Part shown: positions 1 through 64,000 of the stretch, one piece after another
How the letters are laid out: every line of letters begins with the position of its first letter
Position numbering within the stretch: position 1 is the stretch's first letter
Assembly: GCA_965178125.1 (NCBI GenBank)
Contig: OZ237769.1
Span: 434,001 to 498,000, forward strand
Reading direction: 5' to 3'
Length of the DNA: 64,000 nt
From: Bilabrum cf. latius
Lineage: Eukaryota
Position numbers and translations under genes: made by a program
The notes under the pieces: model-generated
What the model was told of the DNA's origin: nothing
Seen by the model: the letters and a program-made list of their open reading frames with translations, nothing else
Database searches by the model: none

Positions 1-69
1 GTTTTGCACGAGGTTCAGCGGCAGGTGCGTGAAATCCGTGAAAACCTCGAGCAGTTGAAGTAGGGGTGA
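1..69 (+). CDS. 3' end of an upstream gene (coiled-coil-like, ...VLHEVQRQVREIRENLEQLK[TAG=Q]G-stop)
   Basis: Frame 1 is open from the window start, with TAG at 61-63 and TGA at 67-69. Helical, protein-like composition. Confidence 0.5.
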
Positions 70-192
70 ATCTTAAACTGCAATTGCACCTTGTCCCAAA
101 GCCAAAACAAAAATGCAGTGATCAGGGAACCTTCCACGTGGGAACGTGAGGAACTCCGGTCAGCACTGCAACTGCATTTTGCAATTGAAAGC

Positions 193-3100
193 ATGGCCGG
201 AAGTCCTGGCCGCCCTGCTTCTCTGACGCCCGCACTTATCGTCCCAATATTATAGCAACTTGGGAATGAGAACAAATCAGTTCGTGATAAAGCCGGAGAA
301 AAGTTGGTGCAGGTGAGCTTTGGTTGACTTTATGTCGCACAGTGTGCGAGAACTGTCCTTGGGGCAGCCCAACTGCTGATATCTTGTATTGATTTAATTG
401 TGCCTTGCCATGCAGGGAAGAGAAATTCCAGGGTATCTCCCGTCGCTCATTCAGGTCGCCTCCAAGAAAGACATGGATGTTACCGTGCGAACGCAAGCGG
501 CTATCGCTGTCGGCGAATGCTGCAAAAAATTGTGGGCAGAGACCGACCCGAGATCTATGAAAATTGCGGCTAGCGATCTGGATACCGTTCGACGAAACAT
601 CATTCCTGCCACGCTCGGAATCAACGAGTTCTAGATTGTGCGCCTGCTCGGCAGCGGCGTCGCTGAAATATTTCTGAACGACTATCAGACGCACCCAGCA
701 GCCTCAGTCATGCCAGAACAGATCAGAGACGGAATCATGAGCCGAGACTCTACCCGCATCCGGAACAGCACGCTCGTGTGGTTCGACATGTGCAAGCATT
801 ACTCCACCAAGGGCTACGATGGCCCCGAACGACGCGCCATGCAGGACTTCAAGCGCGGCCCCATGGATCCCACCCGGTCCAAGTTTGACAAGGGCATCGA
901 GGTCGTGAACCCGGTCCTTCTAAGACTCGCGCAGTCCGCCTACAGCGCCATGTCTCCAGACAGCTGGCTCGTCCTCCGCTACTGCATCAAGGCATTCAGG
1001 CGATCCACGCAAAGCACCGTCTCGGGGCCGTACCTCACGCCGGAAGGATGCAAGGACTGGCTGCAGCTCTGCGTGCGGATCTGCAAGCTGCCCTTGCCCG
1101 AGCCGGGTGAGCCAGGCACCCCTTCGGGCCAGCCCACGGACCCTGCGGCACGGAGGCACTGGCCATTCTGGAAGGCGAAGAAATGGGCACTGCGGACGGG
1201 AGTGCACTTCATGAACCGGTTTGGAAGCGGGCCGGACATCATCCGCTACGATGTGCACAAGGTGAGAGAGAGAGAAAGAGGCAGGGTCTGGGCACTGCTG
1301 GAACAGAACTGCTTCGCTTCCTGCGGCTCACAATCGGCCCCCCCTCGTTTTCGGTCTGTGTCCCACTGCCACCCACTGCTGTCCGCTGAGATCGCATGCC
1401 CTGCGCTTTTCGTCCCTGTCCGATACCGCCACTGCAGGCATTCATGAAACCGGTGGAAAACGTCATCGGGCCTGCTTTTACAGAGAGTGCTTTGGGTCTC
1501 CTTGCAAGGCGAGGCAACGGGAAGTTCCTGCCGGAACGGCTGCAGACGTTCTGCCTCGAGGCCATTCGGCAGGGAACTGCACCGGAGAAGACCTGGAGCA
1601 TGATCAAGCCCGCCCTCCCGATGATCATGACAAAGTTCTTGCCTGTAGCGATCGGGTTCTCGGGCGATGCTGCCGACCTGTGGAAGGAAGACCCGCTCAG
1701 GTACGTCTCCGAGATTGTCAGCGAGGACGCAACCACGCAGATCGACAGGGTGTCTATCGCGGTGACCATCAAGGCGATGCTCCGGATGCGAGGGGGATAC
1801 ATCGCACCCCTCATGCTCAACTGGGTCATCGGCCAGTTCAAGCAGGTCAAGTCCATGCCTTTGGGAGGGCCGCAGGCAGTCCGATTGGTGTCCCTCCTGG
1901 GCTACGTGGACATCCTTGCCGAGTACCTCGTCAAGTACAGGAAGAAGTACGCTGCCGCCACCGAGCCAGTCCTCACGATGGGCATCATGCCGTGCATCAG
2001 GCACCCAGCCCCGTTCGTCAGGGCGCATGCCTGCAACACCTTCGCGAGCTACGCTGGTTTCCCGTGGAAGCCTCAGCCTCTTGCCACCGGTACGACTGCG
2101 GTGCTGGGCTTGCTGGACGACAAGGAACTCGCCGTGAGGCTCGCGGCGGTGATCGGGCTGAGGGCACTCACGCGGGTGAAGCGAGGGGCGGACGTGCTTA
2201 AGCCGCACGCGGTGCGGGTGGTGGGCGTGGTGATCATGGCTATGCAGAAGATGCCCGTGAACGACGACGTGGTGGACACTCTGGTTGCGCTCATCAGGCG
2301 ATTTTCCACGGAGGTGCAGCCCAAGGCGCTCGACCTCATGAAGATGCTCGTGTCATCCTCGCGACGGTTCATGGCCAGGGCTGCCTCGGGCAAGGACGAC
2401 GACAGAGAGGCCGACATCGCGGAGATGGCCCAGGAACGTGCCATCCAGGCCATGACGAAGCTGATCCGTGGCATGCCAGTGGACAGCCCTGTTGTGCCTG
2501 CATTGGAGCGAGAGATCGCGCCGATGGTGTCAATGCTCCTGCGGTACGATGGGTACGCAATGGAGTTTGCAGACGTGGCGTCGGACATCGTGATGGCCAT
2601 GGTGACTCGTCACACTGCGGAGACCATGACGCCCGCATGCTTGGCGCTGGTAGATGACCTCATCCTCGCTGTCATGAACTTCCTGCCCGACTACATTGAG
2701 ATTATTTCCAAGGTCATCAGGCCGCTTGCAGCTCGTGCGCCGTGGGCAGTGGCAGCCGCGCCCTCCACGCAGGCAGGCAAGACACGCCTGCAGTTGCTGT
2801 GGGAGTGCGTTCAGAAAGTCTGCAACGTTGGCATTGAGGACTGCGGTCAGGCCATGCGGGTCATACAGTACGTGATCGGGGTAGGCAGGGGCCACTGCGA
2901 CGATTTTGTCAGGAGCGCACTCTTGCCCAAGGCCATCAGCATGATGTCGAAAGCTGACGCGCACCCCAAGATCAAGTCAATCTTCAGCGGCGTGGCCTCT
3001 GCCTGTTTCCTCTACAACCCCACCATGGCTCTGGAATCCATGGAGAAATCCAAGTCTACTCTCCTGTGGGTGCAGTGCATGAGCAAGATGATCGACCCCG

Positions 3101-4038
3101 ACGCGTTCGCTTCCCACGACACCATGAAGACCAACACCATCGCGCTCGCCAGGCTCCTCACGATGGTGCCCAAGGCACCGCCCTCGGTGATGCAGCAGCT
3201 CCCCAGGGTGTTTGGCACGCTCGTCTAGATGGTCGAGTTCAAGATGGAGCAGGGGGAGCACGAGGACGCCGACGCTGAGGTGGAGAGGGCCGGTGGCATC
3301 CCCGGTGGCTATGAGGAGGACGCCGAGGGCGACGACGAAAAGGCCGCCGGTGGGGATGCGCCGGATCCCTTGGATGCCGAGCACGCTGCTCTGCTCAAGG
3401 AGGCACGCGAGATGCTGGGCATGAGCGGTGGCGGTTCTGGCGTGGCGCTTGCTTCGATCGAGAGGGCGGGTGACTCGGACGAAGAGGAGGAGGAAGAAGG
3501 GACGGAGTTCGGTCAAGCGAGCATCGACTACAGAAAGTGGGGGGACGGGGACACGGAGGGCAACGCATTCGATGCCGACCTGGATCCCATCCTGATGGCA
3601 ACCGAGTTTGACATGGACTACATCGACTTCAACGGACACAAACCCGCATGCGATCTGTTCGAGGTCGAGCCAGTGTTCAGAACATGCAACCTGCTGGCCA
3701 TGCAAGCTTGCATGAGTAACCTTAGGCAGATGGGACCCGACAGGATGCGGGCGCTCGTCTCGACCCTGCCAGAGTAGCAGAGGAGCCACCTCGATGAGTA
3801 CGCGGAGATGGCCGAGCAGCGCCGCGCTGATTGCGACAAGTCTGCGTTGGGCCAGCTGGCTAGAGGTGTCATGGGACCGGACGGCGGGCTCGCCCCGTTC
3901 CAAGCCAGCCGACCCAGCAAGCCCCCGCCGGCACCTGCCAAGATCCCGACCTTCGACATTGAGACATATCTCAAGGAGGGCAGGATCGTCCCGCCCAAGG
4001 CGCCGGTTGACGACCATGGGGGTGTGAGCTTCTCTTGA
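193..4038 (+). CDS. IPO7: Importin-7/8 (Nmd5/Sxm1/SAD2-like) beta-karyopherin; exons 193-312, 416-1261, 1438-4038
   Basis: Importin N-terminal region (PGYLPSLIQ...VRTQAAI), WPFWKAKKWAL motif resembling the IPO7 WWKCKKWAL motif, acidic loop, and C-terminal AEQRRA. Both introns are phase 0 GT..AG. In-frame TAG at 253, 632, 3226 and 3775. Ends TGA. Confidence 0.85.
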
Positions 4039-4682
4039 TCTGTACTGGCTCGTATCCGGGATCGGTAGCACTTGTACGGCAACCGATGGAATATCCGGTG
4101 AGGAATGGTTAGAGCAATTGTCGTTTGCAGTGTGAACTTGACACAAGGGCTTCACACTGCACTTCACTGTCAAACTAGAACTTTTATCAGCAATCCATGG
4201 ATCTGACAGATCCAATGTGACAAGATCCATTGTGGATTGTGTTGCTTGGCGATTGGAGCCGTAAATGGGGCAGGGCGATCTGGATGTGGACCAGATCTTT
4301 AATGGACAGCCCAATCTAGGAATTGATGAAGTAGGTAGCATATGTATACATTTCTATCCGTGAGAGTGGTAGCCTGCATCCGGATCCGGGCATCGAGTTG
4401 ACTAAATCTAGTTTACGAAAGCACTTGGATGACACCCGTAGTGGCAAAAAAACGCATAGCTACCATCCGAATCTGGTCCTATAGCGGTTCGTGACCGTGG
4501 GGCTGCAGCGCTGCGGTCAACTTGTTTGTGCCACCCGCTGGTAGTCCTACCACCGTATCCACCTTTCCCACCCTTCCCCCGTCCTTCCTTTGCTTGCTAC
4601 CCCTACTACATCACGCCACAGCTGTCGACTCGCCCAAACACTGCGTCCAGCGCGCGACCTTACCCACAAAGGTGCGCGCCCA

Positions 4683-7448
4683 TCACGCGCCGGTAGGCCG
4701 CTCACTTTCTTGCAATTTGATGTACTGGTCCCACGTTGTACCTCGGCCTGCAAACTTCGGTGAGTCTACGACCGTTTGGCAAAGTAGCAGATCCGCAGGC
4801 TACTCGGTACGATGAAATGAGAGCCGTGGTAAAGACTACTGCTCCTGATTCACAACTTCGATGCTGGACGCCAATGGCTCAAAGGTATACTCATCGACCG
4901 TCCACGGCAGGATGGCAGACTCAGGGTGCAGCTCATTGTGCTCACGCACGGCTCTCATCGCACCCTTCGAGAAGCCATGTGCCGACACCACCAAACGCAA
5001 GTGGGGCTGGTTGCTGTATGCAAGCTCAGAGTCGAGGACTGCGGCACGAGCGGCATGCTGCTAGTACATACTCTCCTTTGCCCTCGACAGACCCTGCCAG
5101 CCGATGGTGCAGCTTGCTACAGCGTCAGCAAAAGAACCATTGCCTGACATCACCTGGATCCCGATCGGGCTGCCAGTCTCTGTGCGCATGAAGAGGCCCA
5201 TCCCTGAGTGCTCGTCGAACGAGTGCCATACTACTCGGGGATCTGCGGTACAGCTCCAGTCGTCAAGCTGCAATGTTCCCGAAGACTTCTTAAGCACTGG
5301 TGCCGCATGCCTGACATCGATCATGGTGCTTTCGAGATGGCTTTCGATGCTTTCCATTGCTTCGCTGGCGACACCGTGCCCCAGCAGATCCAGCAAGCCC
5401 ACGGGGCCATTAGAGCATTCCCGCAACAAGACCCAGGCCACTGCTTTCCGCACTAGTTCATCGGTCCGAGCAGCATCGTTCGCCACTTCGGCAGCCCAGC
5501 GTTGCAGCATGAAGTCCCACCCTGAAAATGGATATTTTCGTATCCAAGCTTGCCTACCATCTTCTTCCACGGCCTGGATCGCCACTGCCTCCTGCATGAC
5601 TCTGTCTGGGTCCCTCTACGAATCCCAGACGAAGACACCAAGCTTGACCGCTTCTTGCATGGCTTCCGTATCCACGACCAGCTTGGATCGATCCCTAGGA
5701 TTGCCACTCTCGTCGTGCACACGCTTTCTGATCGGTTGCAACTCACCGTCAAGGAACACGCCACTCACCACGCTATTCAGCCTTGGATTCCCGTACTCAT
5801 CACTTGTTCCTCCTAAAAATTTATGAAAGCAAGAACGATAGCTTGACCTGATCGTTTCTTGAGTGTGGGGAAGTTCCGAAAGCAGTGCTGCAATCATCCT
5901 GCGAGCTGTCTGGCATTTGGTCCCCGCTTCATCTGAAGACACCACTGGCATATCAATAATGTTCCGCGAGCTCAGAGCACGGTTTACTGCACAACGCAAC
6001 AAGTCGTCAAAGAAGAAAATTGGTCTACCTTCCAGCTCGCGCAGACCTGTCAAGCACTCCGGTGGCGTATCTGGCAATGTTGGCACGTGTGACTTCAACA
6101 AAGTCCAGAACTGCTCCATGCTGATGAAGTCTGCGTTCGTGAACATCTGTACACGACCGCAAAAGGGCGATGACGCATCCTCCAGTTGTTCTTGTACTTC
6201 ATAATCGTGCCCCAGTAGGGCAAATGAGATTCTTTTGTCTACAAATGACTTGGCAGCAAATGACAAGCACCGGATCCATGAGTCCTCGTGGCCCGTCCTA
6301 GTTTTAAGCGTCCGCGTGACCAGCCCATGCGTTCCATCCACAGCTATCAGAACCGGATTGCTTGGACCCGGTGCAATGCCGCAGCAGTCCTTGATGGATG
6401 CTTCCAAGCGTTCAACAGCGTTGGTGCAGTACTCGTGCACGTGACTGCGTAGCTGCGCAAGACCGAGGGAGTTGTGGATCAGCTGTAGTGCAGCCAGCCG
6501 TTGCTCCACGACCTATGAAATCAGACGCGGCCCAGACTGAGAGATTGCGCAAAATTGTAACGCAATCATGGTCTCGTTGTACGACCGTGTCTTCCCGTCG
6601 GTAGCGAGTCGCTCGAGAACTGCAGCTGTCCACTCGATGTGAGCCCCAATGAGAACTTCAAAGTAGCACCCGCGCAAGGATTCCAGGCATGGCTTGATGC
6701 CATTGGAGGTTTCCATACTCTCAGCTAAGATCTTTTCGTCCTGCAGGGAATCATAATGCGCCGCTTGGAGAGCTTTGAATGGTATAGACAAGCCACCCAT
6801 CCAATCCGGATTCTTTGCATTGATGACGATGGCAGGGATGCCGTCAACCAATGAAGCATCCACGGGTAGCTTAGATTTGCCCGAGCCACTGGCTTGTACA
6901 ACCATAATTATGCTCCTTTTGGACGGATCGTCATCCTACACAGATGCTCGGACGGTCAGTGCAAACTCTCGTGCTCTGGACCCGACGGGGTCTACCATCT
7001 CTGGAAGAAAATATGGACGCATTTCGGCAAGCGCATCCTCTATAGAGTTTACACAGCCGCCGCTGGAATTGATATACCGATCAACATCAGCGTACATCAT
7101 TCGGGGAAATGGCTTTGCAAGCTTGGGCATCATCTTGCGCTGCTCACTCAGATTCATCGCAGAGCGCTCCGAACTTTGAATCACTGAAACCTGCCACTCA
7201 ACGCCGCTGGCAGACTGTGCGGACATCTTCAAGCGAAAAAAATCATCCACAAGTTGTGTGTCAGCTTCTTCCGATCTGAGCCGCGACCTGTTATCTTCAG
7301 CACATTTTTCTGCCCTCAAAAGTGTGTTCTCCTCTGAAGTGACCATGAATCTGACAGATCCAGCAGGATGAGATAGCGTTAGAGCAAAATTGAAATTTTT
7401 CACGAAGAATGGAGTACCAACCCAGGGTCGGACGGCGCGCTATTCCAT
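4683..7448 (-). CDS. P-loop NTPase, Crinkler/RHS-type effector-like (about 920 aa, start uncertain)
   Basis: Four ORFs in one frame joined by TAG (7440, 6936, 6513, 5616, 5061 and two more). Walker A-like VVQASGSGKSKL and Walker B-like VLIAVDG. Ends TGA at 4683. No intron needed. Lower GC than its neighbours. Confidence 0.6.
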
Positions 7449-8003
7449 TGGAGATGCTCTGGAGCATGAACACGAACGGAGAGCTTTGAGAGCTGCAAAT
7501 TGCATTTGCTTGGCTCGATTCGCAATGCGCATGCTGCTCAAATTATTAGACAAAGGCAGAATTGCGTATGAACGAACATGCAGGAAAAGTGAGGAGCACA
7601 CGGGGTTCCTGAGCAACTCTTGCTGCCAGCTCGAAACCCAGTTAGCAGCCCCCTTCCAGAGGGAGAAGAACGATAAAACAAATTTATCGGGTTTGAGGGT
7701 ATCTCACTTTGTAGTTATTGGAGATACTTTAGCTATGTGTTTCTGCCACGGTGCTCGACTCCAGAATACCAGAATAATTTGTAGGGTAAAGAAACCACAC
7801 AAAGCACGGATAGGAGCGTAGAGGCCCCAGTCCACCACTCCCCAGCAATTGATGTGTTGCGTGCCCTTGCAGTGATGAATTCGTATATTTCAATGACCGG
7901 TGCAAAATTACAGTTGGCACAAGGTTGACACTATCTATGCTAGAGTGGGATGCGACTTGCCAAAGATGGCCGCAAGTCCTTGCCACCGGGCCAAGCGCTA
8001 CAC

Positions 8004-11000
8004 TTATAGACCGAGCATGGCCCGAGACTGCGCCACGATCTGGCTCACGTTGGCCGGGCCCCTCACGGTCGAGCCCAGGTCCATGCCCAGCGCCTGCCAC
8101 TGGGCCAACGAAAACTCCTTGCCGCCGCATTTAATTGTCACGTTGGAGTTGTCCGTGTGGAATAGGTTGTCACGAGGGAGCGGCACCAGGTCGAAAGGGT
8201 CGCTGGGATCGCATGACCCGAACTCATAAATGTCGCTGCTGTGGATGAAGCACGTGTTATTGGCGTAAAGCTCGGCAAAACCGCTGTCCCCGCGTGCCTG
8301 GCCGTCGCTGTTGGCGCAGAAGGGCTTGGTGAAAAACCCTCCCACGCCACTGCCAGCTACATCCCCGCCACTGGCAGTGGACTCGCTCGATCCATCGTAC
8401 CATCCAAGCCCAAGGCGCTCCGCAGCCGCGACGGCAGACCGCATGGGCGGAGGCGGTGCGCGGACAGCGTCGGGGTACACGTAGATGTTCCCCACGGAGC
8501 GCTTGCCCCAGCCCAGGTAGTTCTTGAAGCCCCCCCACGCCATCACGTTCCCGCTCTGCACGTACAGTGAGCTCCCGTCGTCCTGATCCAGTGGCCACAC
8601 GCTGTGGTAGTTCGTGAGGAGCAGATTGCCCTTAAAATGCGACCACGAGGAGTGCGCCGTGGGTGCCTGTGGCGCCTCTCCGTTGACGGGGGGCAGCGAC
8701 ACGTTCTGGCGGTTCTGAGCCGGGGGAGCGAAGGTGACGTAGGGCGCACGTCCCCAGGAGTTGAAGGGCCCGTTGTCTGCCGTGGACCGGACCGCGTTGA
8801 ATGCGATCGAGTGCTGGAGCGTCTGGTTGCCGTACATGCCGTCGCTGCGATACGGAAGGCACAGGAACAAGCAAAGGGGGGAGGCGTGATCCGTGGGGAT
8901 GCATTATCGAGAAGACAACGGGCTGGGGCAAGGAAGGAGCAAGCAAAGCTCGCCGTCGATCGAGCGATTCACGCCATGTGCAAGCATTGACCTGCACAGT
9001 TGGGGAGTGATCTTGCAGCCCGCACCATGGGCTTGACCAGAGGCTAAGCCACTGAGTACGTCTCGTGCCATGACGGTGGAGAAAGCACCCAACGCAATCG
9101 ACAACCACACAACAAGCAACAGCAACAAGCAACAACAGCATAGTCTCACTTCCAGTTGATGGCCGCCCGCGGCGTGTTGAAGAACACGCAGCTATCGATC
9201 GTGCTACTGGCAGACAGAGCCTGGAAATAAGGCCCGGACTGCTGCTGGAACACGCCCGTCTCATGCACAAGCGCCCGCCTCACCACAGTGCCCCTGGGCT
9301 AGGTGCCCCCAGTCGCATCTGCCAGCTCCGTGTCCCCCAGCAGCACGATCCCAGAGGCCCCGGACCACTGCACCTCGACATCCTCGATCACTGCACCCCG
9401 GGCATACCCGGAGACCATCACGGCGTTGCCACCCACGCTGCGGAAGTATGCCCCGGACAGCGTGAATCCCTCCACTCCCTCCGCATGCAGCGCCGCACCG
9501 CGGTGCACGGCCCAGTCCCCCCCAGACGGCACCATGTGGGGATCCATCGACGTGGACTCTGCGTGTGCGAACTCGATGCCCGCGATGGTCACGTCCTGCA
9601 CGGGCGAGTGCTTGGATCCACCGATGGAGAGGAGGGTCTTGAGGCCCCCTGCCACGTAGCCAGGCGTGTCGGCGGGAGATGCCGTCGTGTTCTCGTACAC
9701 GTACAGCTCCTTGTTCCCTGAGTCGTAGTACCACTCCCCGGGGGAATCCAGCTCGGCGAGCACCCCGGAAATGTACCACTCGGCGCCGTGGCTGCACCCC
9801 CTGGCCTCCTGAAAGCCGCCCTCCGCGAACTTGATCGTGTCGGTGGACTCGTCCACGGAGGCCACGCTGAAGATCCAGCCGCCCCAGTGGCCGCAGTGGT
9901 ACGTGTGCAGCCACGCGTCGCTTGCGTCGCTGCCGCTCCACTTCTTGTCTGTCCAGGTGGCATCGTCCCACACCATTCCCGTGGTGATCTCGTACGTCGA
10001 GCCGCCTCCCCCGCTCGGATGAGCCAGAGCCCACCGGCTCCGAGGCGGGTCAAAGAAGCGGCCGGCGCCGCCCACGCCGATGCCGTACTGGGGAAAATGG
10101 GTACCGTTCAGCTGGGGGGTGGCCAAAGTGACCTCCGTGGCAGCGGGCACTTTGGCAGGTGGCAGCCAGCCCTTGGCCGCCGAGACGTACCCGGTGCCAG
10201 GCACAGTCCAGAGGCCGTTCGTCTCGGGGTTACCGGAGGGGTACCTGGCGTGCTGCAGCCTGCGGCCTTGCTCTGCGAGCGTGCTGGTGCTCCCCGCAGG
10301 CACTGAAGATGAAGATGAAGAGGAAGAGGACGGCGGCTCTGCCCTCCAGAGCTGCCTTGGGGTGCTGTCGCCGAGGTCAACGGACGCCTTGAACACGTTG
10401 AATCTCTGGCCCGAGACGTGCCCGCTTTGCTGCTGGGCGAGCCACTGCCCGTCGGTTCGGAAGTAGCATTTGTTCGCGAATGCGCCCTGGTTCTGGTCGT
10501 GCCACGTGTAGGAGGTGCAGGTCGAGTTGCCTTCGCACACGGCTGCGCAATCGGCAGCGGTGCTCGTCTGCCCGCCGTACACGATTCCACTCGATTCGAT
10601 AGTCCCATTTGCGTAAATTTCATCGAAGACCCCGTTGATTCCCGTCAGCTGGGCGCCCATCCCTTGCTGGACGGGAGACCATTGCAGACCTTTCACGGGC
10701 CTGCCGCCGCTCACAATGACGCGCTCGCCAGGGGCGGCCGCAATCGTGAGTCTCGAATCGTCCTGGCCTAACTCAATGGTGTTTTCCAAAAAGTACTCCC
10801 CCCCATGAACAATGATGGCCCTGAAGCTGCTGCTGCTTCCCACTGCGGCAGCCCTGCTGACTCCAACCGCACGCGCAATCGACTTGCACGGGGCTGCTTC
10901 AGTGCAGTTTACGCTGCCATCATTGCCGTGGGTGCCATCCACGAAGTAAATAGCTGCATTGTTGGCCTTCGCCTCGCTTATGGCTGCTGTGGAGGCGTCG

Positions 11001-11284
11001 CTTGCCGTCTTTGCTCGAGAGGCGGCAGTGTCATCTGTAGGTTCTGGTAATTGGCACAACGAAGAGAGCTCAAGCGCATCCCACACATCGCGAAGATTAC
11101 CGCGGCTAGGAAGGCGATCTCTTGCGTACGAGTAGGTCAAATTTCGCATCGCGCAGTCGATCTCGCGCTCAATCCCAACCCCCGGTGCGTCGAGCGGTCG
11201 GGCGGGCTGGATCATGCCCTGCATGCCGGATGCAGCAAACGCTACCGGCACACAAGCAATCAAAAAAATGTAGACCTATTTCAT
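8004..11284 (-). CDS. Secreted right-handed beta-helix (pectin-lyase fold) protein with PAN/Apple module; exons 11284-9150, 8844-8004
   Basis: Signal peptide MK[TAG]VYIFLIACVPVAFAAS. Motifs GGEYFL, ELDSPGEWYYD, VPSGGDWAVHRGAA, GGT[TAG]PRG, NDG...DNGPFNSW. PAN-like CAAVCEGNSTCTSYTW...CY. GTGAGA..CGCAG intron. Ends TAA. Confidence 0.8.
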
Positions 11285-11444
11285 GCAAATGCTGGTGCAA
11301 CTGGAGTGGGGTATGCTGTAGGGGGCTTCTTTCGCCCATTCGGATGACGGTTCGCTGTGATTCGTTGGCCATCCACTCCCCAAACCCGCACACCAAAGCT
11401 GCATCTCGCAACCATTTGGACATTTTGATCGATAGGGCGCAGTA

Positions 11445-14199
11445 ATGTCAAGTGGCTCAGAACCAGCTCCCGTCAGCGTAGATGGAGGGACCATGTTCAC
11501 GCTGTTCGAGGCATTGTTCGGATCCAATCCTAATTTGGAAGATGCTAGGCGGTGAGGCTTTTGCAGGTATCGCAAGCTGGTCCAGATGAGACCACACTTT
11601 ATCATGTATTTGATCAAGCAGTACCGACTCTCGCAGCTGGTTTGATCAGGGCTTCTAGTTCAGCGACATTGAGGGCCGACGGTTCGTAATCCGATAGGCA
11701 CGCGGCGGGCCCTGTGGGATCATCGCGCCACTGCAGGCCATCTTGATAAAATATTTATTATTTGGCACAGCACGAACGCACAAAGAGGCCATCAAAGGAA
11801 TCGGGGCTCCCGTCGATGACGATGCACCAAGCCAGGCTGGCAGTTCGGCAGCGGGCTCGGCTGCCGCTGGCGGTGCGGCAGCCGCAGAGAGCCAAGGTAC
11901 TGGAGGCTCTTTGTCAGCGTCCTCTTCATCCATCACGACGGCGAAACCAACCGGGACGTCCGAAGCACCTCCTTCAGATCTGCTCCAGAAGCGGGCGAAA
12001 GACATCGGCATGGTGTCTGACTCGAAACGACACGCTGCCCTCATCGATGCGATCGCATTTGTTCTCTGGCAGGCCGCCCTGAGAGGAGGAGACCCGCTGG
12101 ATGAAGGCCTGGCGGGCAACGGGAAAGGAGGCAGCGCGCGGGCTCAGGTGGTGGCAATCCGCACCAGCCCGCCGGTGCCTCCGCCCCTCACGGCAGACGG
12201 CTTTTCCTCTTACGGTGGACTCATCCGCTTGGAATGCGGGTCCATGGCGGAGACGAGAGCTGCCGTGGATCGGCTTTGGAACAGGGATGTGCTCCAAGGC
12301 AGCAGCGGGGTCATCCTCCTGGTTCTCTCCCTGCTGCTGTCGAGGGGCGTGGATGGCCTCCAGGACGAAGACAGGACTGACAAGGGGGAGCCGCTCGTGC
12401 AGAGGTTCGGAAACTGCGGGCAGGAGCTTGTGAACCTGATGGTCACGGGGCGGGGCACATCGGAGGTGTTTGACGGGGAGAAAGACGTGGGGGGGGGCTT
12501 CATGATGAAGGGGATCATGAGCCAGCCGTACGTGGGATACCTCACCAGGCTAGAGTTTTTACGAGCCACAAAAGTGGGGTCTTACCTGAAGGAACCGAGG
12601 TTTCCAGCCTGGGTGGTGGGTAGCGAGTCGCACTTTAGCGTGCTGTTTTCGACCGACCCGAAGGCCTGCGCACCTGACCCGCAGTCGGCGGCCAAGCGCG
12701 TCTTTGACAAGCACGACGCATCCAGCGGCGGTTTCATCGCGCTGGAGGTGCTTCCTCAGGTGCTAGAGGAGCTCGAGCTCCCGATCGTCTCTTAGCCCGA
12801 GCAGATGAAGCTGCTCACGAAGTCCCTGGACCAGGGCATGGGCGTTGTTCCCTGGTCCACGTTCTGGAGCGTACTGTGCAAGTGGCTCCAGGAGGGAAGC
12901 GAGTCGGATGCAAAGCCAGTGGTGGTGGACGAGGCGGAGATAGAAGGCAAGGCCAGGGAGGCGTTCAACGAGGCGGACGCGATCGGGGGCGGGTTCATTC
13001 AGCCGGAGCAGGTGCCTGCTGTGCTGCGAGGGATGGGTGCCGGGGCCTACGCTGAGCTCCCGCCTACGGCTGCCGATAATCAGAGGGAGGAGCAGAGGAA
13101 GAGCAGGGAGGATCTGGAGCGCAAGGTGCGCGCCAAAGCGATGGATGGCATCATCTTCTTCGAGGCGCTGTGGGAGGTGGCCGGTCCCGTGGTGGTCGGT
13201 GACAAGGTCAAGGCAGCCGAGGCTGCAGAGGAGGCGAGAGCAAAGGCGGCCAGGGAAGCCCAGCGGCTAGAGAAGGAGAAGAAGGAGGAGGAGGCGGCCA
13301 TCCAGGCGAGTCTCGCCGAAGATGCCTGGGGGAAAGGGTCACAGACGCCCGCGGCAACTGTCGGAACCAGTGCGGCATCTTCGGCACCGGCGCCATCACC
13401 GTCACCCCATCAGGGCGCGTCTGCCTCCAGCAGCAGCTCCGGTGCCGGCGGGGATCTTGCTATTGACCCAGATTTGGTGCAGCGGCTGCAAGCAGCCATT
13501 ACTGGCGGTGCAATCCCTGGTGTGTCTGACATTGCACAGAAAGCCGAGGCCCAGGTGAAGAAGCAGCAGCTGGAAGCCGCCAAGGCCGGCAGCCTGCAGG
13601 TGGTGGTAGACGGGAAAGTGCTAGGCAGCAGTGGCGTGCCCGTAGAGAGCGGTGCGGGCTAGGCTGGATCGGGCAGGGAGGCAGACGGCCAGCCAGCCGA
13701 GAAGAAACGAAGGTAGGACGGTAGCCCCAGTGCAGCCGATGCGCCGGCACCGGCGCCAGCACCCGTTCCAGCACCGGCACCAGCACAAGTGCCCATGGAC
13801 GAAGATGCTCAGCTGGCCGCCGCACTGGCAGCCTCCATGGAGGCGCAGAGCGGCGCGGGCGGGGGCGAGGTGCCCCCGATGATGCGGGCGTCTAGCACGG
13901 ACAGCGTGCAGCGAGACATTGAGAGGGCACTGGGCAAGGCAAAGGTGGTCCGATCTGTGCCCCTGTGGCACGTGAATGGGCTAGAGACCGCAGACAGGAA
14001 GGCACAAGTGTATCCGCTGCTGGTGCAAGAGACAGACACGGGGGCATTTGCTCCAGAGGCTATGGAGGCGTCTGGGGCTGGCCACAGCCACGACAAGAGG
14101 AGGCTTCAGCAGAGGCAGAGTTTCGGGCAGGTTATCCGGACGAAGTGGGTGGGGGCGCAGATCAAGTTCCTTGAGGAGGGTGCGCCCAACATTGATTGA
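11445..14199 (+). CDS. MINDY3: MINDY-3/4 (FAM188, DUF4205) deubiquitinase with EF-hands and UIMs; exons 11445-11551, 11637-14199
   Basis: WFDQGF, [TAG]ARGGPCGIIAPLQA catalytic Cys motif, QELVNLMVTGRG, VGSYLKEP, WVVGSESHFSVLF catalytic His, LWHVNGL, IRTKW. TAG at 11656, 11695, 12793, 13660 and 13714. Ends TGA. Confidence 0.88.
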
Positions 14200-14385
14200 G
14201 TCTGACTCGCATCCGGATCAAAGTGTAGACTTGTCCTGGTGCTGCAGTCAATTCCATGCAGTCAATTCCGGATCGAATCCAGGCACACCTAGGCCTAGGG
14301 CCAGCCAAGCCTGGTTCGCTGCCCGCCCCAACACTTCCTCCAGCACAATGAATACACCTGTGCTAACAACATCCCATGGCACAAC

Positions 14386-17300
14386 TCACACCACCATGTC
14401 CTCCACGTACTGCATGAACCGGTTGGCATACTCGCCCGGAGGCACGCAGCTGATCCCGTAACGGTTCCACTTGGTCACGGAGAAGAGGGCAGTCTCTGCG
14501 TGCTTCCTCATGTTGTACGCCTGCAGGATATCGATCACGCCCATGAAGTAGATCTCCTTGCCCAGCTCTCTCGTCGCGGGGTCGTAGCTCGGGATGGGGA
14601 AGTTGCTGCGGGGAGGCGCGTTGGCATCCGCTGGCGTGAACTCGGGCCTCTCGGGGAGATCAGAGCTGCCCGATGCCAAGCTCACGTTCGAGTCCGACAT
14701 CGTTTCATCCACCGAAGCGGAAGGATACATCCCACCGGCAGCAGCATCAGCAGCACCGCCGCCGCTAGTGGGGCGAGTCGCGCTGCCAGAAGAGGCCAGG
14801 GACCGCCTCCCAGACCCAGACAGCCTAGACTTGCGGGACTGGCCGTGCACGTGAGCGCGCGGGGTGGCAGAGTGCCTGCGACCCACAAGCCTGCTGCTGG
14901 CCTTCCGGGCAAAATTGCCGTTCCCGCGACCCAGCCCAGGCGCGGGCCTAGGGTCGCCCGCGCGGCCCGCCCTCCCGCCAGCGGCAGAGGCAGAGGCGGC
15001 CGCGCCCCAACTCGCTCCGTGCTCAGGTTCCACGACCTCGTCAAGCCCGCTCCCGCTCGGCACATGGCTGCCCCCAGACCTGTCCAAACCCGCACCGCCA
15101 CCGCTGCTCTTGTCCACAGGCCTGTATTCCTTATCCGGGTCCTAAATGCCCAGCAGTATGGAGTAGTCCATGATTCCCATTCTGGCCAGGAAATCCACGT
15201 CAACCCTGAGCTGCTGTAGGAGCTTGTTGCGCCGGTTGGCCCCAAGCCTCACTTTGACGCCCATTTCCAGCAGGTCGTTGTCCTTGTACACCACCCTGTC
15301 CCCGTACTTTTTCTTCTCTTTCTCCGTCGCGGCACGGCCCACGCTGGACCCCTTCAAATCGAACGTCTTGGTCATCACCGTGTCCCCGGAATCCGTGACA
15401 GAGTGCATGACCAGGAAGTACACAGACTTCTTCAGGTGAGGCATGTCCACCCGATGCATGCCGTAGAAGCGGCAGAGGAACGTCTCGGGGTTCTTCTGCG
15501 CGTGCACGTAGTAGTGCGGGAGGATGCGCCGCAGGAACTTGCTCTCCTCCTTGGTCATCGTCTTGATCATGAATCTCCCGTCGTGAGAAAAGAAGAAGAA
15601 TGACCCGCTCTTAGCGTTGCTGTTGAACTCGATGTAGTCGTACATGCCGCCCACGCAGGCAGCGTACTGCTGGTTGGCGATTCCGAAGCGCCTCCTGAGA
15701 TGGTGGAACACCTTGGGGGCGTAAGACTGCATGGAGGGGGGGGGGGGGAGGGGGGGGGGAAGACGAGAAGAGACGGGATGGGTTGGGTTTGGGGGCAGGT
15801 GGGAAGAAGCAATGTGCCATGGCAAGCAGCTGGCAACGTGGCAATGTAGCAGGCCGCACAGGCTTTCGAGCGCAGAACAACATCGCAACGAGCACTCCAG
15901 AGGTACACTCCTAGGCCATGTCAAACGGCCAGACTCACTCGGAATGAAAAAGGGTGCTTGATATCCAGCGGGGGCAGGTTCATGCTGGGATCTCCGTCCA
16001 CCTTGAAGAGCCGGACTTCTTTATCCTTGAAATCGTCCATGGAGGGACGAGGCTTGGTGGGCACAAACTGGGCAGTGGTCCATATGCCCAGCATCATGCC
16101 GTAGCTGAGTTGGTATTGCTTGTGCGTCGCCTTGATGCGCTTGCCGTGCACGGTGATGTCACCGGACGCACCAGAGTCCCGCAGCACCTCTTCGGGCACC
16201 TCTGCTGCTGCGTCCCTGGACGATGTGGGCTTGTCACGGAGGGCATGGTACAGCTCGCTGTTGGGCGCCACCGTGGGACGACGGGAACGGATGGGCTGGT
16301 AGCGCATGCTCTTGGCTGACTTGAGCCGGCCGGAGGGGGACTAAAATATGACGTCTTGGTCACCACCACCCCTAAGCTCTGGTGTCATGACCATTCCCGA
16401 GTCCGGGTCGATGGGCAAGGGGGAAGGGCCGGCCATGGGGCTGTCTTCATCGAGCCCACCTTCCCACACGGGAGTGGCAACCGCGCTGCTGCTGCCGCGC
16501 ATCATCCCAGCTCCGGATGATGCCCCTGCAGCGCCACCTCCTGCACCTATGCGCCCCCGAACCCCCAGGCCATGCTCCCGCACGTACCCAGCACCATCAC
16601 CATCGCCCCACCCTCGCCCACCCGCTCCTATTGCACCAGGACCTGATCTGCCCACCGGCCGTGCCTGGCTGCCCCCCCTTCCTCCACCAGAGACTTTATG
16701 AGCCACAGGCCCGTGGTGGCCGCCGTTCCCACCGGGCGTGCGGTGGCCTTGGCGCCCCTGCCCACTGGGTGTCCCCTGCCCCTGTCCCTGCCCCTGTCCC
16801 TGCCCCTGCCCCCTGGAGATCGGCGTGCCGCTGCCCGCACCGCGGGCTCCGGATCCACTCGTCCCATCGCGACCGCTGCGCCGCCCCGCCATGCGCATGC
16901 CCTTCTTGGCGGCCATGATGGGGCTCTGCGTGTACGAGGCGCCTGCTCGCGCGCCACCACTGCCCACCAGCCCGCCGCCCCAGCCGGTACCGGCTCCTGC
17001 CCCTGCCCTCGGGGCCGCGGATCGGGACCTGCCGTTGCTCGGTGCCATAGAGGGCGATGTCATCCCCCCACCGCGCTAGACCGGTCCCCCGCCCCTCCTG
17101 CCTGCCATGCGCATGCGCCCGCCGCTGGCAGGGGGGCGATCCGTGGCACCCTTTTGGGCACCCTTGCCAGAGGCACCGTTCGAGGCGACCACTGGTGAGT
17201 TTCCCCGAGTGCTCGGCGCCGAAGACACGTACCTGCTGGATGGCGCAGATGCTCGAATGCCAAGAGGAGAGCGCATGCTGATTCCTTCAGAAGGTGTGCC

Positions 17301-17588
17301 TCCAGAGGCACCTATTGTTCTGCCTTCTCTTGCCTTATGCGACATTCGTGGCGGGCCAGTCGCGCCATTCGCCTGCTTCTGCATCTAGAAGACTTCTTTC
17401 GACTCCTAATTGCCATTAGAGCCGGTTCTTATACCCTAAACATTCATAGATGGATTCACCTGAGTAGCGCCTTTCGGGGATGGCACTCGAAGCCTCTTAG
17501 CGGAGTGAGCCCGCACAGCAGTTCGTGGAGGTTGCGTGGATGGAAGACGCCGTCCATCGGTCGCTGATGCCCCCACATTCTGGCTCAT
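14386..17588 (-). CDS. PIP5K: Phosphatidylinositol-4-phosphate 5-kinase with long disordered N-terminus; exons 17588-15939, 15726-14386
   Basis: SYAPKVFHHLRRRFGI, KSGSFFFFSHDGRFMIKT, FDLKGS, MDYSILLGI, YFMGVIDILQAY, ISCVPPGEYANRF. TAG at 17436, 17406, 17385, 17076, 16341 and 15142. Ends TGA. Start uncertain. Confidence 0.9.
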
Positions 17589-18068
17589 TCTAGCTGACAC
17601 AAATTGCTTTCACGATTACCAAGAAGGATGCTCGTGCAGCTGCAGTCCTCGCCCGCTTCGAGCCCGGTCGCGGTACGAGCTAGCTTCCGTTGAGCACAAA
17701 TATCGCACAGGCGACAAATTCGGGATGACAAAGGTCACTTGAGTACAAACAATATGAATTTACGATTTGCAAGCTGCCAATCAGTCCTTGGCGTTTGGCG
17801 TACGAGCGTGGACGTGAGCTGCGGAGACCCAGAAGTTTCCATCGATCGGAGACAGTATTGTGTGCCTCACGTGCCCTCAGGCCGATTTGATTCAGGCATT
17901 CTATCTTTAGCTGTGCCACTCCAGCACTCTATTTGTGCTCACCATAGTTTCAAGATAGCTATACAAGGGGGATTCTGACACAGGAGAAATACGAATACTG
18001 TACGTGCCTCGCTATCAGGTGTTCAAACTTGATATCCGAAGTACACCTTGAAGCTGCGCGGGAGTTCT

Positions 18069-21000
18069 ATGGAGGTCACCAGCAGCAGTTCTGCCCAGCT
18101 TGGTACCGTCCCATAGAGCTAGTCGGTTGACTCTGGAGCGTTGCAGCTGGCAATAGGGTAGGGTGCTATCGAGCGCGCTAGGACCGGAAAGAAAGTTGCT
18201 GCCGATGACGTGCTGAACAGCATTGCCGCGCAGTACTATTCAGCTCCGGCACAACAGGATGTGTAGTCGAGTTCGGTTGATCCCAGGAGTGGGACAGGGG
18301 CGGTTTCTGCTCTGCAGGCTGGGCCAGAGTAGTCTAGAGACCCCAGATCGAGCGATCGCGTGCCGCTCAGCGAGGCGCGGCACGCTCAGGGCACTTCAAC
18401 AGCGGCATCGACGGAAAAAGGCGCGCCAAGAGTTGGCCTAACTGTAAACATTGCTTCAAGTAGGGTGGGTGCTATAGGGGGTGTGCGAATGAATTCGTAC
18501 TTGCCGAGGGCACCGCGCCCTCCGCAAGCGCGCGGTCGCGAGAGCTCCGGCGACTACGCGCTTGGGCGCGAGAGGTGGTCCTCCAACTCTTCGCGGCACG
18601 TGGATTAGGCACCTGGCACGCGACCATAGCGCTGGGAGGAGCGTAGCAAGGCAACGCCTTCGTCCAATTCCCTGGCGTACCTCAGCACGGTTGGTCGGGT
18701 GTGCCCCCCGTTTCCAGGCACCACGAGCTTGCCAGGGTACCGCGATCTCATCGGGGATGTACTCTACGGTGTAAAAGGACCCCCCAAGTACATGCTTCGT
18801 CGGGTGCTCCTTCACAACGAGGAAACACACAAGCAGCACGTCGGCAGGGCATGCCTAATGTACTTCGAGTCACGGAGTGACGACCCCTCCCAACGACTAG
18901 CAGAGGCCTTCGGGTTCGCTGATCTAGAAGGCTTGGTCGCCATGACCCTCGGGCAAAAATCCGGGATCCCCGTGCAGCACAGAGACCCTGCAGGAGCCCG
19001 GAAAGATCTGCGCTCTACAGCGGCTGCAGGAGTTTGGTTCGCTGTCGCCAAGGGCCTGAAGACCTACGCGAGCGCTCGGCATTCGGCTGGGCTTGGATAC
19101 GTTGGAATTCTTCGCCAAGCACAGACAAACTTTCATCATCGAGAGGACCGGCGCATGGAGGAAAAAAGGGTATCCGGTATTTCCAAGGCCAGCGGTGTAA
19201 TCCCCGTGGTTCGCCGAGACTTCCGGAAGGCAACGCGGTCGCCAAGCCCCCCACCGCCTGCGCCGCTCCCTGGCTATGAAAGTCGTGTCTCCCAAGCTGG
19301 GCAACAGAAGCAGCTTGAGGGTGCAGGCAGTGCGCAACAGTCGAACGCCTCGGAGGGGATGACCGATGAAAAATTCAGACTAGGGAAGCAAACTGTTCCC
19401 TCAGTGTCGTCGGCTGCCGACTCAAGCCAGGCTGTGGCAGTTCCAGCAGGGAAATCGGTAGTCTCGAAACAGGGTAAAGTTTACCCCCAAGCTGCAACCC
19501 AGCCAAAGGGGGTGGTTTAGGCCAAACCCAAGGGAGGCTTGCCTGGAGCATCTTCCAAGTCCACGGGCCGACCTAGTGCCACGCAGGTACAACCAAAGCC
19601 AAGCTAGCTGTTGAGACCGGCATCGCTGGACACTGCCTTGTCGAGAACGTCTGGCTCGGCCCAGCTACGTCCAAAAGGTGTTCCCGTAGCAACATTGCCA
19701 CGTGCAGGCACCCGCCCGTATTCCACGCCGGCGCTGCAAAAGCCTTTGCAGAAACTCAAGAACGCCAAACGAAACGAGTCACTGAGTGTCGTGGACGCAT
19801 ATTTGCCTCCTGGTGCACAGAGCGAGTCAGAAAGTAGTAGTGCAAACAAGCCAAAGTAGAGCCTACGAGGCAGCGTCGAGACTGATGTTGGAGAAGTGCT
19901 GCAGCACTTCAATCAAAGCGAGGCATTTTTGGTGGCTATTTCAACCCGTGCCAAAAGCCTAAGCCATCTGCCTCTTCTTGAAGACGAAGTTGAGGCCGTG
20001 TAGCGGCTGTTGATGTCTGCTGGAGTCGCAGTACAGAAACCGCCAGGAGAGGGAGCCACGGGAAAAGCAAGACCAGCTATTCCGGTTTCGCATGAAGCTG
20101 CGAACTCTCCAGGCTCCATGTCTGACACCAGTGGTGCCGGTTCAGATTCTTCGGATGATGAAATCATCGATGTTTCCGACGACAGTAACTCGGACTCATC
20201 AGACGACGAAGGAGGAGCCACGGTCCAAGATCAGCCCCTTGCACAGGTACTCAAGAAGAGCAAGTCTAGCCTCCGAGCTGCGCAAGATGTGAGATCCCCC
20301 GTGGTAATTCACCGGAAGCGTAAGCGAGAGGAAATCACCTCTGCATTTGCCTCTGGCGGCTCCGAGCCAGCTATGCATCCCGCTGCGTCGACCTCAGTGC
20401 TAGGTCCATCGCTGGTACCACCTTCGTCACACACGGCGAGTTCGGCCAATGCTGGTGGCTCTACAGCCCACCAGGCCTGGTTCCCTTCGTCAGCCTCCCC
20501 ATACGCGGGCTATCGCGAGTACTCGGCCGCTGATCGCGTTCGGATGGAGCAGGAACGCGTTGCTGTTGGGCGCTCTGCGTATCTAAAAGCGAAGCGAGCC
20601 GCAGCTGCCGAGCAAGAGACTAGCACCCCGCCAATCCCATTCATACCACGCGGGGCTTTCTTCTGGGCTTCTTCGTGCCCCTATGCAAGGCTTGGACTGC
20701 CGCAAGGCACTCCTTTCCCAAAAGTTAAGCTGCAGGCAAGGCATTTGCAAAAGGTATCTCACTAGGACAAGTGGAAGCTCCGTGGATCGGGCAGCGCAGA
20801 GAGGGTCCTCCTCGGCGGCACGCCTCCGGTCCTGGTCACACTAGCCCAGGCTGGCTCCGTGTTCCGAGGAGCAGTGTCGGCGCTCCGGGCCATACAGGCC
20901 CAGGAGAGCACTTCGGAAGGGGCCCCTTTCAAGACCAGCAGGGTCAACGAGCAAGGGGCAGCAGCGGGGATGACATCCCATTCAGCCTCCTAGCACCGGG

Positions 21001-21317
21001 CAGGCCACAGTGCTGCCCGTGTTCCCGAAGAGCGACCAAATGGCTCACGCAAATCTAGCATGACGTCGGCAGAATCTGTGGCAAGTGTACCACACGCCAA
21101 GCGCAGGCGCGTTGACGCGATTTCCCAAGGCTCGTCCACTTCGGACATGTCGAGCCAGCGGCAGGGGTCATCATCAAGCCAGCCCGCATCTCAGAACAGT
21201 CGCCCGCTCATACGACGAAAGGGATCCGCTCGTCCGGCCGGCAGCTCACTAAAGGTGCCGAAGAAAGCTAGTAGAGTCGTCGACATCTCCAGCGATGAAG
21301 ATTCGTCGGACTACTGA
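18069..21317 (+). CDS. Hypothetical low-complexity S/A/P-rich protein (about 1080 aa)
   Basis: One frame is open for 3.2 kb with about 13 TAG and no TAA or TGA. It joins ORFs 18360, 18699, 19611, 20010 and 21060. Ends TGA. No recognised domain; start uncertain. Confidence 0.65.
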
Positions 21318-21549
21318 ATTCTGGCCTATCATATCGAGAGTAGGTTCCAAGTTGAACGAGTTTCGATTGATTTGTCCATAATATAGTCATTGGCTTCAAA
21401 GTGTACGTATGAACTCTATTTGCAAAGGGTTGATGCTGCTATTGCCAGTCTCATAAATTACTTCGCCACACTAAACGCCGCGCATTTCCTGGTTGCGGAA
21501 CATGTAGAGAACCGCCCTGAACTCTCGAATCAAGTATTTCTGTTTTACC

Positions 21550-23423
21550 ATGGCTGGAGCTGCCGGTAGTGGCGGTGATGATGATGAGAGGTATCTTAAG
21601 CTATTTAAACTCAAGAAGCTTTTGAACATGCTGGACAAAACGAAGGCGTAAGTTGTACAGGGTTGAACATCGTACGGACGCAACCTCGACCTTCTAGCTT
21701 TCGCGCTAGTTCGTCAAGTTGATGTAGTGTGGAAGTAACATAACTATATTATATAGTTACAAACTGAAGTTTGAGGAGCGTGGTGCTCTAGCCTTGGTAT
21801 TTAGGTTCTGGGCATCCCTTGAATACTCAAGCACAGCTTTCAATTTGTCAACGCAGGGACGGGACGAGCATGGTGTCCTTGATTTTGCCGCCTAAGTCCT
21901 AGGTAAGCGTCAAGTAATGTTATCAGTGTTCGGTGTCGGATGGAATCCCGAGTCTACCCGAGTTACCTTGGACCTTGCCGTTCCTCCCACGCAGATTCCA
22001 GCTGCTGGCAAGATGTTGCAAGATGAGTACGGCACTGCCGTCAACATTAAGTCTAGGGTCAATCGATAGTCTGTGCTAAGTGCCATCACCTCGACCCAGC
22101 AGAAGCTGAAGCAGTTCTCTAAATGTCCCGAGAACGGCCTCGTGCTCTACTGCGGTGAGGTCATCACCGAGGACGGCAAGCAGAAGAAGCTCATGCTGGA
22201 CATCGAGCCCCCGAAGCCGATCAACACCTCCCTGTATATGTGCGACTCCCATTTCCACACCGAGCCGCTGAGGGAGCTACTTCAGGAGGACGACAAGTTC
22301 GGATTCATCGTCATGGACGGAAACGGGACCCTATACGGCACCCTGCAGGGCAACACCAAGGTGGTGCTGCAGAAGATCGCAGTGTGAGCTATGAGGCATA
22401 TTTCTATGTTTCGATGCATGCCCCTGCCTACAGCACCTCGCCTCGCTTCTCCTCTGAGCGTGGCAGAGCGAAGCCGCAGCCCAACCAGCCCAACTAGCCC
22501 AACCCAACTCTCACTGCTGGCACTCCCCAGGTCACCGCACCAGCCAGCAAGGGCGGGCCCAGGGCAGCGAGCCTGTTCCGCAGACCACGCTCGTCCCATC
22601 CGATTGCCCCATCATTTCCATCGCACTCGTCACACGCAGCGACCTGCCCAAGAAGCACGGCAGGGGCGGGCAGTCCGCGCTCCGATTCGCCCGCCTGCGC
22701 CTGGAGAAGAGGCACAACTACGTGAGGAAAGTGGCGGAGCTGGCCGTGACGCACTTCATCACGGCAGACAGGCCCAACGTGAAGGGAATCGTGCTGGCGG
22801 GATCGGCCGAATTCAAGCTGCAGCTGCAGAGGAGCGACCTCCTGGACCCCCGCCTGGGGGATATCGTGCTCAAGCTGGTGGACGTGTCGTACGGGGGGGA
22901 GCTCGGATTCAACCAGGCCATTCAGCTTTCCGAAGAGACGCTGTCCAACGTCAAGTTCGTCAAGGAGAAGAAGCTGGTGAAGGCCTTCTTCGACGAGATC
23001 GCGACGGACAGCGGCAAGTACTGCTTCGGGCCCGCCGACACCATCTCGGCCCTGGAAATGTCTGCCATGGAGACGCTCATTGTGTGGGAGGACCTCCCTT
23101 TGATGCGCTACGAGCTGAAGGATTCAGCCACGGATTCCGTGACGGTGAAGCTGCTCAAGCCCGGCGACGAGAAGGACCCTGCCCACTTCAAGGACCCCGA
23201 GACGGGCGCTGACCTCGATACGGTCAACAGCGAGCCTTTCATCGACTGGATCACGGAGCATTACAAGGACTACGGTGCCAAGCTTGAGTTTATCACGGAC
23301 AAGAGCGAGGAGGGGTCCCAGTTCGTCAAGGGGTTCGGAGGCCTGGGTGGTCTGCTCCGATGGAAGGTCGACTTTGTGGAGATGGCAGAGCTCGACGAGG
23401 ATGATGATGACGATTTCATCTAA
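21550..23423 (+). CDS. ETF1: Eukaryotic peptide chain release factor 1; exons 21550-21647, 21857-21902, 21995-22383, 22640-23423
   Basis: [13 protein letters not shown][TAG][12 protein letters not shown][TAG][46 protein letters not shown]. Three frame-preserving GT..AG introns. Ends TAA. Confidence 0.97.
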
Positions 23424-23979
23424 GCAGGATAGGTGTTCATGTATGAGTTGACACGGAACGAATGATGTTTCACACGCAAGCAAGCGTTGCTCGTGTCACC
23501 GATCCCAACAGAAAATCAGTACAAGCCTTCGGCACTCTCCAGCTCGCTTTCTGGCGTTAATGACTCGGAATTACGTTAATTTGGGCTACATCAAAACTGT
23601 CGGGTCTATTGTAGCACAATATTTTCGCCAGAAAGTGCGCCAGGGCGGTTGCGACCGCCGCGGCTGGTGCTGCACGCGTGCGACCGCGCTGAGCAGGTCG
23701 AACGAATACCTTCTCCTTCGACAGTGCGACGTACAAACAGCTTACTGAGCCAGAATATCCAACGTTTTTCACTTGAACTAGGCTTTCAACATACAATTGG
23801 AGTTTCAACCAGCGAAAGTAGGTCGGATTACGAGCGATAGGCCACCCCAAAGCGCCAGAGCCATTCAGCGGCCGCAGTGGTGTTTGGTCCGCCTGAACGC
23901 AGTATAGTCGAGGCATTATCAGCTTTGCGCGACGTGTTTGTTGCATTCAATTTATAGGTGTGCTGTATATTGATCCAGG

Positions 23980-26900
23980 ATGAGCTCAAGAGACGCAGGG
24001 CTAGAAGCTTTCGCGAATGACGGGAGTGCAACCCATAACCTCAGCCATCCACACCGGGACTCTAGCAAGCATTAGCAGACCGGGACAGGAGAACATGGAG
24101 GACTCACTGGCCCGTAGCTCCCGCGAGCGACGCAGCCCACTGGAAAGCGCAGCACTGGGCGACCACGTCTCAGCGGTGCAGACTTCGCAGAGATTCGCAG
24201 CCGCCCAAGTCACACGGCAAGCCATGGCAAGTCTGGGCGCACAGATTCTACGGGGAAATCTTTGGACCGGAATCCGATCGGCAGGCCGACGTCACCAGGA
24301 GTTGATATAGCAGAGGCCAGGCGAGCGGTGCGGAGTTCCAACAGCAAGTTGGATGCAATATTAGCAGAGGCCGGTGACGCGGGCGGTGGAATGAGCCGGG
24401 CAGATTTGTTATTTGCAACTGCAACTGGTCGGTCTACCCATCATGGCAGCGGGTCTCATGCCGGACGCAAGCACCGCAAGTTTCGCAAGTCCATGCCTGG
24501 AGAGCTGCAGATTCCTGGCGCCGGCTCTGCTGGGATTCCGAGAGCCAAGCTAGGAAGCAACGGATCAAAGCGTAGTTCGGGAGCCACGGATGATGGCGCG
24601 GTAGATACAAGGGGTGGTGCACGGGGTAGCGAGCGGCGTGCGGGAGACAGCAGTGCATTGCCGCCACTGGCACTCGGTCCAGGTCCAGGCGCCGCGGCCC
24701 GGAGCTCGGCAGGCGCGAACGGCAAGGCCCCAAGGCAGGCAGGTGAGCAGGCAGGTGAACATGGGAGCTACGGGGGCAGTTAGCGGTCCCTCGATGGGCC
24801 GAGTTCAAACACGCTGGAAAACGCGGCGGGACTGGCGAACTTGACTGACCCCGCTGAGGACGACAGCCGAGGGGTGCACGGTGCGAGCAACTCGCCCGAG
24901 CAAGTGCTTCAGGGCGAGCAGAACGAGGAGGGGGGTTCCTTGGGCGACGACGAGGCTGATGCGGATGACAATGGCGACGAGGATGAGGATGAGGAAGAGG
25001 AGCACATTGATCCTGTTGAGTTCAAGGAGAGGATGGAGAGGGCCCGCGCCATGGCCATCATTCGGGGGGCGCAATCCAAGCGATCCATACTGGAGAAGCA
25101 GGTGCTGCAGGAAATGTCCCCGGCCGCGCGGAATAATCCAGGCAGCGGCAACTTTGATTTCTTTGGAGCGGCGGCTGCGGGCAGCCCCGTGGGTGGGAGG
25201 ATAAGGCACAGGAGGGCGAGCTGGAGCCAGCCAGCGCACAGCAGGCCATTCCTGCGGCCGTCCAGAGACAGCTCGCAGGACTCGAGGGAGAGAGAGCGGC
25301 TCTCCTCCCACACGAGCGAGATTCACGGCCTGCAAGCTCCCCCAGTCCCCAAAGAACAATCCAATGCTGGCGGAGAAGCCCCGCCAAAGCCGAGGCGACA
25401 CCGCCGCGCGTCGACTCAGATCACGACGGGCCTGAGACTAGGCGGCACTGACCGCTCTGACCTAGGCCCCGCCCCCAAAGCTGCCAAGCTAGGAGTGAAT
25501 AGGAAGCACAGGTCCCGCAGATAGTCCATGTCTGTCGTTGGCGTGCGCAGGAGGTCTCAGGCAGAGCGCAAGGCCAGGAGGAGGAGCCTGTCCATGTCGC
25601 AGAGGAGGCAGAGGAGAACCTCGAGAAAGCTAGCCACCAGTGCGGCGGTTGACGGAGGGGCGGAGGCGTTCCTGGATCCCAAGAGAGTGGACGCTGACGC
25701 GGAGAAGCACGTGATCGAGGCTGTTAGCATGCAGAGTAGAAGTCTCATCGACAGGCATGCAAAGCAGGAGGGTTCCGGGGAGCAGCCCGGGTGGAATCAG
25801 GCTCTGCTTGGTGCGCTTGCAGAGGCTGAAGACGGCTCTGATTCTGAGGATTGGGCAGAGATCGTGGAACCCAGAGATGGCGTCTATGGCGGCGGGGTGA
25901 ATCTGATGGGAGGCAGGAGCAAGTCGAGGAGGCACAACCATCATCATCATCATCACGGCGACGGTCCTGCAGCGGTCCCTGGAGCGGTCCGTGGAGCGGA
26001 GAGTGACAGCGACCAGTCGATGGGCACGGTGCGACAGCTAGATTCGGACGAGAGCGATGAGGAATTCCACTTGCCGTTCGAGGACGATGAGGACGAGGAG
26101 GATGACGATCTGCCCGAGGACGAGAACGAGGGCTGCGAGGCTTGGGTGCGCCAGTACGTGTGCTCGCCGCTGTGCTTCGGCTGCTGCTGGTGCAGGTCCA
26201 ACGTGTGCTACCAGATCTGCTGCTGCTTTCCGTGCTGCGAGCCGCCCGCCAGACAGGCCGCCGCCAACTCTGGATTGCTCGTGAACTCTATCACCAAGGC
26301 ATTCGCTGACTCGGAGGACGGGCCCTGTTCGTGCTGCCGCAGGTGCACGCAGGGGGACGAGGGCGACGACGATCTGAACGATTAGGGGGGGCTGTACCGA
26401 TAGGACAAGGAGAAGGAAGAGGAAGATAAGGCGGACATGCAGGCCCTCGCTGATGCAGCCCAGGCCCCGCTTGGCTTCAGGCCAGGCGTCACGACGTTCT
26501 TTCCAACGCACCCTGGCGCCTGCATCATCAACCCGAGGAACTCTGCCATGAAGCAGTGGGACCTCGTCATGATGGCGTGCCTGCTGTTCACGGCAGTGTT
26601 CACGCCATTTGAGGTAGCGTTCCTGCAGACCAGCCTCGACCCCCTCTTTGTGATCAACAGGTGAGGTCACGATACGGATCATCCCAGTTTGAGTACCTGC
26701 CGCGCTCGGCTTGCAACCTAATGACCGCAGTCCCCGCGACTGCTTGCGACTCTCATTTTCCATGAATTTTCCCATTGTTGCACCGCTTCGCTGCATCTCG
26801 CAGACTGGTAGATGCCTTGTTCGCATGCGACCTCATGATGCAGTTCTTTTTGGCCTACATGGATTCTGACGGGCAGTGGGTCGTGGAGCACGACCGCATC

Positions 26901-29900
26901 GCGGCCAGATACTCTGTGGGCTGGTTCTGGATCGACCTGATCTCCATCCTCCCGTTCGATACGATTGGCATAGTGCTGAACAATGATGAGATCAGCAGGC
27001 TGGCCATCCTCAGGGGGATCCGTCTGCTTCGGCTCTTCAAGCTCTTTAGGCTGGTGCGGGCCAGTCGGATCTTCAGCCGGTGGCAGGCCCACATGTCCTT
27101 CAGTTACTCGTGGGCAAAGCTGATGTACTTTGGAGTGGCGCTGGTGTTCGCAAGCCATTGGATGGCGTGTCTCTTCCGGCTTGTGGTTGATCTCGAGCAG
27201 TTCACCGATGAGTTCGGGCAGCCGACCAACTGGATCATCAACTACGACTTCCAGAGGCTCGTCACACCGGGCCAGCTGTACGTGACTGCGCTCTACTGGA
27301 GCATTGCCTCCTTGACCACGATTGGGTACGGTGATGTAGTGGCAAGCACGCCGGGCGAACGGCTGTGCGCCGTCATCGTGATGGTAATCGGAGCAAGCAT
27401 GTATGCGTACACAGTCGGTGTGGCCTCTTCGATCGTGTCCAACCTAGACGAGGCCACCAACCACTGGCAGCAGCAGATGGACGCCCTGAATCTCTACGGC
27501 AGCGACATGAAGCTCCCGCAGACACTCATGATCAAGCTGCGGAGATATTTCCAATACTCGAGACAGCTGCTGCGGCTGCGGCACTACCAGTCGCTGCTGC
27601 AGGCCATGTCTCCCAGTCTGCGGCGGGAAGTGGCCGTGCACACCAACAGGGTGTGGGTGCTCCGGGTGCCTTTTTTCTCGTGCAATGACGAGACTGAGAC
27701 GGAGGAGTTCATCACTGAGATCGCCCTGGCGCTAGAGCTGGAGGCATACGCTCCCGGGGAGCACATCATCCAGGTGGGCGAGAGCACAGAGAGGATGTTC
27801 ATCCTTCAAAAAGGGGTCGTCTCTCGACTTGGCAGGATCCTGTTCTCAGGCGCGTCGCTGGGGGAGGACATGATACTGCACGATGCAAAGCGGACCTACG
27901 CCGTCACCGCGCTGACCTACTGCAACTTGAGCTCGATCACCAAACGGGCCGTGGAGGGCATACTGGCGCAGGGAAGGTTCCCCAGGATGACACGCACCAT
28001 TCGGAGGCAGGCCATCCGCATGAGCCTGCTTCGCGAGTTCATGCACTACGCGAAGCTCCTCAAGATCGCAAAGCAGGTCGACCCCACGTACAGCATACGC
28101 AGCCTCGCGTACCTTCGGCTGCTGGATGCCGCAATTGGCGTGAGGTATGCAAGGATCCGTAAGATCATGCAGCGAGACCCCAACTACAAGCCACCGAACC
28201 GCGTGCCCACGTTCATGAACCTCGTGGGCAAGGCCTTCGAGGCTCACAAGAGCACCCGGTCCGTGGGGCCCGGCAGGAGAGACTCGATCGGCAGCGCGAA
28301 TGGCCAGACCCAGGAGTTCATGAAGATGCTCGCTGCATCGGATGGGTACGGGGATCACCCGGGTGATGACTCGCAGCAGCACTTGATTCCTGTGTCTCAA
28401 AGCATGGACAACAATAGCAGCGCATCTGGTAGGCAGCCACAGTCCGCTGGGCATACTGCTCAAGCAGGCACTGAGTCAAAGCAGCAGCACAGGCCACAGC
28501 CGCAGCCCAGTGCCCGCGTGTCGCCTATGCGACAGTTGAACCAGCCAGCCGACGACCAGTCGCCCCTCCTCGAGAGACATGGCAGCACGGACAGCACCAC
28601 GGCAGGCCGGCGGGCACCCCCCAAGCCCGCTCCACGGCCCCCTCCCCCTCGGCAGAGCGTCATCGCATCGGACGAGGGGGAGTCCAAGCCCAAGTCCATC
28701 CTGAGGACGGGTACACGGAGGAGCGTGGCGGGGCAGGGGCAGGGACAGGGACAAGGGCCCCGCCCGCCTCCACCTCCTGCTGCCATCAAACGGGCCCGCA
28801 GCTCCAAGGACTCATCAGGCACAGGCATTGGCACAGGCGTGGCTACTGGAAGTGGCCCTGCAGCAGAGGGCAAGGCGCAGGCCGCAAGGAATGTGTATGC
28901 TCCTCCACAGAGAGACAAATCGGTCAAATTCACGGCTGGGCGCGGCGACGATGACGGAGATGAGGAGGACGGGGGCGGCCCTCGCCCGCCCAAGCTGCAG
29001 AGGCCCAGACGAGGCAGCCGCAAGGCCAGCAATGGGTCCATGCTAGCCTCCATGCGCGGCTTCTACCGCTCCCAACGCAAGATCATGCTGCGGCATGGAG
29101 TGTCTGAAAAGGAGACGGCGGAGTTCATTTAGAAGCAACAGGAGGATGAGGAGAAGAGACGCTTTCTGAGCGTGATGCTGGGCGCAACGACCTACGAAAA
29201 ATCGGACGTGCTGTCCGAGGCCGCCCTGATCCTACCGGAGCAAGCAAAGCTGAAGCTCGCGAGGATTCTGGCTGCACTCGGCATCCGGCTGGGAATGCGG
29301 CTCGGTGGCATGTGCGGGGAACAGCAGGAGGATCTCCTGGCTGGGGACCCGCAGCTGAGGCACGACTGGCTCGTGATGGTGCACGCCCAGGAGCATGAAT
29401 AGCAGGCCGAAGACGAAGCCACCATGCGCAGGTTGCTCCTCACAGGGGGTGCGAATTCGCCCAGCCCCGTTGGCGCGGATGGGCCCGGTCCTGGGTTTGC
29501 CCCCGGTGCTGGAGGCAGGCCGCAAGCAGGCTACCATCCCACTGGCATATTCGATGTGAACGGCTCTGCTGATACCGAGCAAAAGCATCATGGCGGGGAT
29601 TCCACAGGATACGGCAAAGGTGGGTTCGTTGGCATGCAGATGCACGGGCAGGGCACTAGTGGCGGGCCTAGCCAGGGAGCACCAGCCCTCATGCATGCTG
29701 CCAGGGGGCCAACGGAGCTGGCCGGCGAGGGTGCGTATGGTCCTCGGTCTGATCCGCTGGACAATGGGAATGGGAAGGAGGCAGCGGGCAGCAGTCTTCT
29801 AGAGGAGTGGAAGCACGGGCAGCTGGGGCGCCGCCCCAAGGGTGGAGGTGGCACCGGTCAAAGTGGCGGGAACAGTGGGCAAATTCGAGCAACCGGTGAG

Positions 29901-32162
29901 TCGAAGCGCGAGACCGCGCAGCTGCTGGGCCCGAAGCGCGCCATCCGACTAGGCAAGAGCAACCGGCAGCTCTTGCTGCAGGGTATGGATGGAAGCACCA
30001 GCGACTCGGGCGTGGAAGCTGGGAGCAGCAAGCAAAGTGACGACGGAAGGCGCACGCCGGTAGGATCTGCTGCCCAGACGCAGATCGTATCTGGCAGTAT
30101 AGCCACTTCGGGAGTGCACACGTCGCAGTCGGCGCACCTGACTCCGCTCATGGCGGGCCGCAGCCGTGCCGGCTCATTCGCTGGGCGCGCTCAGGTGCCT
30201 CTCTCCCTGGAGTCGCCTGCAGCAGCAGCAAGGCGGGGCGCAAACGAGCAATTCGGTCACATGGCAGGCAGGGCAGGCGGTGCAGCTGCCATATCGACCC
30301 GTAATCTTGGGTTGGATCTGCCCAGCAGTCCCTTAGAGCCCGATAAGCAGGGTCGCCAGCTGGGGCCGGGCAGCCCCAGCAAGCAGGTGAGCGCTGGCAG
30401 CAGTGGGCCGGGTACGCCCTCCGGGGGCACACCTGCCGGCCGCTCCCTTGTGCCGCCTGGTGCAGACAGGAGCCTGAAAAAGAAGGCCCCATTGTCTATG
30501 TCGCACCTCAAGCTGGCCCTTGATTCGGTGAGTCAGGAGGTCACTGAGTCCTCCCACCACAGCCAGCAAACGCACAAGGGTGCATTCACCCAGAGAGGTG
30601 AGGTCAGCAGGGCGATGCAAGAGTCTCTGGGCAGCGAGGTGGACAACAACGACGGTGCCACGAAGGCCCACCAGGCCAGGCGCAAGCGGTTGGGCCGCCG
30701 CTCCATGTCTGCTGAGGACAAGAGCATGAAACTGGCCAAGGCAGCCATCGAGGCGACCAGAGAGGAGCAAGCTGCTGCTGGCCTCGCGCCCACCTTCGGG
30801 GTACCGATGGGCCAGCGCACGCTCGCTGGGCTGCTGGCCGTGCCCCCCTCCCGCCGGGTTGTGGGCTCGCAGCCGCTCCCTGGGCAGCTGGGCTCACCCC
30901 TGCTCGGTAGCAGCAGCAACCAGCAGGCGATCGGCGTCGAGGACGACAACTCCACGGGATCAGGCCGTGCAGGCCTGCACCGCGGGGCGTCCTGGCTGCA
31001 ACCGCCGCAGCAGACCTCGCTGGCCGAGGCATCGCGGGCCGCCGTGCGCGGTGGCAGGCTGGGCAAGAGGGTGGTGCTGCGGCCCTCGCTCCGCACAGCG
31101 ATGGGCGGGGCAAACGCGCGCACATCGCTGGCCAATAGCGTGACGGGGATGGGCGGGACATACCCGGGACCCATGGCCAGCGGATCAGGCACGGGTGCCA
31201 GCCCTGCCTCAGCCAGGGTCGGGCCAGAATTCACGACTCTCCTGTAGCAGCAGCAGGCGCAGACTGGCAGGCAGTAGGCCCAGATGATGGACTTGCTGCA
31301 AGCGCTCAGCCACCAGGTCGGCAGTCTATCACACCAGGTGCACAAGCTCTCCTCGCGCAACGAGCAGCTTGAATCCAGGCTCGTCAGGCACGGCTCGCTG
31401 TCGGTGTCCACTGTGTCCAAGGCAGGGACGGGTCGCAACGGAGTAGGGAACAAGGGCAACTTGTCTGGCAGGTCATCTGCCTCGCGAGTGCCAACTGGGC
31501 CTGCGATGGCAAGCATGGAGGAGCCGAGGTACACCTCGATGGATGCGCCGGGGCCTGGGGCTGGTCATGGGGAGGCAATGGGCGGGGTCCTAGTGCCGGT
31601 GGGTGCAGCGAGCAACAGCCAGTCTCGATCTGGCGGCGGTGCGGTAGCAGCCGCCGCCGTCGGTGGGGCGGGAGCCAGGAACCGAGAAGGCAGCAACCCG
31701 TACGATCTAGACTACGTGCGGCAGGAAATGCAGACTCGCACGGAGCGCAAATAGCAGGCAGGTATGGGCATGTCGCGGAAGTGGCAGGACAGCGAGGAAC
31801 TGCTTACAGCAGATGACGCCAGGGACAAGTCAATCGCCACCATTGCAAAGGAGAGGCAGATTCGACGGGCAGCCTCCCGGCGGAGATCATCGGCACAGCA
31901 GCAGGCTGCGCATGCCAGGGGGGCATCGTCGTCCTCAAAATCATCGGAGGATGGAGTGGTCACGGTGCTGGACGATGATCTAATGGCGCAAACTGCGCTC
32001 GGTGGCTTTGGCGGGCGGATCGCCTGGGCGATGAGCTGTGTACTGATCCTGATGTTGGTGGTGCTCGTGCTGTAGCTCATCTCGCTGGCGGGCATGGCCG
32101 GCGGGTACTTCGAACACGAATGCCCGCCCGAGGCCGAGGCTGCAGGAGGTGGGCAGACGTAA
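23980..32162 (+). CDS. Cyclic-nucleotide-binding-domain (EAG/KCNH/HCN-like) voltage-gated K+ channel, about 2680 aa; exons 23980-26660, 26804-32162
   Basis: IINPRN...WDL (S1), WFWIDLISILPFD, S4 RGIRLLRLFKLFRLVR, pore TTIGYGD, C-linker and CNBD. Long low-complexity N- and C-termini. About 12 in-frame TAG. Ends TAA. Confidence 0.85.
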
Positions 32163-32537
32163 TGTCTTTCATTTCTTTCAGCAAGTTTGCTGAGGCGGAT
32201 GTATCCAATTCGGGTATCCTGGATCTGGCTGACATCCGAGAGGATCGATTCGTGACTTACATGAAAGCTTCTCTTACAACCTTACAGACTTAAGTTAAAC
32301 ACTCCAAAAATCCATAAATGGCATCCAAACCATCCGGGATGGGATAGATCTAGAGCACAGAGCCACGCCGTATGCCTAAATCCACCGATGGATTTGTCCA
32401 CTAGCGGAGACACACAACGAATTCTCCATGACTTACCGCATCCGGATCTTCCTTCCAGGGGGGTAACAGTGGGTGGTCTCGTTGAAGCAAAGCAAAGTGT
32501 CTCCAAGTTTGTTGGATTCCGGATCAGATCCGCAAGC

Positions 32538-35500
32538 TCACGCGCCTACGGCGTACACGACCGGTCTATCCCCGAGGCCAGCTGTGAAGTTGTTCCCAGC
32601 TTTATCGACCAACAACACCGCGGACCACGAGAAATCTACCTCCTTGCCGCGCGCGTACCTCCACAGATTTGCAAGGGTCACGTTCTCGGATCGTTCCACT
32701 CTGTACAGCGAGGGAGTGTACTGGCTAAACCCTGCAGGGTACGTCTGATTGACTCCAAGTGGCAGCAGATTGCCTCCATGACCAGTCAGGATGACGTTGG
32801 CAGAGTCCCGGATCCATAGGGGCGGGAAGTGCCCTTCTGACTTGATGCCGTACACCTGCACGCCCTGCGAGTCAGCAATCTCCGAGTCGGCCTCTGACAC
32901 GGCGTGCTCGGGATTCAAGTGGTAGTGATGGGTCGGGGGCCCGCAATCGCTGGCGGAGAACTTGGAAGGCGGGCAGCTGGACACCGTGAGCAGGTGCCTG
33001 TACGCTGGGGCTTGCGCAATCACGGGCTGGTTGGCTTGGTCGTTCATCGGATCCTCGTTATAGTAGTTCACCATCTGCGCTGCTCCGCCCACAACGGCAG
33101 CTAGAGGCACCTGCAATGAAACCTGGGGCTCGCAGGGCGGCGGCGTCTCAGCGTAGGCAGCTGTAACGGACACGCTGGATCCGTGCGTGTGGACACCAGC
33201 CAGTGGTGACCCCGAGTTGACCCCGCATGCGACCTTCCTGTTTGTATGGACCTGGTAATAGTACGCCGGTCTAGGGGAGCGCCACTCGAACGCCGATGTG
33301 TTGGACTGGTGACCCCACACCGTGATGGACATCCGGGCCAGACACGACACCGCATCGCCCCCGGGAGGGTTCGCCCTCGACTCGGCCTGTTCCCTGGTCC
33401 GTTCAGATCCCATCAGCAGCACGGGAGCTCCAAGCAGGCGGCTTCGCCCCGTGGAGTCCACGTGCACGGATGCATTCGCAAGGTCCGTGGAGGGGTCCGG
33501 CACGAGGCTGGTCAGGTGCAGCCCGACACCCACCACGCACACACCCGACTGGATCTTGAGGGTCTGGCTCAGGCGATACACACCTCGGGGAATGAGAAGG
33601 AGGCCCTGCCGCCCTTGGCCGGGCCCCTGCTTGGCCGCCAGATCGGCGGCTGCCTGCAGTGCCGGGTAGTCGTCAGTGACGTAGTCCCCCATTGCTCCCA
33701 TCGTGTCCGCCCTCACCGCTCCGTCGGTCGGCGTGCGCCAGTCAGGCAGCAGGGCTGGATCCTGGCCCTCGAATAGGTGCCTGGACTGCAGATCCGCCGG
33801 TGGATTCAGCACCAAGTTCTGCTTCTTGTTGTACAAAGGCAGGCTCTGGTTGACGCCGTCTAAATAGACTGCCGCATGCAGGCTCCTGTTGGTCGTAGGG
33901 GGCAGAGGAGGGGGCTGCACGCCGTACCCCAACGCAGGAACACGCATAAATGACCCCAGCGAGGCGCCCTGCGCCTTGTACTCGAATCCATCGGGAAATC
34001 CAGCGATCACGCCCCTGCCTCTGACGTACAGGTTATTGGCATACAGCGCAGTGCCTGCTCGAATGGCGGCTTGGTCCCCTTGCGGAGACGCAGCCTGCCC
34101 CACGTCGATCACAGAGTCGATCAAAGAGAGCTGGGAGGAAATAGCTGGGCTGGTGCACGGCTGCACGTTGTGCATCTGCGGCAGCTCACAGCCAGGCACC
34201 AGCGGCAGGGGACACCCCGCGACGATGGGTGCCTAAAGCGAGGCATTCTGCATCGTGATGTTGAGGCCAACCGCAGTGAGGGTCTGCAGCCCGGCGTACG
34301 CAAGCCCAGAGCACTTGGCGTTGACCGAGGTAAACCCAGTGGCGACTGGCGCGGGCTGCGCTGCGGTGAAATCGATGCCGTATCTGCCCCCCGTCACATG
34401 CACACCGATGTGCGAGCCCCCGCTGCCAGACGCGCCCGAGAATCCAGCCAGGCCGTCGCCTGCCTCGACCCTGACGTTCTGCATGGACACACCCTGCGCC
34501 CCCCTGGCGTAGATGCCCACGGCCCCGAAATTGCCCTTGCCGATAACAACCCGCACGTCCTGCACGACCTGGTTGGCGTTCGCGTTGGGCTGCAAATTGC
34601 CTTGCGCGTTAATCATCACGCTGTGGATGAGTGCCCGGGGGACGCTCGCATTGATGAATCCCGCCTGTGATGCCGGCAGTGCGATGACGGGCATGTCACC
34701 CGCTGGCGAGGGCACTCCCCTGATGACCACTGGGTTCAGCCTGGCGCCCTGCCAGTAGTTCTTGTCCTTTGTCAGAGGATCCACGGCGCTCAGCTTCTCC
34801 GTCTAGTTCATCCAGAGCGTGTCGTTGATCACGTATAGACCGTAGGGCAGCCTGATCTCGCTGGCATGTGACCTGGCCCAATCCATGGCCCGCTGCAGCT
34901 GCACGGTGCTAGGGGCCAGCCCTGCCAGCACCCTGGCACGAGCGTCTTCATCGTCTCCTGCTGCGTCCAGTACGGAAGGGGGGTGCGCGATGGCACCAAA
35001 GGGCTGCTTGGTCGGATCCAAGAACCCGAGGCCGTCCGTCGCGGCGGCCTATCCTTTGCCCAGCGGCGGCGCGTTCAGCACTGTCTCACTCAGGTTGGGC
35101 ACGGGCAGCAGCACGGCAGGCAGCCGCCCACCTGGGTGCCTGTACAGCGTGCTCTCGGCGACGATCTCTCCAAACGCAATGAATGTACGATAGAGGGCCG
35201 TGAGGCGGCCATGGTTGAAATGAGTCGCTGCCTTTTTCGTCCCCGAGGCGCCACCTCCTGGCAGGCTGGGAGGCGAGCCAGCTGAGAGGGTCAGAGCCGA
35301 GCCGACGGACAGCTTCTGGCCAGGTGCTGCCCTCGCTGCCCGCGCCCAGTCGCGCCAGTCGATCCCCGTATCCTTCAGCTGGGCAATCACGGGCAGCGGC
35401 GCAGGGTAGTCCGATGGATTTTGTGCCCCTGCTCCAGCTCGAGGCGCGCTGACGAGAGCAGAGTCCAGGGAGCACCGCGCTCCGATGCTCGCCGAGCGCG

Positions 35501-36209
35501 CTAGCACGAGCAGCTCCAGCTGCATACCGTGGAATCCCTTTCCGATAGAGCTGGCCGTGCATGTTTCAGGCAGCAATCCGGTCGCGACGCGCCCTGGGGC
35601 TGCGACAGAGACGCGGTTTGTCAGCGTTTCGATGGATACGACAAGACCCTGGCTTCGGGGCAGAAATGAAGGCGCCAGCGATATGTTGAGTACTACTGGG
35701 CCATTGGAATACACACTGGAGATAGTTACATTGACAGGCTGCGAGAAAAAGTCTATCTCGGTGAGATTGGCGTTGTATGTAGCTGCGTCTCCGGGGGGAT
35801 GCAGATTCATACATCCTCCGCCGATAGCAGCGTTTCCTGTCGCTTGCCACGCTTGGTACTGTTCATTTGAGTCCAAATATCCAGACGATGCTGTCTAGGT
35901 GTGGCGGAACGTGTCATGCAGGAAGGTACGCTTCGGCGACCGGCCATCCTCCTGCCAATCCCAAGCTTGCACCACGGTAACAGCGCCTCCAGCTGAGCCA
36001 GACGAAGCAAACACATAGGAACCCTACATATCCGGTACGAGAGGATCAAAGCTAGACACGTGCGACCCAGCTGGTTTAAAGAGAAGCACCTTGCCGGTGA
36101 GATCCAAGCTGGATGGGCTCCCAACTACAACCACCTCGTCAGCGTCGCTTGTTAAGGACCCCAGCGCCAGCACGGAAGAATGAGCTAGCAAGAGAATTAT
36201 AAGCTCCAT
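32538..36209 (-). CDS. Secreted pectate-lyase-superfamily / GH55-like double beta-helix glycoside hydrolase
   Basis: Signal peptide MELIILLLAHSSVLALG. Two beta-helix N-caps: LQRAMD...LPYGLYVINDTL and GAMGDYVTDDYPALQAAAD...IPRGVYRLSQTL. YGIKSEG motif. Five TAG join the ORFs in one frame. Ends TGA. Confidence 0.72.
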
Positions 36210-36408
36210 GTTGAACGGCGGGAGCAGCAGAGCGAAGGTATGTTATGAAAATCTGCAAGACATTGATCCGGAGCGATCTGTAGTTCCGAATGGATGGCTC
36301 CCACTATCATCAGTTCAACTGTGAAAGGTATCACGCATCAACACTCAAACAATCAGGCAATGCCCTCGCTGGCACTACGTTCTCGCGGGGGCGGGCGGAT
36401 GCGGGAGC

Positions 36409-39400
36409 TCATCCAAAGCGGCACCGCACTCTGCGCCCCGTGGCAGCATGGGAGTCCTCTGCGGCGTGCAAGGAAGCCCTCATCAACCCGTCCAGATCCA
36501 CAGTCTGTTGGCCACCGCCGATGTCTTGGTCCTCTTTCACTGGGGGCAGTTCCTCCACGACATCGCCCACGCTGACCCTGCCTCCCAGTGCTGCAACCCC
36601 CGCCCAGACGTCGTCGTCGTCCTCCTCCCCTACCATGGCAGCGGCAGGAGTATGCACCACAGTGCTCCTTCCATCCTGACCCCCGGCACCAAATGCACTG
36701 GTTCTGCCTCGCTTCCTGCCTAACGCGGGACTGAAAGCTGACATACAGCGCACTGTGCTGTCCAGAAGAGCGCGCTCATCAGTAGCGCCCGCGCCAGGAG
36801 CAGCCGGCATGGCACCACCCGTTGTAGCGGTTGCTCCCTCTTCCTCTGCCTCTTCCTCTTCCTCCCAAAAGGGGGACTGTCTCTACATGGTTCGGCTCGC
36901 AGCCTCCTAGCTCTCGAGGGCATGCAGGTTGCGCACGTTGACGGAGTCGTAGGCGTGGTTCGGGAGATCCGATTCCTGCCTTCGCGATTTAGGCAAGGGC
37001 TCGTTGATTTCCGCTGCCGGGCTGAGCCTGGCAGCTCCGTCCTCGCCCTGCCCCCCTGCGGCTCGGTTGGTTGTAGCCTACTCGATCGCCTAAAGCTCAG
37101 CCATGGCCCATGCAGCCTCCGTGTAACGGTATTCAGCCTTGTCGTTGGTCTATTCCTCCTGCGAACCCCCCTCATCATCCCTCACACGCCAATTGCCGAG
37201 CCTAGCGGCTGGCCTATGCTGGCTGGGTCCGCCAAGGCTGCCTTCTTGCAGGGCGCAATGCCCACTAGCGATAGCCTTTCTGACTCGGGCCGAGGACGAT
37301 GAGGACGGTGAGGAATGTGGTGCCAAGGCCTGCGAGAGCAGAGGCATGCCAACGGTGTCGCGGTGGTCGGCCAGCTGCTGGAGGGGGAGCACCACCTCCC
37401 CCAATCCAGGTTGGACGATGCCGCCTCCAGCGCCCCGCGTGCAGAATGCACTGCTAGAGGCCCCGCTGCGGCTGAGTCCCACAGCAGAGTCAACACCGGT
37501 GGGTATCGTGGCAGAGTCAACACCGGTGGACCTCATGGAGGACGAGGAGGATGAGGAGGACGAGGAGGACGACAGCACGACCCAGGGCGACGATGATGGA
37601 GACGAAGATGATGACGGCGGCCTTTGACACACTCGCTAGAATGGCGGCATCAAAGCGTGCAAGAACACCGACTTGCCAAGCCCGTTGGCCCCCACGATGG
37701 CAGAGCCAGGCCCGGTGGCCCCCATGACAGAGCCAGGCCCGGTGGCCCCCATGACAGAGCCAGGCCCGGTGGCCCCCATGACAAAGCCAGGCCCGGTGGC
37801 CCCCATGACAGAGCCAGGCCCGGTGGCCCCCATGACAGAGCCAGGCCCGGTGGCCCCCATGATGACAGAGCCAGGCCCGGTGGCCCCCATGATGACAGAG
37901 CCAGGCCCGGTGGCCCCCATGACAGAGCTAGGCCCGATGGCCCCCATGACAGAGCCAGGCCCGGTGGCCCCCATGGCAGAGCCAGGCCCGGTGGCCCCCA
38001 TGATGGCAGAGCCAGGCCCGGTGGCCCCCATGGCAGAGCCAGGCCCGGTGGCCCCCATGATGGCAGAGCCAGGCCCGGTGGCCCCCATGATGGCAGAGCC
38101 AGGCCCGGTGGCCCCCATGACAGAGCTAGGCCCGGTGGCCCCCATGATGACAGAGCCAGGCCCGGTGGCCCCCATGACAGAGCCAGGCCCGGTGGCCCCC
38201 ATGACAGAGCCAGGCCCGGTGGCCCCCATGACAGAGCCAGGCCCGGTGGCCCCCATGACAAAGCCAGGCCCGGTGGCCCCCATGACAGAGCCAGGCCCGG
38301 TGGCCCCCATGACAGAGCCAGGCCCGGTGGCCCCCATGACAGAGCCAGGCCCGGTGGCCCCCATGACAGAGCCAGGCCCGGTGGCCCCCATGACAAAGCC
38401 AGGCCCGGTGGCCCCCATGGCAGAGCCAGGCCCGGTGGCCCCCATGACAGAGCCAGGCCCGGTGGCCCCCATGACAGAGCCAGGCCCGGTGGCCCCCATG
38501 GCAGAGCCAGGCCCGGTGGCCCCCATGACAGAGCCAGGCCCGGTGCCCCCCATGACAGAGCCAGGCCCGGTGGCCCCCATGGCAGAGCCAGGCCCGGTGG
38601 CCCCCATGGCAGAGCCAGGCCCGGTGGCCCCCATGACAAAGCCAGGCCCGGTGGCCCCCATGACAGAGCCAGGCCCGGTGGCCCCCATGGCAGAGCCAGG
38701 CCCGGTGGCCCCCATGATGACAGAGCCAGGCCCGGTGGCCCCCATGACAGAGCTAGGCCCGATGGCCCCCATGACAGAGCCAGGCCCGGTGGCCCCCATG
38801 ACAGAGCCAGGCCCGGTGGCCCCCATGACAGAGCCAGGCCCGGTGGCCCCCATGACAGAGCCAGGCCCGGTGGTCCCCATGACAGAGCCAGGCCCGATGG
38901 CCCCCATGATGACAGAGCCAGGCCCGATGGCCCCCATGACAGAGCCAGGCCCGGTGGCCCCCATGACAGAGCTAGGCCCGATGGCCCCCACGATGGCAGA
39001 GCCAGGCCCGGTGGCCCCCATGACAGAGCCAGGCCCGGTGGCCCCCATGACAGAGCCAGGCCCGGTGGCCCCCATGGCAGAGCCAGGCCCGGTGGCCCCC
39101 ATGACAGAGCCAGGCCCGGTGGCCCCCATGACAGAGCCAGGCCCGGTGCCCCCCATGATGGCAGAGCCAGGCCCGGTGGCCCCCATGACAGAGCCAGGCC
39201 CGGTGCCCCCCATGATGGCAGAGCCAGGCCCGGTGGCCCCCATGACAGAGCTAGGCCCGGTGGCCCCCATGACAGAGCCAGGCCCGGTGGCCCCCATGAC
39301 AGAGCCAGGCCCGGTGGCCCCCATGACAGAGCCAGGCCCGGTGGCCCCCATGACAGAGCCAGGCCCGGTGGCCCCCATGACAGAGCCAGGCCCGGTGGCC

Positions 39401-40526
39401 CCCATGACAGAGCCAGGCCCGGTGGCCCCCATGACAGAGCCAGGCCCGGTGGCCCCCATGACAGAGCCAGGCCCGGTGGCCCCCATGACAGAGCCAGGCC
39501 CGGTGGCCCCCATGGCAGAGCCAGGCCCGGTGGCCCCCATGGCAGAGCCAGGCCCGGTGGCCCCCATGACAGAGCCAGGCCCGGTGGCCCCCATGACAAA
39601 GCCAGGCCCGGTGGCCCCCATGACAGAGCCAGGCCCGGTGGCCCCCATGACAGAGCCAGGCCCGGTGGCCCCCATGACAAAGCCAGGCCCGGTGGCCCCC
39701 ATGACAGAGCCAGGCCCGGTGGCCCCCATGACAGAGCCAGGCCCGGTGGCCCTCATGGCAGGTGCAGTAGCGGTAATTGAAGCAGCGGGAACCGAAGCAG
39801 AGCCAGTAGCAGCAGATGAGGATCCAGGTGCAGGTGAGTGTGGTGCAGCCAAAGAAGACCATGCAGATGGTGAAGTCGCTGAGGACTAGCGGCTCGCTCG
39901 CAATTGGATGGGGCGGTTGGCCAGCTCCTTAAAATACCTATAAAATGCTTGCTTGGTCTGGTCTCCCTTGTTGCGGTCGTTCCTGATTTGCTCCATCAGC
40001 GATGCTCGGGCCTATTCCGAGTTGGCGATTTCCAGCAGGAAGCCCGACAGGTGCGGTGGTAGCGAGGACAGAAGCTTGCCAGTCTAGACCATCTAACGAA
40101 GCTTCTCGGAAATTGTGTTTTGCCCCATCTGTAAGTTCAGTAATTTGTTGTCGTTTTTGTACTGCTCGGCCGCCTTCTTCTTCAGCGTGTGGAATAGTGA
40201 ACCTGTGTGTCGAGAAGCTGGCTTGTTGACTCTGGCAATATAGACAGACCGCGCTTGCTCTTGTCCAAAATTACCGTCAAGAACCATTTCATTGATAATC
40301 ACGGCTGACGTAATGCTTCGCAGGTATGTTACATCTTTGTATAAGGTCGCCCGCAACTTGTTAGTGGCAAGCCGCACGTACAGCTGCGTCGCGGCTCTCT
40401 GCTGCTCGGGTGCTGCCCTATACTGCAATGATTCGGACAATGCACTCGCAATACTACCAATCGAAACAAGTTAGATCTCAACCTGACCCTAGTTCAGCTG
40501 CTGTGAGTATTACTTGTCCTCACCAT
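36409..40526 (-). CDS. Hypothetical protein containing about 75 copies of a 9-aa repeat (MGATGPGSV); probable ATG micro-exon 40524-40526 and main exon 40422-36409
   Basis: ORFs 40093, 37636, 37150 and 36409 share one frame and are separated only by TAG. No TAA or TGA for 4 kb. Ends TGA. The ATG|GTGAGG..TTGCAG intron is inferred. Confidence 0.6.
37683..39757. repeat. 27-bp tandem minisatellite, unit ATGACAGAGCCAGGCCCGGTGGCCCCC, about 75 copies
   Basis: Directly visible. Variants are point changes and +3-nt (ATG) insertions only. Confidence 0.97.
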
Positions 40527-40812
40527 TTTGCTTTATGTTGGGGACACTAAGTTTTCACGTGGAACGCTCGACTTAGATAAAAATTACACCGTTTATATCC
40601 ACTGGTAGTATTCCTCGCTCCCACAAGTGCCAACTGCTGTTGATCTGATCTGCTAAACCGTGCATAAGTCCACGGGTGGGGCAACGTGGCGGAACCTATC
40701 GCGCACCAGACGAACCAAAGCGAGCCCCAATGAACCAGCCAAAAGGAAACTAGATCTACCTTGTAGATAGGAAGGAACGCCGACCTTCCCCGCCGAGTGA
40801 TCCCTTCAAATT

Positions 40813-43578
40813 TCAGTGGTAATCTTGGTGCAATACCACCACTCGATCTGCGCCGGAGGTGAAGAGCCACGGCTGCTGCGGGTGGAAGGCGCACCCCAGC
40901 ACACCCAGCCCCTCCTTGTCCTTCTGGTGCGACCGCAGGATCTTCACGGGCACCAGCACGGGAGGCTTGGCCCCGCCCTCCGTGACCCGGGCATGGTACA
41001 CGTGCGTGGACCCGTCATCGCTGCAGGTGGCCAGCAAGGGGTAGTGGCCGTGGAAGGAGCAGTCCCTCACGGCCTTCGTGTGGTACCGCAGGGTCTTGAA
41101 GGGGTCCCTCGAGGGAACAACGAGGTCCAGCCAGACCACCTTGCGGTCATACGCGGTCAGCAGGAGATGATCCCCAGTGGGATGCACCTCCATCGAGGCG
41201 ATCCACTTGCAGCCCGTGTGCATCCTCGCCAGCTGCTTCTCGTTCATCATGTCGTACACTCGTACCGCTCTCTGGTTGGCCACGAAGATCCGAGGTTTCC
41301 TGGGATGGAAGGCCACGCACTGCACGAGCCCCTGGTTCTTCTTCATGGGGTTGAGGCTCTTCCTCCGGCTCAGCTGGTGCACGAGGACCATGGCTGCGGT
41401 GGCGGGGGCCGAGGGCGCCACAGTGGCAAGGTAGTCACCGTTCCTGTGCCACACCACCCTCTGCTGCTTGTAGTGCATGACCACTTCCACCTTGATCCCA
41501 GCCGCGCTGTGGCTCACCTCCTCGGCGAAGTCCAGCTCACTCTGGAGGCCCCTCCACCTCCAACGGGCGAACTTGCGGCGAGCGGCAGGCACGTCCTTCC
41601 CCTCCTGCCCCTCGTCGTATTCCTCCCCTTCGCTGTCGGGTGCATCCCCCTCTGGCTGCAGCACCGTGTCAAACCCATCAGGGCCAGCGCCAGCCGCACC
41701 AGTACCAAAGGCCGGGTCGCCCGCGCGGCCGGTCGTCTTGCCCGCAGTTGCCGCCGCACTGTCCTCCTCCCCTTCCTCCTCTTCCCTGCCCGGCAGCCGA
41801 GGCAGCGCTCCCGTACCCGCCGCACCCTGCCCCAGCGCCGCCAACGCGCTCACCGGGCCAAGCAGGTCCCCGCCATCGCCAGCTCCACCGGCAGCGGCGG
41901 CAGCAGCAGCCCCAGCCCCCTGCCCCCTCTTATCCTGCCCCGCCCTCTCGGCCTCTGAGACCACCTCGAAGGGAACCACCTTGGAACGGAGACCCTCTTC
42001 CGCCCGCAGGCCAGCAAGCGCGCGGAAGGTGATGGGCAGCTGGGAGGGACCCGCCGTGCCGGGATACAGCAGGAACATGCGGGTGCCAGCCACAGCCGCG
42101 ATGATGTGCACGTCTGCTTTGGGGCACCACGACACGTCGCTGACGATGGGCTCGTCACACAGGGTCCAGCGCCTCATCTCCCTGCCCGTCTCCACCTCCC
42201 ACACGCGCACCGTGCCGTCGTCGCTGCAGGTGGCCAGCCACTCCCCCGAGGGACTCACGCTCATGCCCCTCACCCTGCCCTCGTGCCCGCTGTACTCGAT
42301 CGACCTGCCAGTGGGGAAGGGCCTCAGCTCCTTGGGGTCCGGCAGCTGCGGCAATAACGATTCCGGATTCTCGGGCAGCTGCCGCTGGTGCACCAGTCGC
42401 GGGGCCAGGTAGAGGTCGAGGCACCGCTCGAACCGCTCCTTGGCCAGCGACTCGTAGGCGGGCACGTGCCTCAGGGCCGCAAACTTGGCGGGCTCCACGT
42501 CAACGGGGCGCTCCTTGGGCTCCATGCTCTCCCATGCCTCCTTCTCCTCTGCCGTGAAGAGATATTCCTCCGGGGGGTTGTAGGAGAGGGCGTGTCCCGG
42601 GGGGGCGGGCTTGGGCGGGGCGATGGGGGGGGGCCGCTTGCTGCCTCCCACGGCCGTGTCCATGTCCTGGTCGATGGCCGTGCCGTCGTCACCCCATAGG
42701 GCGTACACTTGTTCCCTGACGTCGTCCTCCGCGTCGTTGCTCTTGCTAGACCGGAACTTGCCGGCCTTGATCAGCTGCGCCATGCGGTTGATGCGGCGGG
42801 TCATCCACTTGGACGGGAGGAACCTTCGCTTGGGTTCGGGGGCGCTGTCTAGGGGGTGGATCTCCTTGTCCTTGGAAAAAATGCCCGTCAGGTCTTCGTC
42901 GTGTTGGGCGGACGTGTGCCCGTACTTGCCGCGCACGATGTTCCGCAGCACCTCCACGTCGCCCTTGGAGAGCGTGATCTCCTCGTCGTTGTCGCTGTCG
43001 TAGATGGTCCACTTGAACAAGGGGTTGTCCTGGGACTCCAAGAAACGCTCCACACCGTCGGGCCGGTTCCGTCGCGCGATGCGGCGCCCGGCAACGTCGT
43101 ACCCCACGTGCCCCATGCCCTCGTACCATTCCTTGGGGACGTTTCCGCGAGTGTTCTTCGGAGCCTCGTCGTCCGATGACAGGTCATCGGCGTGCGCTTT
43201 CATCAAAGAGGCCGCTGCCGATATTTCGGCCGACCCGCCGCCAGTGGCAACCGCGGCATCTGCTCGCGAGGAGCTGCTCCGCTTGCTTCGAGGGGCGCTA
43301 GAAGACGAGGCGGAGAGAGATGCGGAGGCCAAGGAGCTCCTCGAAGCACTTGTCCTTGATACGGGTGTGTTATCATCGGAGGACCTGCTATCATCTTCAT
43401 CGCTGCTCCACTCTCCCTCGTCATCGGAGGATGTCAAAATCTCGCTCTCGTCGTCTGAGCTCCCATCATCCATGCCGGCGCCAGTTTCCAGGCCATGTCT
43501 CGGTATAGTATCATCATTATCGTCTTGCGATGCTCTTCGGCGTCTAGAGTTGGATTTGTTTCCTCTTCCTGACCGCAT
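40813..43578 (-). CDS. BOP1: Ribosome biogenesis protein BOP1/ERB1
   Basis: NTRGNVPKEWY...HVGYD, PEPKRRFLPSKW, PPGHALSYNPPEEYL, ERFERCLDLYLAPR, LPDPKELRPFP, WD40 repeats, FHPQQPWLFTSGAD. No TAG. Ends TGA. Confidence 0.96.
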   Translation of the reverse strand: MRSGRGNKSNSRRRRASQDDNDDTIPRHGLETGAGMDDGSSDDESEILTSSDDEGEWSSDEDDSRSSDDNTPVSRTSASRSSLASASLSASSSSAPRSKRSSSSRADAAVATGGGSAEISAAASLMKAHADDLSSDDEAPKNTRGNVPKEWYEGMGHVGYDVAGRRIARRNRPDGVERFLESQDNPLFKWTIYDSDNDEEITLSKGDVEVLRNIVRGKYGHTSAQHDEDLTGIFSKDKEIHPLDSAPEPKRRFLPSKWMTRRINRMAQLIKAGKFRSSKSNDAEDDVREQVYALWGDDGTAIDQDMDTAVGGSKRPPPIAPPKPAPPGHALSYNPPEEYLFTAEEKEAWESMEPKERPVDVEPAKFAALRHVPAYESLAKERFERCLDLYLAPRLVHQRQLPENPESLLPQLPDPKELRPFPTGRSIEYSGHEGRVRGMSVSPSGEWLATCSDDGTVRVWEVETGREMRRWTLCDEPIVSDVSWCPKADVHIIAAVAGTRMFLLYPGTAGPSQLPITFRALAGLRAEEGLRSKVVPFEVVSEAERAGQDKRGQGAGAAAAAAAGGAGDGGDLLGPVSALAALGQGAAGTGALPRLPGREEEEGEEDSAAATAGKTTGRAGDPAFGTGAAGAGPDGFDTVLQPEGDAPDSEGEEYDEGQEGKDVPAARRKFARWRWRGLQSELDFAEEVSHSAAGIKVEVVMHYKQQRVVWHRNGDYLATVAPSAPATAAMVLVHQLSRRKSLNPMKKNQGLVQCVAFHPRKPRIFVANQRAVRVYDMMNEKQLARMHTGCKWIASMEVHPTGDHLLLTAYDRKVVWLDLVVPSRDPFKTLRYHTKAVRDCSFHGHYPLLATCSDDGSTHVYHARVTEGGAKPPVLVPVKILRSHQKDKEGLGVLGCAFHPQQPWLFTSGADRVVVLHQDYH

Positions 43579-43862
43579 ATCGAATCGCTCCGCGGTACAG
43601 CAAGGCTTGCTCGATATCTCTTACGAAATTTTGCTACGGAACCAAACTGATGGACAGCTTTCGATATATGCAGGCGAAAATCTGCCACGTTGCAACAAAG
43701 TCGCTCCTATGAGATGCACAATTAGTGCTGTTGCAGTCCGTCGGGGCACTGTTCGGATTCCGGTTGTAACCTCGGCATTGTAATATTGTAACGTTAGAAA
43801 AACGATTATTTAAGAGAAATAGGGGCCCATCGCGAGAAGGTCAAACGTCGATTCTGATAGCT

Positions 43863-44612
43863 ATGGCGTCCGCAGACCAGATCAAGAAGCCTAAGATGGA
43901 CCGAAAGGAGTTTGAGCGCATTGCGCGCCATATTGCTGCCCAGATGGGTGATGAGAAGTTGGTTGACGACATCAACATGGATGGCCAGTACGCTCTGTAT
44001 GTCGCATCGTCCAACGGACTGATGCCCCGCCCCCTTGCCAACGACAAGCGATTCCCCAACACTAATTAGGCTGCTAACTGCTGGTAAGTCGCGGTGTACC
44101 TGCAATAGATACCGATGCTAGCCTACCTTCTGCTTTCCAGTCTGGCGATGCGGAGTGCTTCCGTTTCGCCGTTTTGGAGCGTATGCGTGGCCTGACTGTG
44201 ACCTTTTCGAAGCCATAAATACTATATTTGCTTCTGTTTGCATGGTCCATCTCTGGTGGCGCGAAGACTGAGCTGGCTCCCGACTTCAAGCGTTCGATCC
44301 GTTCTTGATGGTCTACTGTTGCCCTGCACCTGCATCGCTTCTACTCCCTCGCGCAGGACCGCCGTGAACGAGTACCAGTATTGCGTGAAGGTAACTGGCT
44401 CCCACTTCGATTCCAAGTGCGTGCAGCGAAAGGCGGATTTCATGGAGCTGTGCCCCGCCGAGTGGCTCGAGAACTGGCAGGACCAGATCGAGGACGGTAC
44501 CTTCATGGGAATTGGGGACACCCTTGGGCCCGGTGAGCTGGACGAGGAGGAGGAGGAGGAGGAAGCTGGCAGCGATGGGGAGGAGAGCGACAGCGAGGGG
44601 GATGACGAGTGA
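43863..44612 (+). CDS. COX6B: Cytochrome c oxidase subunit 6B; exons 43863-44083, 44357-44612
   Basis: DKRFPNTN[TAG]AANCW|TAVNEYQYC...C...LCPAEWLENWQDQIEDGTF matches the COX6B pattern RFPNxNQxxxCW...LCPxxWxxxWxxQxxxGTF. Ends TGA. Confidence 0.9.
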
Positions 44613-45071
44613 ATGAGGCGTCGTTTGGCGCTCAGCGCAGGTGGATGTGGACAGTGGGGGGCCCAGGCAGTGGAGTAGGGAGGGAAGGCACGAGTTGGCT
44701 GGACATAGGACTCGTCCGTCGCGGTGTCTATTTGAGGATGATTGGAAGAGATGGATATTCCGCCTGCCTGGGACAAGCGCAACTCCGCACAGCACGATTG
44801 CACAATTAACACACCGGGAAACATAAAAATCGTCCGCCTGCACATTTCAATCACAACTCTGGAAGCTCCCACTTGCCCTTGTGCACCGGAGTCCGAATGC
44901 CGGTCCACGACTGGAAGGCCTCCTCGCGCCCCTCGTACGGGCCCTCTGTGCCGCTGTTTTCGGGCTGGGTGTACGACCTGCGGCACGCGAGAATCGGGAC
45001 ACAACACAAATTGCCTGTAATGCTAGGTACAGTTACCGGGAAGACCGTCGCGATAAAGGTATATACAGCTC

Positions 45072-45547
45072 TTACAGGTAGTTGTGCTTGCTCCTGTAGA
45101 AGGATGCCAGCTTGTCGTAGTCGTCCAAGTTTGGCCTAACATCTCGCTTGTCCAACGAGTACACATACTGCGATACACGATGGGGGGAACGTATCGTAGC
45201 GTACGATCGCAGCCAGCCGCGGCAAACAGAGGGCTACCGTCCACCATCGCCTCACTGGTTTGTCATCCATGTCGTGGACACTGGATTTCCCGGTAGCTTG
45301 GCAATAGTAGTGATACCCGATAGGAATTGCAAGAGCAGCAACACTGAAAATACCACTGTAAATCAACGATGGCTCGGCATTTGCGCTTCGCTCATACCAG
45401 CTGCGAGACTAGGGAAAGGCTGCCGGGCATGCGAGTGCCTTGGAAAGGATGCTTGTCAAATCGCGTGAGGTCGCTGTATAATACGCACCCTACGGTTGAT
45501 CTAGCGCCAAATCTGCTTCCAATCCGCCGCACAAGTCGGTACGGCAT
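45072..45547 (-). CDS. Small single-TM protein, possibly complex I subunit NDUFA3/B9-like; exon structure uncertain
   Basis: FP[TAG]SRSWYERSANAEPSLIYSGIFSVAALAIPIGYHYY resembles the EPxLxxS-TM pattern. Possible last exon PNLDDYDKLASFYRSKHNYL-TAA. Confidence 0.3.
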
Positions 45548-45665
45548 CGTTTTGTTGCATCTCGCACGATTCTGGAAATCCAGATTCACTTCTGAAGTAC
45601 ACGCTATATAGCAAAATGAGGCGCTGGCCACAAACATGGGACTTCACGGCAAAAATCACACAAAA

Positions 45666-47286
45666 TCACAGAGTCTCTGCATTCAAGCCATCAATCATCG
45701 CCTCCAAATCATCCTCGTCGGCCTAGCCTCCCCCATTCGACTCCTCATCGCTCGATACCGCGGCCTCCTTCCGTCGCCGCTTGCCCAGCCTACCCTTGCC
45801 CTTGCCCTTGCTTGGTCGTTTCTTTGCGGGCCGACTCTAGGTATCATCTTCTTCCTCCTCCTCCTCATCGTTGTCCTCGTCACTATCTGCCCCCCTATCT
45901 TCTTCTTCGCTTGAAGCTCTCTTTCGTTTGGACCCAGGCCGCTGCTCCTCTTCTTCTTCTTCTTCTTCCAATTCTTCCTCGCTGCTCTCATCTTCATCCT
46001 CATCCTCATCCTCCCCAGCGAATGCCTCAGACCGCAGCCCCTGCAGCCCCTAGTTCTTTGCGTCCATCACGTCCACGTCATCGAAGAGCCCCGCCTCCTC
46101 GTCCTCGTCCTCGTCCATCCCCACCAGCTGAAGACCCCTGGACCTGGATCGCCGCGAGGAGGCTACCGCGTCGTGCCTCTTCCTCGCCCTCCTCTCCTCC
46201 GCCCTCTCTTGTTCCCTGAGCTCCTTCTCCCTCGCCTGCACGTCCCTTTCCTTCTGCTTGACGTTGGGTAGCCCGCTAGAGATGCGCACCTGGCCCCTGC
46301 CCTGCTCCGCCCGCAGTCGCGCCTCCAGCACGGCAGCCCGAGTGACCGCCCCGCTGGCCGCCCCGCCCATGAGCCTGGGCACGGCGAGGGAATCGACGGT
46401 GCCCAGAGTCTCCAGCACGATCTCCTCACGGGCCGCCTTGGAGGGGTCCTCCCGGGCCCCCGATGGGTCCTCCCCAGGGGGAACAAGACGGGCCCGGGAG
46501 GCCTTCATGATCTGTCTCAGGCCCTCGCTCGAGACCTTGCCTCTTTCGCTGACCGCGGTGCTCTTGTCCAGCGCAACCGCGGTCGTGGTGGGGATGATGG
46601 GGAGGGCGTAGTGCCGGGAGCCCACCTGGAGAGTGAAGGTCTTTCCATCGGACCACTCGATGATGCGGGCGTTGCTGATGCGGGCCATCCCTTGCGCGTC
46701 GGCGGTGCCTGGCAGCGCCCTGCTTCCGCTCGAGGAGGAGGACGAGGAGGTGGATGCGGCGGTGCTCGGTTCTACTCCCGCGCCGTCCTCTTTCCTGACG
46801 AATTTCCATCGCAAGTGGGTGAGCGCCCTCGCGTGGTCCCCGTCTTTGCCCCCGCGCTGCCGCTTGGCCTCGGCTTCGTCCTCAGCGGGATCGTACGTAT
46901 TCTCGTCGAACGGAGCTGTCACATAGCTAAGGGTTGCGGGCAGCGGGCACAGAGATAAGCGATCCTTGCCAGGCACAGTCCTATCTATGTCTGGCACTAA
47001 AGCAACCGTGGCTCGTCGGATCTGCTCTTGCCGTGTGGGCCCTCGAAGGCGCACCCCAGCATCAGCTTCATTCTCATCATCTTCAGCTGGCGCATCTGCC
47101 TCTGCATTTGCTGCAACATCTGCCCCATTCACTGCGAGATACTAAACACAATTAGGCCATTGACTGGGGACAATCTTAGCAACGATACCGTGCAAAGCTA
47201 AGGCCAAGGGCACGGTACAGCTTACGCGCTTGCAAATCGAGTGTGTCATCGCCTGTATCGTCAAAAAGGTCTCCAAGATCATCCAT
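45666..47286 (-). CDS. LEO1: Paf1 complex subunit LEO1; exons 47286-47226, 47131-45666
   Basis: MDDLGDLFDD start, PFDENTYD, LRWKF, ISNARIIEWSDGKTFTLQVG (Leo1 SNARIVxWSDG motif), and an acidic tail reached through three TAG. Ends TGA. Confidence 0.85.
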
Positions 47287-47430
47287 TGCTATGAGTTTAG
47301 CCAGATATGAACCTACAACCTCCGAATCGGGATAATATCGCTGCACTCTGGACGTCCAAAGATGGTTCCGCTCTTCAAGCGCGGCGCCACCCCTTGGTTG
47401 CCGTTGTTGGACGATCAGTTCTAGGCGATA

Positions 47431-49007
47431 ATGGCGACATATCTGTAGCCGCATAGGCTGCTGGCAAGAACACGACCACCTGCGATCGCAGCAGATTTTC
47501 GTATCGAAGGAGGCAAACTTAGGCGCCACCAGATTCGAATACGGGCGCGCTCGTTGGATGTATGAATTGCACTGCTCCATCATCTTTAGATGTTTGACCG
47601 TTTTTTTCTCTTCACGAATATGAGGATGCGTGTTTTTATGGCTCAATTGTATGCAGGAAGTGGATGAAACTGCGCGAGCTGTCAGGCAGCAGGACCCGGA
47701 TGGATTCGGGAAGATGCAGCGGGACTGGGTGAGGCGGAATAAATTGCAGGGCTAGCGCAATCACTGAGCTATAGCTTATAGCACTACCTTATAGGCTATT
47801 GTAACACCCGTCCATGCAGCTTATTAAGGCGATCAGAGCCGCTATTGCCGACGTAGTTGCAGCAGCTCACCCTGCCAAGGACGGCGCACCAATCGATGAG
47901 AACGAGCTGAAGAAGCTGCAGCAAGAGTCGGAGCAAATGGGGGACCTGCAGGTGAGACTAGCGCGGACTGATGTGTATCATTTGTGACTTGCTGGTCAAC
48001 AATCAATTCGGTAGCAGGGGTGGGGTGCTGCCGCTGCTGGTGCATCGCTTGCCCTTTCACCAGCCCGCCTACCTCCCCAATCTCCTATCGCCTTTCGCCT
48101 TTCGCCGCAGCACGTGTCCAGCGCCGCCCTGCAAGTGGCCAAGGCTAAGATGGACGTGGCATACGAGGCCCAGAGGTTGCGACCGGGAGATCCCGGGTAC
48201 GTCTACGACAAGCGGGAAGACTTTGAGCCGCCGACGGAAGAGAACGAGTGGGACGAGGAGGACAGCAGCATTGAGGGGGATGGGGATGAGGATAGGAAAA
48301 AAGATGGGGGGATGGAGGGGTCGGAAGGGGGACGGACACCGGCGGAGGAGGGCGCAGTGCACGCAGGTGCAGTGCGCGTGGCGCCAGCCGCTCTATCTCC
48401 AACAGGGGCCGGGTCGGGGGCTGGGTCCCTGGGGAGCAAAAGCGTGGGCGGCAGCGTGACGGTGGGCCGGACACTGCCACCGTCCACTGTGGGGGCATTT
48501 GGCGCTGGCCTGGGCTAGGCGAGGGGCACCAGCGCTGGTCTCACAGGCGGGAGTATGTCAGGTAGTGGCGGTGTTGGTGGTGCAAGTGGGGGGGCGCTGG
48601 GGCAGGGCGTGGATGTGAGTTTCTCAGATGATGACGAAGCAGAGGAGGCAGGGGCAGTGAGGGAGGGGAGGCAGGGTCCGGGTGCAGGGAACGGTGGTGC
48701 AGGGTCTCGCAGTGGGCTGGGGCTGGGGCTAGGTGCTTCCAGCTCGGGTGCCGGCGGGGGGGCCTTCAGCAGGCGCGGTGTGACGAATGATCGCGCGCCC
48801 GAGACGGCCAAAGCGAGCGCGGGAGGTGAGAGCGGATTTGATTTTGGGGATTCGGAATCGGAAGTGGAGAGCGAGGTGGACGAGGAGGAGGCTGTGGATG
48901 GGGGCATGGAGGTGGGCGGCGAGGGCGGCAGCGGGGCTGGCTTGGGCGCCGGGGGGATGGGAGCCGATGCAGATGATGATGACTTGGATGCAGACGATCT
49001 ATTTTGA
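47431..49007 (+). CDS. CEP19: CEP19-like centriolar/ciliary protein with Gly/acidic tail; exons 47431-47559, 47657-47728, 47820-47951, 48111-49007
   Basis: N-terminal RPPAIAA...GKLRRHQI and C-terminal AKAKMDVAYEAQRLRPGDPGYVYDKREDF...EWD. Three phase-0 introns. TAG at 47446 and 48516. Ends TGA. Confidence 0.8.
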
Positions 49008-49185
49008 TGAAGCAGGCGCTTCGTGCGATGCCCAATCGCTCTAGGGGAGTTCGCTCCGCACTCAACAAGTCAGCTTGGGGCTGGCAGAAGGTTCCATGCT
49101 CGAGTTCCCCGGCGAACTGCAAGTGCGCACATTTTGAGCACCCTGGCTATTCCAAGTTGCATCTAAGGAGCTTTAACGAACCAAA

Positions 49186-50963
49186 ATGTCTTTGAGAGCC
49201 TAGGTATTTAATGGTGTTAAGATTTATGACCTGCAGTCGTAGGCAAAGCTGCCCGAGTTCATATCGGAGCGGCAGAGGAGAAAGCTACTAGCCTCTGATG
49301 AGAATCTTCGCCGGCGAATTGAGCTCGTGCAGGACTTTAAATTCAATACAGCGTCTCACTGTGTTACATTCACGGACGATGGCCAGTACATTGTTGCCGC
49401 TGGCTCGTACCCTCCCCAAGTGAAAGTGTACGACACCGAAGACCTAGCTCTGAAATTTGAGAGACATGTCGATTCGGATATCATTGAGACTATCCCACTG
49501 GAGGACTCGTGGAGAAAGCTTGCATTGCTGCAAGACGACCGATTCCTGGAGTTGCATGCTGCACATGGCCGGCACCTTCGAACGCGTATTCCGAAGCAAG
49601 GTCGGGCCATGGTGTTCAACCGCAGCAGCGCCGAACTGATCGTTGGAAGCTCTTCTAGCGACATTTACAGGCTCTCTCTGCAGTCCGGCCGGTTTATGAA
49701 GCCGTTGGAATCCGAGTCAGAAGCCGTGAACACGCTCGCGTTCTGCCAGCGCACGCAGATCCTGCTGGCAGGCGGGGAGGACGGCGGCCTGGAGGTCTGG
49801 GACAGCAGGAGCAAGAAAGTCGCGGGCCGAATCCAGGTCAGGCCGGATGGTGGGGACGGTTCCGACGGTGAGTTCGATGGCAGTCTTGTAGGCGGTGTGG
49901 CCGAGGCAGCCGGCAAGGGCATCACCGCGCTGGAATGGGCTCCTGATTGCGTTACGTTCGCCACTGGCGACAGCGACGGCCGCGCCCTGGTGTTCGATCT
50001 CAGGTCCACCAAACCGCTCCTGTCCAAGTCGATGCCGGTAAGAAAATTGGAGAATTCTGGCAGTGCCCGATGCCATCATTTTGTTGCCGCCCACCTGTAG
50101 TTTGCGCATACACTGACTTGTTCTTCGCAGAACGGCACACCTGTGAAGAAGCTTCGTTTTCATAGCGACAGGAAACTGTTCGTTGCAGACAGCCATGCGA
50201 TCAAGATTGTCAATAGTAGTACGGTAAGAACAGCAGCCACCCGGCGGAAGCCCAGCTGGAATTTGAAACATCTTACTTTGTGAAGGTGTATGTTATCATG
50301 CATCGAATGGCTACCTTGCCTTCGCAGGGAAAGCACTATACAACCTTCGAAGCCAAGGCTCCGATCAATGACTTAAAATTAGTCAAGGGGTCAGATGGGC
50401 GCGACACAGGCCTAGTTATTGTGGCTGGAGGCCAGCCAGACATGATGACGTACTACATCCCAGAGCTTGGAGCTGCTCCAAAGTGGTGTGGATACGTGGA
50501 CTCTTTGACGGAAGAGCTGGAAGAAGGCCAAGAATCAACAGAAGTGTTTGATGATTATAAGTTCATATCGAAAGAGGATATTGAGAAGCTTGGACTCAGT
50601 AGTTTGGTTGGCTCTCCTGTGCTTCGAGCCTACATGCATGGCTATTTCATTGACTCTAGGTTGTACAAGAAGGTGGCTGCAGCGCTTCCCAGTGAGGCGG
50701 TTAGCAGCAGCAGTACTGTGAGCGAAGACATTGTTGGACGGAAGCGCAAGAAGCGACCCAAACAAAGTAGTTCAAGCGCCAGGCCATCTTCAACCCCATC
50801 CTCTGGAGCTGGTGAATCTTTTGATAGTAGATTTATGGCGGTAGACCCGGCATTTGATATCGATGAAACAGAGGCAGAAACCTTTCATGTGTCTCGCGGA
50901 AGCACGAAGTCAGACGCGAAGAGGAAGACAAAAGCGTTGACGAAGAGGAGAAGACTTGATTGA
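49186..50963 (+). CDS. NOL10: Nucleolar protein 10 / Enp2; exons 49186-50037, 50131-50223, 50328-50963
   Basis: NGVKIYDL...LPEF...RRRIELVQDF, GSYPPQVKVYD, LKFERHVD, YYIPELGAAPKWC...LTEELEE, FDDYKFI, LRAYMHGYFID. TAG at 49201 and 49240. Ends TGA. Confidence 0.93.
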
Positions 50964-52216
50964 TTTAGCGCAGACAGTTCATTTTTTTAATTCATCTTTG
51001 CATCTATATCTATTCATTTTGTATCATTTTCTCCATTTATTCATTTATTTTAATTTGAAGATTGGTGTAGTTCAAGATCGAATGAATACGTTTTGTTTAC
51101 CCATGTGTTAATGATATTTTGACCCAGGCGGGAGCATGAACTTATTTCAGCCGGAAATTAACAAAGTCTGCCACATAATTGTATCGAGGTGATAGTGTTT
51201 ATATGTCAAGCTGAGTAAATTGACCCTAGTTCATGAACTGGTAAAATTGGATAATCTATCAAAGTAATTGTGATTCTTCTATTGGACCGTTTGCAATTTT
51301 TAAATTTTTGTCCTAAACGCTTTCGACTTAAACTCAGGTAGGGTGACGTAAGAGAAGATTTGAGTAGAAGCTTGATAACATTTTATCTGCGATCTGTTGT
51401 TTGAAGACAATTAAAATTACAAAGATCAGACAAATGCCTATGGATACACCTAAAGCTACAATTGTTTTTTTTATGCATTGGGTTCGAAAATGACATTTAA
51501 GATTTAAAGTACGCATTTATAATACTCGTTTGCTTCATGTTTAAATCTAGATTTAGAGTAAGTCCCACTTGCCTGAATGAAGCCTGATTCAGGCAATTAT
51601 TGGTTTATCACTACTTGACAAACAGTTAAACTCTGTATGCTAGAATCTACACCGTAAACCCCTTGACAGAAAGCAACTTGTTACTTTTGTGCTACTCAGA
51701 AAAGCACCCATTGCAATTAGACAGAAAATCGGAACGAATGATTCCATAGAGGATTGACTTCAAACAGCTGAATGACTTCCGCAGAATGCAAAAATTAGTA
51801 AGCATGCGTGAATTATTTCCACAGCATCAGCTAAGCAGTGTGAAAAGTCGTATCGTTACATTCAATCATCATCATCACCTTTGAGATCTGGCATCGGACC
51901 CTCGTTTAAGACTTAATCTGTGTCATCGAGACGGCTCAACGACTGCTGCGAGTGCTGCGGCCTCTGCCGCTTCACCTGCCGCTGCCACTGCTGCTGCTTC
52001 CGCTAAGCAGTGTGTGTGGGATTCGAAATTCACCGAATAGTCATTAGTTGTGTGAACATAGTATTTTCAGACAATTATCGATGGATGACTAAACCATGCA
52101 AATTTTCTGAATAAAATCTGTGAAAGCAGAAAAGAGAAAAATGTTATAATTTTTTGCTTATTGCATAAGTGAAATGTAATGAAAGTTGTCAAGCTACTGG
52201 GATAATTGTACCTATC

Positions 52217-53179
52217 TTAAATTCCTTTCGTTGCAATATTCAAAGCATCTGGCGAGATGAGAAATCTTGGTGCCCCTGAAGGCATCATGGTTTCGACGCA
52301 CGTTGAGTGCTTTGAAGCTGATGAGTGTTGGCATGTGAAGGTGTCATGGCGCATTGAGCCGCAAAGCGCACATCGCTCCTCAGCGTGGACAGTTGAAGCA
52401 GAGCTTGTACAGGTGTCTATCCCGTACCCGACATGCGCAAAAGTACCACCTTTCCGCGATTCGTACCTCTTTGCTTCACGCGCTACTCTTTTCTCTCTAA
52501 AGCAGTTCTATGCACGATGGCCAGAGCCTCCACATATGGCACATGGATCAGGTATGCGGCCGTGTGGGCATTCGCGGAAAATGTGTCCAGGTTCGTCACA
52601 GTTGTAGCATCGGATTGCAGGCTTTCTTTCGTGTCTAGCAAAGTAGTCGGTCGGCTCTTCCGACCGAAGTTTCTTGTGAGCAGGGGCATCGTCCTCCCGA
52701 GCTTCCTCCCGGCGAGAGTCCAATTCATCTAGCCGTATAAAGTCTCCCAAAGCTTTAAGTTCGCCTTTTCCTCCTGCCTCCGTATCATTCACATTGGTAG
52801 ACATATTGCTTTCAATTGCGACCCTTGGTCGCTTCCTCCCTGCTGCCGGTGGGGCGGCTGAACTTGAAGCAGTTGCAGAATCAGAAGCTGCAGCCAAAGA
52901 CGGGGCAGGCACGGAAATACCGGACCCCGCAGAAGGCTTGGAGCTTGATATAATCCCAGCAATTGTGTTTGTGTCAAATGATACGGTCAACTTGCCATTT
53001 TTGCTTGTTTGGCCCTATCCTGCGAGGTTGGTTGCTGTGCTCTGGGACTTGGCTTCAGCCAACTATGCCGGCTGACTTTTCGAGGAAACTGGTCCATAGA
53101 TACCTTGTGACTATTTGCTAAGGCGAGCCTCTTCCTCAGCCTCGTCCTTGCTGCCAAAAAGCCCGATAATAAAGTCCAT
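52217..53179 (-). CDS. CCHC zinc-knuckle protein (Air1/2, ZCCHC7-like)
   Basis: CYNCDEPGHIFREC, CAICGGSGHRA[TAG]NC, CALCGSMRHDTFTC. Four TAG in frame. Ends TAA. Confidence 0.75.
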
Positions 53180-53732
53180 GAGAGTTCTTCAGGAAGTCCT
53201 CCCAGTCTGGCAAAAGTGATTGGCAGCTTAAAGAGCAAGCGGGTCACGGGCAAAAACAAAAGTGTGGATATTCGCTTCGATGGAGCTGGTAGGTTGTGCC
53301 TTCTACGCTTAAATGTCCTTTACAGCTCACACTGGTGACGCCGGACAGCTGCTCGTCACAGCTGCAACAGTCCGGCTGATGAGTTGATTGAAGGCGAACC
53401 TCTGCCCACTCACAAAAACAGGTTGCAACACTACAGACGAACTGTGGATCTAATCAAGCACCTAACTATCGGATGGTTTGGGCTTAGCCCTAGGCATGGG
53501 CGGGCCACCCACAGGCGTCAAAAGCGAGCATGCGTGCGCGAAGCAAGCGCTCCATGCACGCGTATCTCTTCGCCCAGGGGAACCCTACCTGCCAATACAC
53601 CCACCTCACCATTGTAGCACCAGTATCCATCCATCGTGCTCACTCGCGGGCCGAAGCACATCCGCGACCAAAGTGCTCATCCCCCTTCTCCCCTTCCCCG
53701 CCCACACCGGTGCTCCCCTCGACCCTCTCACC

Positions 53733-56171
53733 TCACCCCTGCCACTTGTGGTGCCTGAATTTGTTCGCGGGATTCCATCCCTTGCACACCACCACCCCGG
53801 GCAGCCCCTTGATCCTGAACTTGGCTTCCATGGACCTCCCACCATCCGCCGAGGAGCCTCCCCCCCCCTCTGCCTCGCTCGACCCCACTGCCTTGCGCAC
53901 GCTATCGGGCTGCTCATACTCGACCAGCCCGAACATGCGCTGGTCGTGTACCCACACCCTCACGATGGGCCCGAACTGAGAGAAGTACTCCTCCAGCTGA
54001 GGCACGTGGTCGGGGCTGAGATACAGACCACCCCGACCCACCAGGTTCAGCAGACGGGCGTTGTCGTGGGCGCTTGTTCCCTCGCCCCCAGCCCCCGCGC
54101 CCCCGTCCCCTGACCCGGCCCTGGGCTTGGCCTTCACCTTCGGCCTCACCATCGTGGCGGCGGTTGCAACCGGTGCGGGCTTCTTGGAGGCAGCCATGGC
54201 GGCCGCCTTCCAGGTGCGCTGCCCGCCCCCGCCCCCGCCCCATCCACCCGAAGCAGACGTGGAAGAGGAAGAGGAAGAGGAAGCTGCAGGCGCAGGGGCA
54301 GCCAGTCCGAGGCCCATGCCGGCAGACACGCCGGCCCGCTCCTAGTGCGCGGCGCCGGACCCTACGGAACCTCCCCCCACCGACCCCGCGGCAGACACCA
54401 TGGAGGCGCCTCCTGCCGATGCCTTCCTCGCACTGGCTCCCGCGCCGCTGCCGCCGCTCATGCTACGGGTCTTGCTCTGCACCGCAGTGCCCTGCGCCTG
54501 CTTGCGGGCCTATCCCTGCCCCTGCCCCTGCTGCTGCTGCTGCTGCCGCTGCTGCTTTTGCACCTCCTTGAATGGCTTGATCCCAGCCTTGTTCCCTGGC
54601 TTGCCGCCCGTGGGGGCGGGAGCTCGCGCAGGTGCAGGCGCCGGTGCACCACCGTGCGATGCACCCGACCCTTTCCTCGCGATCGGGCTCCCCACCACCC
54701 GCGCCATGCCCCTCTGGCCTGCCACGGACTGGGGCGCCGGGGTCCCATCGCGGTGTGACGAGTGCGCATGCGCCCCCTGTGCAGCTGCGGATGGCCCATC
54801 GGGACCATCGCTCACGCCTGTGCCAGCTCCAGCTCCAGCTCCAGCGGCTGGGTCAGCGGCCACAGCAGTTGAAGCGGCTAGGGAATCCGTCGTGCCGGCA
54901 GAGACACCCACCGCGCCGATGCCGATGCTGGCCGGCCTACTTGCATATGCAGCATCGTGCGATGCACCTCCAGCCTCCGGAGACGAGCTCAGCAGCCCAC
55001 CCAGCCCCAGCCCCAGGCCACCCGCCCCGCCGTCACCTTCGAAGAGCCCACCCAGGCCCATCCCATCAGGCCCCATACTCAGCAACCCACCGCTATCGTG
55101 CGATGCGCCCGAGCCACTTCCGAGTCCACCGTCACCGCCGCCAGACAAAAAGCTCAGCCCGCCCGCGCCGACACCGACACCGCTACCTCCAGCCCCGACC
55201 CCAGTCACCGTCCCAGTCCCAGTCGCAGGACCTCCCAGCCCCGTGCCTAGGCCCAGAGTTCCACTACTCCCCACTCCACCGGTGGACGCGGCGGGCAGCC
55301 CGCCCACCCCCGCATGCTGTGGCTGCGGCTGCTGCTGATGGCCTCCAGAAAACCCCACTGCCCCGCTCTAGCCCCAGCCACCCGTGGCCCCGGCCCCAGC
55401 ATACCCTGGCGCAGCACCTCCGCCCATGCCCATGCCTGCACCCATGCCCATTCCCACGCTAGCAGCCGGCCTGCTCCCCCCTACACCACCGTTCATTGCA
55501 CCTTGGCCCTGCTAAGTCCAACCACCGCGTTGCTACATGAGTGCCTGCTGCTGCTGCTGCTAGTACCCGCCCCCTCCAGGCCTAGGGACAGCTCCACCGG
55601 CGAATTGGAACCCACCGCCCGCAGGCGGCGCGAAACTACCAGCGGGTGCTGCTCCCGTGCCGCCTGCATACTGGCCATATCCTGCTGCTGGCACACCTGG
55701 CCTGCCTGCTCCAAACCCGCCCGGTGGACCGCCACTGAGTCCGCCACGGTAACCCGGGCCACCAACGCCTCGGCCGTGCGTTCCAGCCGAGAAACCAAGC
55801 CCTTCCTTCTCAATCCCAGAAAGTTCTGGTAAAATGTCTGAACCAGACATACCGGTGCCTATGGGGGCAGCACCAGCCGATGGTAAGCCGCCAAGAACGC
55901 CACCTAAGCTGCGGGTGTCGGCGTCGCTTCTGCCAGCTAGCCCTAATGACGGGCCAGCATGACCACTGGAAGGATTTCTCGCGTACCCTGTCGGCTAAAC
56001 TACACTGGAAGGACCTAACCGCTGCTCAAAACCGCCAGGAGCCCATCCTTGCCCCGCAACGGCAGGCCTGCCGTTTGGCGCCTGTCCAATGGAATGCTAC
56101 GAAAGTCCTCCCGGCGCGATCCTTGGATCACCCCAGCCCTATCCGGGAGGTAAATTATGCTACTAACTCAT
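53733..56171 (-). CDS. Gly/Gln-rich low-complexity protein with C-terminal RRM-like domain
   Basis: Starts ATG AGT TAG TAG CAT and has about 11 TAG in one open frame. LEEYFSQFGPIVRVWVHDQRMFGLVEY is RRM-like. Ends TGA. Confidence 0.72.
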
Positions 56172-56457
56172 ACCACTGTCGTGATATGTCTCAGATGCGA
56201 GAAACAAAGCAAAATCTATACGGAATACTGCTTCGTCCAAGAAACTCAAAAAATCATCATATTGAATGTAACGTACAGTTTCGAACTGGATTTCGGCGTC
56301 CGACCGCAGTGGCAGAGCACCTGCTTATCACTCCATTCTATCTACTATAAAGCGAATATTAAAGCAAGGCTACGCAATTACGGTATATTAACTTCGTATT
56401 TATTGAAGTACCCGTGAAAATATCTGATACTTCCGAGAAATAAGGCCTGCAGAGGCG

Positions 56458-59400
56458 ATGAGCACGTCGGCCAGGTCCGCGAGGGCAACACCAGTAGCAG
56501 GGATTTCGGGCAGGCATCGGAGTACAGAGGCGAGCAGATCAATCAGACTTGGTAAATCGCCTCTGGGATCCAGCCCAACTGCGAATCGATCGAGCCAGTG
56601 CGACTCTATCTCGACAGTTTCACCGGCAAGTCGCGTTTCGAAGCGTACCGAGGCCCGCGCTAGTATTTCAGGCAGCGCTGCGCTAAATGCCATCAAAAGT
56701 CTGTCTAACCGTACATATAGAGTACCTGACAGCTCTATCCCAGGGGACTGCTGCCTGGGTGCGGAATCTGCCGTTGGAACTGCCACACTAGATTCCGTTG
56801 ATGCTGGGCCGGCAAGCGAGAAGAGCCTCGACTCGGAGCAACTGCCAGAGCAAGACGCGATATTGCTTCACATGCTGGTTGGACCTGCCGAACAGAGGCT
56901 GCGTGGAGGACGAGCGGCAAGCGCTCGCAGCTCGGGTCCGTCTGATTCTTCGTGCTCGCCCAACGCAGCTGGAGGTGCTAGCGTCAGGGCATCCTAGCAT
57001 GGCGCGAGGGAGCACTCCCAACAGATATCATCTAGTAAAGCGCGAGCAGTTCGCCGCCTTCGTGGGCGTCCATCTTCCGCGCTGGACTCGACAGGCCATG
57101 AGCTGTACGACGACGATGACGCATTCGAGGAGGGCGAGGAGGAAGAGGAGGATGAGTTGGAGGCCGAAGTACAGTCGAACAGGCCCAGCGCTAATCATGG
57201 CCCGTTGCCGTATGGCCGCCCCGCCGCCATGGGGGCTCTCTCCCTCCTTGCCCTCTCTGTGCCACCCCCGCCGGTGGCTGGGGCTGCTGCCGGGGGGGAA
57301 GCGGAAGAGGAGGAGGAGGAGGATGGAAAGTAGGAAAGGGAATACAGCCCTAGATCAATGGGGCTTATTTCATCTCCGTGCGCACCCTCTGCATCGTAGG
57401 CCGCGGGGAGTGCCATTGCCGGGGCAGTCCTTCCACAGAGCCGAGCCCAGAGGTCCGACGTGCTGGGCTTGATGGATGCAGGCTCGCCTTCGATTCGTCG
57501 ACCAATGCATGAATCATCCGCGGCATGCCAGATCTGCGAGACGGGGATAGAGCTCGGAGCCGTTGACGGGTTGCACGACGTTGGCTCCTCCTCGTCGTCC
57601 TCATCCTCCTGCCCATCCGACGGGGAGGAGGGGGACCAAGGGTAGGAGGAGGATAAGGAGAACGGGGGCGTCGAGGCGGAGTCCTCTGGGGGCAGGGTGC
57701 TAGGCATGGAGGACCCGTTGGAACTCGACTTCCACAGCGGCCATGCATAGACATCGGACGGCCAGGAGCAGAGACAGGAGCCAGGCAAGTCGCCCACTCC
57801 CACTGCAGCAAGCAACGCCCCCCTCGCCGGGTCAGGCCCCGGCCTTGCATTGGCTGACAGGCATCGAAGGAGGCGCCGCAGACGCAGGCGGACCGCTAGC
57901 AAGGCACCGACCAAGGCGGTAGGCAGCGCTCAGGGGAAGCCTGCGGCAGCTAGCACACCCATGGCCATGGCCTCGAAAGTGTAGACTGCTGCGGGCAACC
58001 GGAGCTGGAGCCCCAGCCTGGGCTCAAGCGTGCCTGCCCGCCTGCAGAGGGCCCGCTGGATCAGGGAGCGGGGCAAGCAGCAGGACCTGGAGCCCATGAT
58101 GAGGCAGCTGATGCGACCCGAGTCGGGCGCTCTGGCTGGGAGCAGGGCCGGTGCACGGGGGGGCATCATCCCCGGCGTGCAGGTGCGCCCGGTGCACAGC
58201 GTCCAGGGGCTAGCGGGTAGCGCAGGGCGGGCCTTGTCTCTGCTGACGCTGCCGCTGTTGGTCAGCCTGGGGACGACCCTTGAGGCAGCAGACGGGTCGC
58301 GAGGCAAGCGGAGATCACGTGGTAGGTTTATGTCGTGGAGCGAGCCGGCGCTGATGCACATCATGGGCCATTCCTAGGACGAAGATGAAGACGAAGATGA
58401 AGCCCTACTGGCATTCCTGCGGGTGCAGCCTAGGCACGTTGTGGGCGGGCCCGGGTGCGGGGTGGCTGCAGCGCTGGCGGGCCGGGGGCCCCTGTTTGAA
58501 GGTGCCACGGAGCACGGCGGCAGCAGCCCCAGTAGATCGTTTGCTATCAAGACGCAGACTAAGACTAAGACGAAGGGCAGCGGCAGGAACAGGCGGCGCA
58601 AGCGGGGAGCGGGCACGAGGGCAGCCGAAGCATCGCGCTCTTCCCCCCTCTCCACTAGCGCGCAGGTGCGCAGCTCCGCCCTGAGGCAGACGGATGGGCT
58701 CGACCTGGAGGCAGGCGTGCAGTGGAAGCGGGAGATTCAGGTAACCGAGCCCGGGCTGTACCTGGTGGCATGGCGCCCCAGCGCGCGGGAGTCCCCCAGT
58801 GGGGTGGGTCTCTTGGCTGCCACATCATTCACTGAGAGCCGCGCCATGCAGAGGCGGAGGCCTGCCTCCAACGCCGCGTTTGGAGGTTCCGCACGATTGC
58901 GCGGCGCCACCACCTCTGACGTGGTGGAGGCAGTCACGGACTGCCTCGGGGTCCTGCCGCGCCACCTAAGGGGTGGGGAGGGGTAGGCGCTGCTGGAGCA
59001 CCTGGAGGCCCTGGTCATGNNNNNNNNNNNNNNNNNNNNNNNNNNNNNNNNNNNNNNNNNNNNNNNNNNNNNNNNNNNNNNNNNNNNNNNNNNNNNNNNN
59101 NNNNNNNNNNNNNNNNNNNNNNNNNNNNNNNNNNNNNNNNNNNNNNNNNNNNNNNNNNNNNNNNNNNNNNNNNNNNNNNNNNNNNNNNNNNNNNNNNNNN
59201 NNNNNNNNNNNNNNNNNNNGAGGAGGAGGAAAAGGGCATATTTGCGGTGCAGGTGGACTAGCCCGAGACTCAGGCCCCCTTTGATGTGCAGGCTGCCCTG
59301 GAGGCACCTGAGGCTGTGACCAGCGCCATGCAGCGAGACCTGCAATCTGCTGCCCGAGGCATAGGAACAGCGGGAGCGGCCTCTCCTCCACCTCCTTCTC

Positions 59401-62174
59401 CCCCTCCTTCGACCAAGAGGCGTGCACAAGCGGTGCTGTCGCTCTTGGAACAAGTTCGGGGCATGATGCCAGCGCGGAGCATCGGCGGCTCGGGCTCGGG
59501 CTCGGGCAGTGCCTCGAGCTCCGGCTTGTCTTCACCGGAGCGGGGCCCCTCTAGTCGAGGCGGGGCTAGGGCAGTTGGTTTGGGAGTAAATGCTACTGCC
59601 CGGTCTGGCAGTTGGACAGAGACGGTGAAGCCAGGCACCCTGCGGCTGCAAGACCAGGTTGAGGCGGTGCTGCTGCTGCGGTGCCTCGCGCAGGCCCGGG
59701 GGCTCCTCATTCGGGCCAGCAGCGCGGTGTCTTTCCTGGCTCGGCTAGGCATGGCTGGGTCAGCTGCGATCGCGACTGAGGCTCTGGTGAGACACGGCGG
59801 GCGGGGTGCACGCAACAGGCGGAGAACAACCGGGGAAGAGCAGGCCCGGTCGGTCGCCTCCCCCTCTGTGCAGATGGAGCTGGATCACTGTTGCAAGTGC
59901 CTAGAGACGGCGCTGAGGTCGATGGCCGGAGCACAGATCGACGTGTCGACCGCCACCATGGCGCTCTTTGGCCTGGGGGCACGGCGAGGGGCTTGGGGAG
60001 CGGGGGTGGATGGCTTCGCATCTGCAGCTGAGCAGGTACATCGCCTCCGTTCCGTCCTGGAGATGGGTCGCCGGATGCTGGTTCAGGTGCGCCGGGCGCT
60101 TGGCCTCGTGGGGAGTGGGACGATGGTGACCACTGGCGGCGAGGGCACCGGCGCCCATGAGGAGTCCAGATGGCGTGCGGGGCCAGCTTCAGGTACTGCC
60201 GTGCATGACGATGGCGATGACGACTACGACATGTTGACGCCCTTGCAATCACTTGCAGCACGGGCTGGCGGATCCCCGCATTCCAGCAGGGTACTGCGGC
60301 ACCCGCAAGGGCCTGATGAGCCGGCTGTGGAGGAATCGAGTGAGGCCGCGAGCCCGGTGCTTCCCCGTGCAGCAGGCGCAGTTGCACGTGAACAGCCGCG
60401 CGATGGTTCCGTGGGTACACAGGATGATCCCAGGAGCGATGAGGGGCGCACGGGGGGCGGACTGGTGGGAGGGTAGGGCACTAAAGAGGACGATGAGGAG
60501 GATCTGGTGGATCTGGCGCTGGTGGAGGCGGGGGCGCGCGTGGCCGTACTGCAAGCGGTGGACCAGATGCAAGACATTGACGGTGCAGCAGGGGACGGAG
60601 AGGAAGCGGTGGCACCTGATGGGCAGGAAGCCACTGCCCCGGCTCCCTCTTCCTCGTATTCCACCAGAAGAGAGGGCCAGCCGCTGCCAGTCACCGCACC
60701 TTCGTCTGCACCTGCACCTGTACCTGCACCTGCAGACAGTTCGTCTAGCGGTGGCATGCCTAAGCCCTTGATGGAAGACGAGCCCCGTTCGCAGTCCAAA
60801 CGAGGCAGACGGGCGGGCAGGAGGCACAGGAACAGGAACAGGAAGAGAGGGGGCAAGAAGTAGGCCAGTGGGGGTGCAGGCAATGAAGGCGGCCAAGAGG
60901 ACCACGGGGGTGGGGCTGCCCTGCATGCCGAGCAGGTCAGCTTGGGCGAAAAGGATGCTTCTGCACCGCACTAGGATGCACTGGAGGGCATGGATGCAAC
61001 ATAGGGCACTGTAGGTGCAGACCAGGCTGTGGCCAGACAAAGCATCGAGCTTGAGGTAGGCATAGGTAGCAGTGACCCAGGCAACGGTCGTGTTCGGACT
61101 AGCGACCGGCACCAGCACGATGGAATCGAGACACATCTGGGCAAGGGTGAAGACCAGGACGAGGAGCAGAAGGAGGGGGAGAACGAGGACGGCAGCCCCA
61201 CGGAGTTGGAGGGGTGGGTGCAGGTGGTGCCCTGGAGGCACACGCTGAGGAGGACCAGCAGCATGGACTGCGTGCTGGCCAGGGAACAGTTGCTGCGTGG
61301 GTCGCATCGGCTGCAGGAGGCAGTGCGGGAGAATCTAGCCAAGGCAGCAGCAAGGCGGAACGGTGCAGGAGACGGCGCAGTGAACCACGCGGGAGGAGGC
61401 GAGGACGAGGACAAGGATGAGGACTTGTCAGATGCCGAGTCTGTCGGTGCGCTGTCCATTCGCAGCACCCCTGGGCCAGGTGGTTGCAGCACATTGGATC
61501 TCTGCACCACTGCTGCTGTGGACCTGTACGCACAGCTGGCACGCAGCGAGCACAGGCAGGTGGGCCTCGTCAGGCCCGCAGCAGGCTCGGTCCCCTCCCA
61601 CGCCCATGGGGCCCATTGCGGCGGGATACCCGTGTGCCGGCCCTCTCCCAACCCGCAGGATCTGCCCGCGCCACGGTGGCACCAGGGCCAGCCGGGTAAC
61701 TGCGGCCAACATATGCAGTGGAGCGCTTCAGGTGGTGTCCAGCACGCTCCCATGCACCACCATGCGGTGCACCAGATGCAACCACCCCGCTGGGCCCGGC
61801 CCCCGCCTCCCGTGCAATTCGGGTACCAGGTTCACTCGCACGGGATGTGCCCCGCGCCCTTCGCTGGCCCAGGGATTGCTCCCAGTATCGGCATGCATCA
61901 GGCCCGTCCGATTCAGCATGCCCAGCGGGATGCGGCTGTGATGGGCCCGTGCAAGCTCCCGCACACGCGCTGGCTGCCACCTCCTGCATGGGCGGCTGGA
62001 GCAGCAGCGGCCCGAGGCGCAGTCCCGTGGGCGGGCGGCAGAGAGCCCGCACGAGTCCATGCACGAGTGCCCGTGGTGCCAGCGGAAGCACCAGGGACAC
62101 ACGGCTCGGGAGCGGCGACTCCATCTCCCCAGCCACAGCCAGCCGCAGTCTCTCGCGAGGGACACTGCGGGTGA
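56458..62174 (+). CDS. Very large hypothetical low-complexity protein spanning an assembly gap
   Basis: ORFs 56458, 57460, 58030 and 58423 share one frame. ORFs 59286, 60507 and 61029 share one frame after the gap. All internal ORF ends are TAG and the final stop is TGA. Could be two genes. Confidence 0.6.
59020..59219. other. Assembly gap (200 N)
   Basis: Run of N. Confidence 1.
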
Positions 62175-62487
62175 GGGGCCAGCACACGATCGGAGGAACG
62201 GAGGGTTCCGTAGCAGGGTATTATGGCAGCGATTGATATACATGTGGAATGAATAATTGTAAACGATGCGAAGATTCTTCTATGGAGCCGAACACCCAGA
62301 CGAGGAAGAATCAAACTCCTGCTCGCCAAAGCGCCGCCGCCCTCTCCACACCGCACTCGTTCCCCCCAACCCTGCGCGAGAGTCCCTAGCTTGCACGCAT
62401 ATGACTCAACACTATGCCTGCTCGCCCCAGCATGCCAGGACCAGCCGCTAGACGACACCCCGCCGCCACACCTATCCTAGCAGCAGC

Positions 62488-63417
62488 TCAGTACAGGCTC
62501 TTCTTGGCCTGCTCTGCGCGCATCTTCTCCTCACGGATGCGCAGCTTCTCCTGGGTCTTGAGGCCCATGATGCCGCCACCGAACTTGCGGCGCGAGTCGG
62601 TGTTGTTGTTGAACTTGGCCATGGCCATCTCCTTCACCTCCTCCAGTGCAGCAACGTCTCCCTCGTCCACCCTAGTGAAGCAAGCAACGGTGGTGGTCTT
62701 CTGCTTGCCGCAGAACTCACCAAGGCGCGACTTGTTGTTGAAGATCACGTACGGGACGTCCATCTTGCGGCACAAGGCGGGCAGCCAGATCACGAGCTCG
62801 ATGGGCTCCACATCGGCGGCGATCACAACCAGCTGAGCCTTCTTCTGCTCGATCAGGGTGGTCACATGCTTCAATCCGTACTTGATGAAGTTCTTGTACT
62901 CCATCGTGCCGTTGCCGGTGCCGGCAGCCTTGGCGTCCGCGGCCTCCTTCATGCGGGCAGCCTTCTCGGCGCGGGTCTCTGCCTGGTACTTGGTCAGCAG
63001 CTTGACCAGACCGCGAGCCTCGGCCTTGTCAAGGGCCATACGGAACTGGTTCACAGACGGGGGAGTGCGCAGGCGCTGCTTGAGTACCTTCCGCTGGCGC
63101 TGCACCCTGATGTACCTAGGCCAGCGCACGAAGCGGCCGAGGTCGCGCTCGGGCTGCACATCGCCACCGATCCGGAAGTTCTTCGGGCGAGAAGGGAACA
63201 GGGCACTGCCTGCCTTCTTGCTCTTGCCGGTGCGCGCACGGGAGGACTGCAACGTGAAACCAATCAGGTGAAAAAGCATCGAACATTGAAGTGCAAGAGC
63301 GAACCGGGACGATATCACTGAATCCAATGATACTACAGGCACACAAGAGCAATGGGAGATTTTATGCATTATCTAGATATACCAAAAAGGGTAACATGCG
63401 CCGTTGAGGCTCACCAT
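62488..63417 (-). CDS. RPL7A: 60S ribosomal protein L7a (eL8); ATG micro-exon 63415-63417 and exon 63246-62488
   Basis: RPKNFRIGGDVQPERDLGRFVRWPRYIRVQRQ, KYGLKHVTTLIEQKKAQLVVIAADVEPIELVIWLPALCRKMDVPY. ATG|GTGAGC..TTGCAG intron. No TAG. Ends TGA. Confidence 0.97.
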
Positions 63418-63558
63418 AGCTCCGAAACAACCTTTTGTTAGCTGGTGGTGCTTCCATTGGCAACGATCGGATCATAACTCCGAATCATCACTGTACAATG
63501 ACCCTATTTGCAATTCTGGGCATTGGACAATCTTCCAGTTGACACTGAATACAGGACC

Positions 63559-64000
63559 ATGGAAAGTACTTAGATGATTGCTGCGAGATAGGCTGGCGTA
63601 AAGGTTCAAGATTTACCCAAGGAAAAAGATGCTAAGGATGGTTTGTCGGTGAGTTGCACTATGGTCCAAGTTCCCCTGCGTTCTGAGTCGCTTGCAGCCT
63701 GTTGGCCGCAGTACGCGAGCTAATTTGTTACAAACACTCATAAATATCGTGCAGGGATGGGTGGATTGGGCTGTAGAATCGTATGACTATGTATACAAAC
63801 AGTCGCAACCGGTGAGGCTATTTCTTCGATTCTGGCCAAAGCAATTGCCTGAGTTTTCCATTGAAGTATGCGTAGAGTGCCTTTTGAAATACCATGTACT
63901 GTGCTCGCAGTGGCTTGGATACGGATAGAAGGCAGCCGGCTTTGCGATTGCGGCTGTGTTGCTGGTCGGCGTTCCGGTCATGCTTGAGAGTTCCCGAGAA
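63559..64000 (+). CDS. Tom22/Tom9-like mitochondrial import receptor, 3' truncated; probable exons 63559-63648, 63698-63812, 63911->64000
   Basis: G[TAG]KAAGFAIAAVLLVGVPVMLESSRE resembles the plant-type Tom22 TM segment KAAWI...LILVVPLIIEMDRE. TAG at codons 5 and 11. Canonical splice sites. Confidence 0.5.

Follow-up and report, generated by a model that had tools for sequence, protein, structure and literature searches.

UAG as a sense codon, most likely for glutamine, in nuclear genes of a probable stramenopile near Cafeteria

Departures from the standard nuclear genetic code are few, and still fewer of them give UAG and UAA different meanings. In translation table 6 both UAR codons specify glutamine, as in ulvophytes, hexamitins, oxymonads, Amoeboaphelidium and many ciliates; in these lineages a stop became a glutamine codon via a near-cognate tRNA-Gln, as proposed below for the organism studied here, in which, however, TAA is a terminator. 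Context-dependent stops are also known, UAA in Blastocrithidia and all stops in Condylostoma. The report of Panek et al. (2017, PMC5304391) describes Iotanema spirale, a fornicate in which UAG is glutamine and UAA and UGA are stops, and the uncultured rhizarian exLh, where UAG is leucine and eRF1 carries the change L69A. According to McGowan et al. (2024, PMC11687900), Protocruzia tuzeti and several phyllopharyngean ciliates use UAG for glutamine and UAA as a stop, the green alga Scotinosphaera reads UAG as serine, and the change of UAG alone to glutamine has arisen repeatedly and independently. The first-pass annotation of the present DNA had named a fornicate, a rhizarian and a few ciliates as the known cases of UAG-only reassignment; these stand, but the list was incomplete, Scotinosphaera, Protocruzia tuzeti and the phyllopharyngeans having to be added from that source (PMC11687900).

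The window, by which we mean the whole analysed stretch of 64,000 nucleotides, is in our judgement very probably nuclear DNA of a GC-rich, intron-bearing eukaryote, likeliest a stramenopile near the bicosoecid Cafeteria, in which UAG has wholly given up its role as a stop to become a glutamine codon, with UAA and UGA still acting as terminators. We rate this NCBI table 15-like pattern as a known code type in a lineage that is new for it. A Pfam search with TAG masked as X identified an importin, MINDY-3/4, PIP5K, eRF1, a cyclic-nucleotide-gated channel, BOP1, Leo1, NOL10, zf-CCHC, RRM, COX6B, CEP19, ribosomal protein L7Ae and two beta-helix proteins. The genes needed for the argument are as follows.

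8004..11275, minus strand: PAN/beta-helix gene A, with an intron at 8845-9149 and a TAA stop at 8004-8006
11637..14199, plus strand: MINDY-3/4 deubiquitinase gene, exon after the intron 11552-11636, five in-frame TAG, TGA stop
18069..21317, plus strand: gene of unknown family, 13 in-frame TAG, TGA stop
21550..23423, plus strand: eRF1 gene, exons 21550-21647, 21857-21902, 21995-22383 and 22640-23423, defined by RNA contig joints with GT..AG ends
23980..32162, plus strand: cyclic-nucleotide-gated channel gene, two ORFs, 12 TAG, TAA stop, Pfam Ion_trans and cNMP_binding
40813..43578, minus strand: BOP1/Erb1 gene, no TAG, TGA stop, Pfam BOP1NT (E 1.2e-82)
62488..63200, minus strand: ribosomal protein L7Ae-family gene, no TAG in the conserved part, TGA stop, Pfam PF01248 (E 5e-24), putative 5' end

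TAG is an ordinary sense codon in the nuclear genes of this organism. In 24 coding segments from about 20 genes (16,886 codons), which were clipped by hand with RNA joints, matches to Pfam and the first ATGs as guides and part of whose 5' ends are unverified, 97 in-frame TAG were counted against no TAA and no TGA. Two further TAG, in eRF1 exon 2 and in the COX6B exon, lie outside this count and bring the total to about 99, close to the roughly 100 initially counted by eye. The two other frames of the same segments contained 111 and 111 TAG, 292 and 316 TGA, and 32 and 62 TAA. Since TAG is about as frequent in frame as out of frame and the other two triplets do not occur in frame, TAG is not counter-selected, whereas TAA and TGA are excluded. 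The absence of internal TAA and TGA, which had likewise been claimed earlier and is found here, is partly built in because the ORFs were delimited by those stops; independent support comes from the small gain obtained by reading through TAA and from the position of the eRF1 TAA at the homologous C-terminus. Stop-to-stop ORFs of at least 800 amino acids number 1 under the standard code, 15 when TAG is sense, 1 when TAA is sense and 6 when TGA is sense. BOP1 and the L7Ae ribosomal protein gene are the only TAG-free genes in the window.

The identity of the encoded residue was approached through homologue alignments, which reached approximately 10 of the about 99 TAG, the remainder lying in low-complexity or lineage-specific sequence. 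The informative sites are listed below.

11695..11697, plus strand: TAG six residues upstream of the catalytic Cys of MINDY (..IRxARGGPCG..)
12793..12795, plus strand: TAG at MINDY residue 386 (counting from 11638)
15142..15144, minus strand: TAG in the PIP5K kinase domain (..LLGIxDPD..), H in PIP4K2B
21900..21902, plus strand: TAG at eRF1 residue 48, last codon of exon 2
22067..22069, plus strand: TAG at eRF1 residue 73, equal to human Leu69 by the NIKS register
22923..22925, plus strand: CAG (Gln) in the window and TAG in the metagenome relative L001, in eRF1, from a codon-by-codon comparison
44067..44069, plus strand: COX6B exon 1 TAG (RFPNTNxAANCW)

Glutamine is the most likely reading on these comparisons. 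The MINDY gene, matched by Pfam PF13898 (E 4.9e-53) and by MINDY-3 in the PDB (E 3.5e-48), has at 11695 (residue 20) a column with Q in 108 of the 110 aligned homologue rows and L in none, and human MINDY-3 also carries Q; we take this TAG to be the Gln of the oxyanion position. At eRF1 residue 48 the column holds Q in 89 of 95 full-length homologues, again with no L, and in 69 of the 73 metagenome loci covering the site. In COX6B, where all 13 PDB matches at E<=10 were COX6B1 chains and exon 2 was recognised by Pfam (COX6B, 2.3e-07), the TAG was paired with the Q of the NQ motif in RFPNQNQTRNCW in 5 of the 5 alignments listed. Summed over the five counted columns, the log-odds were +11.7 bits for Q, with L next best at -8.4, followed by E (-9.5), D (-9.6) and S (-12.8). 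The glutamine first guessed from the sequence is thus preferred by about 20 bits over every other residue. Q was also the most enriched residue within three positions of TAG (34 observed, 22.9 expected).

That UAG is sense but stands for another amino acid, such as the Leu of the rhizarian exLh, the Ser of Scotinosphaera, the Glu of the ciliate PL0344, or some other, we regard as very unlikely. Several columns would suit it: 89 of 95 homologues have L at eRF1 residue 73, H stands at the PIP5K site, MINDY residue 386 is variable and mostly D (D 27, Q 7, n=98), and MINDY residue 7 is variable as well, most often V (Q 9/107), while the NOL10 TAG sites are not conserved among homologues. Against this, Q occupies eRF1 residue 73 in the three nearest relatives (P0147, P0149 and P0150), and MINDY residue 386 is Q in the closest relative spanning it (P0267, 64% identity). 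For PIP5K the Pfam score was highest with H (271.9), and Q came second of the nine residues tried (269.7), ahead of E, K and N (each 269.1) and S (268.6); Y (268.2), L (267.6) and W (267.4) fell under the X baseline of 268.4. In L001, a relative with a nucleotide identity of 82%, a TAG stands opposite a CAG of the window: over the 236 eRF1 codons compared there were 99 synonymous and 18 non-synonymous differences, one difference being this CAG>TAG exchange. Leu and Ser were rejected as readings by their bit scores, and Leu also by its absence at both conserved sites.

UAA is still a terminator, on the basis of four TAA-ended genes in the 64 kb, and UGA is still a terminator. Among 18 ORF ends examined, 14 were TGA and 4 were TAA (beta-helix A, eRF1, the channel and zf-CCHC, the same four genes that had originally been named as ending in TAA, with TGA at the other complete ends). 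One of the 14 TGA ends, that of channel exon a, resembles a splice donor and not a gene end, and an intron at about 26662-26765 probably connects the two channel ORFs. The COX6B and L7Ae genes also terminate with TGA. The in-frame sequence beyond each stop is short (0-86 codons). The spliced eRF1 ORF of 436 amino acids, matched by Pfam eRF1_1/2/3, contains two in-frame TAG, is otherwise open and stops with TAA at 23421-23423; since its alignment with relatives extends to query residue 438 of 436 plus stop, this TAA is located at the homologous C-terminus.

An ambiguous, context-dependent code, in which UAG would be glutamine inside genes and would also terminate some of them, is improbable to about the same degree as another amino acid. 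A terminal TAG in a gene that has no homologues would be modelled on to the next TGA or TAA, and while no gene end in the window needs TAG as a terminator, the gene models read through TAG by construction. On the other side, all 18 ORF ends, and those of COX6B and L7Ae, are TGA or TAA, the eRF1 end is backed by alignment to the last residues, TAG occurs about as often in frame as out of frame (97 against 111), and genes with up to 13 TAG require efficient read-through.

Still less probable is table 6, with UAA and UAG both reassigned and TAA merely rare through the high GC content. Of the stop triplets, TAA is the least frequent in the window (461 on both strands, compared with 929 TAG), and UAA and UAG are usually reassigned jointly (PMC5304391). 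But if TAA were glutamine with the CAA:CAG bias of 144:523, about 27 in-frame TAA would be expected, and none was observed beside the 97 TAG. Reading TAA as sense adds no more than about 30 codons to any of the longest ORFs, the sequence after TAA is short, and the eRF1 TAA stands at a C-terminus where L001 has TGA. In-frame TAA in conserved genes, which had been named as an observation that would refute the proposal, did not occur in the window's coding segments, at Gln positions or elsewhere, and table 6 was rejected.

Transcript evidence came from contigs of the runs X6, X7 and X9. Because these skip seven GT..AG introns they derive from spliced RNA, the spliced joints being the sole basis of that status, as the run types are guesses of the tool (X6 was marked 'probably DNA'). 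Spliced contigs span six TAG codons, namely those at residues 48 and 73 of eRF1, at 11656 and 11695 in MINDY, and at 9299 and 11276 in beta-helix A, and the contigs of X6 and X7 show no differences over the covered TAG in eRF1 residue 73 (X7 record 21), MINDY and beta-helix A. The MINDY joint is 11550>11636, and the TAG at 11695 is covered by X6 record 12 with 0 differences. In beta-helix A the joint 8844>9150 is present in X6 and X9; of its two in-frame TAG, the clipped model holds the one at 9299-9301, the other (11276-11278) being situated immediately 5' of the clip, and the spliced contig X6 record 11, composed of 7887-8844 and 9150-11304, carries both with 0 differences. In X7 and X9, spliced contigs contain exon 2 of eRF1 with a joint on either side, and among the differences listed none falls there. 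The PIP5K TAG is covered by the spliced contig X9 record 25 (10 letters differ from the window; none of the differences listed is at the TAG). The gene with 13 TAG is spanned by X6 record 14 (17917-21400) with 0 differences and no joint. In the DNA-like run X3 the same region is unspliced and identical to the window. Thus UAG is found unchanged in spliced contigs for eRF1, MINDY and the beta-helix gene, the check on mRNA that had been suggested.

P0264, a MINDY relative with 91% identity, has an ORF that ends exactly at residue 386, which indicates a stop under the standard code at the same site in that relative. That the TAG are untranslated, being pseudogene lesions, unrecognised introns, sequencing errors or RNA-edited sites, is scarcely credible: some of those close to the start of an ORF or in low-complexity sequence lack direct support, some 5'-proximal ones may fall in UTRs or unrecognised introns, and introns do exist, some containing TAG (6 in eRF1 intron 1), but the TAG are kept in spliced RNA contigs with no joints around them, a TAG, or in any case a stop codon, recurs at the corresponding site of the 91%-identical relative, the strain differences are mostly synonymous (24 of the 39 that fall in coding segments among those listed), eRF1, COX6B and NOL10 are among the affected genes, and decay would also yield in-frame TAA and TGA, which are not present. 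The original proposal that UAG is sense and UAA and UGA are stops therefore holds, as TAG is kept in spliced transcripts and is conserved or exchanged with CAG in relatives, and TAA and TGA act as stops.

The complete reassignment of UAG to glutamine would involve both a tRNA and the release factor. UAG, though not UAA, would be decoded by a tRNA-Gln(CUA) that probably arose from tRNA-Gln(CUG) through a single change in the anticodon; ARAGORN found 0 tRNA genes and Rfam 0 matches in the window. Changes in the surfaces with which eRF1 reads stop codons would leave it unable to terminate efficiently at UAG. The eRF1 encoded here has TAVNIKS for the usual TASNIKS, GTSMV for GTSMI and YMCDSHF for YLCDNKF, and at near-invariant N-domain sites it carries residues found in none of the 95 homologues (V at human S60, V at I35, H at K130). 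The terminal branch of this eRF1 measures 0.48, compared with a median of 0.05. The changes that may be invoked are these three motifs together with the UAG-encoded Gln at the position of human Leu69, a residue that has been implicated in recognition of the G of UAG. Gln at position 69 cannot alone explain the code, since it is present there in other eRF1s, in 6 of the 95 homologues and in 17 of 77 metagenome loci.

With Iotanema the organism shares the reassignment of UAG alone to glutamine, a predicted tRNA-Gln(CUA) and, apparently, an altered codon-reading N domain of eRF1; in Iotanema the GTS loop carries the alteration T32G (PMC5304391), whereas the eRF1 of the window has kept GTS and differs at human S60, I35, N129/K130 and L69. 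In exLh, as here, UAG and UAA differ in meaning, and L69, altered in exLh, is UAG-encoded in the window eRF1; UAG is, however, Leu in exLh and most likely Gln here, also at position 69.

The organism itself is most likely a stramenopile beside Cafeteria, as judged from two quick single-gene trees. In the eRF1 tree, where the query branch is long, it belongs with Cafeteria roenbergensis to a five-member clade (SH-aLRT 94) and to a wider one that takes in Bicosoecida sp. CB-2014 (88-92); in the BOP1 tree it shares with Cafeteria a clade of 4 (83), which is nested in one of 26 rows that includes Phaeothamnion and Tribonema (99). Neither tree groups it with fornicates, rhizarians, ciliates or green algae, in line with the earlier remark that it fits neither fornicates nor ciliates, and the position beside Cafeteria roenbergensis supports the independent origin of the UAG change suggested at that time. 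Protocruzia and the phyllopharyngeans have the same UAG-only glutamine code but are ciliates, whereas the eRF1 and BOP1 of the window group with Cafeteria and other stramenopiles. Iotanema is a metamonad, in contrast to the present stramenopile-like, GC-rich and COX6B-bearing organism. The genome has 60% GC and conventional spliceosomal introns of 85-305 nt, and the presence of COX6B indicates that the organism is aerobic.

No report of UAG reassignment in a stramenopile was found in the literature searched, many journals being outside its coverage. We suggest tentatively, and with somewhat less than even confidence, that this is the first nuclear code change in stramenopiles, an independent and recent change of UAG to Gln in a bicosoecid-like flagellate lineage with at least two species-level members, present in runs of several differently labelled organisms and having an eRF1 with UAG at human Leu69. 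Cafeteria keeps the standard code. A further independent origin in a GC-rich, aerobic and probably culturable flagellate would, together with its standard-code Cafeteria relatives, make a tractable pair for addressing how eRF1 loses recognition of UAG but keeps that of UAA, and how tRNA-Gln(CUA) takes over. Annotation of the genome under the standard code would split nearly every gene, and the protein collections searched already contain such split fragments (P0145 and P0264).

Under the standard code, only 1 ORF of at least 800 aa (six frames, stop to stop) was found in the window; with TAG as a sense codon there were 15, and the same change gave 1 for TAA and 6 for TGA. The window itself, 64 kb with about 60% GC and a single 200-N gap at 59020-59219, is eukaryotic nuclear DNA. 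When the translations, with TAG masked as X, were searched with Pfam profiles, they matched importin-beta, PAN/beta-helix, MINDY-3/4, PIP5K, eRF1, cyclic-nucleotide-gated channel, pectate-lyase-like beta-helix, BOP1, Leo1, NOL10, zinc-knuckle protein, RRM protein, COX6B, CEP19 and ribosomal protein L7Ae families. No tRNA gene (ARAGORN) and no RNA family (Rfam) was detected within the 64 kb. The features relevant here are as follows.

4683-7703, - strand: globular-looking protein of about 1,000 residues, 7 in-frame TAG, intron 7534-7707 confirmed by RNA
23980-26664 and 26766-32162, + strand: channel ORFs, the first ending ...CAGG|TGAGGT, splice-donor-like (26655-26770)
36409-40470, - strand: tandem-repeat ORF of 1,353 residues, made up largely of about 80 repeats of 9-10 residues each (GATGPGSVM and variants)
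62488-63471, - strand: ribosomal protein L7Ae-family gene (Pfam), TGA stop, conserved part without TAG

The two channel ORFs are probably one gene across a short intron, as judged from the donor-like sequence. The protein of 4683-7703 gave no Pfam match. The tandem-repeat ORF belongs to no Pfam family, and the unique sequence on either side of its repeats contains 10 in-frame TAG. The L7Ae gene lies opposite a spurious 352-residue ORF (62263-63321, +) which ranked higher in the ORF lists.

For codon counting, 24 coding segments were clipped manually, guided by RNA joints, Pfam matches and first ATGs; a number of their 5' ends are provisional. Their 16,886 codons include 97 in-frame TAG, 0 TAA and 0 TGA, and 2 further in-frame TAG lie beyond them, one in exon 2 of eRF1 and the other in the COX6B exon. 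The two other frames of the same segments contain 111 and 111 TAG, 292 and 316 TGA, and 32 and 62 TAA. Thus TAG is about equally frequent within the reading frame and outside it, and TAA and TGA are wholly excluded from the reading frame. Only BOP1 and the conserved part of the L7Ae gene are free of TAG, and its lack in the latter is in line with the avoidance of a rare codon in highly expressed genes. Of 18 ORF ends checked, 14 are TGA (among them the end of channel exon a, which resembles a splice donor) and 4 are TAA (beta-helix A, eRF1, channel and zinc knuckle); the COX6B and L7Ae genes have TGA stops too. These values agree with the first-pass annotation, which had reported about 100 in-frame TAG, no internal TAA or TGA, and TGA as the end of most genes, with TAA in the same four.

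A joint reassignment of UAA and UAG to Gln (table 6) would leave in-frame TAA as well. If both were Gln codons, the CAA:CAG ratio of 144:523 would predict about 27 in-frame TAA alongside the 97 TAG, as against the 0 observed, and the TAA of eRF1 stands at the homologous C-terminus; table 6 was rejected on these grounds. With TAG already a sense codon, adding TAA extended the longest ORFs by no more than about 30 codons, and the in-frame stretches beyond the four TAA ends extend over 13-49 codons.

The stretch 14001-23900 is present in at least 13 sequencing runs from seven studies, and contigs from four runs (X3, X6, X7 and X9) were placed on 4601-24000. None of the listed runs is typed as RNA; since the run types are guesses, the RNA origin of contigs was judged from spliced joints. 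The X3 contigs are identical to the window in this region and unspliced; X3 thus behaves as DNA and is a possible source of the assembly. Seven GT..AG intervals are missing from contigs of X6, X7 and X9: 7534-7707, 8845-9149, 11552-11636 and 15727-15938, and three in eRF1, 21648-21856, 21903-21994 and 22384-22639. These contigs hence derive from spliced RNA, and all seven introns have the form GTRAG...GCAG. Spliced contigs with 0 differences to the window retain TAG unchanged at eRF1 residue 73, at the two N-terminal TAG of MINDY and at two of beta-helix A, one of which is just 5' of the clipped model. The presence of UAG in spliced mRNA, proposed earlier as a check, was obtained in this way for all three genes. 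X7 and X9 contigs include the TAG-bearing exon 2 of eRF1, joined on either side, and the eRF1 exons connected at the RNA junctions form an ORF of 436 residues that has two TAG and terminates in TAA. An X6 contig with 0 differences covers 17917-21400, with 13 TAG inside, and the PIP5K TAG is covered by a contig bearing 10 strain differences.

Among the 40 strain differences listed (of 104), none affects a TAG codon, and they are thus uninformative about TAG synonyms. Of those listed, 39 lie in coding segments; 24 of these are synonymous, a sign of purifying selection on the reading frames. Four other origins of the in-frame TAG (introns, RNA editing, pseudogenes and assembly error) were considered and rejected, since the spliced contigs retain TAG and the differences are mostly synonymous. 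The earlier view that the interrupted genes are unlikely to be pseudogenes is borne out by the same observations.

The amino acid was sought in alignment columns. In eRF1 (the query and 95 full-length homologues, being those of 120 matches that have at least 400 aa) residue 48, one of the two TAG, is Q in 89 of the 95; at residue 73, the other, 89 have L and 6 have Q. P0147, P0149 and P0150, the three nearest relatives, have Q at residue 73. Of 80 metagenome eRF1 loci, 73 cover residue 48 and 69 of these have Q there; at residue 73 the counts are 57 for L, 17 for Q and 2 for other residues. The MINDY alignment comprised 152 proteins, i.e. 150 listed matches of an exhaustive search (including P0264) plus P0265 and P0266; since the alignments are local, a row was counted if no fewer than 6 of its 7 flanking columns were aligned. 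The TAG six residues ahead of the catalytic Cys (IRxARGGPC, x being the TAG position) is Q in 108 of 110 rows; we take this Gln to be the oxyanion-hole residue of MINDY enzymes. Residues 7 (V 22, E 14, R 13, S 10 and Q 9 of 107) and 386 (D 27 and Q 7 of 98) are variable, and P0267, the nearest relative spanning residue 386 (64% identity), has Q there. Log-odds summed over these five columns were +11.7 bits for Q, -8.4 for L, -9.5 for E, -9.6 for D and -12.8 for S, which is in accordance with the Gln originally guessed and rejects Leu and Ser.

COX6B exon 1 gave no PDB match at E<=1 and no Pfam family in ten scans (TAG as X or as nine residues), the exon being too short. At E<=10 all 13 PDB matches of the 25-residue query were COX6B1 chains, and in 5 alignments among them RFPNTNxAANCW pairs with RFPNQNQTRNCW. 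The PIP5K site is H in PIP4K2B, and of the nine residues tried there the Pfam score was highest with H (271.9), followed by Q (269.7), E, K and N (269.1 each), S (268.6), Y (268.2), L (267.6) and W (267.4), the baseline with X being 268.4. As weak evidence, Q is the residue most enriched within 3 positions of TAG (34 observed, 22.9 expected), and the neighbour-composition profile of TAG correlates at 0.515 with that of Q, 0.506 with R and 0.478 with A. If TAG is Gln, it makes up 97 of 764 Gln codons (about 13%).

Taken as a whole, the counts, the spliced contigs and the homologue columns confirm the initial observation and support its interpretation. That UAG is a sense codon in this organism we regard as practically certain, and that it stands for Gln, with UAA and UGA kept as stops, as highly probable.

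Such a code would presumably involve an altered eRF1 specificity and a tRNA decoding UAG. The query eRF1 has a terminal branch of 0.48 against a median of 0.05 (quick ML tree). At three near-invariant N-domain sites its residue is shared by 0 of the 95 homologues: V replaces the S of TASNIKS (human S60), another V the I that follows GTSM (human I35), and H the K of YxCDNKF (human K130). Its S in place of N129 recurs in 4 of 95. The second TAG of the gene itself (22067-22069) falls on human Leu69, which is reported to be important in recognising the G of UAG. In PMC5304391 (section 9), the L69A mutation is described as raising read-through, of UAG above all, and the rhizarian with UAG as Leu as having Ala at this position. 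A link between the UAG-encoded Gln and the changed reading of UAG is suggestive only, because Gln at this position is also found in other organisms.

The code is common to at least one other species-level lineage. The metagenome contig L001 (1.3 kb, without the N-terminal eRF1 exons and hence both eRF1 TAG sites) matches the last eRF1 exon of the window with 92% protein identity and 82% DNA identity. Over 236 codons there are 99 synonymous and 18 non-synonymous changes, and one of the changes is from CAG in the window to TAG; the stop is TGA in L001 and TAA in the window. Likewise, the MINDY fragment P0264 (91% identical) ends exactly at the window TAG of residue 386.

The best named match of both BOP1 (47% identity) and the last eRF1 exon (69%) is Cafeteria roenbergensis; comparison of BOP1 with protein clusters gave broad eukaryotic clusters only and no useful taxon. 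In the eRF1 tree (quick ML, 96 rows) the query, Cafeteria and three others form a clade of 5 (SH-aLRT 94), nested with Bicosoecida sp. CB-2014 (88-92) and adjoining oomycetes. In the BOP1 tree (67 rows, with 66 of 120 matches taken, the named and the top ones) query and Cafeteria share a four-member clade (83), which belongs to a larger one of 26 rows that includes Phaeothamnion and Tribonema (99). Both trees are of single genes, and the query branch in eRF1 is long. They suggest that the organism is likely a stramenopile, probably near the bicosoecids, consistent with the earlier remark that it fits neither a fornicate nor a typical ciliate.

PMC11687900 and PMC5304391 list UAG as Gln in Iotanema spirale, Leu in the rhizarian exLh, Ser in Scotinosphaera, and Gln or Leu in Protocruzia tuzeti and phyllopharyngean ciliates, and one ciliate with UAA as Lys and UAG as Glu. 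The pattern of Iotanema spirale and of table 15 equals that of the window. Full-text searches, with subscription journals partly covered, turned up no change of the nuclear code in either stramenopiles or bicosoecids, and the chance that the code of this lineage is so far unreported seems to us slightly below even.

A separate GC-rich (65%), transcript-like metagenome eRF1 contig, L003 (1-1310), is about 62% identical to the window eRF1. It has two in-frame TAG, one at a K column (80 of 95 homologues) and the other at a variable column, a strongly altered NIKS region (TASQIKSHANRNAVQ) and a TGA stop; judging by these features, it may come from another organism reading UAG as sense. The runs containing 14001-23900 carry at least four organism labels and belong to several studies, with small shares in those labelled algae metagenome and protist metagenome, and many X3 contigs are only 90-99% alike. 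As a lead only, this may point to an organism of several strains that often accompanies or contaminates other cultures.

Follow-up and report, generated by a model that had tools for sequence, protein, structure and literature searches.

Outlier substitutions around the stop-codon pocket of eRF1 in Bilabrum cf. latius, a eukaryote with in-frame UAG codons read as glutamine

Organization and expression of the eRF1 gene

The window, that is, the whole 64-kb stretch of Bilabrum cf. latius DNA analysed, contained an eRF1 gene at nt 21550–23423 of the forward strand. Four exons, separated by three introns that were all GT..AG, made up 1314 nt or 438 codons. Residues are numbered below as in human eRF1, window codon n being human residue n-4 (PDB alignment to 1dt9_A). 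The exons were as follows.

21550–21647, + strand: eRF1 exon 1, start ATG and first helix; the last two bases open codon 33 (Ala, human G29)
21857–21902, + strand: eRF1 exon 2, finishes ADGTS; the final codon is an in-frame TAG
21995–22383, + strand: eRF1 exon 3, remaining N domain (TAVNIKS, 107–117 hairpin, YMCDSHF) and start of the M domain
22640–23423, + strand: eRF1 exon 4, encoding the M domain (with GGQ, 22665–22673) and the C domain; TAA stop at 23421–23423

Exon 3 matched the Pfam domain eRF1_1 (E=7.2e-20) and exon 4 matched eRF1_2 (E=1.7e-33) and eRF1_3 (E=5.5e-31), while the top PDB match of the predicted protein was yeast eRF1 (4crn_X, E=2.8e-58). The GGQ of the M domain lay within HGRGGQ, and the N-domain motifs of class-1 release factors, GTS, NIKS and Y..C...F, were kept, with alterations at the flanking and x positions.

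Spliced contigs of the gene came from sequencing runs presumed, by a guess at their kind, to be RNA. The exon 1/2 junction (21647 to 21857) was seen in the X8 and X9 contigs, and the exon 2/3 junction, which may be placed at 21900 to 21993 or equally at 21902 to 21995 (GT..AG), was seen in the X7, X8 and X9 contigs; X7 supported introns 2 and 3. In the X8 (1372 nt) and X9 (1362 nt) contigs, from two studies, the four exons were joined at the borders of the model with 0 other letters, and the eRF1 sequence was identical across contigs of four runs from three studies, again with 0 other letters. The dN/dS ratio against the relative L001 was 0.025 (235 codons), showing that the gene is under strong purifying selection. 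On the basis of this ratio and the spliced contigs, the gene is predicted to encode a functional eRF1 that acts in peptide release with eRF3.

In-frame TAG codons and the nuclear code

Codons relevant to the meaning of UAG were found in eRF1 and in a MINDY-3/4 deubiquitinase gene of the window.

21900–21902, + strand: in-frame TAG, eRF1 codon 48 (read as Gln; human Q44)
22067–22069, + strand: in-frame TAG, eRF1 codon 73 (read as Gln; P1-pocket position, human L69)
22923–22925, + strand: CAG (Gln), eRF1 codon 273, corresponding to a TAG in L001 eRF1
11695–11697, + strand: in-frame TAG, codon 28 of the MINDY-3/4 deubiquitinase gene, six residues before GGPCG

The position of codon 48 was occupied by Gln in 190 of 198 homologs. 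At human position 69 (codon 73), the 198 homologs had L in 188 and Q in 8; Q69 was also present in P0008, the full-length relative closest to the window, in the solved eRF1 chain 8ip8_bl and in 43 of 134 diverse representatives, and some Q69 homologs showed no sign of a variant code. Both TAGs were unchanged in the spliced contigs of three runs, with 0 other letters, and thus the UAGs of eRF1 were not edited out. An earlier reading of this DNA, made from the sequence only, had overlooked these two TAGs and the changed position 69, and the span it described as the altered N domain (21857–22260) includes intron 2 (21903–21994).

In the MINDY gene (Pfam MINDY-3_4_CD, E=8.2e-54), the column of the codon 28 TAG was Gln in 120 of 120 homologs. 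Other TAGs lay off Gln columns, namely MINDY codon 15 (R in 118 of 120 homologs) and codon 394 (E or D in 105 of 120), as well as a PIP5K TAG opposite a His of human PIP4K2B. Leucine as the meaning of TAG, suggested by codon 73, was ruled out by the Gln columns of codon 48 and the MINDY site, the nearest relative also having Gln at position 69. That the TAGs arose by sequencing error, or that this is a pseudogene or has an edited mRNA, can scarcely be credited: the contigs of the four runs agreed, the spliced contigs held both TAGs, the dN/dS was low, and relatives bore TAGs at other Gln positions.

Under the standard code, the window had 1 ORF of at least 800 aa; making TAG a sense codon raised this number to 15, whereas the same treatment of TAA gave 1 and that of TGA gave 6. 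When both TAG and TAA were sense there were 16, versus 15 with TAG alone, and TAA occurred only at ORF edges; the table 6 pattern, in which TAA too would be sense, was ruled out on these grounds. UAG made up about 0.4% of the codons in Pfam-supported ORFs. A CAR codon was neighbour to 10 of 41 TAG codons (24%), the rate being 8.1% for codons at large and 16.6% for those of Gln (p = 0.0013), and the Gln codons of the channel ORF were 20 CAA versus 89 CAG. Window ORFs stopped at TGA in 10 of the 12 checked, and in-frame TGA was absent from eRF1. Moreover, L001 eRF1 ended with TGA at the C-terminal residue where window eRF1 ended with TAA. As for tRNA genes, none was detected in the 64-kb window by ARAGORN (0) or by Rfam at the gathering threshold (0).

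The window therefore supports a nuclear code in which UAG is Gln and UAA and UGA are stops, the evidence for UAA as stop coming from a single 64-kb window. This is the pattern of NCBI table 15, a code type already known. The sequence-only reading had supposed that N-domain changes let this eRF1 read UAA and UGA and reject UAG; its premise as to the three codons was supported by evidence that it had not cited, namely the ORF counts, the CAR neighbours, the MINDY site, the L001 pair and the two UAGs of eRF1, and its causal part was weakened for some of the residues listed, as given below.

Context-dependent codes are known in some ciliates (PMC4967479), and by analogy UAG might be both sense and stop, with eRF1 still reading it near mRNA 3′-ends; since the ORFs were drawn by reading through TAG, a terminal TAG would be hidden by construction. 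However, the conserved C-termini open to such a check, a small sample, were followed by TAA in window eRF1 and the relative L002 and by TGA in L001, the relative L003 and the ORFs ending BOP1, PIP5K and MINDY, making a code of this kind very improbable.

Substitutions around the stop-codon pocket

The altered elements of the N domain were located as follows.

21589–21645, + strand: divergent first helix, in exon 1, residues compared with 85 homologs
21646–21647 and 21857–21869, + strand: ADGTS (codons 33–37), with G29A and N30D
22034–22054, + strand: TAVNIKS (human 58–64), with S60V
22235–22255, + strand: YMCDSHF (human 125–131), with L126M, N129S and K130H

The three motif changes had been noticed by the sequence-only reading and were all recovered from the gene model. 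The divergent first helix that it described was also present, in exon 1 and outside the span to which it had been assigned, and its remark that the Thr of GTS is kept was correct, as T32 (window T36) is retained.

Among 198 near full-length homologs, G29A, N30D, I35V, K130H, F117P and E107Q were each shared by 0, and S60V by 1; among diverse cluster representatives, Val was at position 60 in 2 of 130 and His at position 130 in 2 of 150. L126M and N129S were shared by 25 and 14 of the 198 homologs, respectively, the carriers of the two changes including oomycete and yeast sequences as well as P0008 and L002, the closest of the full-length relatives, both of which had a canonical TASNIKS and no in-frame TAG. 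The possibility that the same residues occur in homologs showing no sign of a variant code was thus realized for L126M and N129S and not for G29A, N30D, K130H and S60V, and the latter four, absent from the 198 or present once, stay as lineage-specific candidates.

When the three motifs were scored together, 6 of the 19 positions in window eRF1 were non-consensus, versus 0 such positions in 132, 1 in 36, 2 in 3, 3 in 8 and 4 in 3 of the 182 complete homologs; the motif divergence exceeds chance. In the P1 pocket, 4 of 11 residues were changed (N30D, L69Q, T99E and E107Q), a number equalled among the 182 homologs by P0008 alone, the rest having at most 2. T32, E55 and Y125 were retained, as were S33 and S70. 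The M domain was ordinary, as had been read from the sequence, with a mean identity of 0.729 to 185 homologs, within the range of 0.645–0.810 of eleven comparison sequences.

Private changes, counted only at sites where four relatives agree, amounted to 13 of 83 in the N domain of window eRF1 versus 8 of 148 in Cafeteria and Bicosoecida sp. (odds ratio 3.25, p = 0.015), and to 15 of 160 versus 30 of 320 in the M and C domains (odds ratio 1.0). Inside window eRF1 itself, the excess of the N domain over the M and C domains was not significant (13/83 versus 15/160, p = 0.20). Among 1.84 billion proteins, no representative was more than 73% identical to eRF1 exon 3. These comparisons showed that the substitutions around the stop-codon pocket set the N domain apart as an outlier, the M and C domains and GGQ being ordinary, and the set of this lineage appears to be unreported in the literature searched.

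Relatives of the lineage and a second eRF1 with in-frame TAG codons

L001, the sole return of a metagenome scan, begins inside exon 4, and P0002 is a 259-aa fragment of the M and C domains. In the eRF1 tree, the window sequence fell within a group of 12 rows that contained Cafeteria and Bicosoecida sp. (SH-aLRT 98; eRF1 only), and its sister relation to Cafeteria was weak (87/44). The lineage appears close to bicosoecids on this tree and appears to be unreported in the literature searched. The top named MINDY matches were streptophytes, but a green-algal origin, suggested by them, had no support in eRF1 trees.

The eRF1 of L003 had two in-frame TAGs, both opposite Gln of L002. The two proteins were 85% identical in the M and C domains and 66% in the N domain, and the private changes of L003 were 22 of 83 in the N domain versus 2 of 160 in the M and C domains (p = 1e-9). 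Its N domain carried S70A, a change reported to be linked to loss of UGA decoding in vitro (PMC3025575), yet the ORF of L003 ends in TGA; motif-to-specificity rules are hence unreliable. The related lineage L003 thus also reads TAG as Gln, with its N domain remodelled differently. Five changed sites were shared by the window lineage and L003 (P = 0.23), and convergence was not shown. From an AU test with the window clade and L003, UAG seems to have been reassigned repeatedly and independently among close relatives.

Tentatively, heterotrophic stramenopiles near the bicosoecids may have turned UAG to Gln at least two times, rebuilding the N domain differently each time with T32, E55 and Y125 kept and giving rise to natural UAA/UGA-only factors; we regard this as possible, though somewhat less likely than its alternatives together. 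It would imply a non-canonical nuclear code in stramenopiles, of which no report was found in the literature searched.

Possible basis of the loss of UAG termination

UAG appears to be a routine sense codon in this genome and occurs twice in the mRNA of eRF1 itself, so that the protein would cut its own synthesis short at codon 48 if it ended translation efficiently at UAG. We infer, strongly, that the release factor does not act on UAG, efficient termination there having been lost, and UAA and UGA would still be acted on. A tRNA-Gln reading UAG would have to exist elsewhere in the genome. Probably, the gene represents an expressed, functional eRF1 of a eukaryote with UAG as Gln and UAA and UGA as stops, and the set of N-domain changes would explain the predicted loss of UAG termination.

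Several of the residues concerned have been studied by mutation. T32, E55 and Y125 are tied by experiment to UAG reading, positions 55, 125 and 129 influence release at UAG, and K130 hydrogen-bonds D128 (PMC3632111); readthrough is increased by L69A above all at UAG, T99A and E107A alter termination efficiency, and N30A leaves yeast readthrough unaffected (PMC4381064); and yeast N126S, which corresponds to human N129S, was enriched in a UAG-suppression screen (PMC12440015). S33 and S70 are described as required for UGA decoding (PMC3632111, PMC4381064, PMC3025575), and their retention fits UGA remaining a stop.

The cause would not be the loss of any one contact residue, given that T32, E55 and Y125 are retained. 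Most likely, UAG termination would have been lost through combined changes that reshape the pocket for the third base, the candidates being Q69, S129 and H130 in the YxCxxxF loop, where K130 normally keeps D128 in position, V60 beside NIKS, A29 and D30 before the GTS loop, and Q107 to P117 within the hairpin of K109. As judged from sequence comparison, these substitutions may have caused the rejection of UAG and are candidates only. L126M, N129S and Q69 are not lineage-specific, which counts against them as the cause, as does the absence of an effect of N30A in yeast against the causal claim.

The substitutions could instead be a consequence. An abundant suppressor tRNA-Gln, outcompeting eRF1, would have captured UAG and constraint on parts of the N domain would have been relaxed, the changes being drift or compensation and eRF1 perhaps still reading UAG weakly. 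This would agree with the retention of T32, E55 and Y125, with the report that variant codes are not matched by any one substitution (PMC4967479), with the different residues changed in the two TAG-reading lineages, whose overlap was not significant, and with the S70A of L003, which ends in TGA nonetheless. However, the changes cluster at positions proven by mutagenesis to act in termination (69, 99, 107, 129 and 130), UAG is used freely and twice early in the eRF1 mRNA, where residual termination would be costly, and the acceleration of L003 is extreme and limited to the N domain, which resembles adaptive remodelling more than mild relaxation. A consequence is thus considered unlikely, and causation by the combined N-domain changes is the preferred reading.

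Comparison with known systems

UAG-only reassignments are rare, those listed by McGowan et al. 2024 (PMC11687900) being confined to Iotanema, three ciliates, a rhizarian and a green alga. According to Panek et al. 2017 (PMC5304391), the fornicate Iotanema spirale has the same change of UAG to Gln, with UAA as stop and an altered conserved element for stop recognition in the N domain of eRF1. The two lineages are unrelated, however, and Iotanema has T32G in GTS, a type of replacement absent from window eRF1, which keeps the whole GTS and is changed at 29/30, 60, 69, 107–117 and 126–130. In the same source, the rhizarian exLh resembles the window in having eRF1 motifs largely intact and position 69 changed; it has L69A and reads UAG as Leu, whereas position 69 of window eRF1 is Gln, itself encoded by UAG. 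The ciliates Hartmannula sinica, Trochilia petrani and Protocruzia tuzeti (table 15) have the same code, with repeated independent origins, but use mostly UAA as stop, whereas TGA predominates among the window ORFs checked; eRF1 is mentioned 0 times in the source (PMC11687900).

Narrowing of the stop set by N-domain substitutions was shown with chimeras for Euplotes (UAR-only via S70A) and for Stylonychia and Paramecium (UGA-only) (PMC3025575, PMC12440015). These ciliate factors drop UGA or else UAA and UAG together, whereas a factor for UAA and UGA only must split A from G at the third base, and only when the second base is A. Engineered amber-suppression eRF1 variants, among them human E55D and yeast N126S, were similar in their aim of weaker UAG termination, and N129S is common to yeast N126S and window eRF1; on the other hand, E55 is unchanged in the window, and the effects of these variants were modest, UAG reading not being known to be abolished (PMC12440015). 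Neither a biochemically characterised natural UAA/UGA-only release factor nor a characterised release factor from a UAG-only-reassigned organism was found in the literature searched.

Window eRF1 is therefore a natural candidate for a UAA/UGA-specific factor with the threonine of GTS kept, and it bears on the question of how a single factor recognises UAA, UAG and UGA while leaving UGG aside and how UAG can be separated from UAA. In the L003/L002 pair, a canonical N domain can be set against a variant one in closely related natural proteins, and, if the reading with two origins is true, the pair would pinpoint the residues by which G and A are distinguished at the third base. Should chimeras confirm blindness to UAG, a short list of residues (29/30, 60, 69, 107–117 and 126–130) would become directly testable, and a factor of this kind would help to expand the genetic code of eukaryotic cells at amber codons. 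The map of code changes would also gain a new eukaryotic lineage.

Structure and expression of the eRF1 gene

The stretch noted earlier, 21857-22260, fell within the window eRF1 gene, which had four exons on the + strand and 438 codons, and all three introns were of the GT..AG type. Residue numbers were fixed by alignment to human eRF1 (1dt9_A), window codon n corresponding to human residue n-4, and the best relative among solved structures was yeast eRF1.

Exons and stop codon of the window eRF1 gene
21550-21647, + strand: exon 1, holding the divergent helix
21857-21902, + strand: exon 2
21995-22383, + strand: exon 3, Pfam eRF1_1 match
22640-23420, + strand: exon 4, Pfam eRF1_2 and eRF1_3 matches, GGQ
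23421-23423, + strand: stop codon TAA

Contigs of four public sequencing runs were compared with window positions 21400-23600. The 1372-nt X8 and 1362-nt X9 contigs, which come from two studies, had all four exons joined at the modelled borders; introns 2 and 3 were confirmed by X7, and a single contig of X1 carried the eRF1 stretch unspliced. Across the locus, no letter differed in any of the four runs. The spliced contigs are most simply transcripts, the type of X7 to X9 being guessed as RNA while no matching run is recorded as such. A minor joint in X7, 22383 to 22531 (alternative 3′ splice site of intron 3; depth 9.5 versus 488.7 for the main joint), would retain 109 nt of the intron and shift the frame, and probably reflects a splicing error or an unproductive isoform.

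Two in-frame TAG codons, both overlooked in the sequence-only reading, were present in the gene and stood unaltered in the spliced contigs. The first, codon 48 (21900-21902; human Q44), fell in a column with Q in 190/198 homologs, and the second, codon 73 (22067-22069; human L69), in one with L in 188/198 and Q in 8/198, Q being also the residue of P0008, the nearest full-length relative. The eRF1 gene is expressed as modelled, conserved and UAG-carrying.

Genetic code of the organism

The number of ORFs of at least 800 aa in the window rose from 1 under the standard code to 15 with TAG as sense, versus 1 with TAA and 6 with TGA as sense; the gain to 6 is expected because the commonest stop triplet is thereby removed in DNA of 60% GC. 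Reading both TAG and TAA as sense gave 16 such ORFs versus 15 with TAG only, and TAA was confined to ORF edges though CAA made up a fair share of Gln codons; TAA as a sense codon was therefore ruled out. TAG made up 41 of the 9264 codons in twelve ORF segments, of which two were the eRF1 exons and the other ten each had a Pfam match. A Gln codon was the neighbour of 10 of these 41 (24%), versus 8.1% of codons overall and 16.6% for Gln (p = 0.0013), the highest rate among residue classes.

Other features of the window
11614-14196: MINDY-3/4 deubiquitinase gene, TAG at 11695-11697
14389-16020, - strand: PIP5K ORF, sole TAG at 15142-15144
53736-56324, - strand, and 26766-32159, + strand: RRM-domain protein and C-terminal tail of a cyclic-nucleotide-binding ion channel, with TAGs within poly-Gln runs
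40816-43620, - strand: BOP1, no TAG in 935 codons
36412-40470, - strand: ORF of 1353 aa with TAG as Gln, mostly tandem units of 9-10 residues (GATGPGSVM and variants) in a 71% GC stretch, ten in-frame TAGs in the flanks, no Pfam match
50001-52000: low-GC island (43% versus about 60% elsewhere), after the NOL10 gene
59020-59219: scaffold gap (200 N) within a long TAG-containing ORF

The MINDY TAG at 11695-11697, six residues ahead of GGPCG, occupied a column with Q in 120/120 homologs; codons 15 and 394 of the same gene, also TAG, fell in columns with R in 118/120 and with E in 73/120, D in 32/120 and Q in 6/120, respectively. The PIP5K TAG (residue 293) corresponded to the His, not a Gln, of ...MDYS.L.GIH D... 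in human PIP4K2B. The eRF1 gene of metagenome contig L001, a relative, shared 82% nucleotide and 92% protein identity with that of the window over 235 codons (dN/dS = 0.025); the window CAG at 22923-22925 was TAG in L001, and the same C-terminal residue was followed by TGA in L001 and by TAA in the window. No tRNA gene was found within the 64-kb window. Together, the ORF lengths, Gln-codon neighbours, MINDY Gln site and L001 support a code in which UAG specifies Gln while UAA and UGA remain stops, as in NCBI table 15, and on independent evidence they bear out the sense and stop assignments made earlier from the sequence.

Substitutions in the N domain

The motifs ADGTS, TAVNIKS and YMCDSHF, on which the sequence-only reading had based an altered N domain, were all found in the window eRF1, and the M domain was ordinary in comparison with homologs, as had been claimed. 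The divergent helix was also present, but in exon 1, outside the stretch to which it had been assigned.

Occurrence of window eRF1 substitutions among 198 homologs of nearly full length, collected in two database searches
G29A: 0/198
N30D: 0/198
I35V: 0/198
S60V: 1/198
E107Q: 0/198
F117P: 0/198
K130H: 0/198
L126M: 25/198
N129S: 14/198

G29A, N30D, K130H (0/198 each) and S60V (1/198) remain candidate lineage-specific changes, unlike L126M and N129S, which are shared by homologs that show no sign of a variant code. Of the 19 residues that make up GNGTS, TASNIKS and YLCDNKF (consensus of our own alignment), the window was off consensus at 6, versus a maximum of 4 among 182 complete homologs. Four of the eleven P1-pocket residues defined by Blanchet et al. 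(PMC4381064) differed (N30D, L69Q, T99E and E107Q), a number equalled only by P0008, the rest of the 182 having at most two. Among the best 150 cluster representatives from 1.84 billion proteins, of which the closest was 73% identical, V60 occurred in 2/130 and H130 in 2/150, H130 being absent from both V60-bearing representatives. This set of substitutions is not a chance pattern. Single window-like features were seen in each of four divergent representatives, 49-54% identical to exon 3: ...CGSHF and Q107 in P0452, TAVN[IV]KS in P0448 and P0486, and H130 in P0464.

Relatives and a second TAG-reading lineage

In the eRF1 trees, the window grouped with L001 and P0002, an M+C fragment (100/100), and this group joined Cafeteria, Bicosoecida sp. 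and other sequences nested among a wider stramenopile set, the sister relation to Cafeteria being weak (87/44). Since the best named MINDY matches were streptophytes, this single-gene placement near bicosoecids/stramenopiles is probable, not established.

Sense-like in-frame TAGs were observed in one further locus among the 80 retrieved, L003 (2-1310), a cDNA-like metagenome contig with two TAGs in eRF1, both opposite Gln of its relative L002. Its ORF reached the same C-terminus as that of L002, with TGA versus TAA. The two shared 85% identity in M+C, only 66% in the N domain; private changes, counted at sites where four relatives agree, numbered 22/83 in the N domain of L003 versus 2/160 in M+C (p = 1e-9), a strong acceleration specific to the N domain. 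The L003 motifs were GTGTS, TASQIKSHANRNA and YWCDSRF, with NIKS to QIKS, R65H, V66A, L69N, S70A and L126W, in an ORF still ending in TGA. L002 and P0008 had a canonical TASNIKS and no in-frame TAG in eRF1. L003 clustered with L002 (97/89) and P0008 (100/100), apart from the window, and the AU test rejected a tree uniting the TAG-bearing sequences (delta lnL 62.1, p = 5.4e-5), a group chosen after the tree had been seen. From this rejection and the grouping of L003 with the TAG-free pair, two UAG reassignments within one clade are therefore likely; alternatively, L002 and P0008 may also read TAG as sense, their eRF1 lacking it by chance.

In the window lineage, the N domain was moderately accelerated. 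Private changes were 13/83 in N versus 15/160 in M+C (p = 0.20, not significant alone); compared with Cafeteria and Bicosoecida sp., they were 3.25-fold in N (13/83 versus 8/148, p = 0.015) and equal in M+C (15/160 versus 30/320). The thirteen were I12L, E13K, S23M, A27T, R28K, G29A, I35V, S60V, R81K, I112L, F114I, F117P and L126M, while N129S and the basic-to-other change at residue 130 (R in L002, L003 and P0008; H in the window) were older than the split. Window and L003 had five changed sites in common, no excess over chance (P = 0.23).

Possible basis of UAG rejection

The organism reads UAG as Gln, and its eRF1 would lack efficient termination at UAG, because otherwise eRF1 would be truncated at its own codon 48 and about 0.4% of all codons would be hit. 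In the cited parts of mutagenesis studies on human and yeast eRF1, positions 55, 125 and 129 are linked to the third-base G of UAG and D128 is held by K130, so that the YxCxxxF loop is shaped (PMC3632111); the effect of L69 is UAG-biased, and T99 and E107 influence termination efficiency (PMC4381064); S33 and S70 are linked to UGA (PMC3632111, PMC4381064, PMC3025575); and yeast N126S (human N129S) is enriched in a UAG-suppression screen (PMC12440015). The window eRF1 retained S33, S70, T32, E55 and Y125 and was altered at 69, 99, 107, 129 and 130. The third-base pocket is most likely reshaped by several residues together, not by one lost contact.

Caution in over-reading the motifs is called for by the presence of L126M, N129S and Q69 in homologs that give no hint of a variant code (Q69 also in solved eRF1 chain 8ip8_bl), by the neutrality of N30A in yeast (PMC4381064), by the report of Swart et al., in the part cited, that no single substitution tracks code variants (PMC4967479), and by L003, with S70A and a TGA end. 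The interpretation first offered from the sequence is supported in part: that the substitutions let this eRF1 reject UAG is a reasonable hypothesis, with a narrower list of candidates than originally proposed.

Comparison with known systems

As the only reassigned stop codon, UAG is reported to encode Gln in Iotanema spirale, Protocruzia, Hartmannula and Trochilia, Leu in exLh, a rhizarian, and Ser in Scotinosphaera (PMC11687900). Panek et al. noted T32G in the Iotanema eRF1 and L69A in that of exLh (PMC5304391); the window eRF1 differs from the former in retaining T32, and is, like the latter, altered at 69, but to a Gln encoded by UAG. The full-text collection searched, with most subscription journals outside its scope, yielded no account of a stramenopile or bicosoecid nuclear code in which UAG is reassigned, nor of this eRF1; the runs matching the window DNA are dated 2025, so a published account may exist. 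A variant-code eRF1 and a table 15 code are of a known kind; what appears to be new is the lineage, and likewise the pattern of substitutions.
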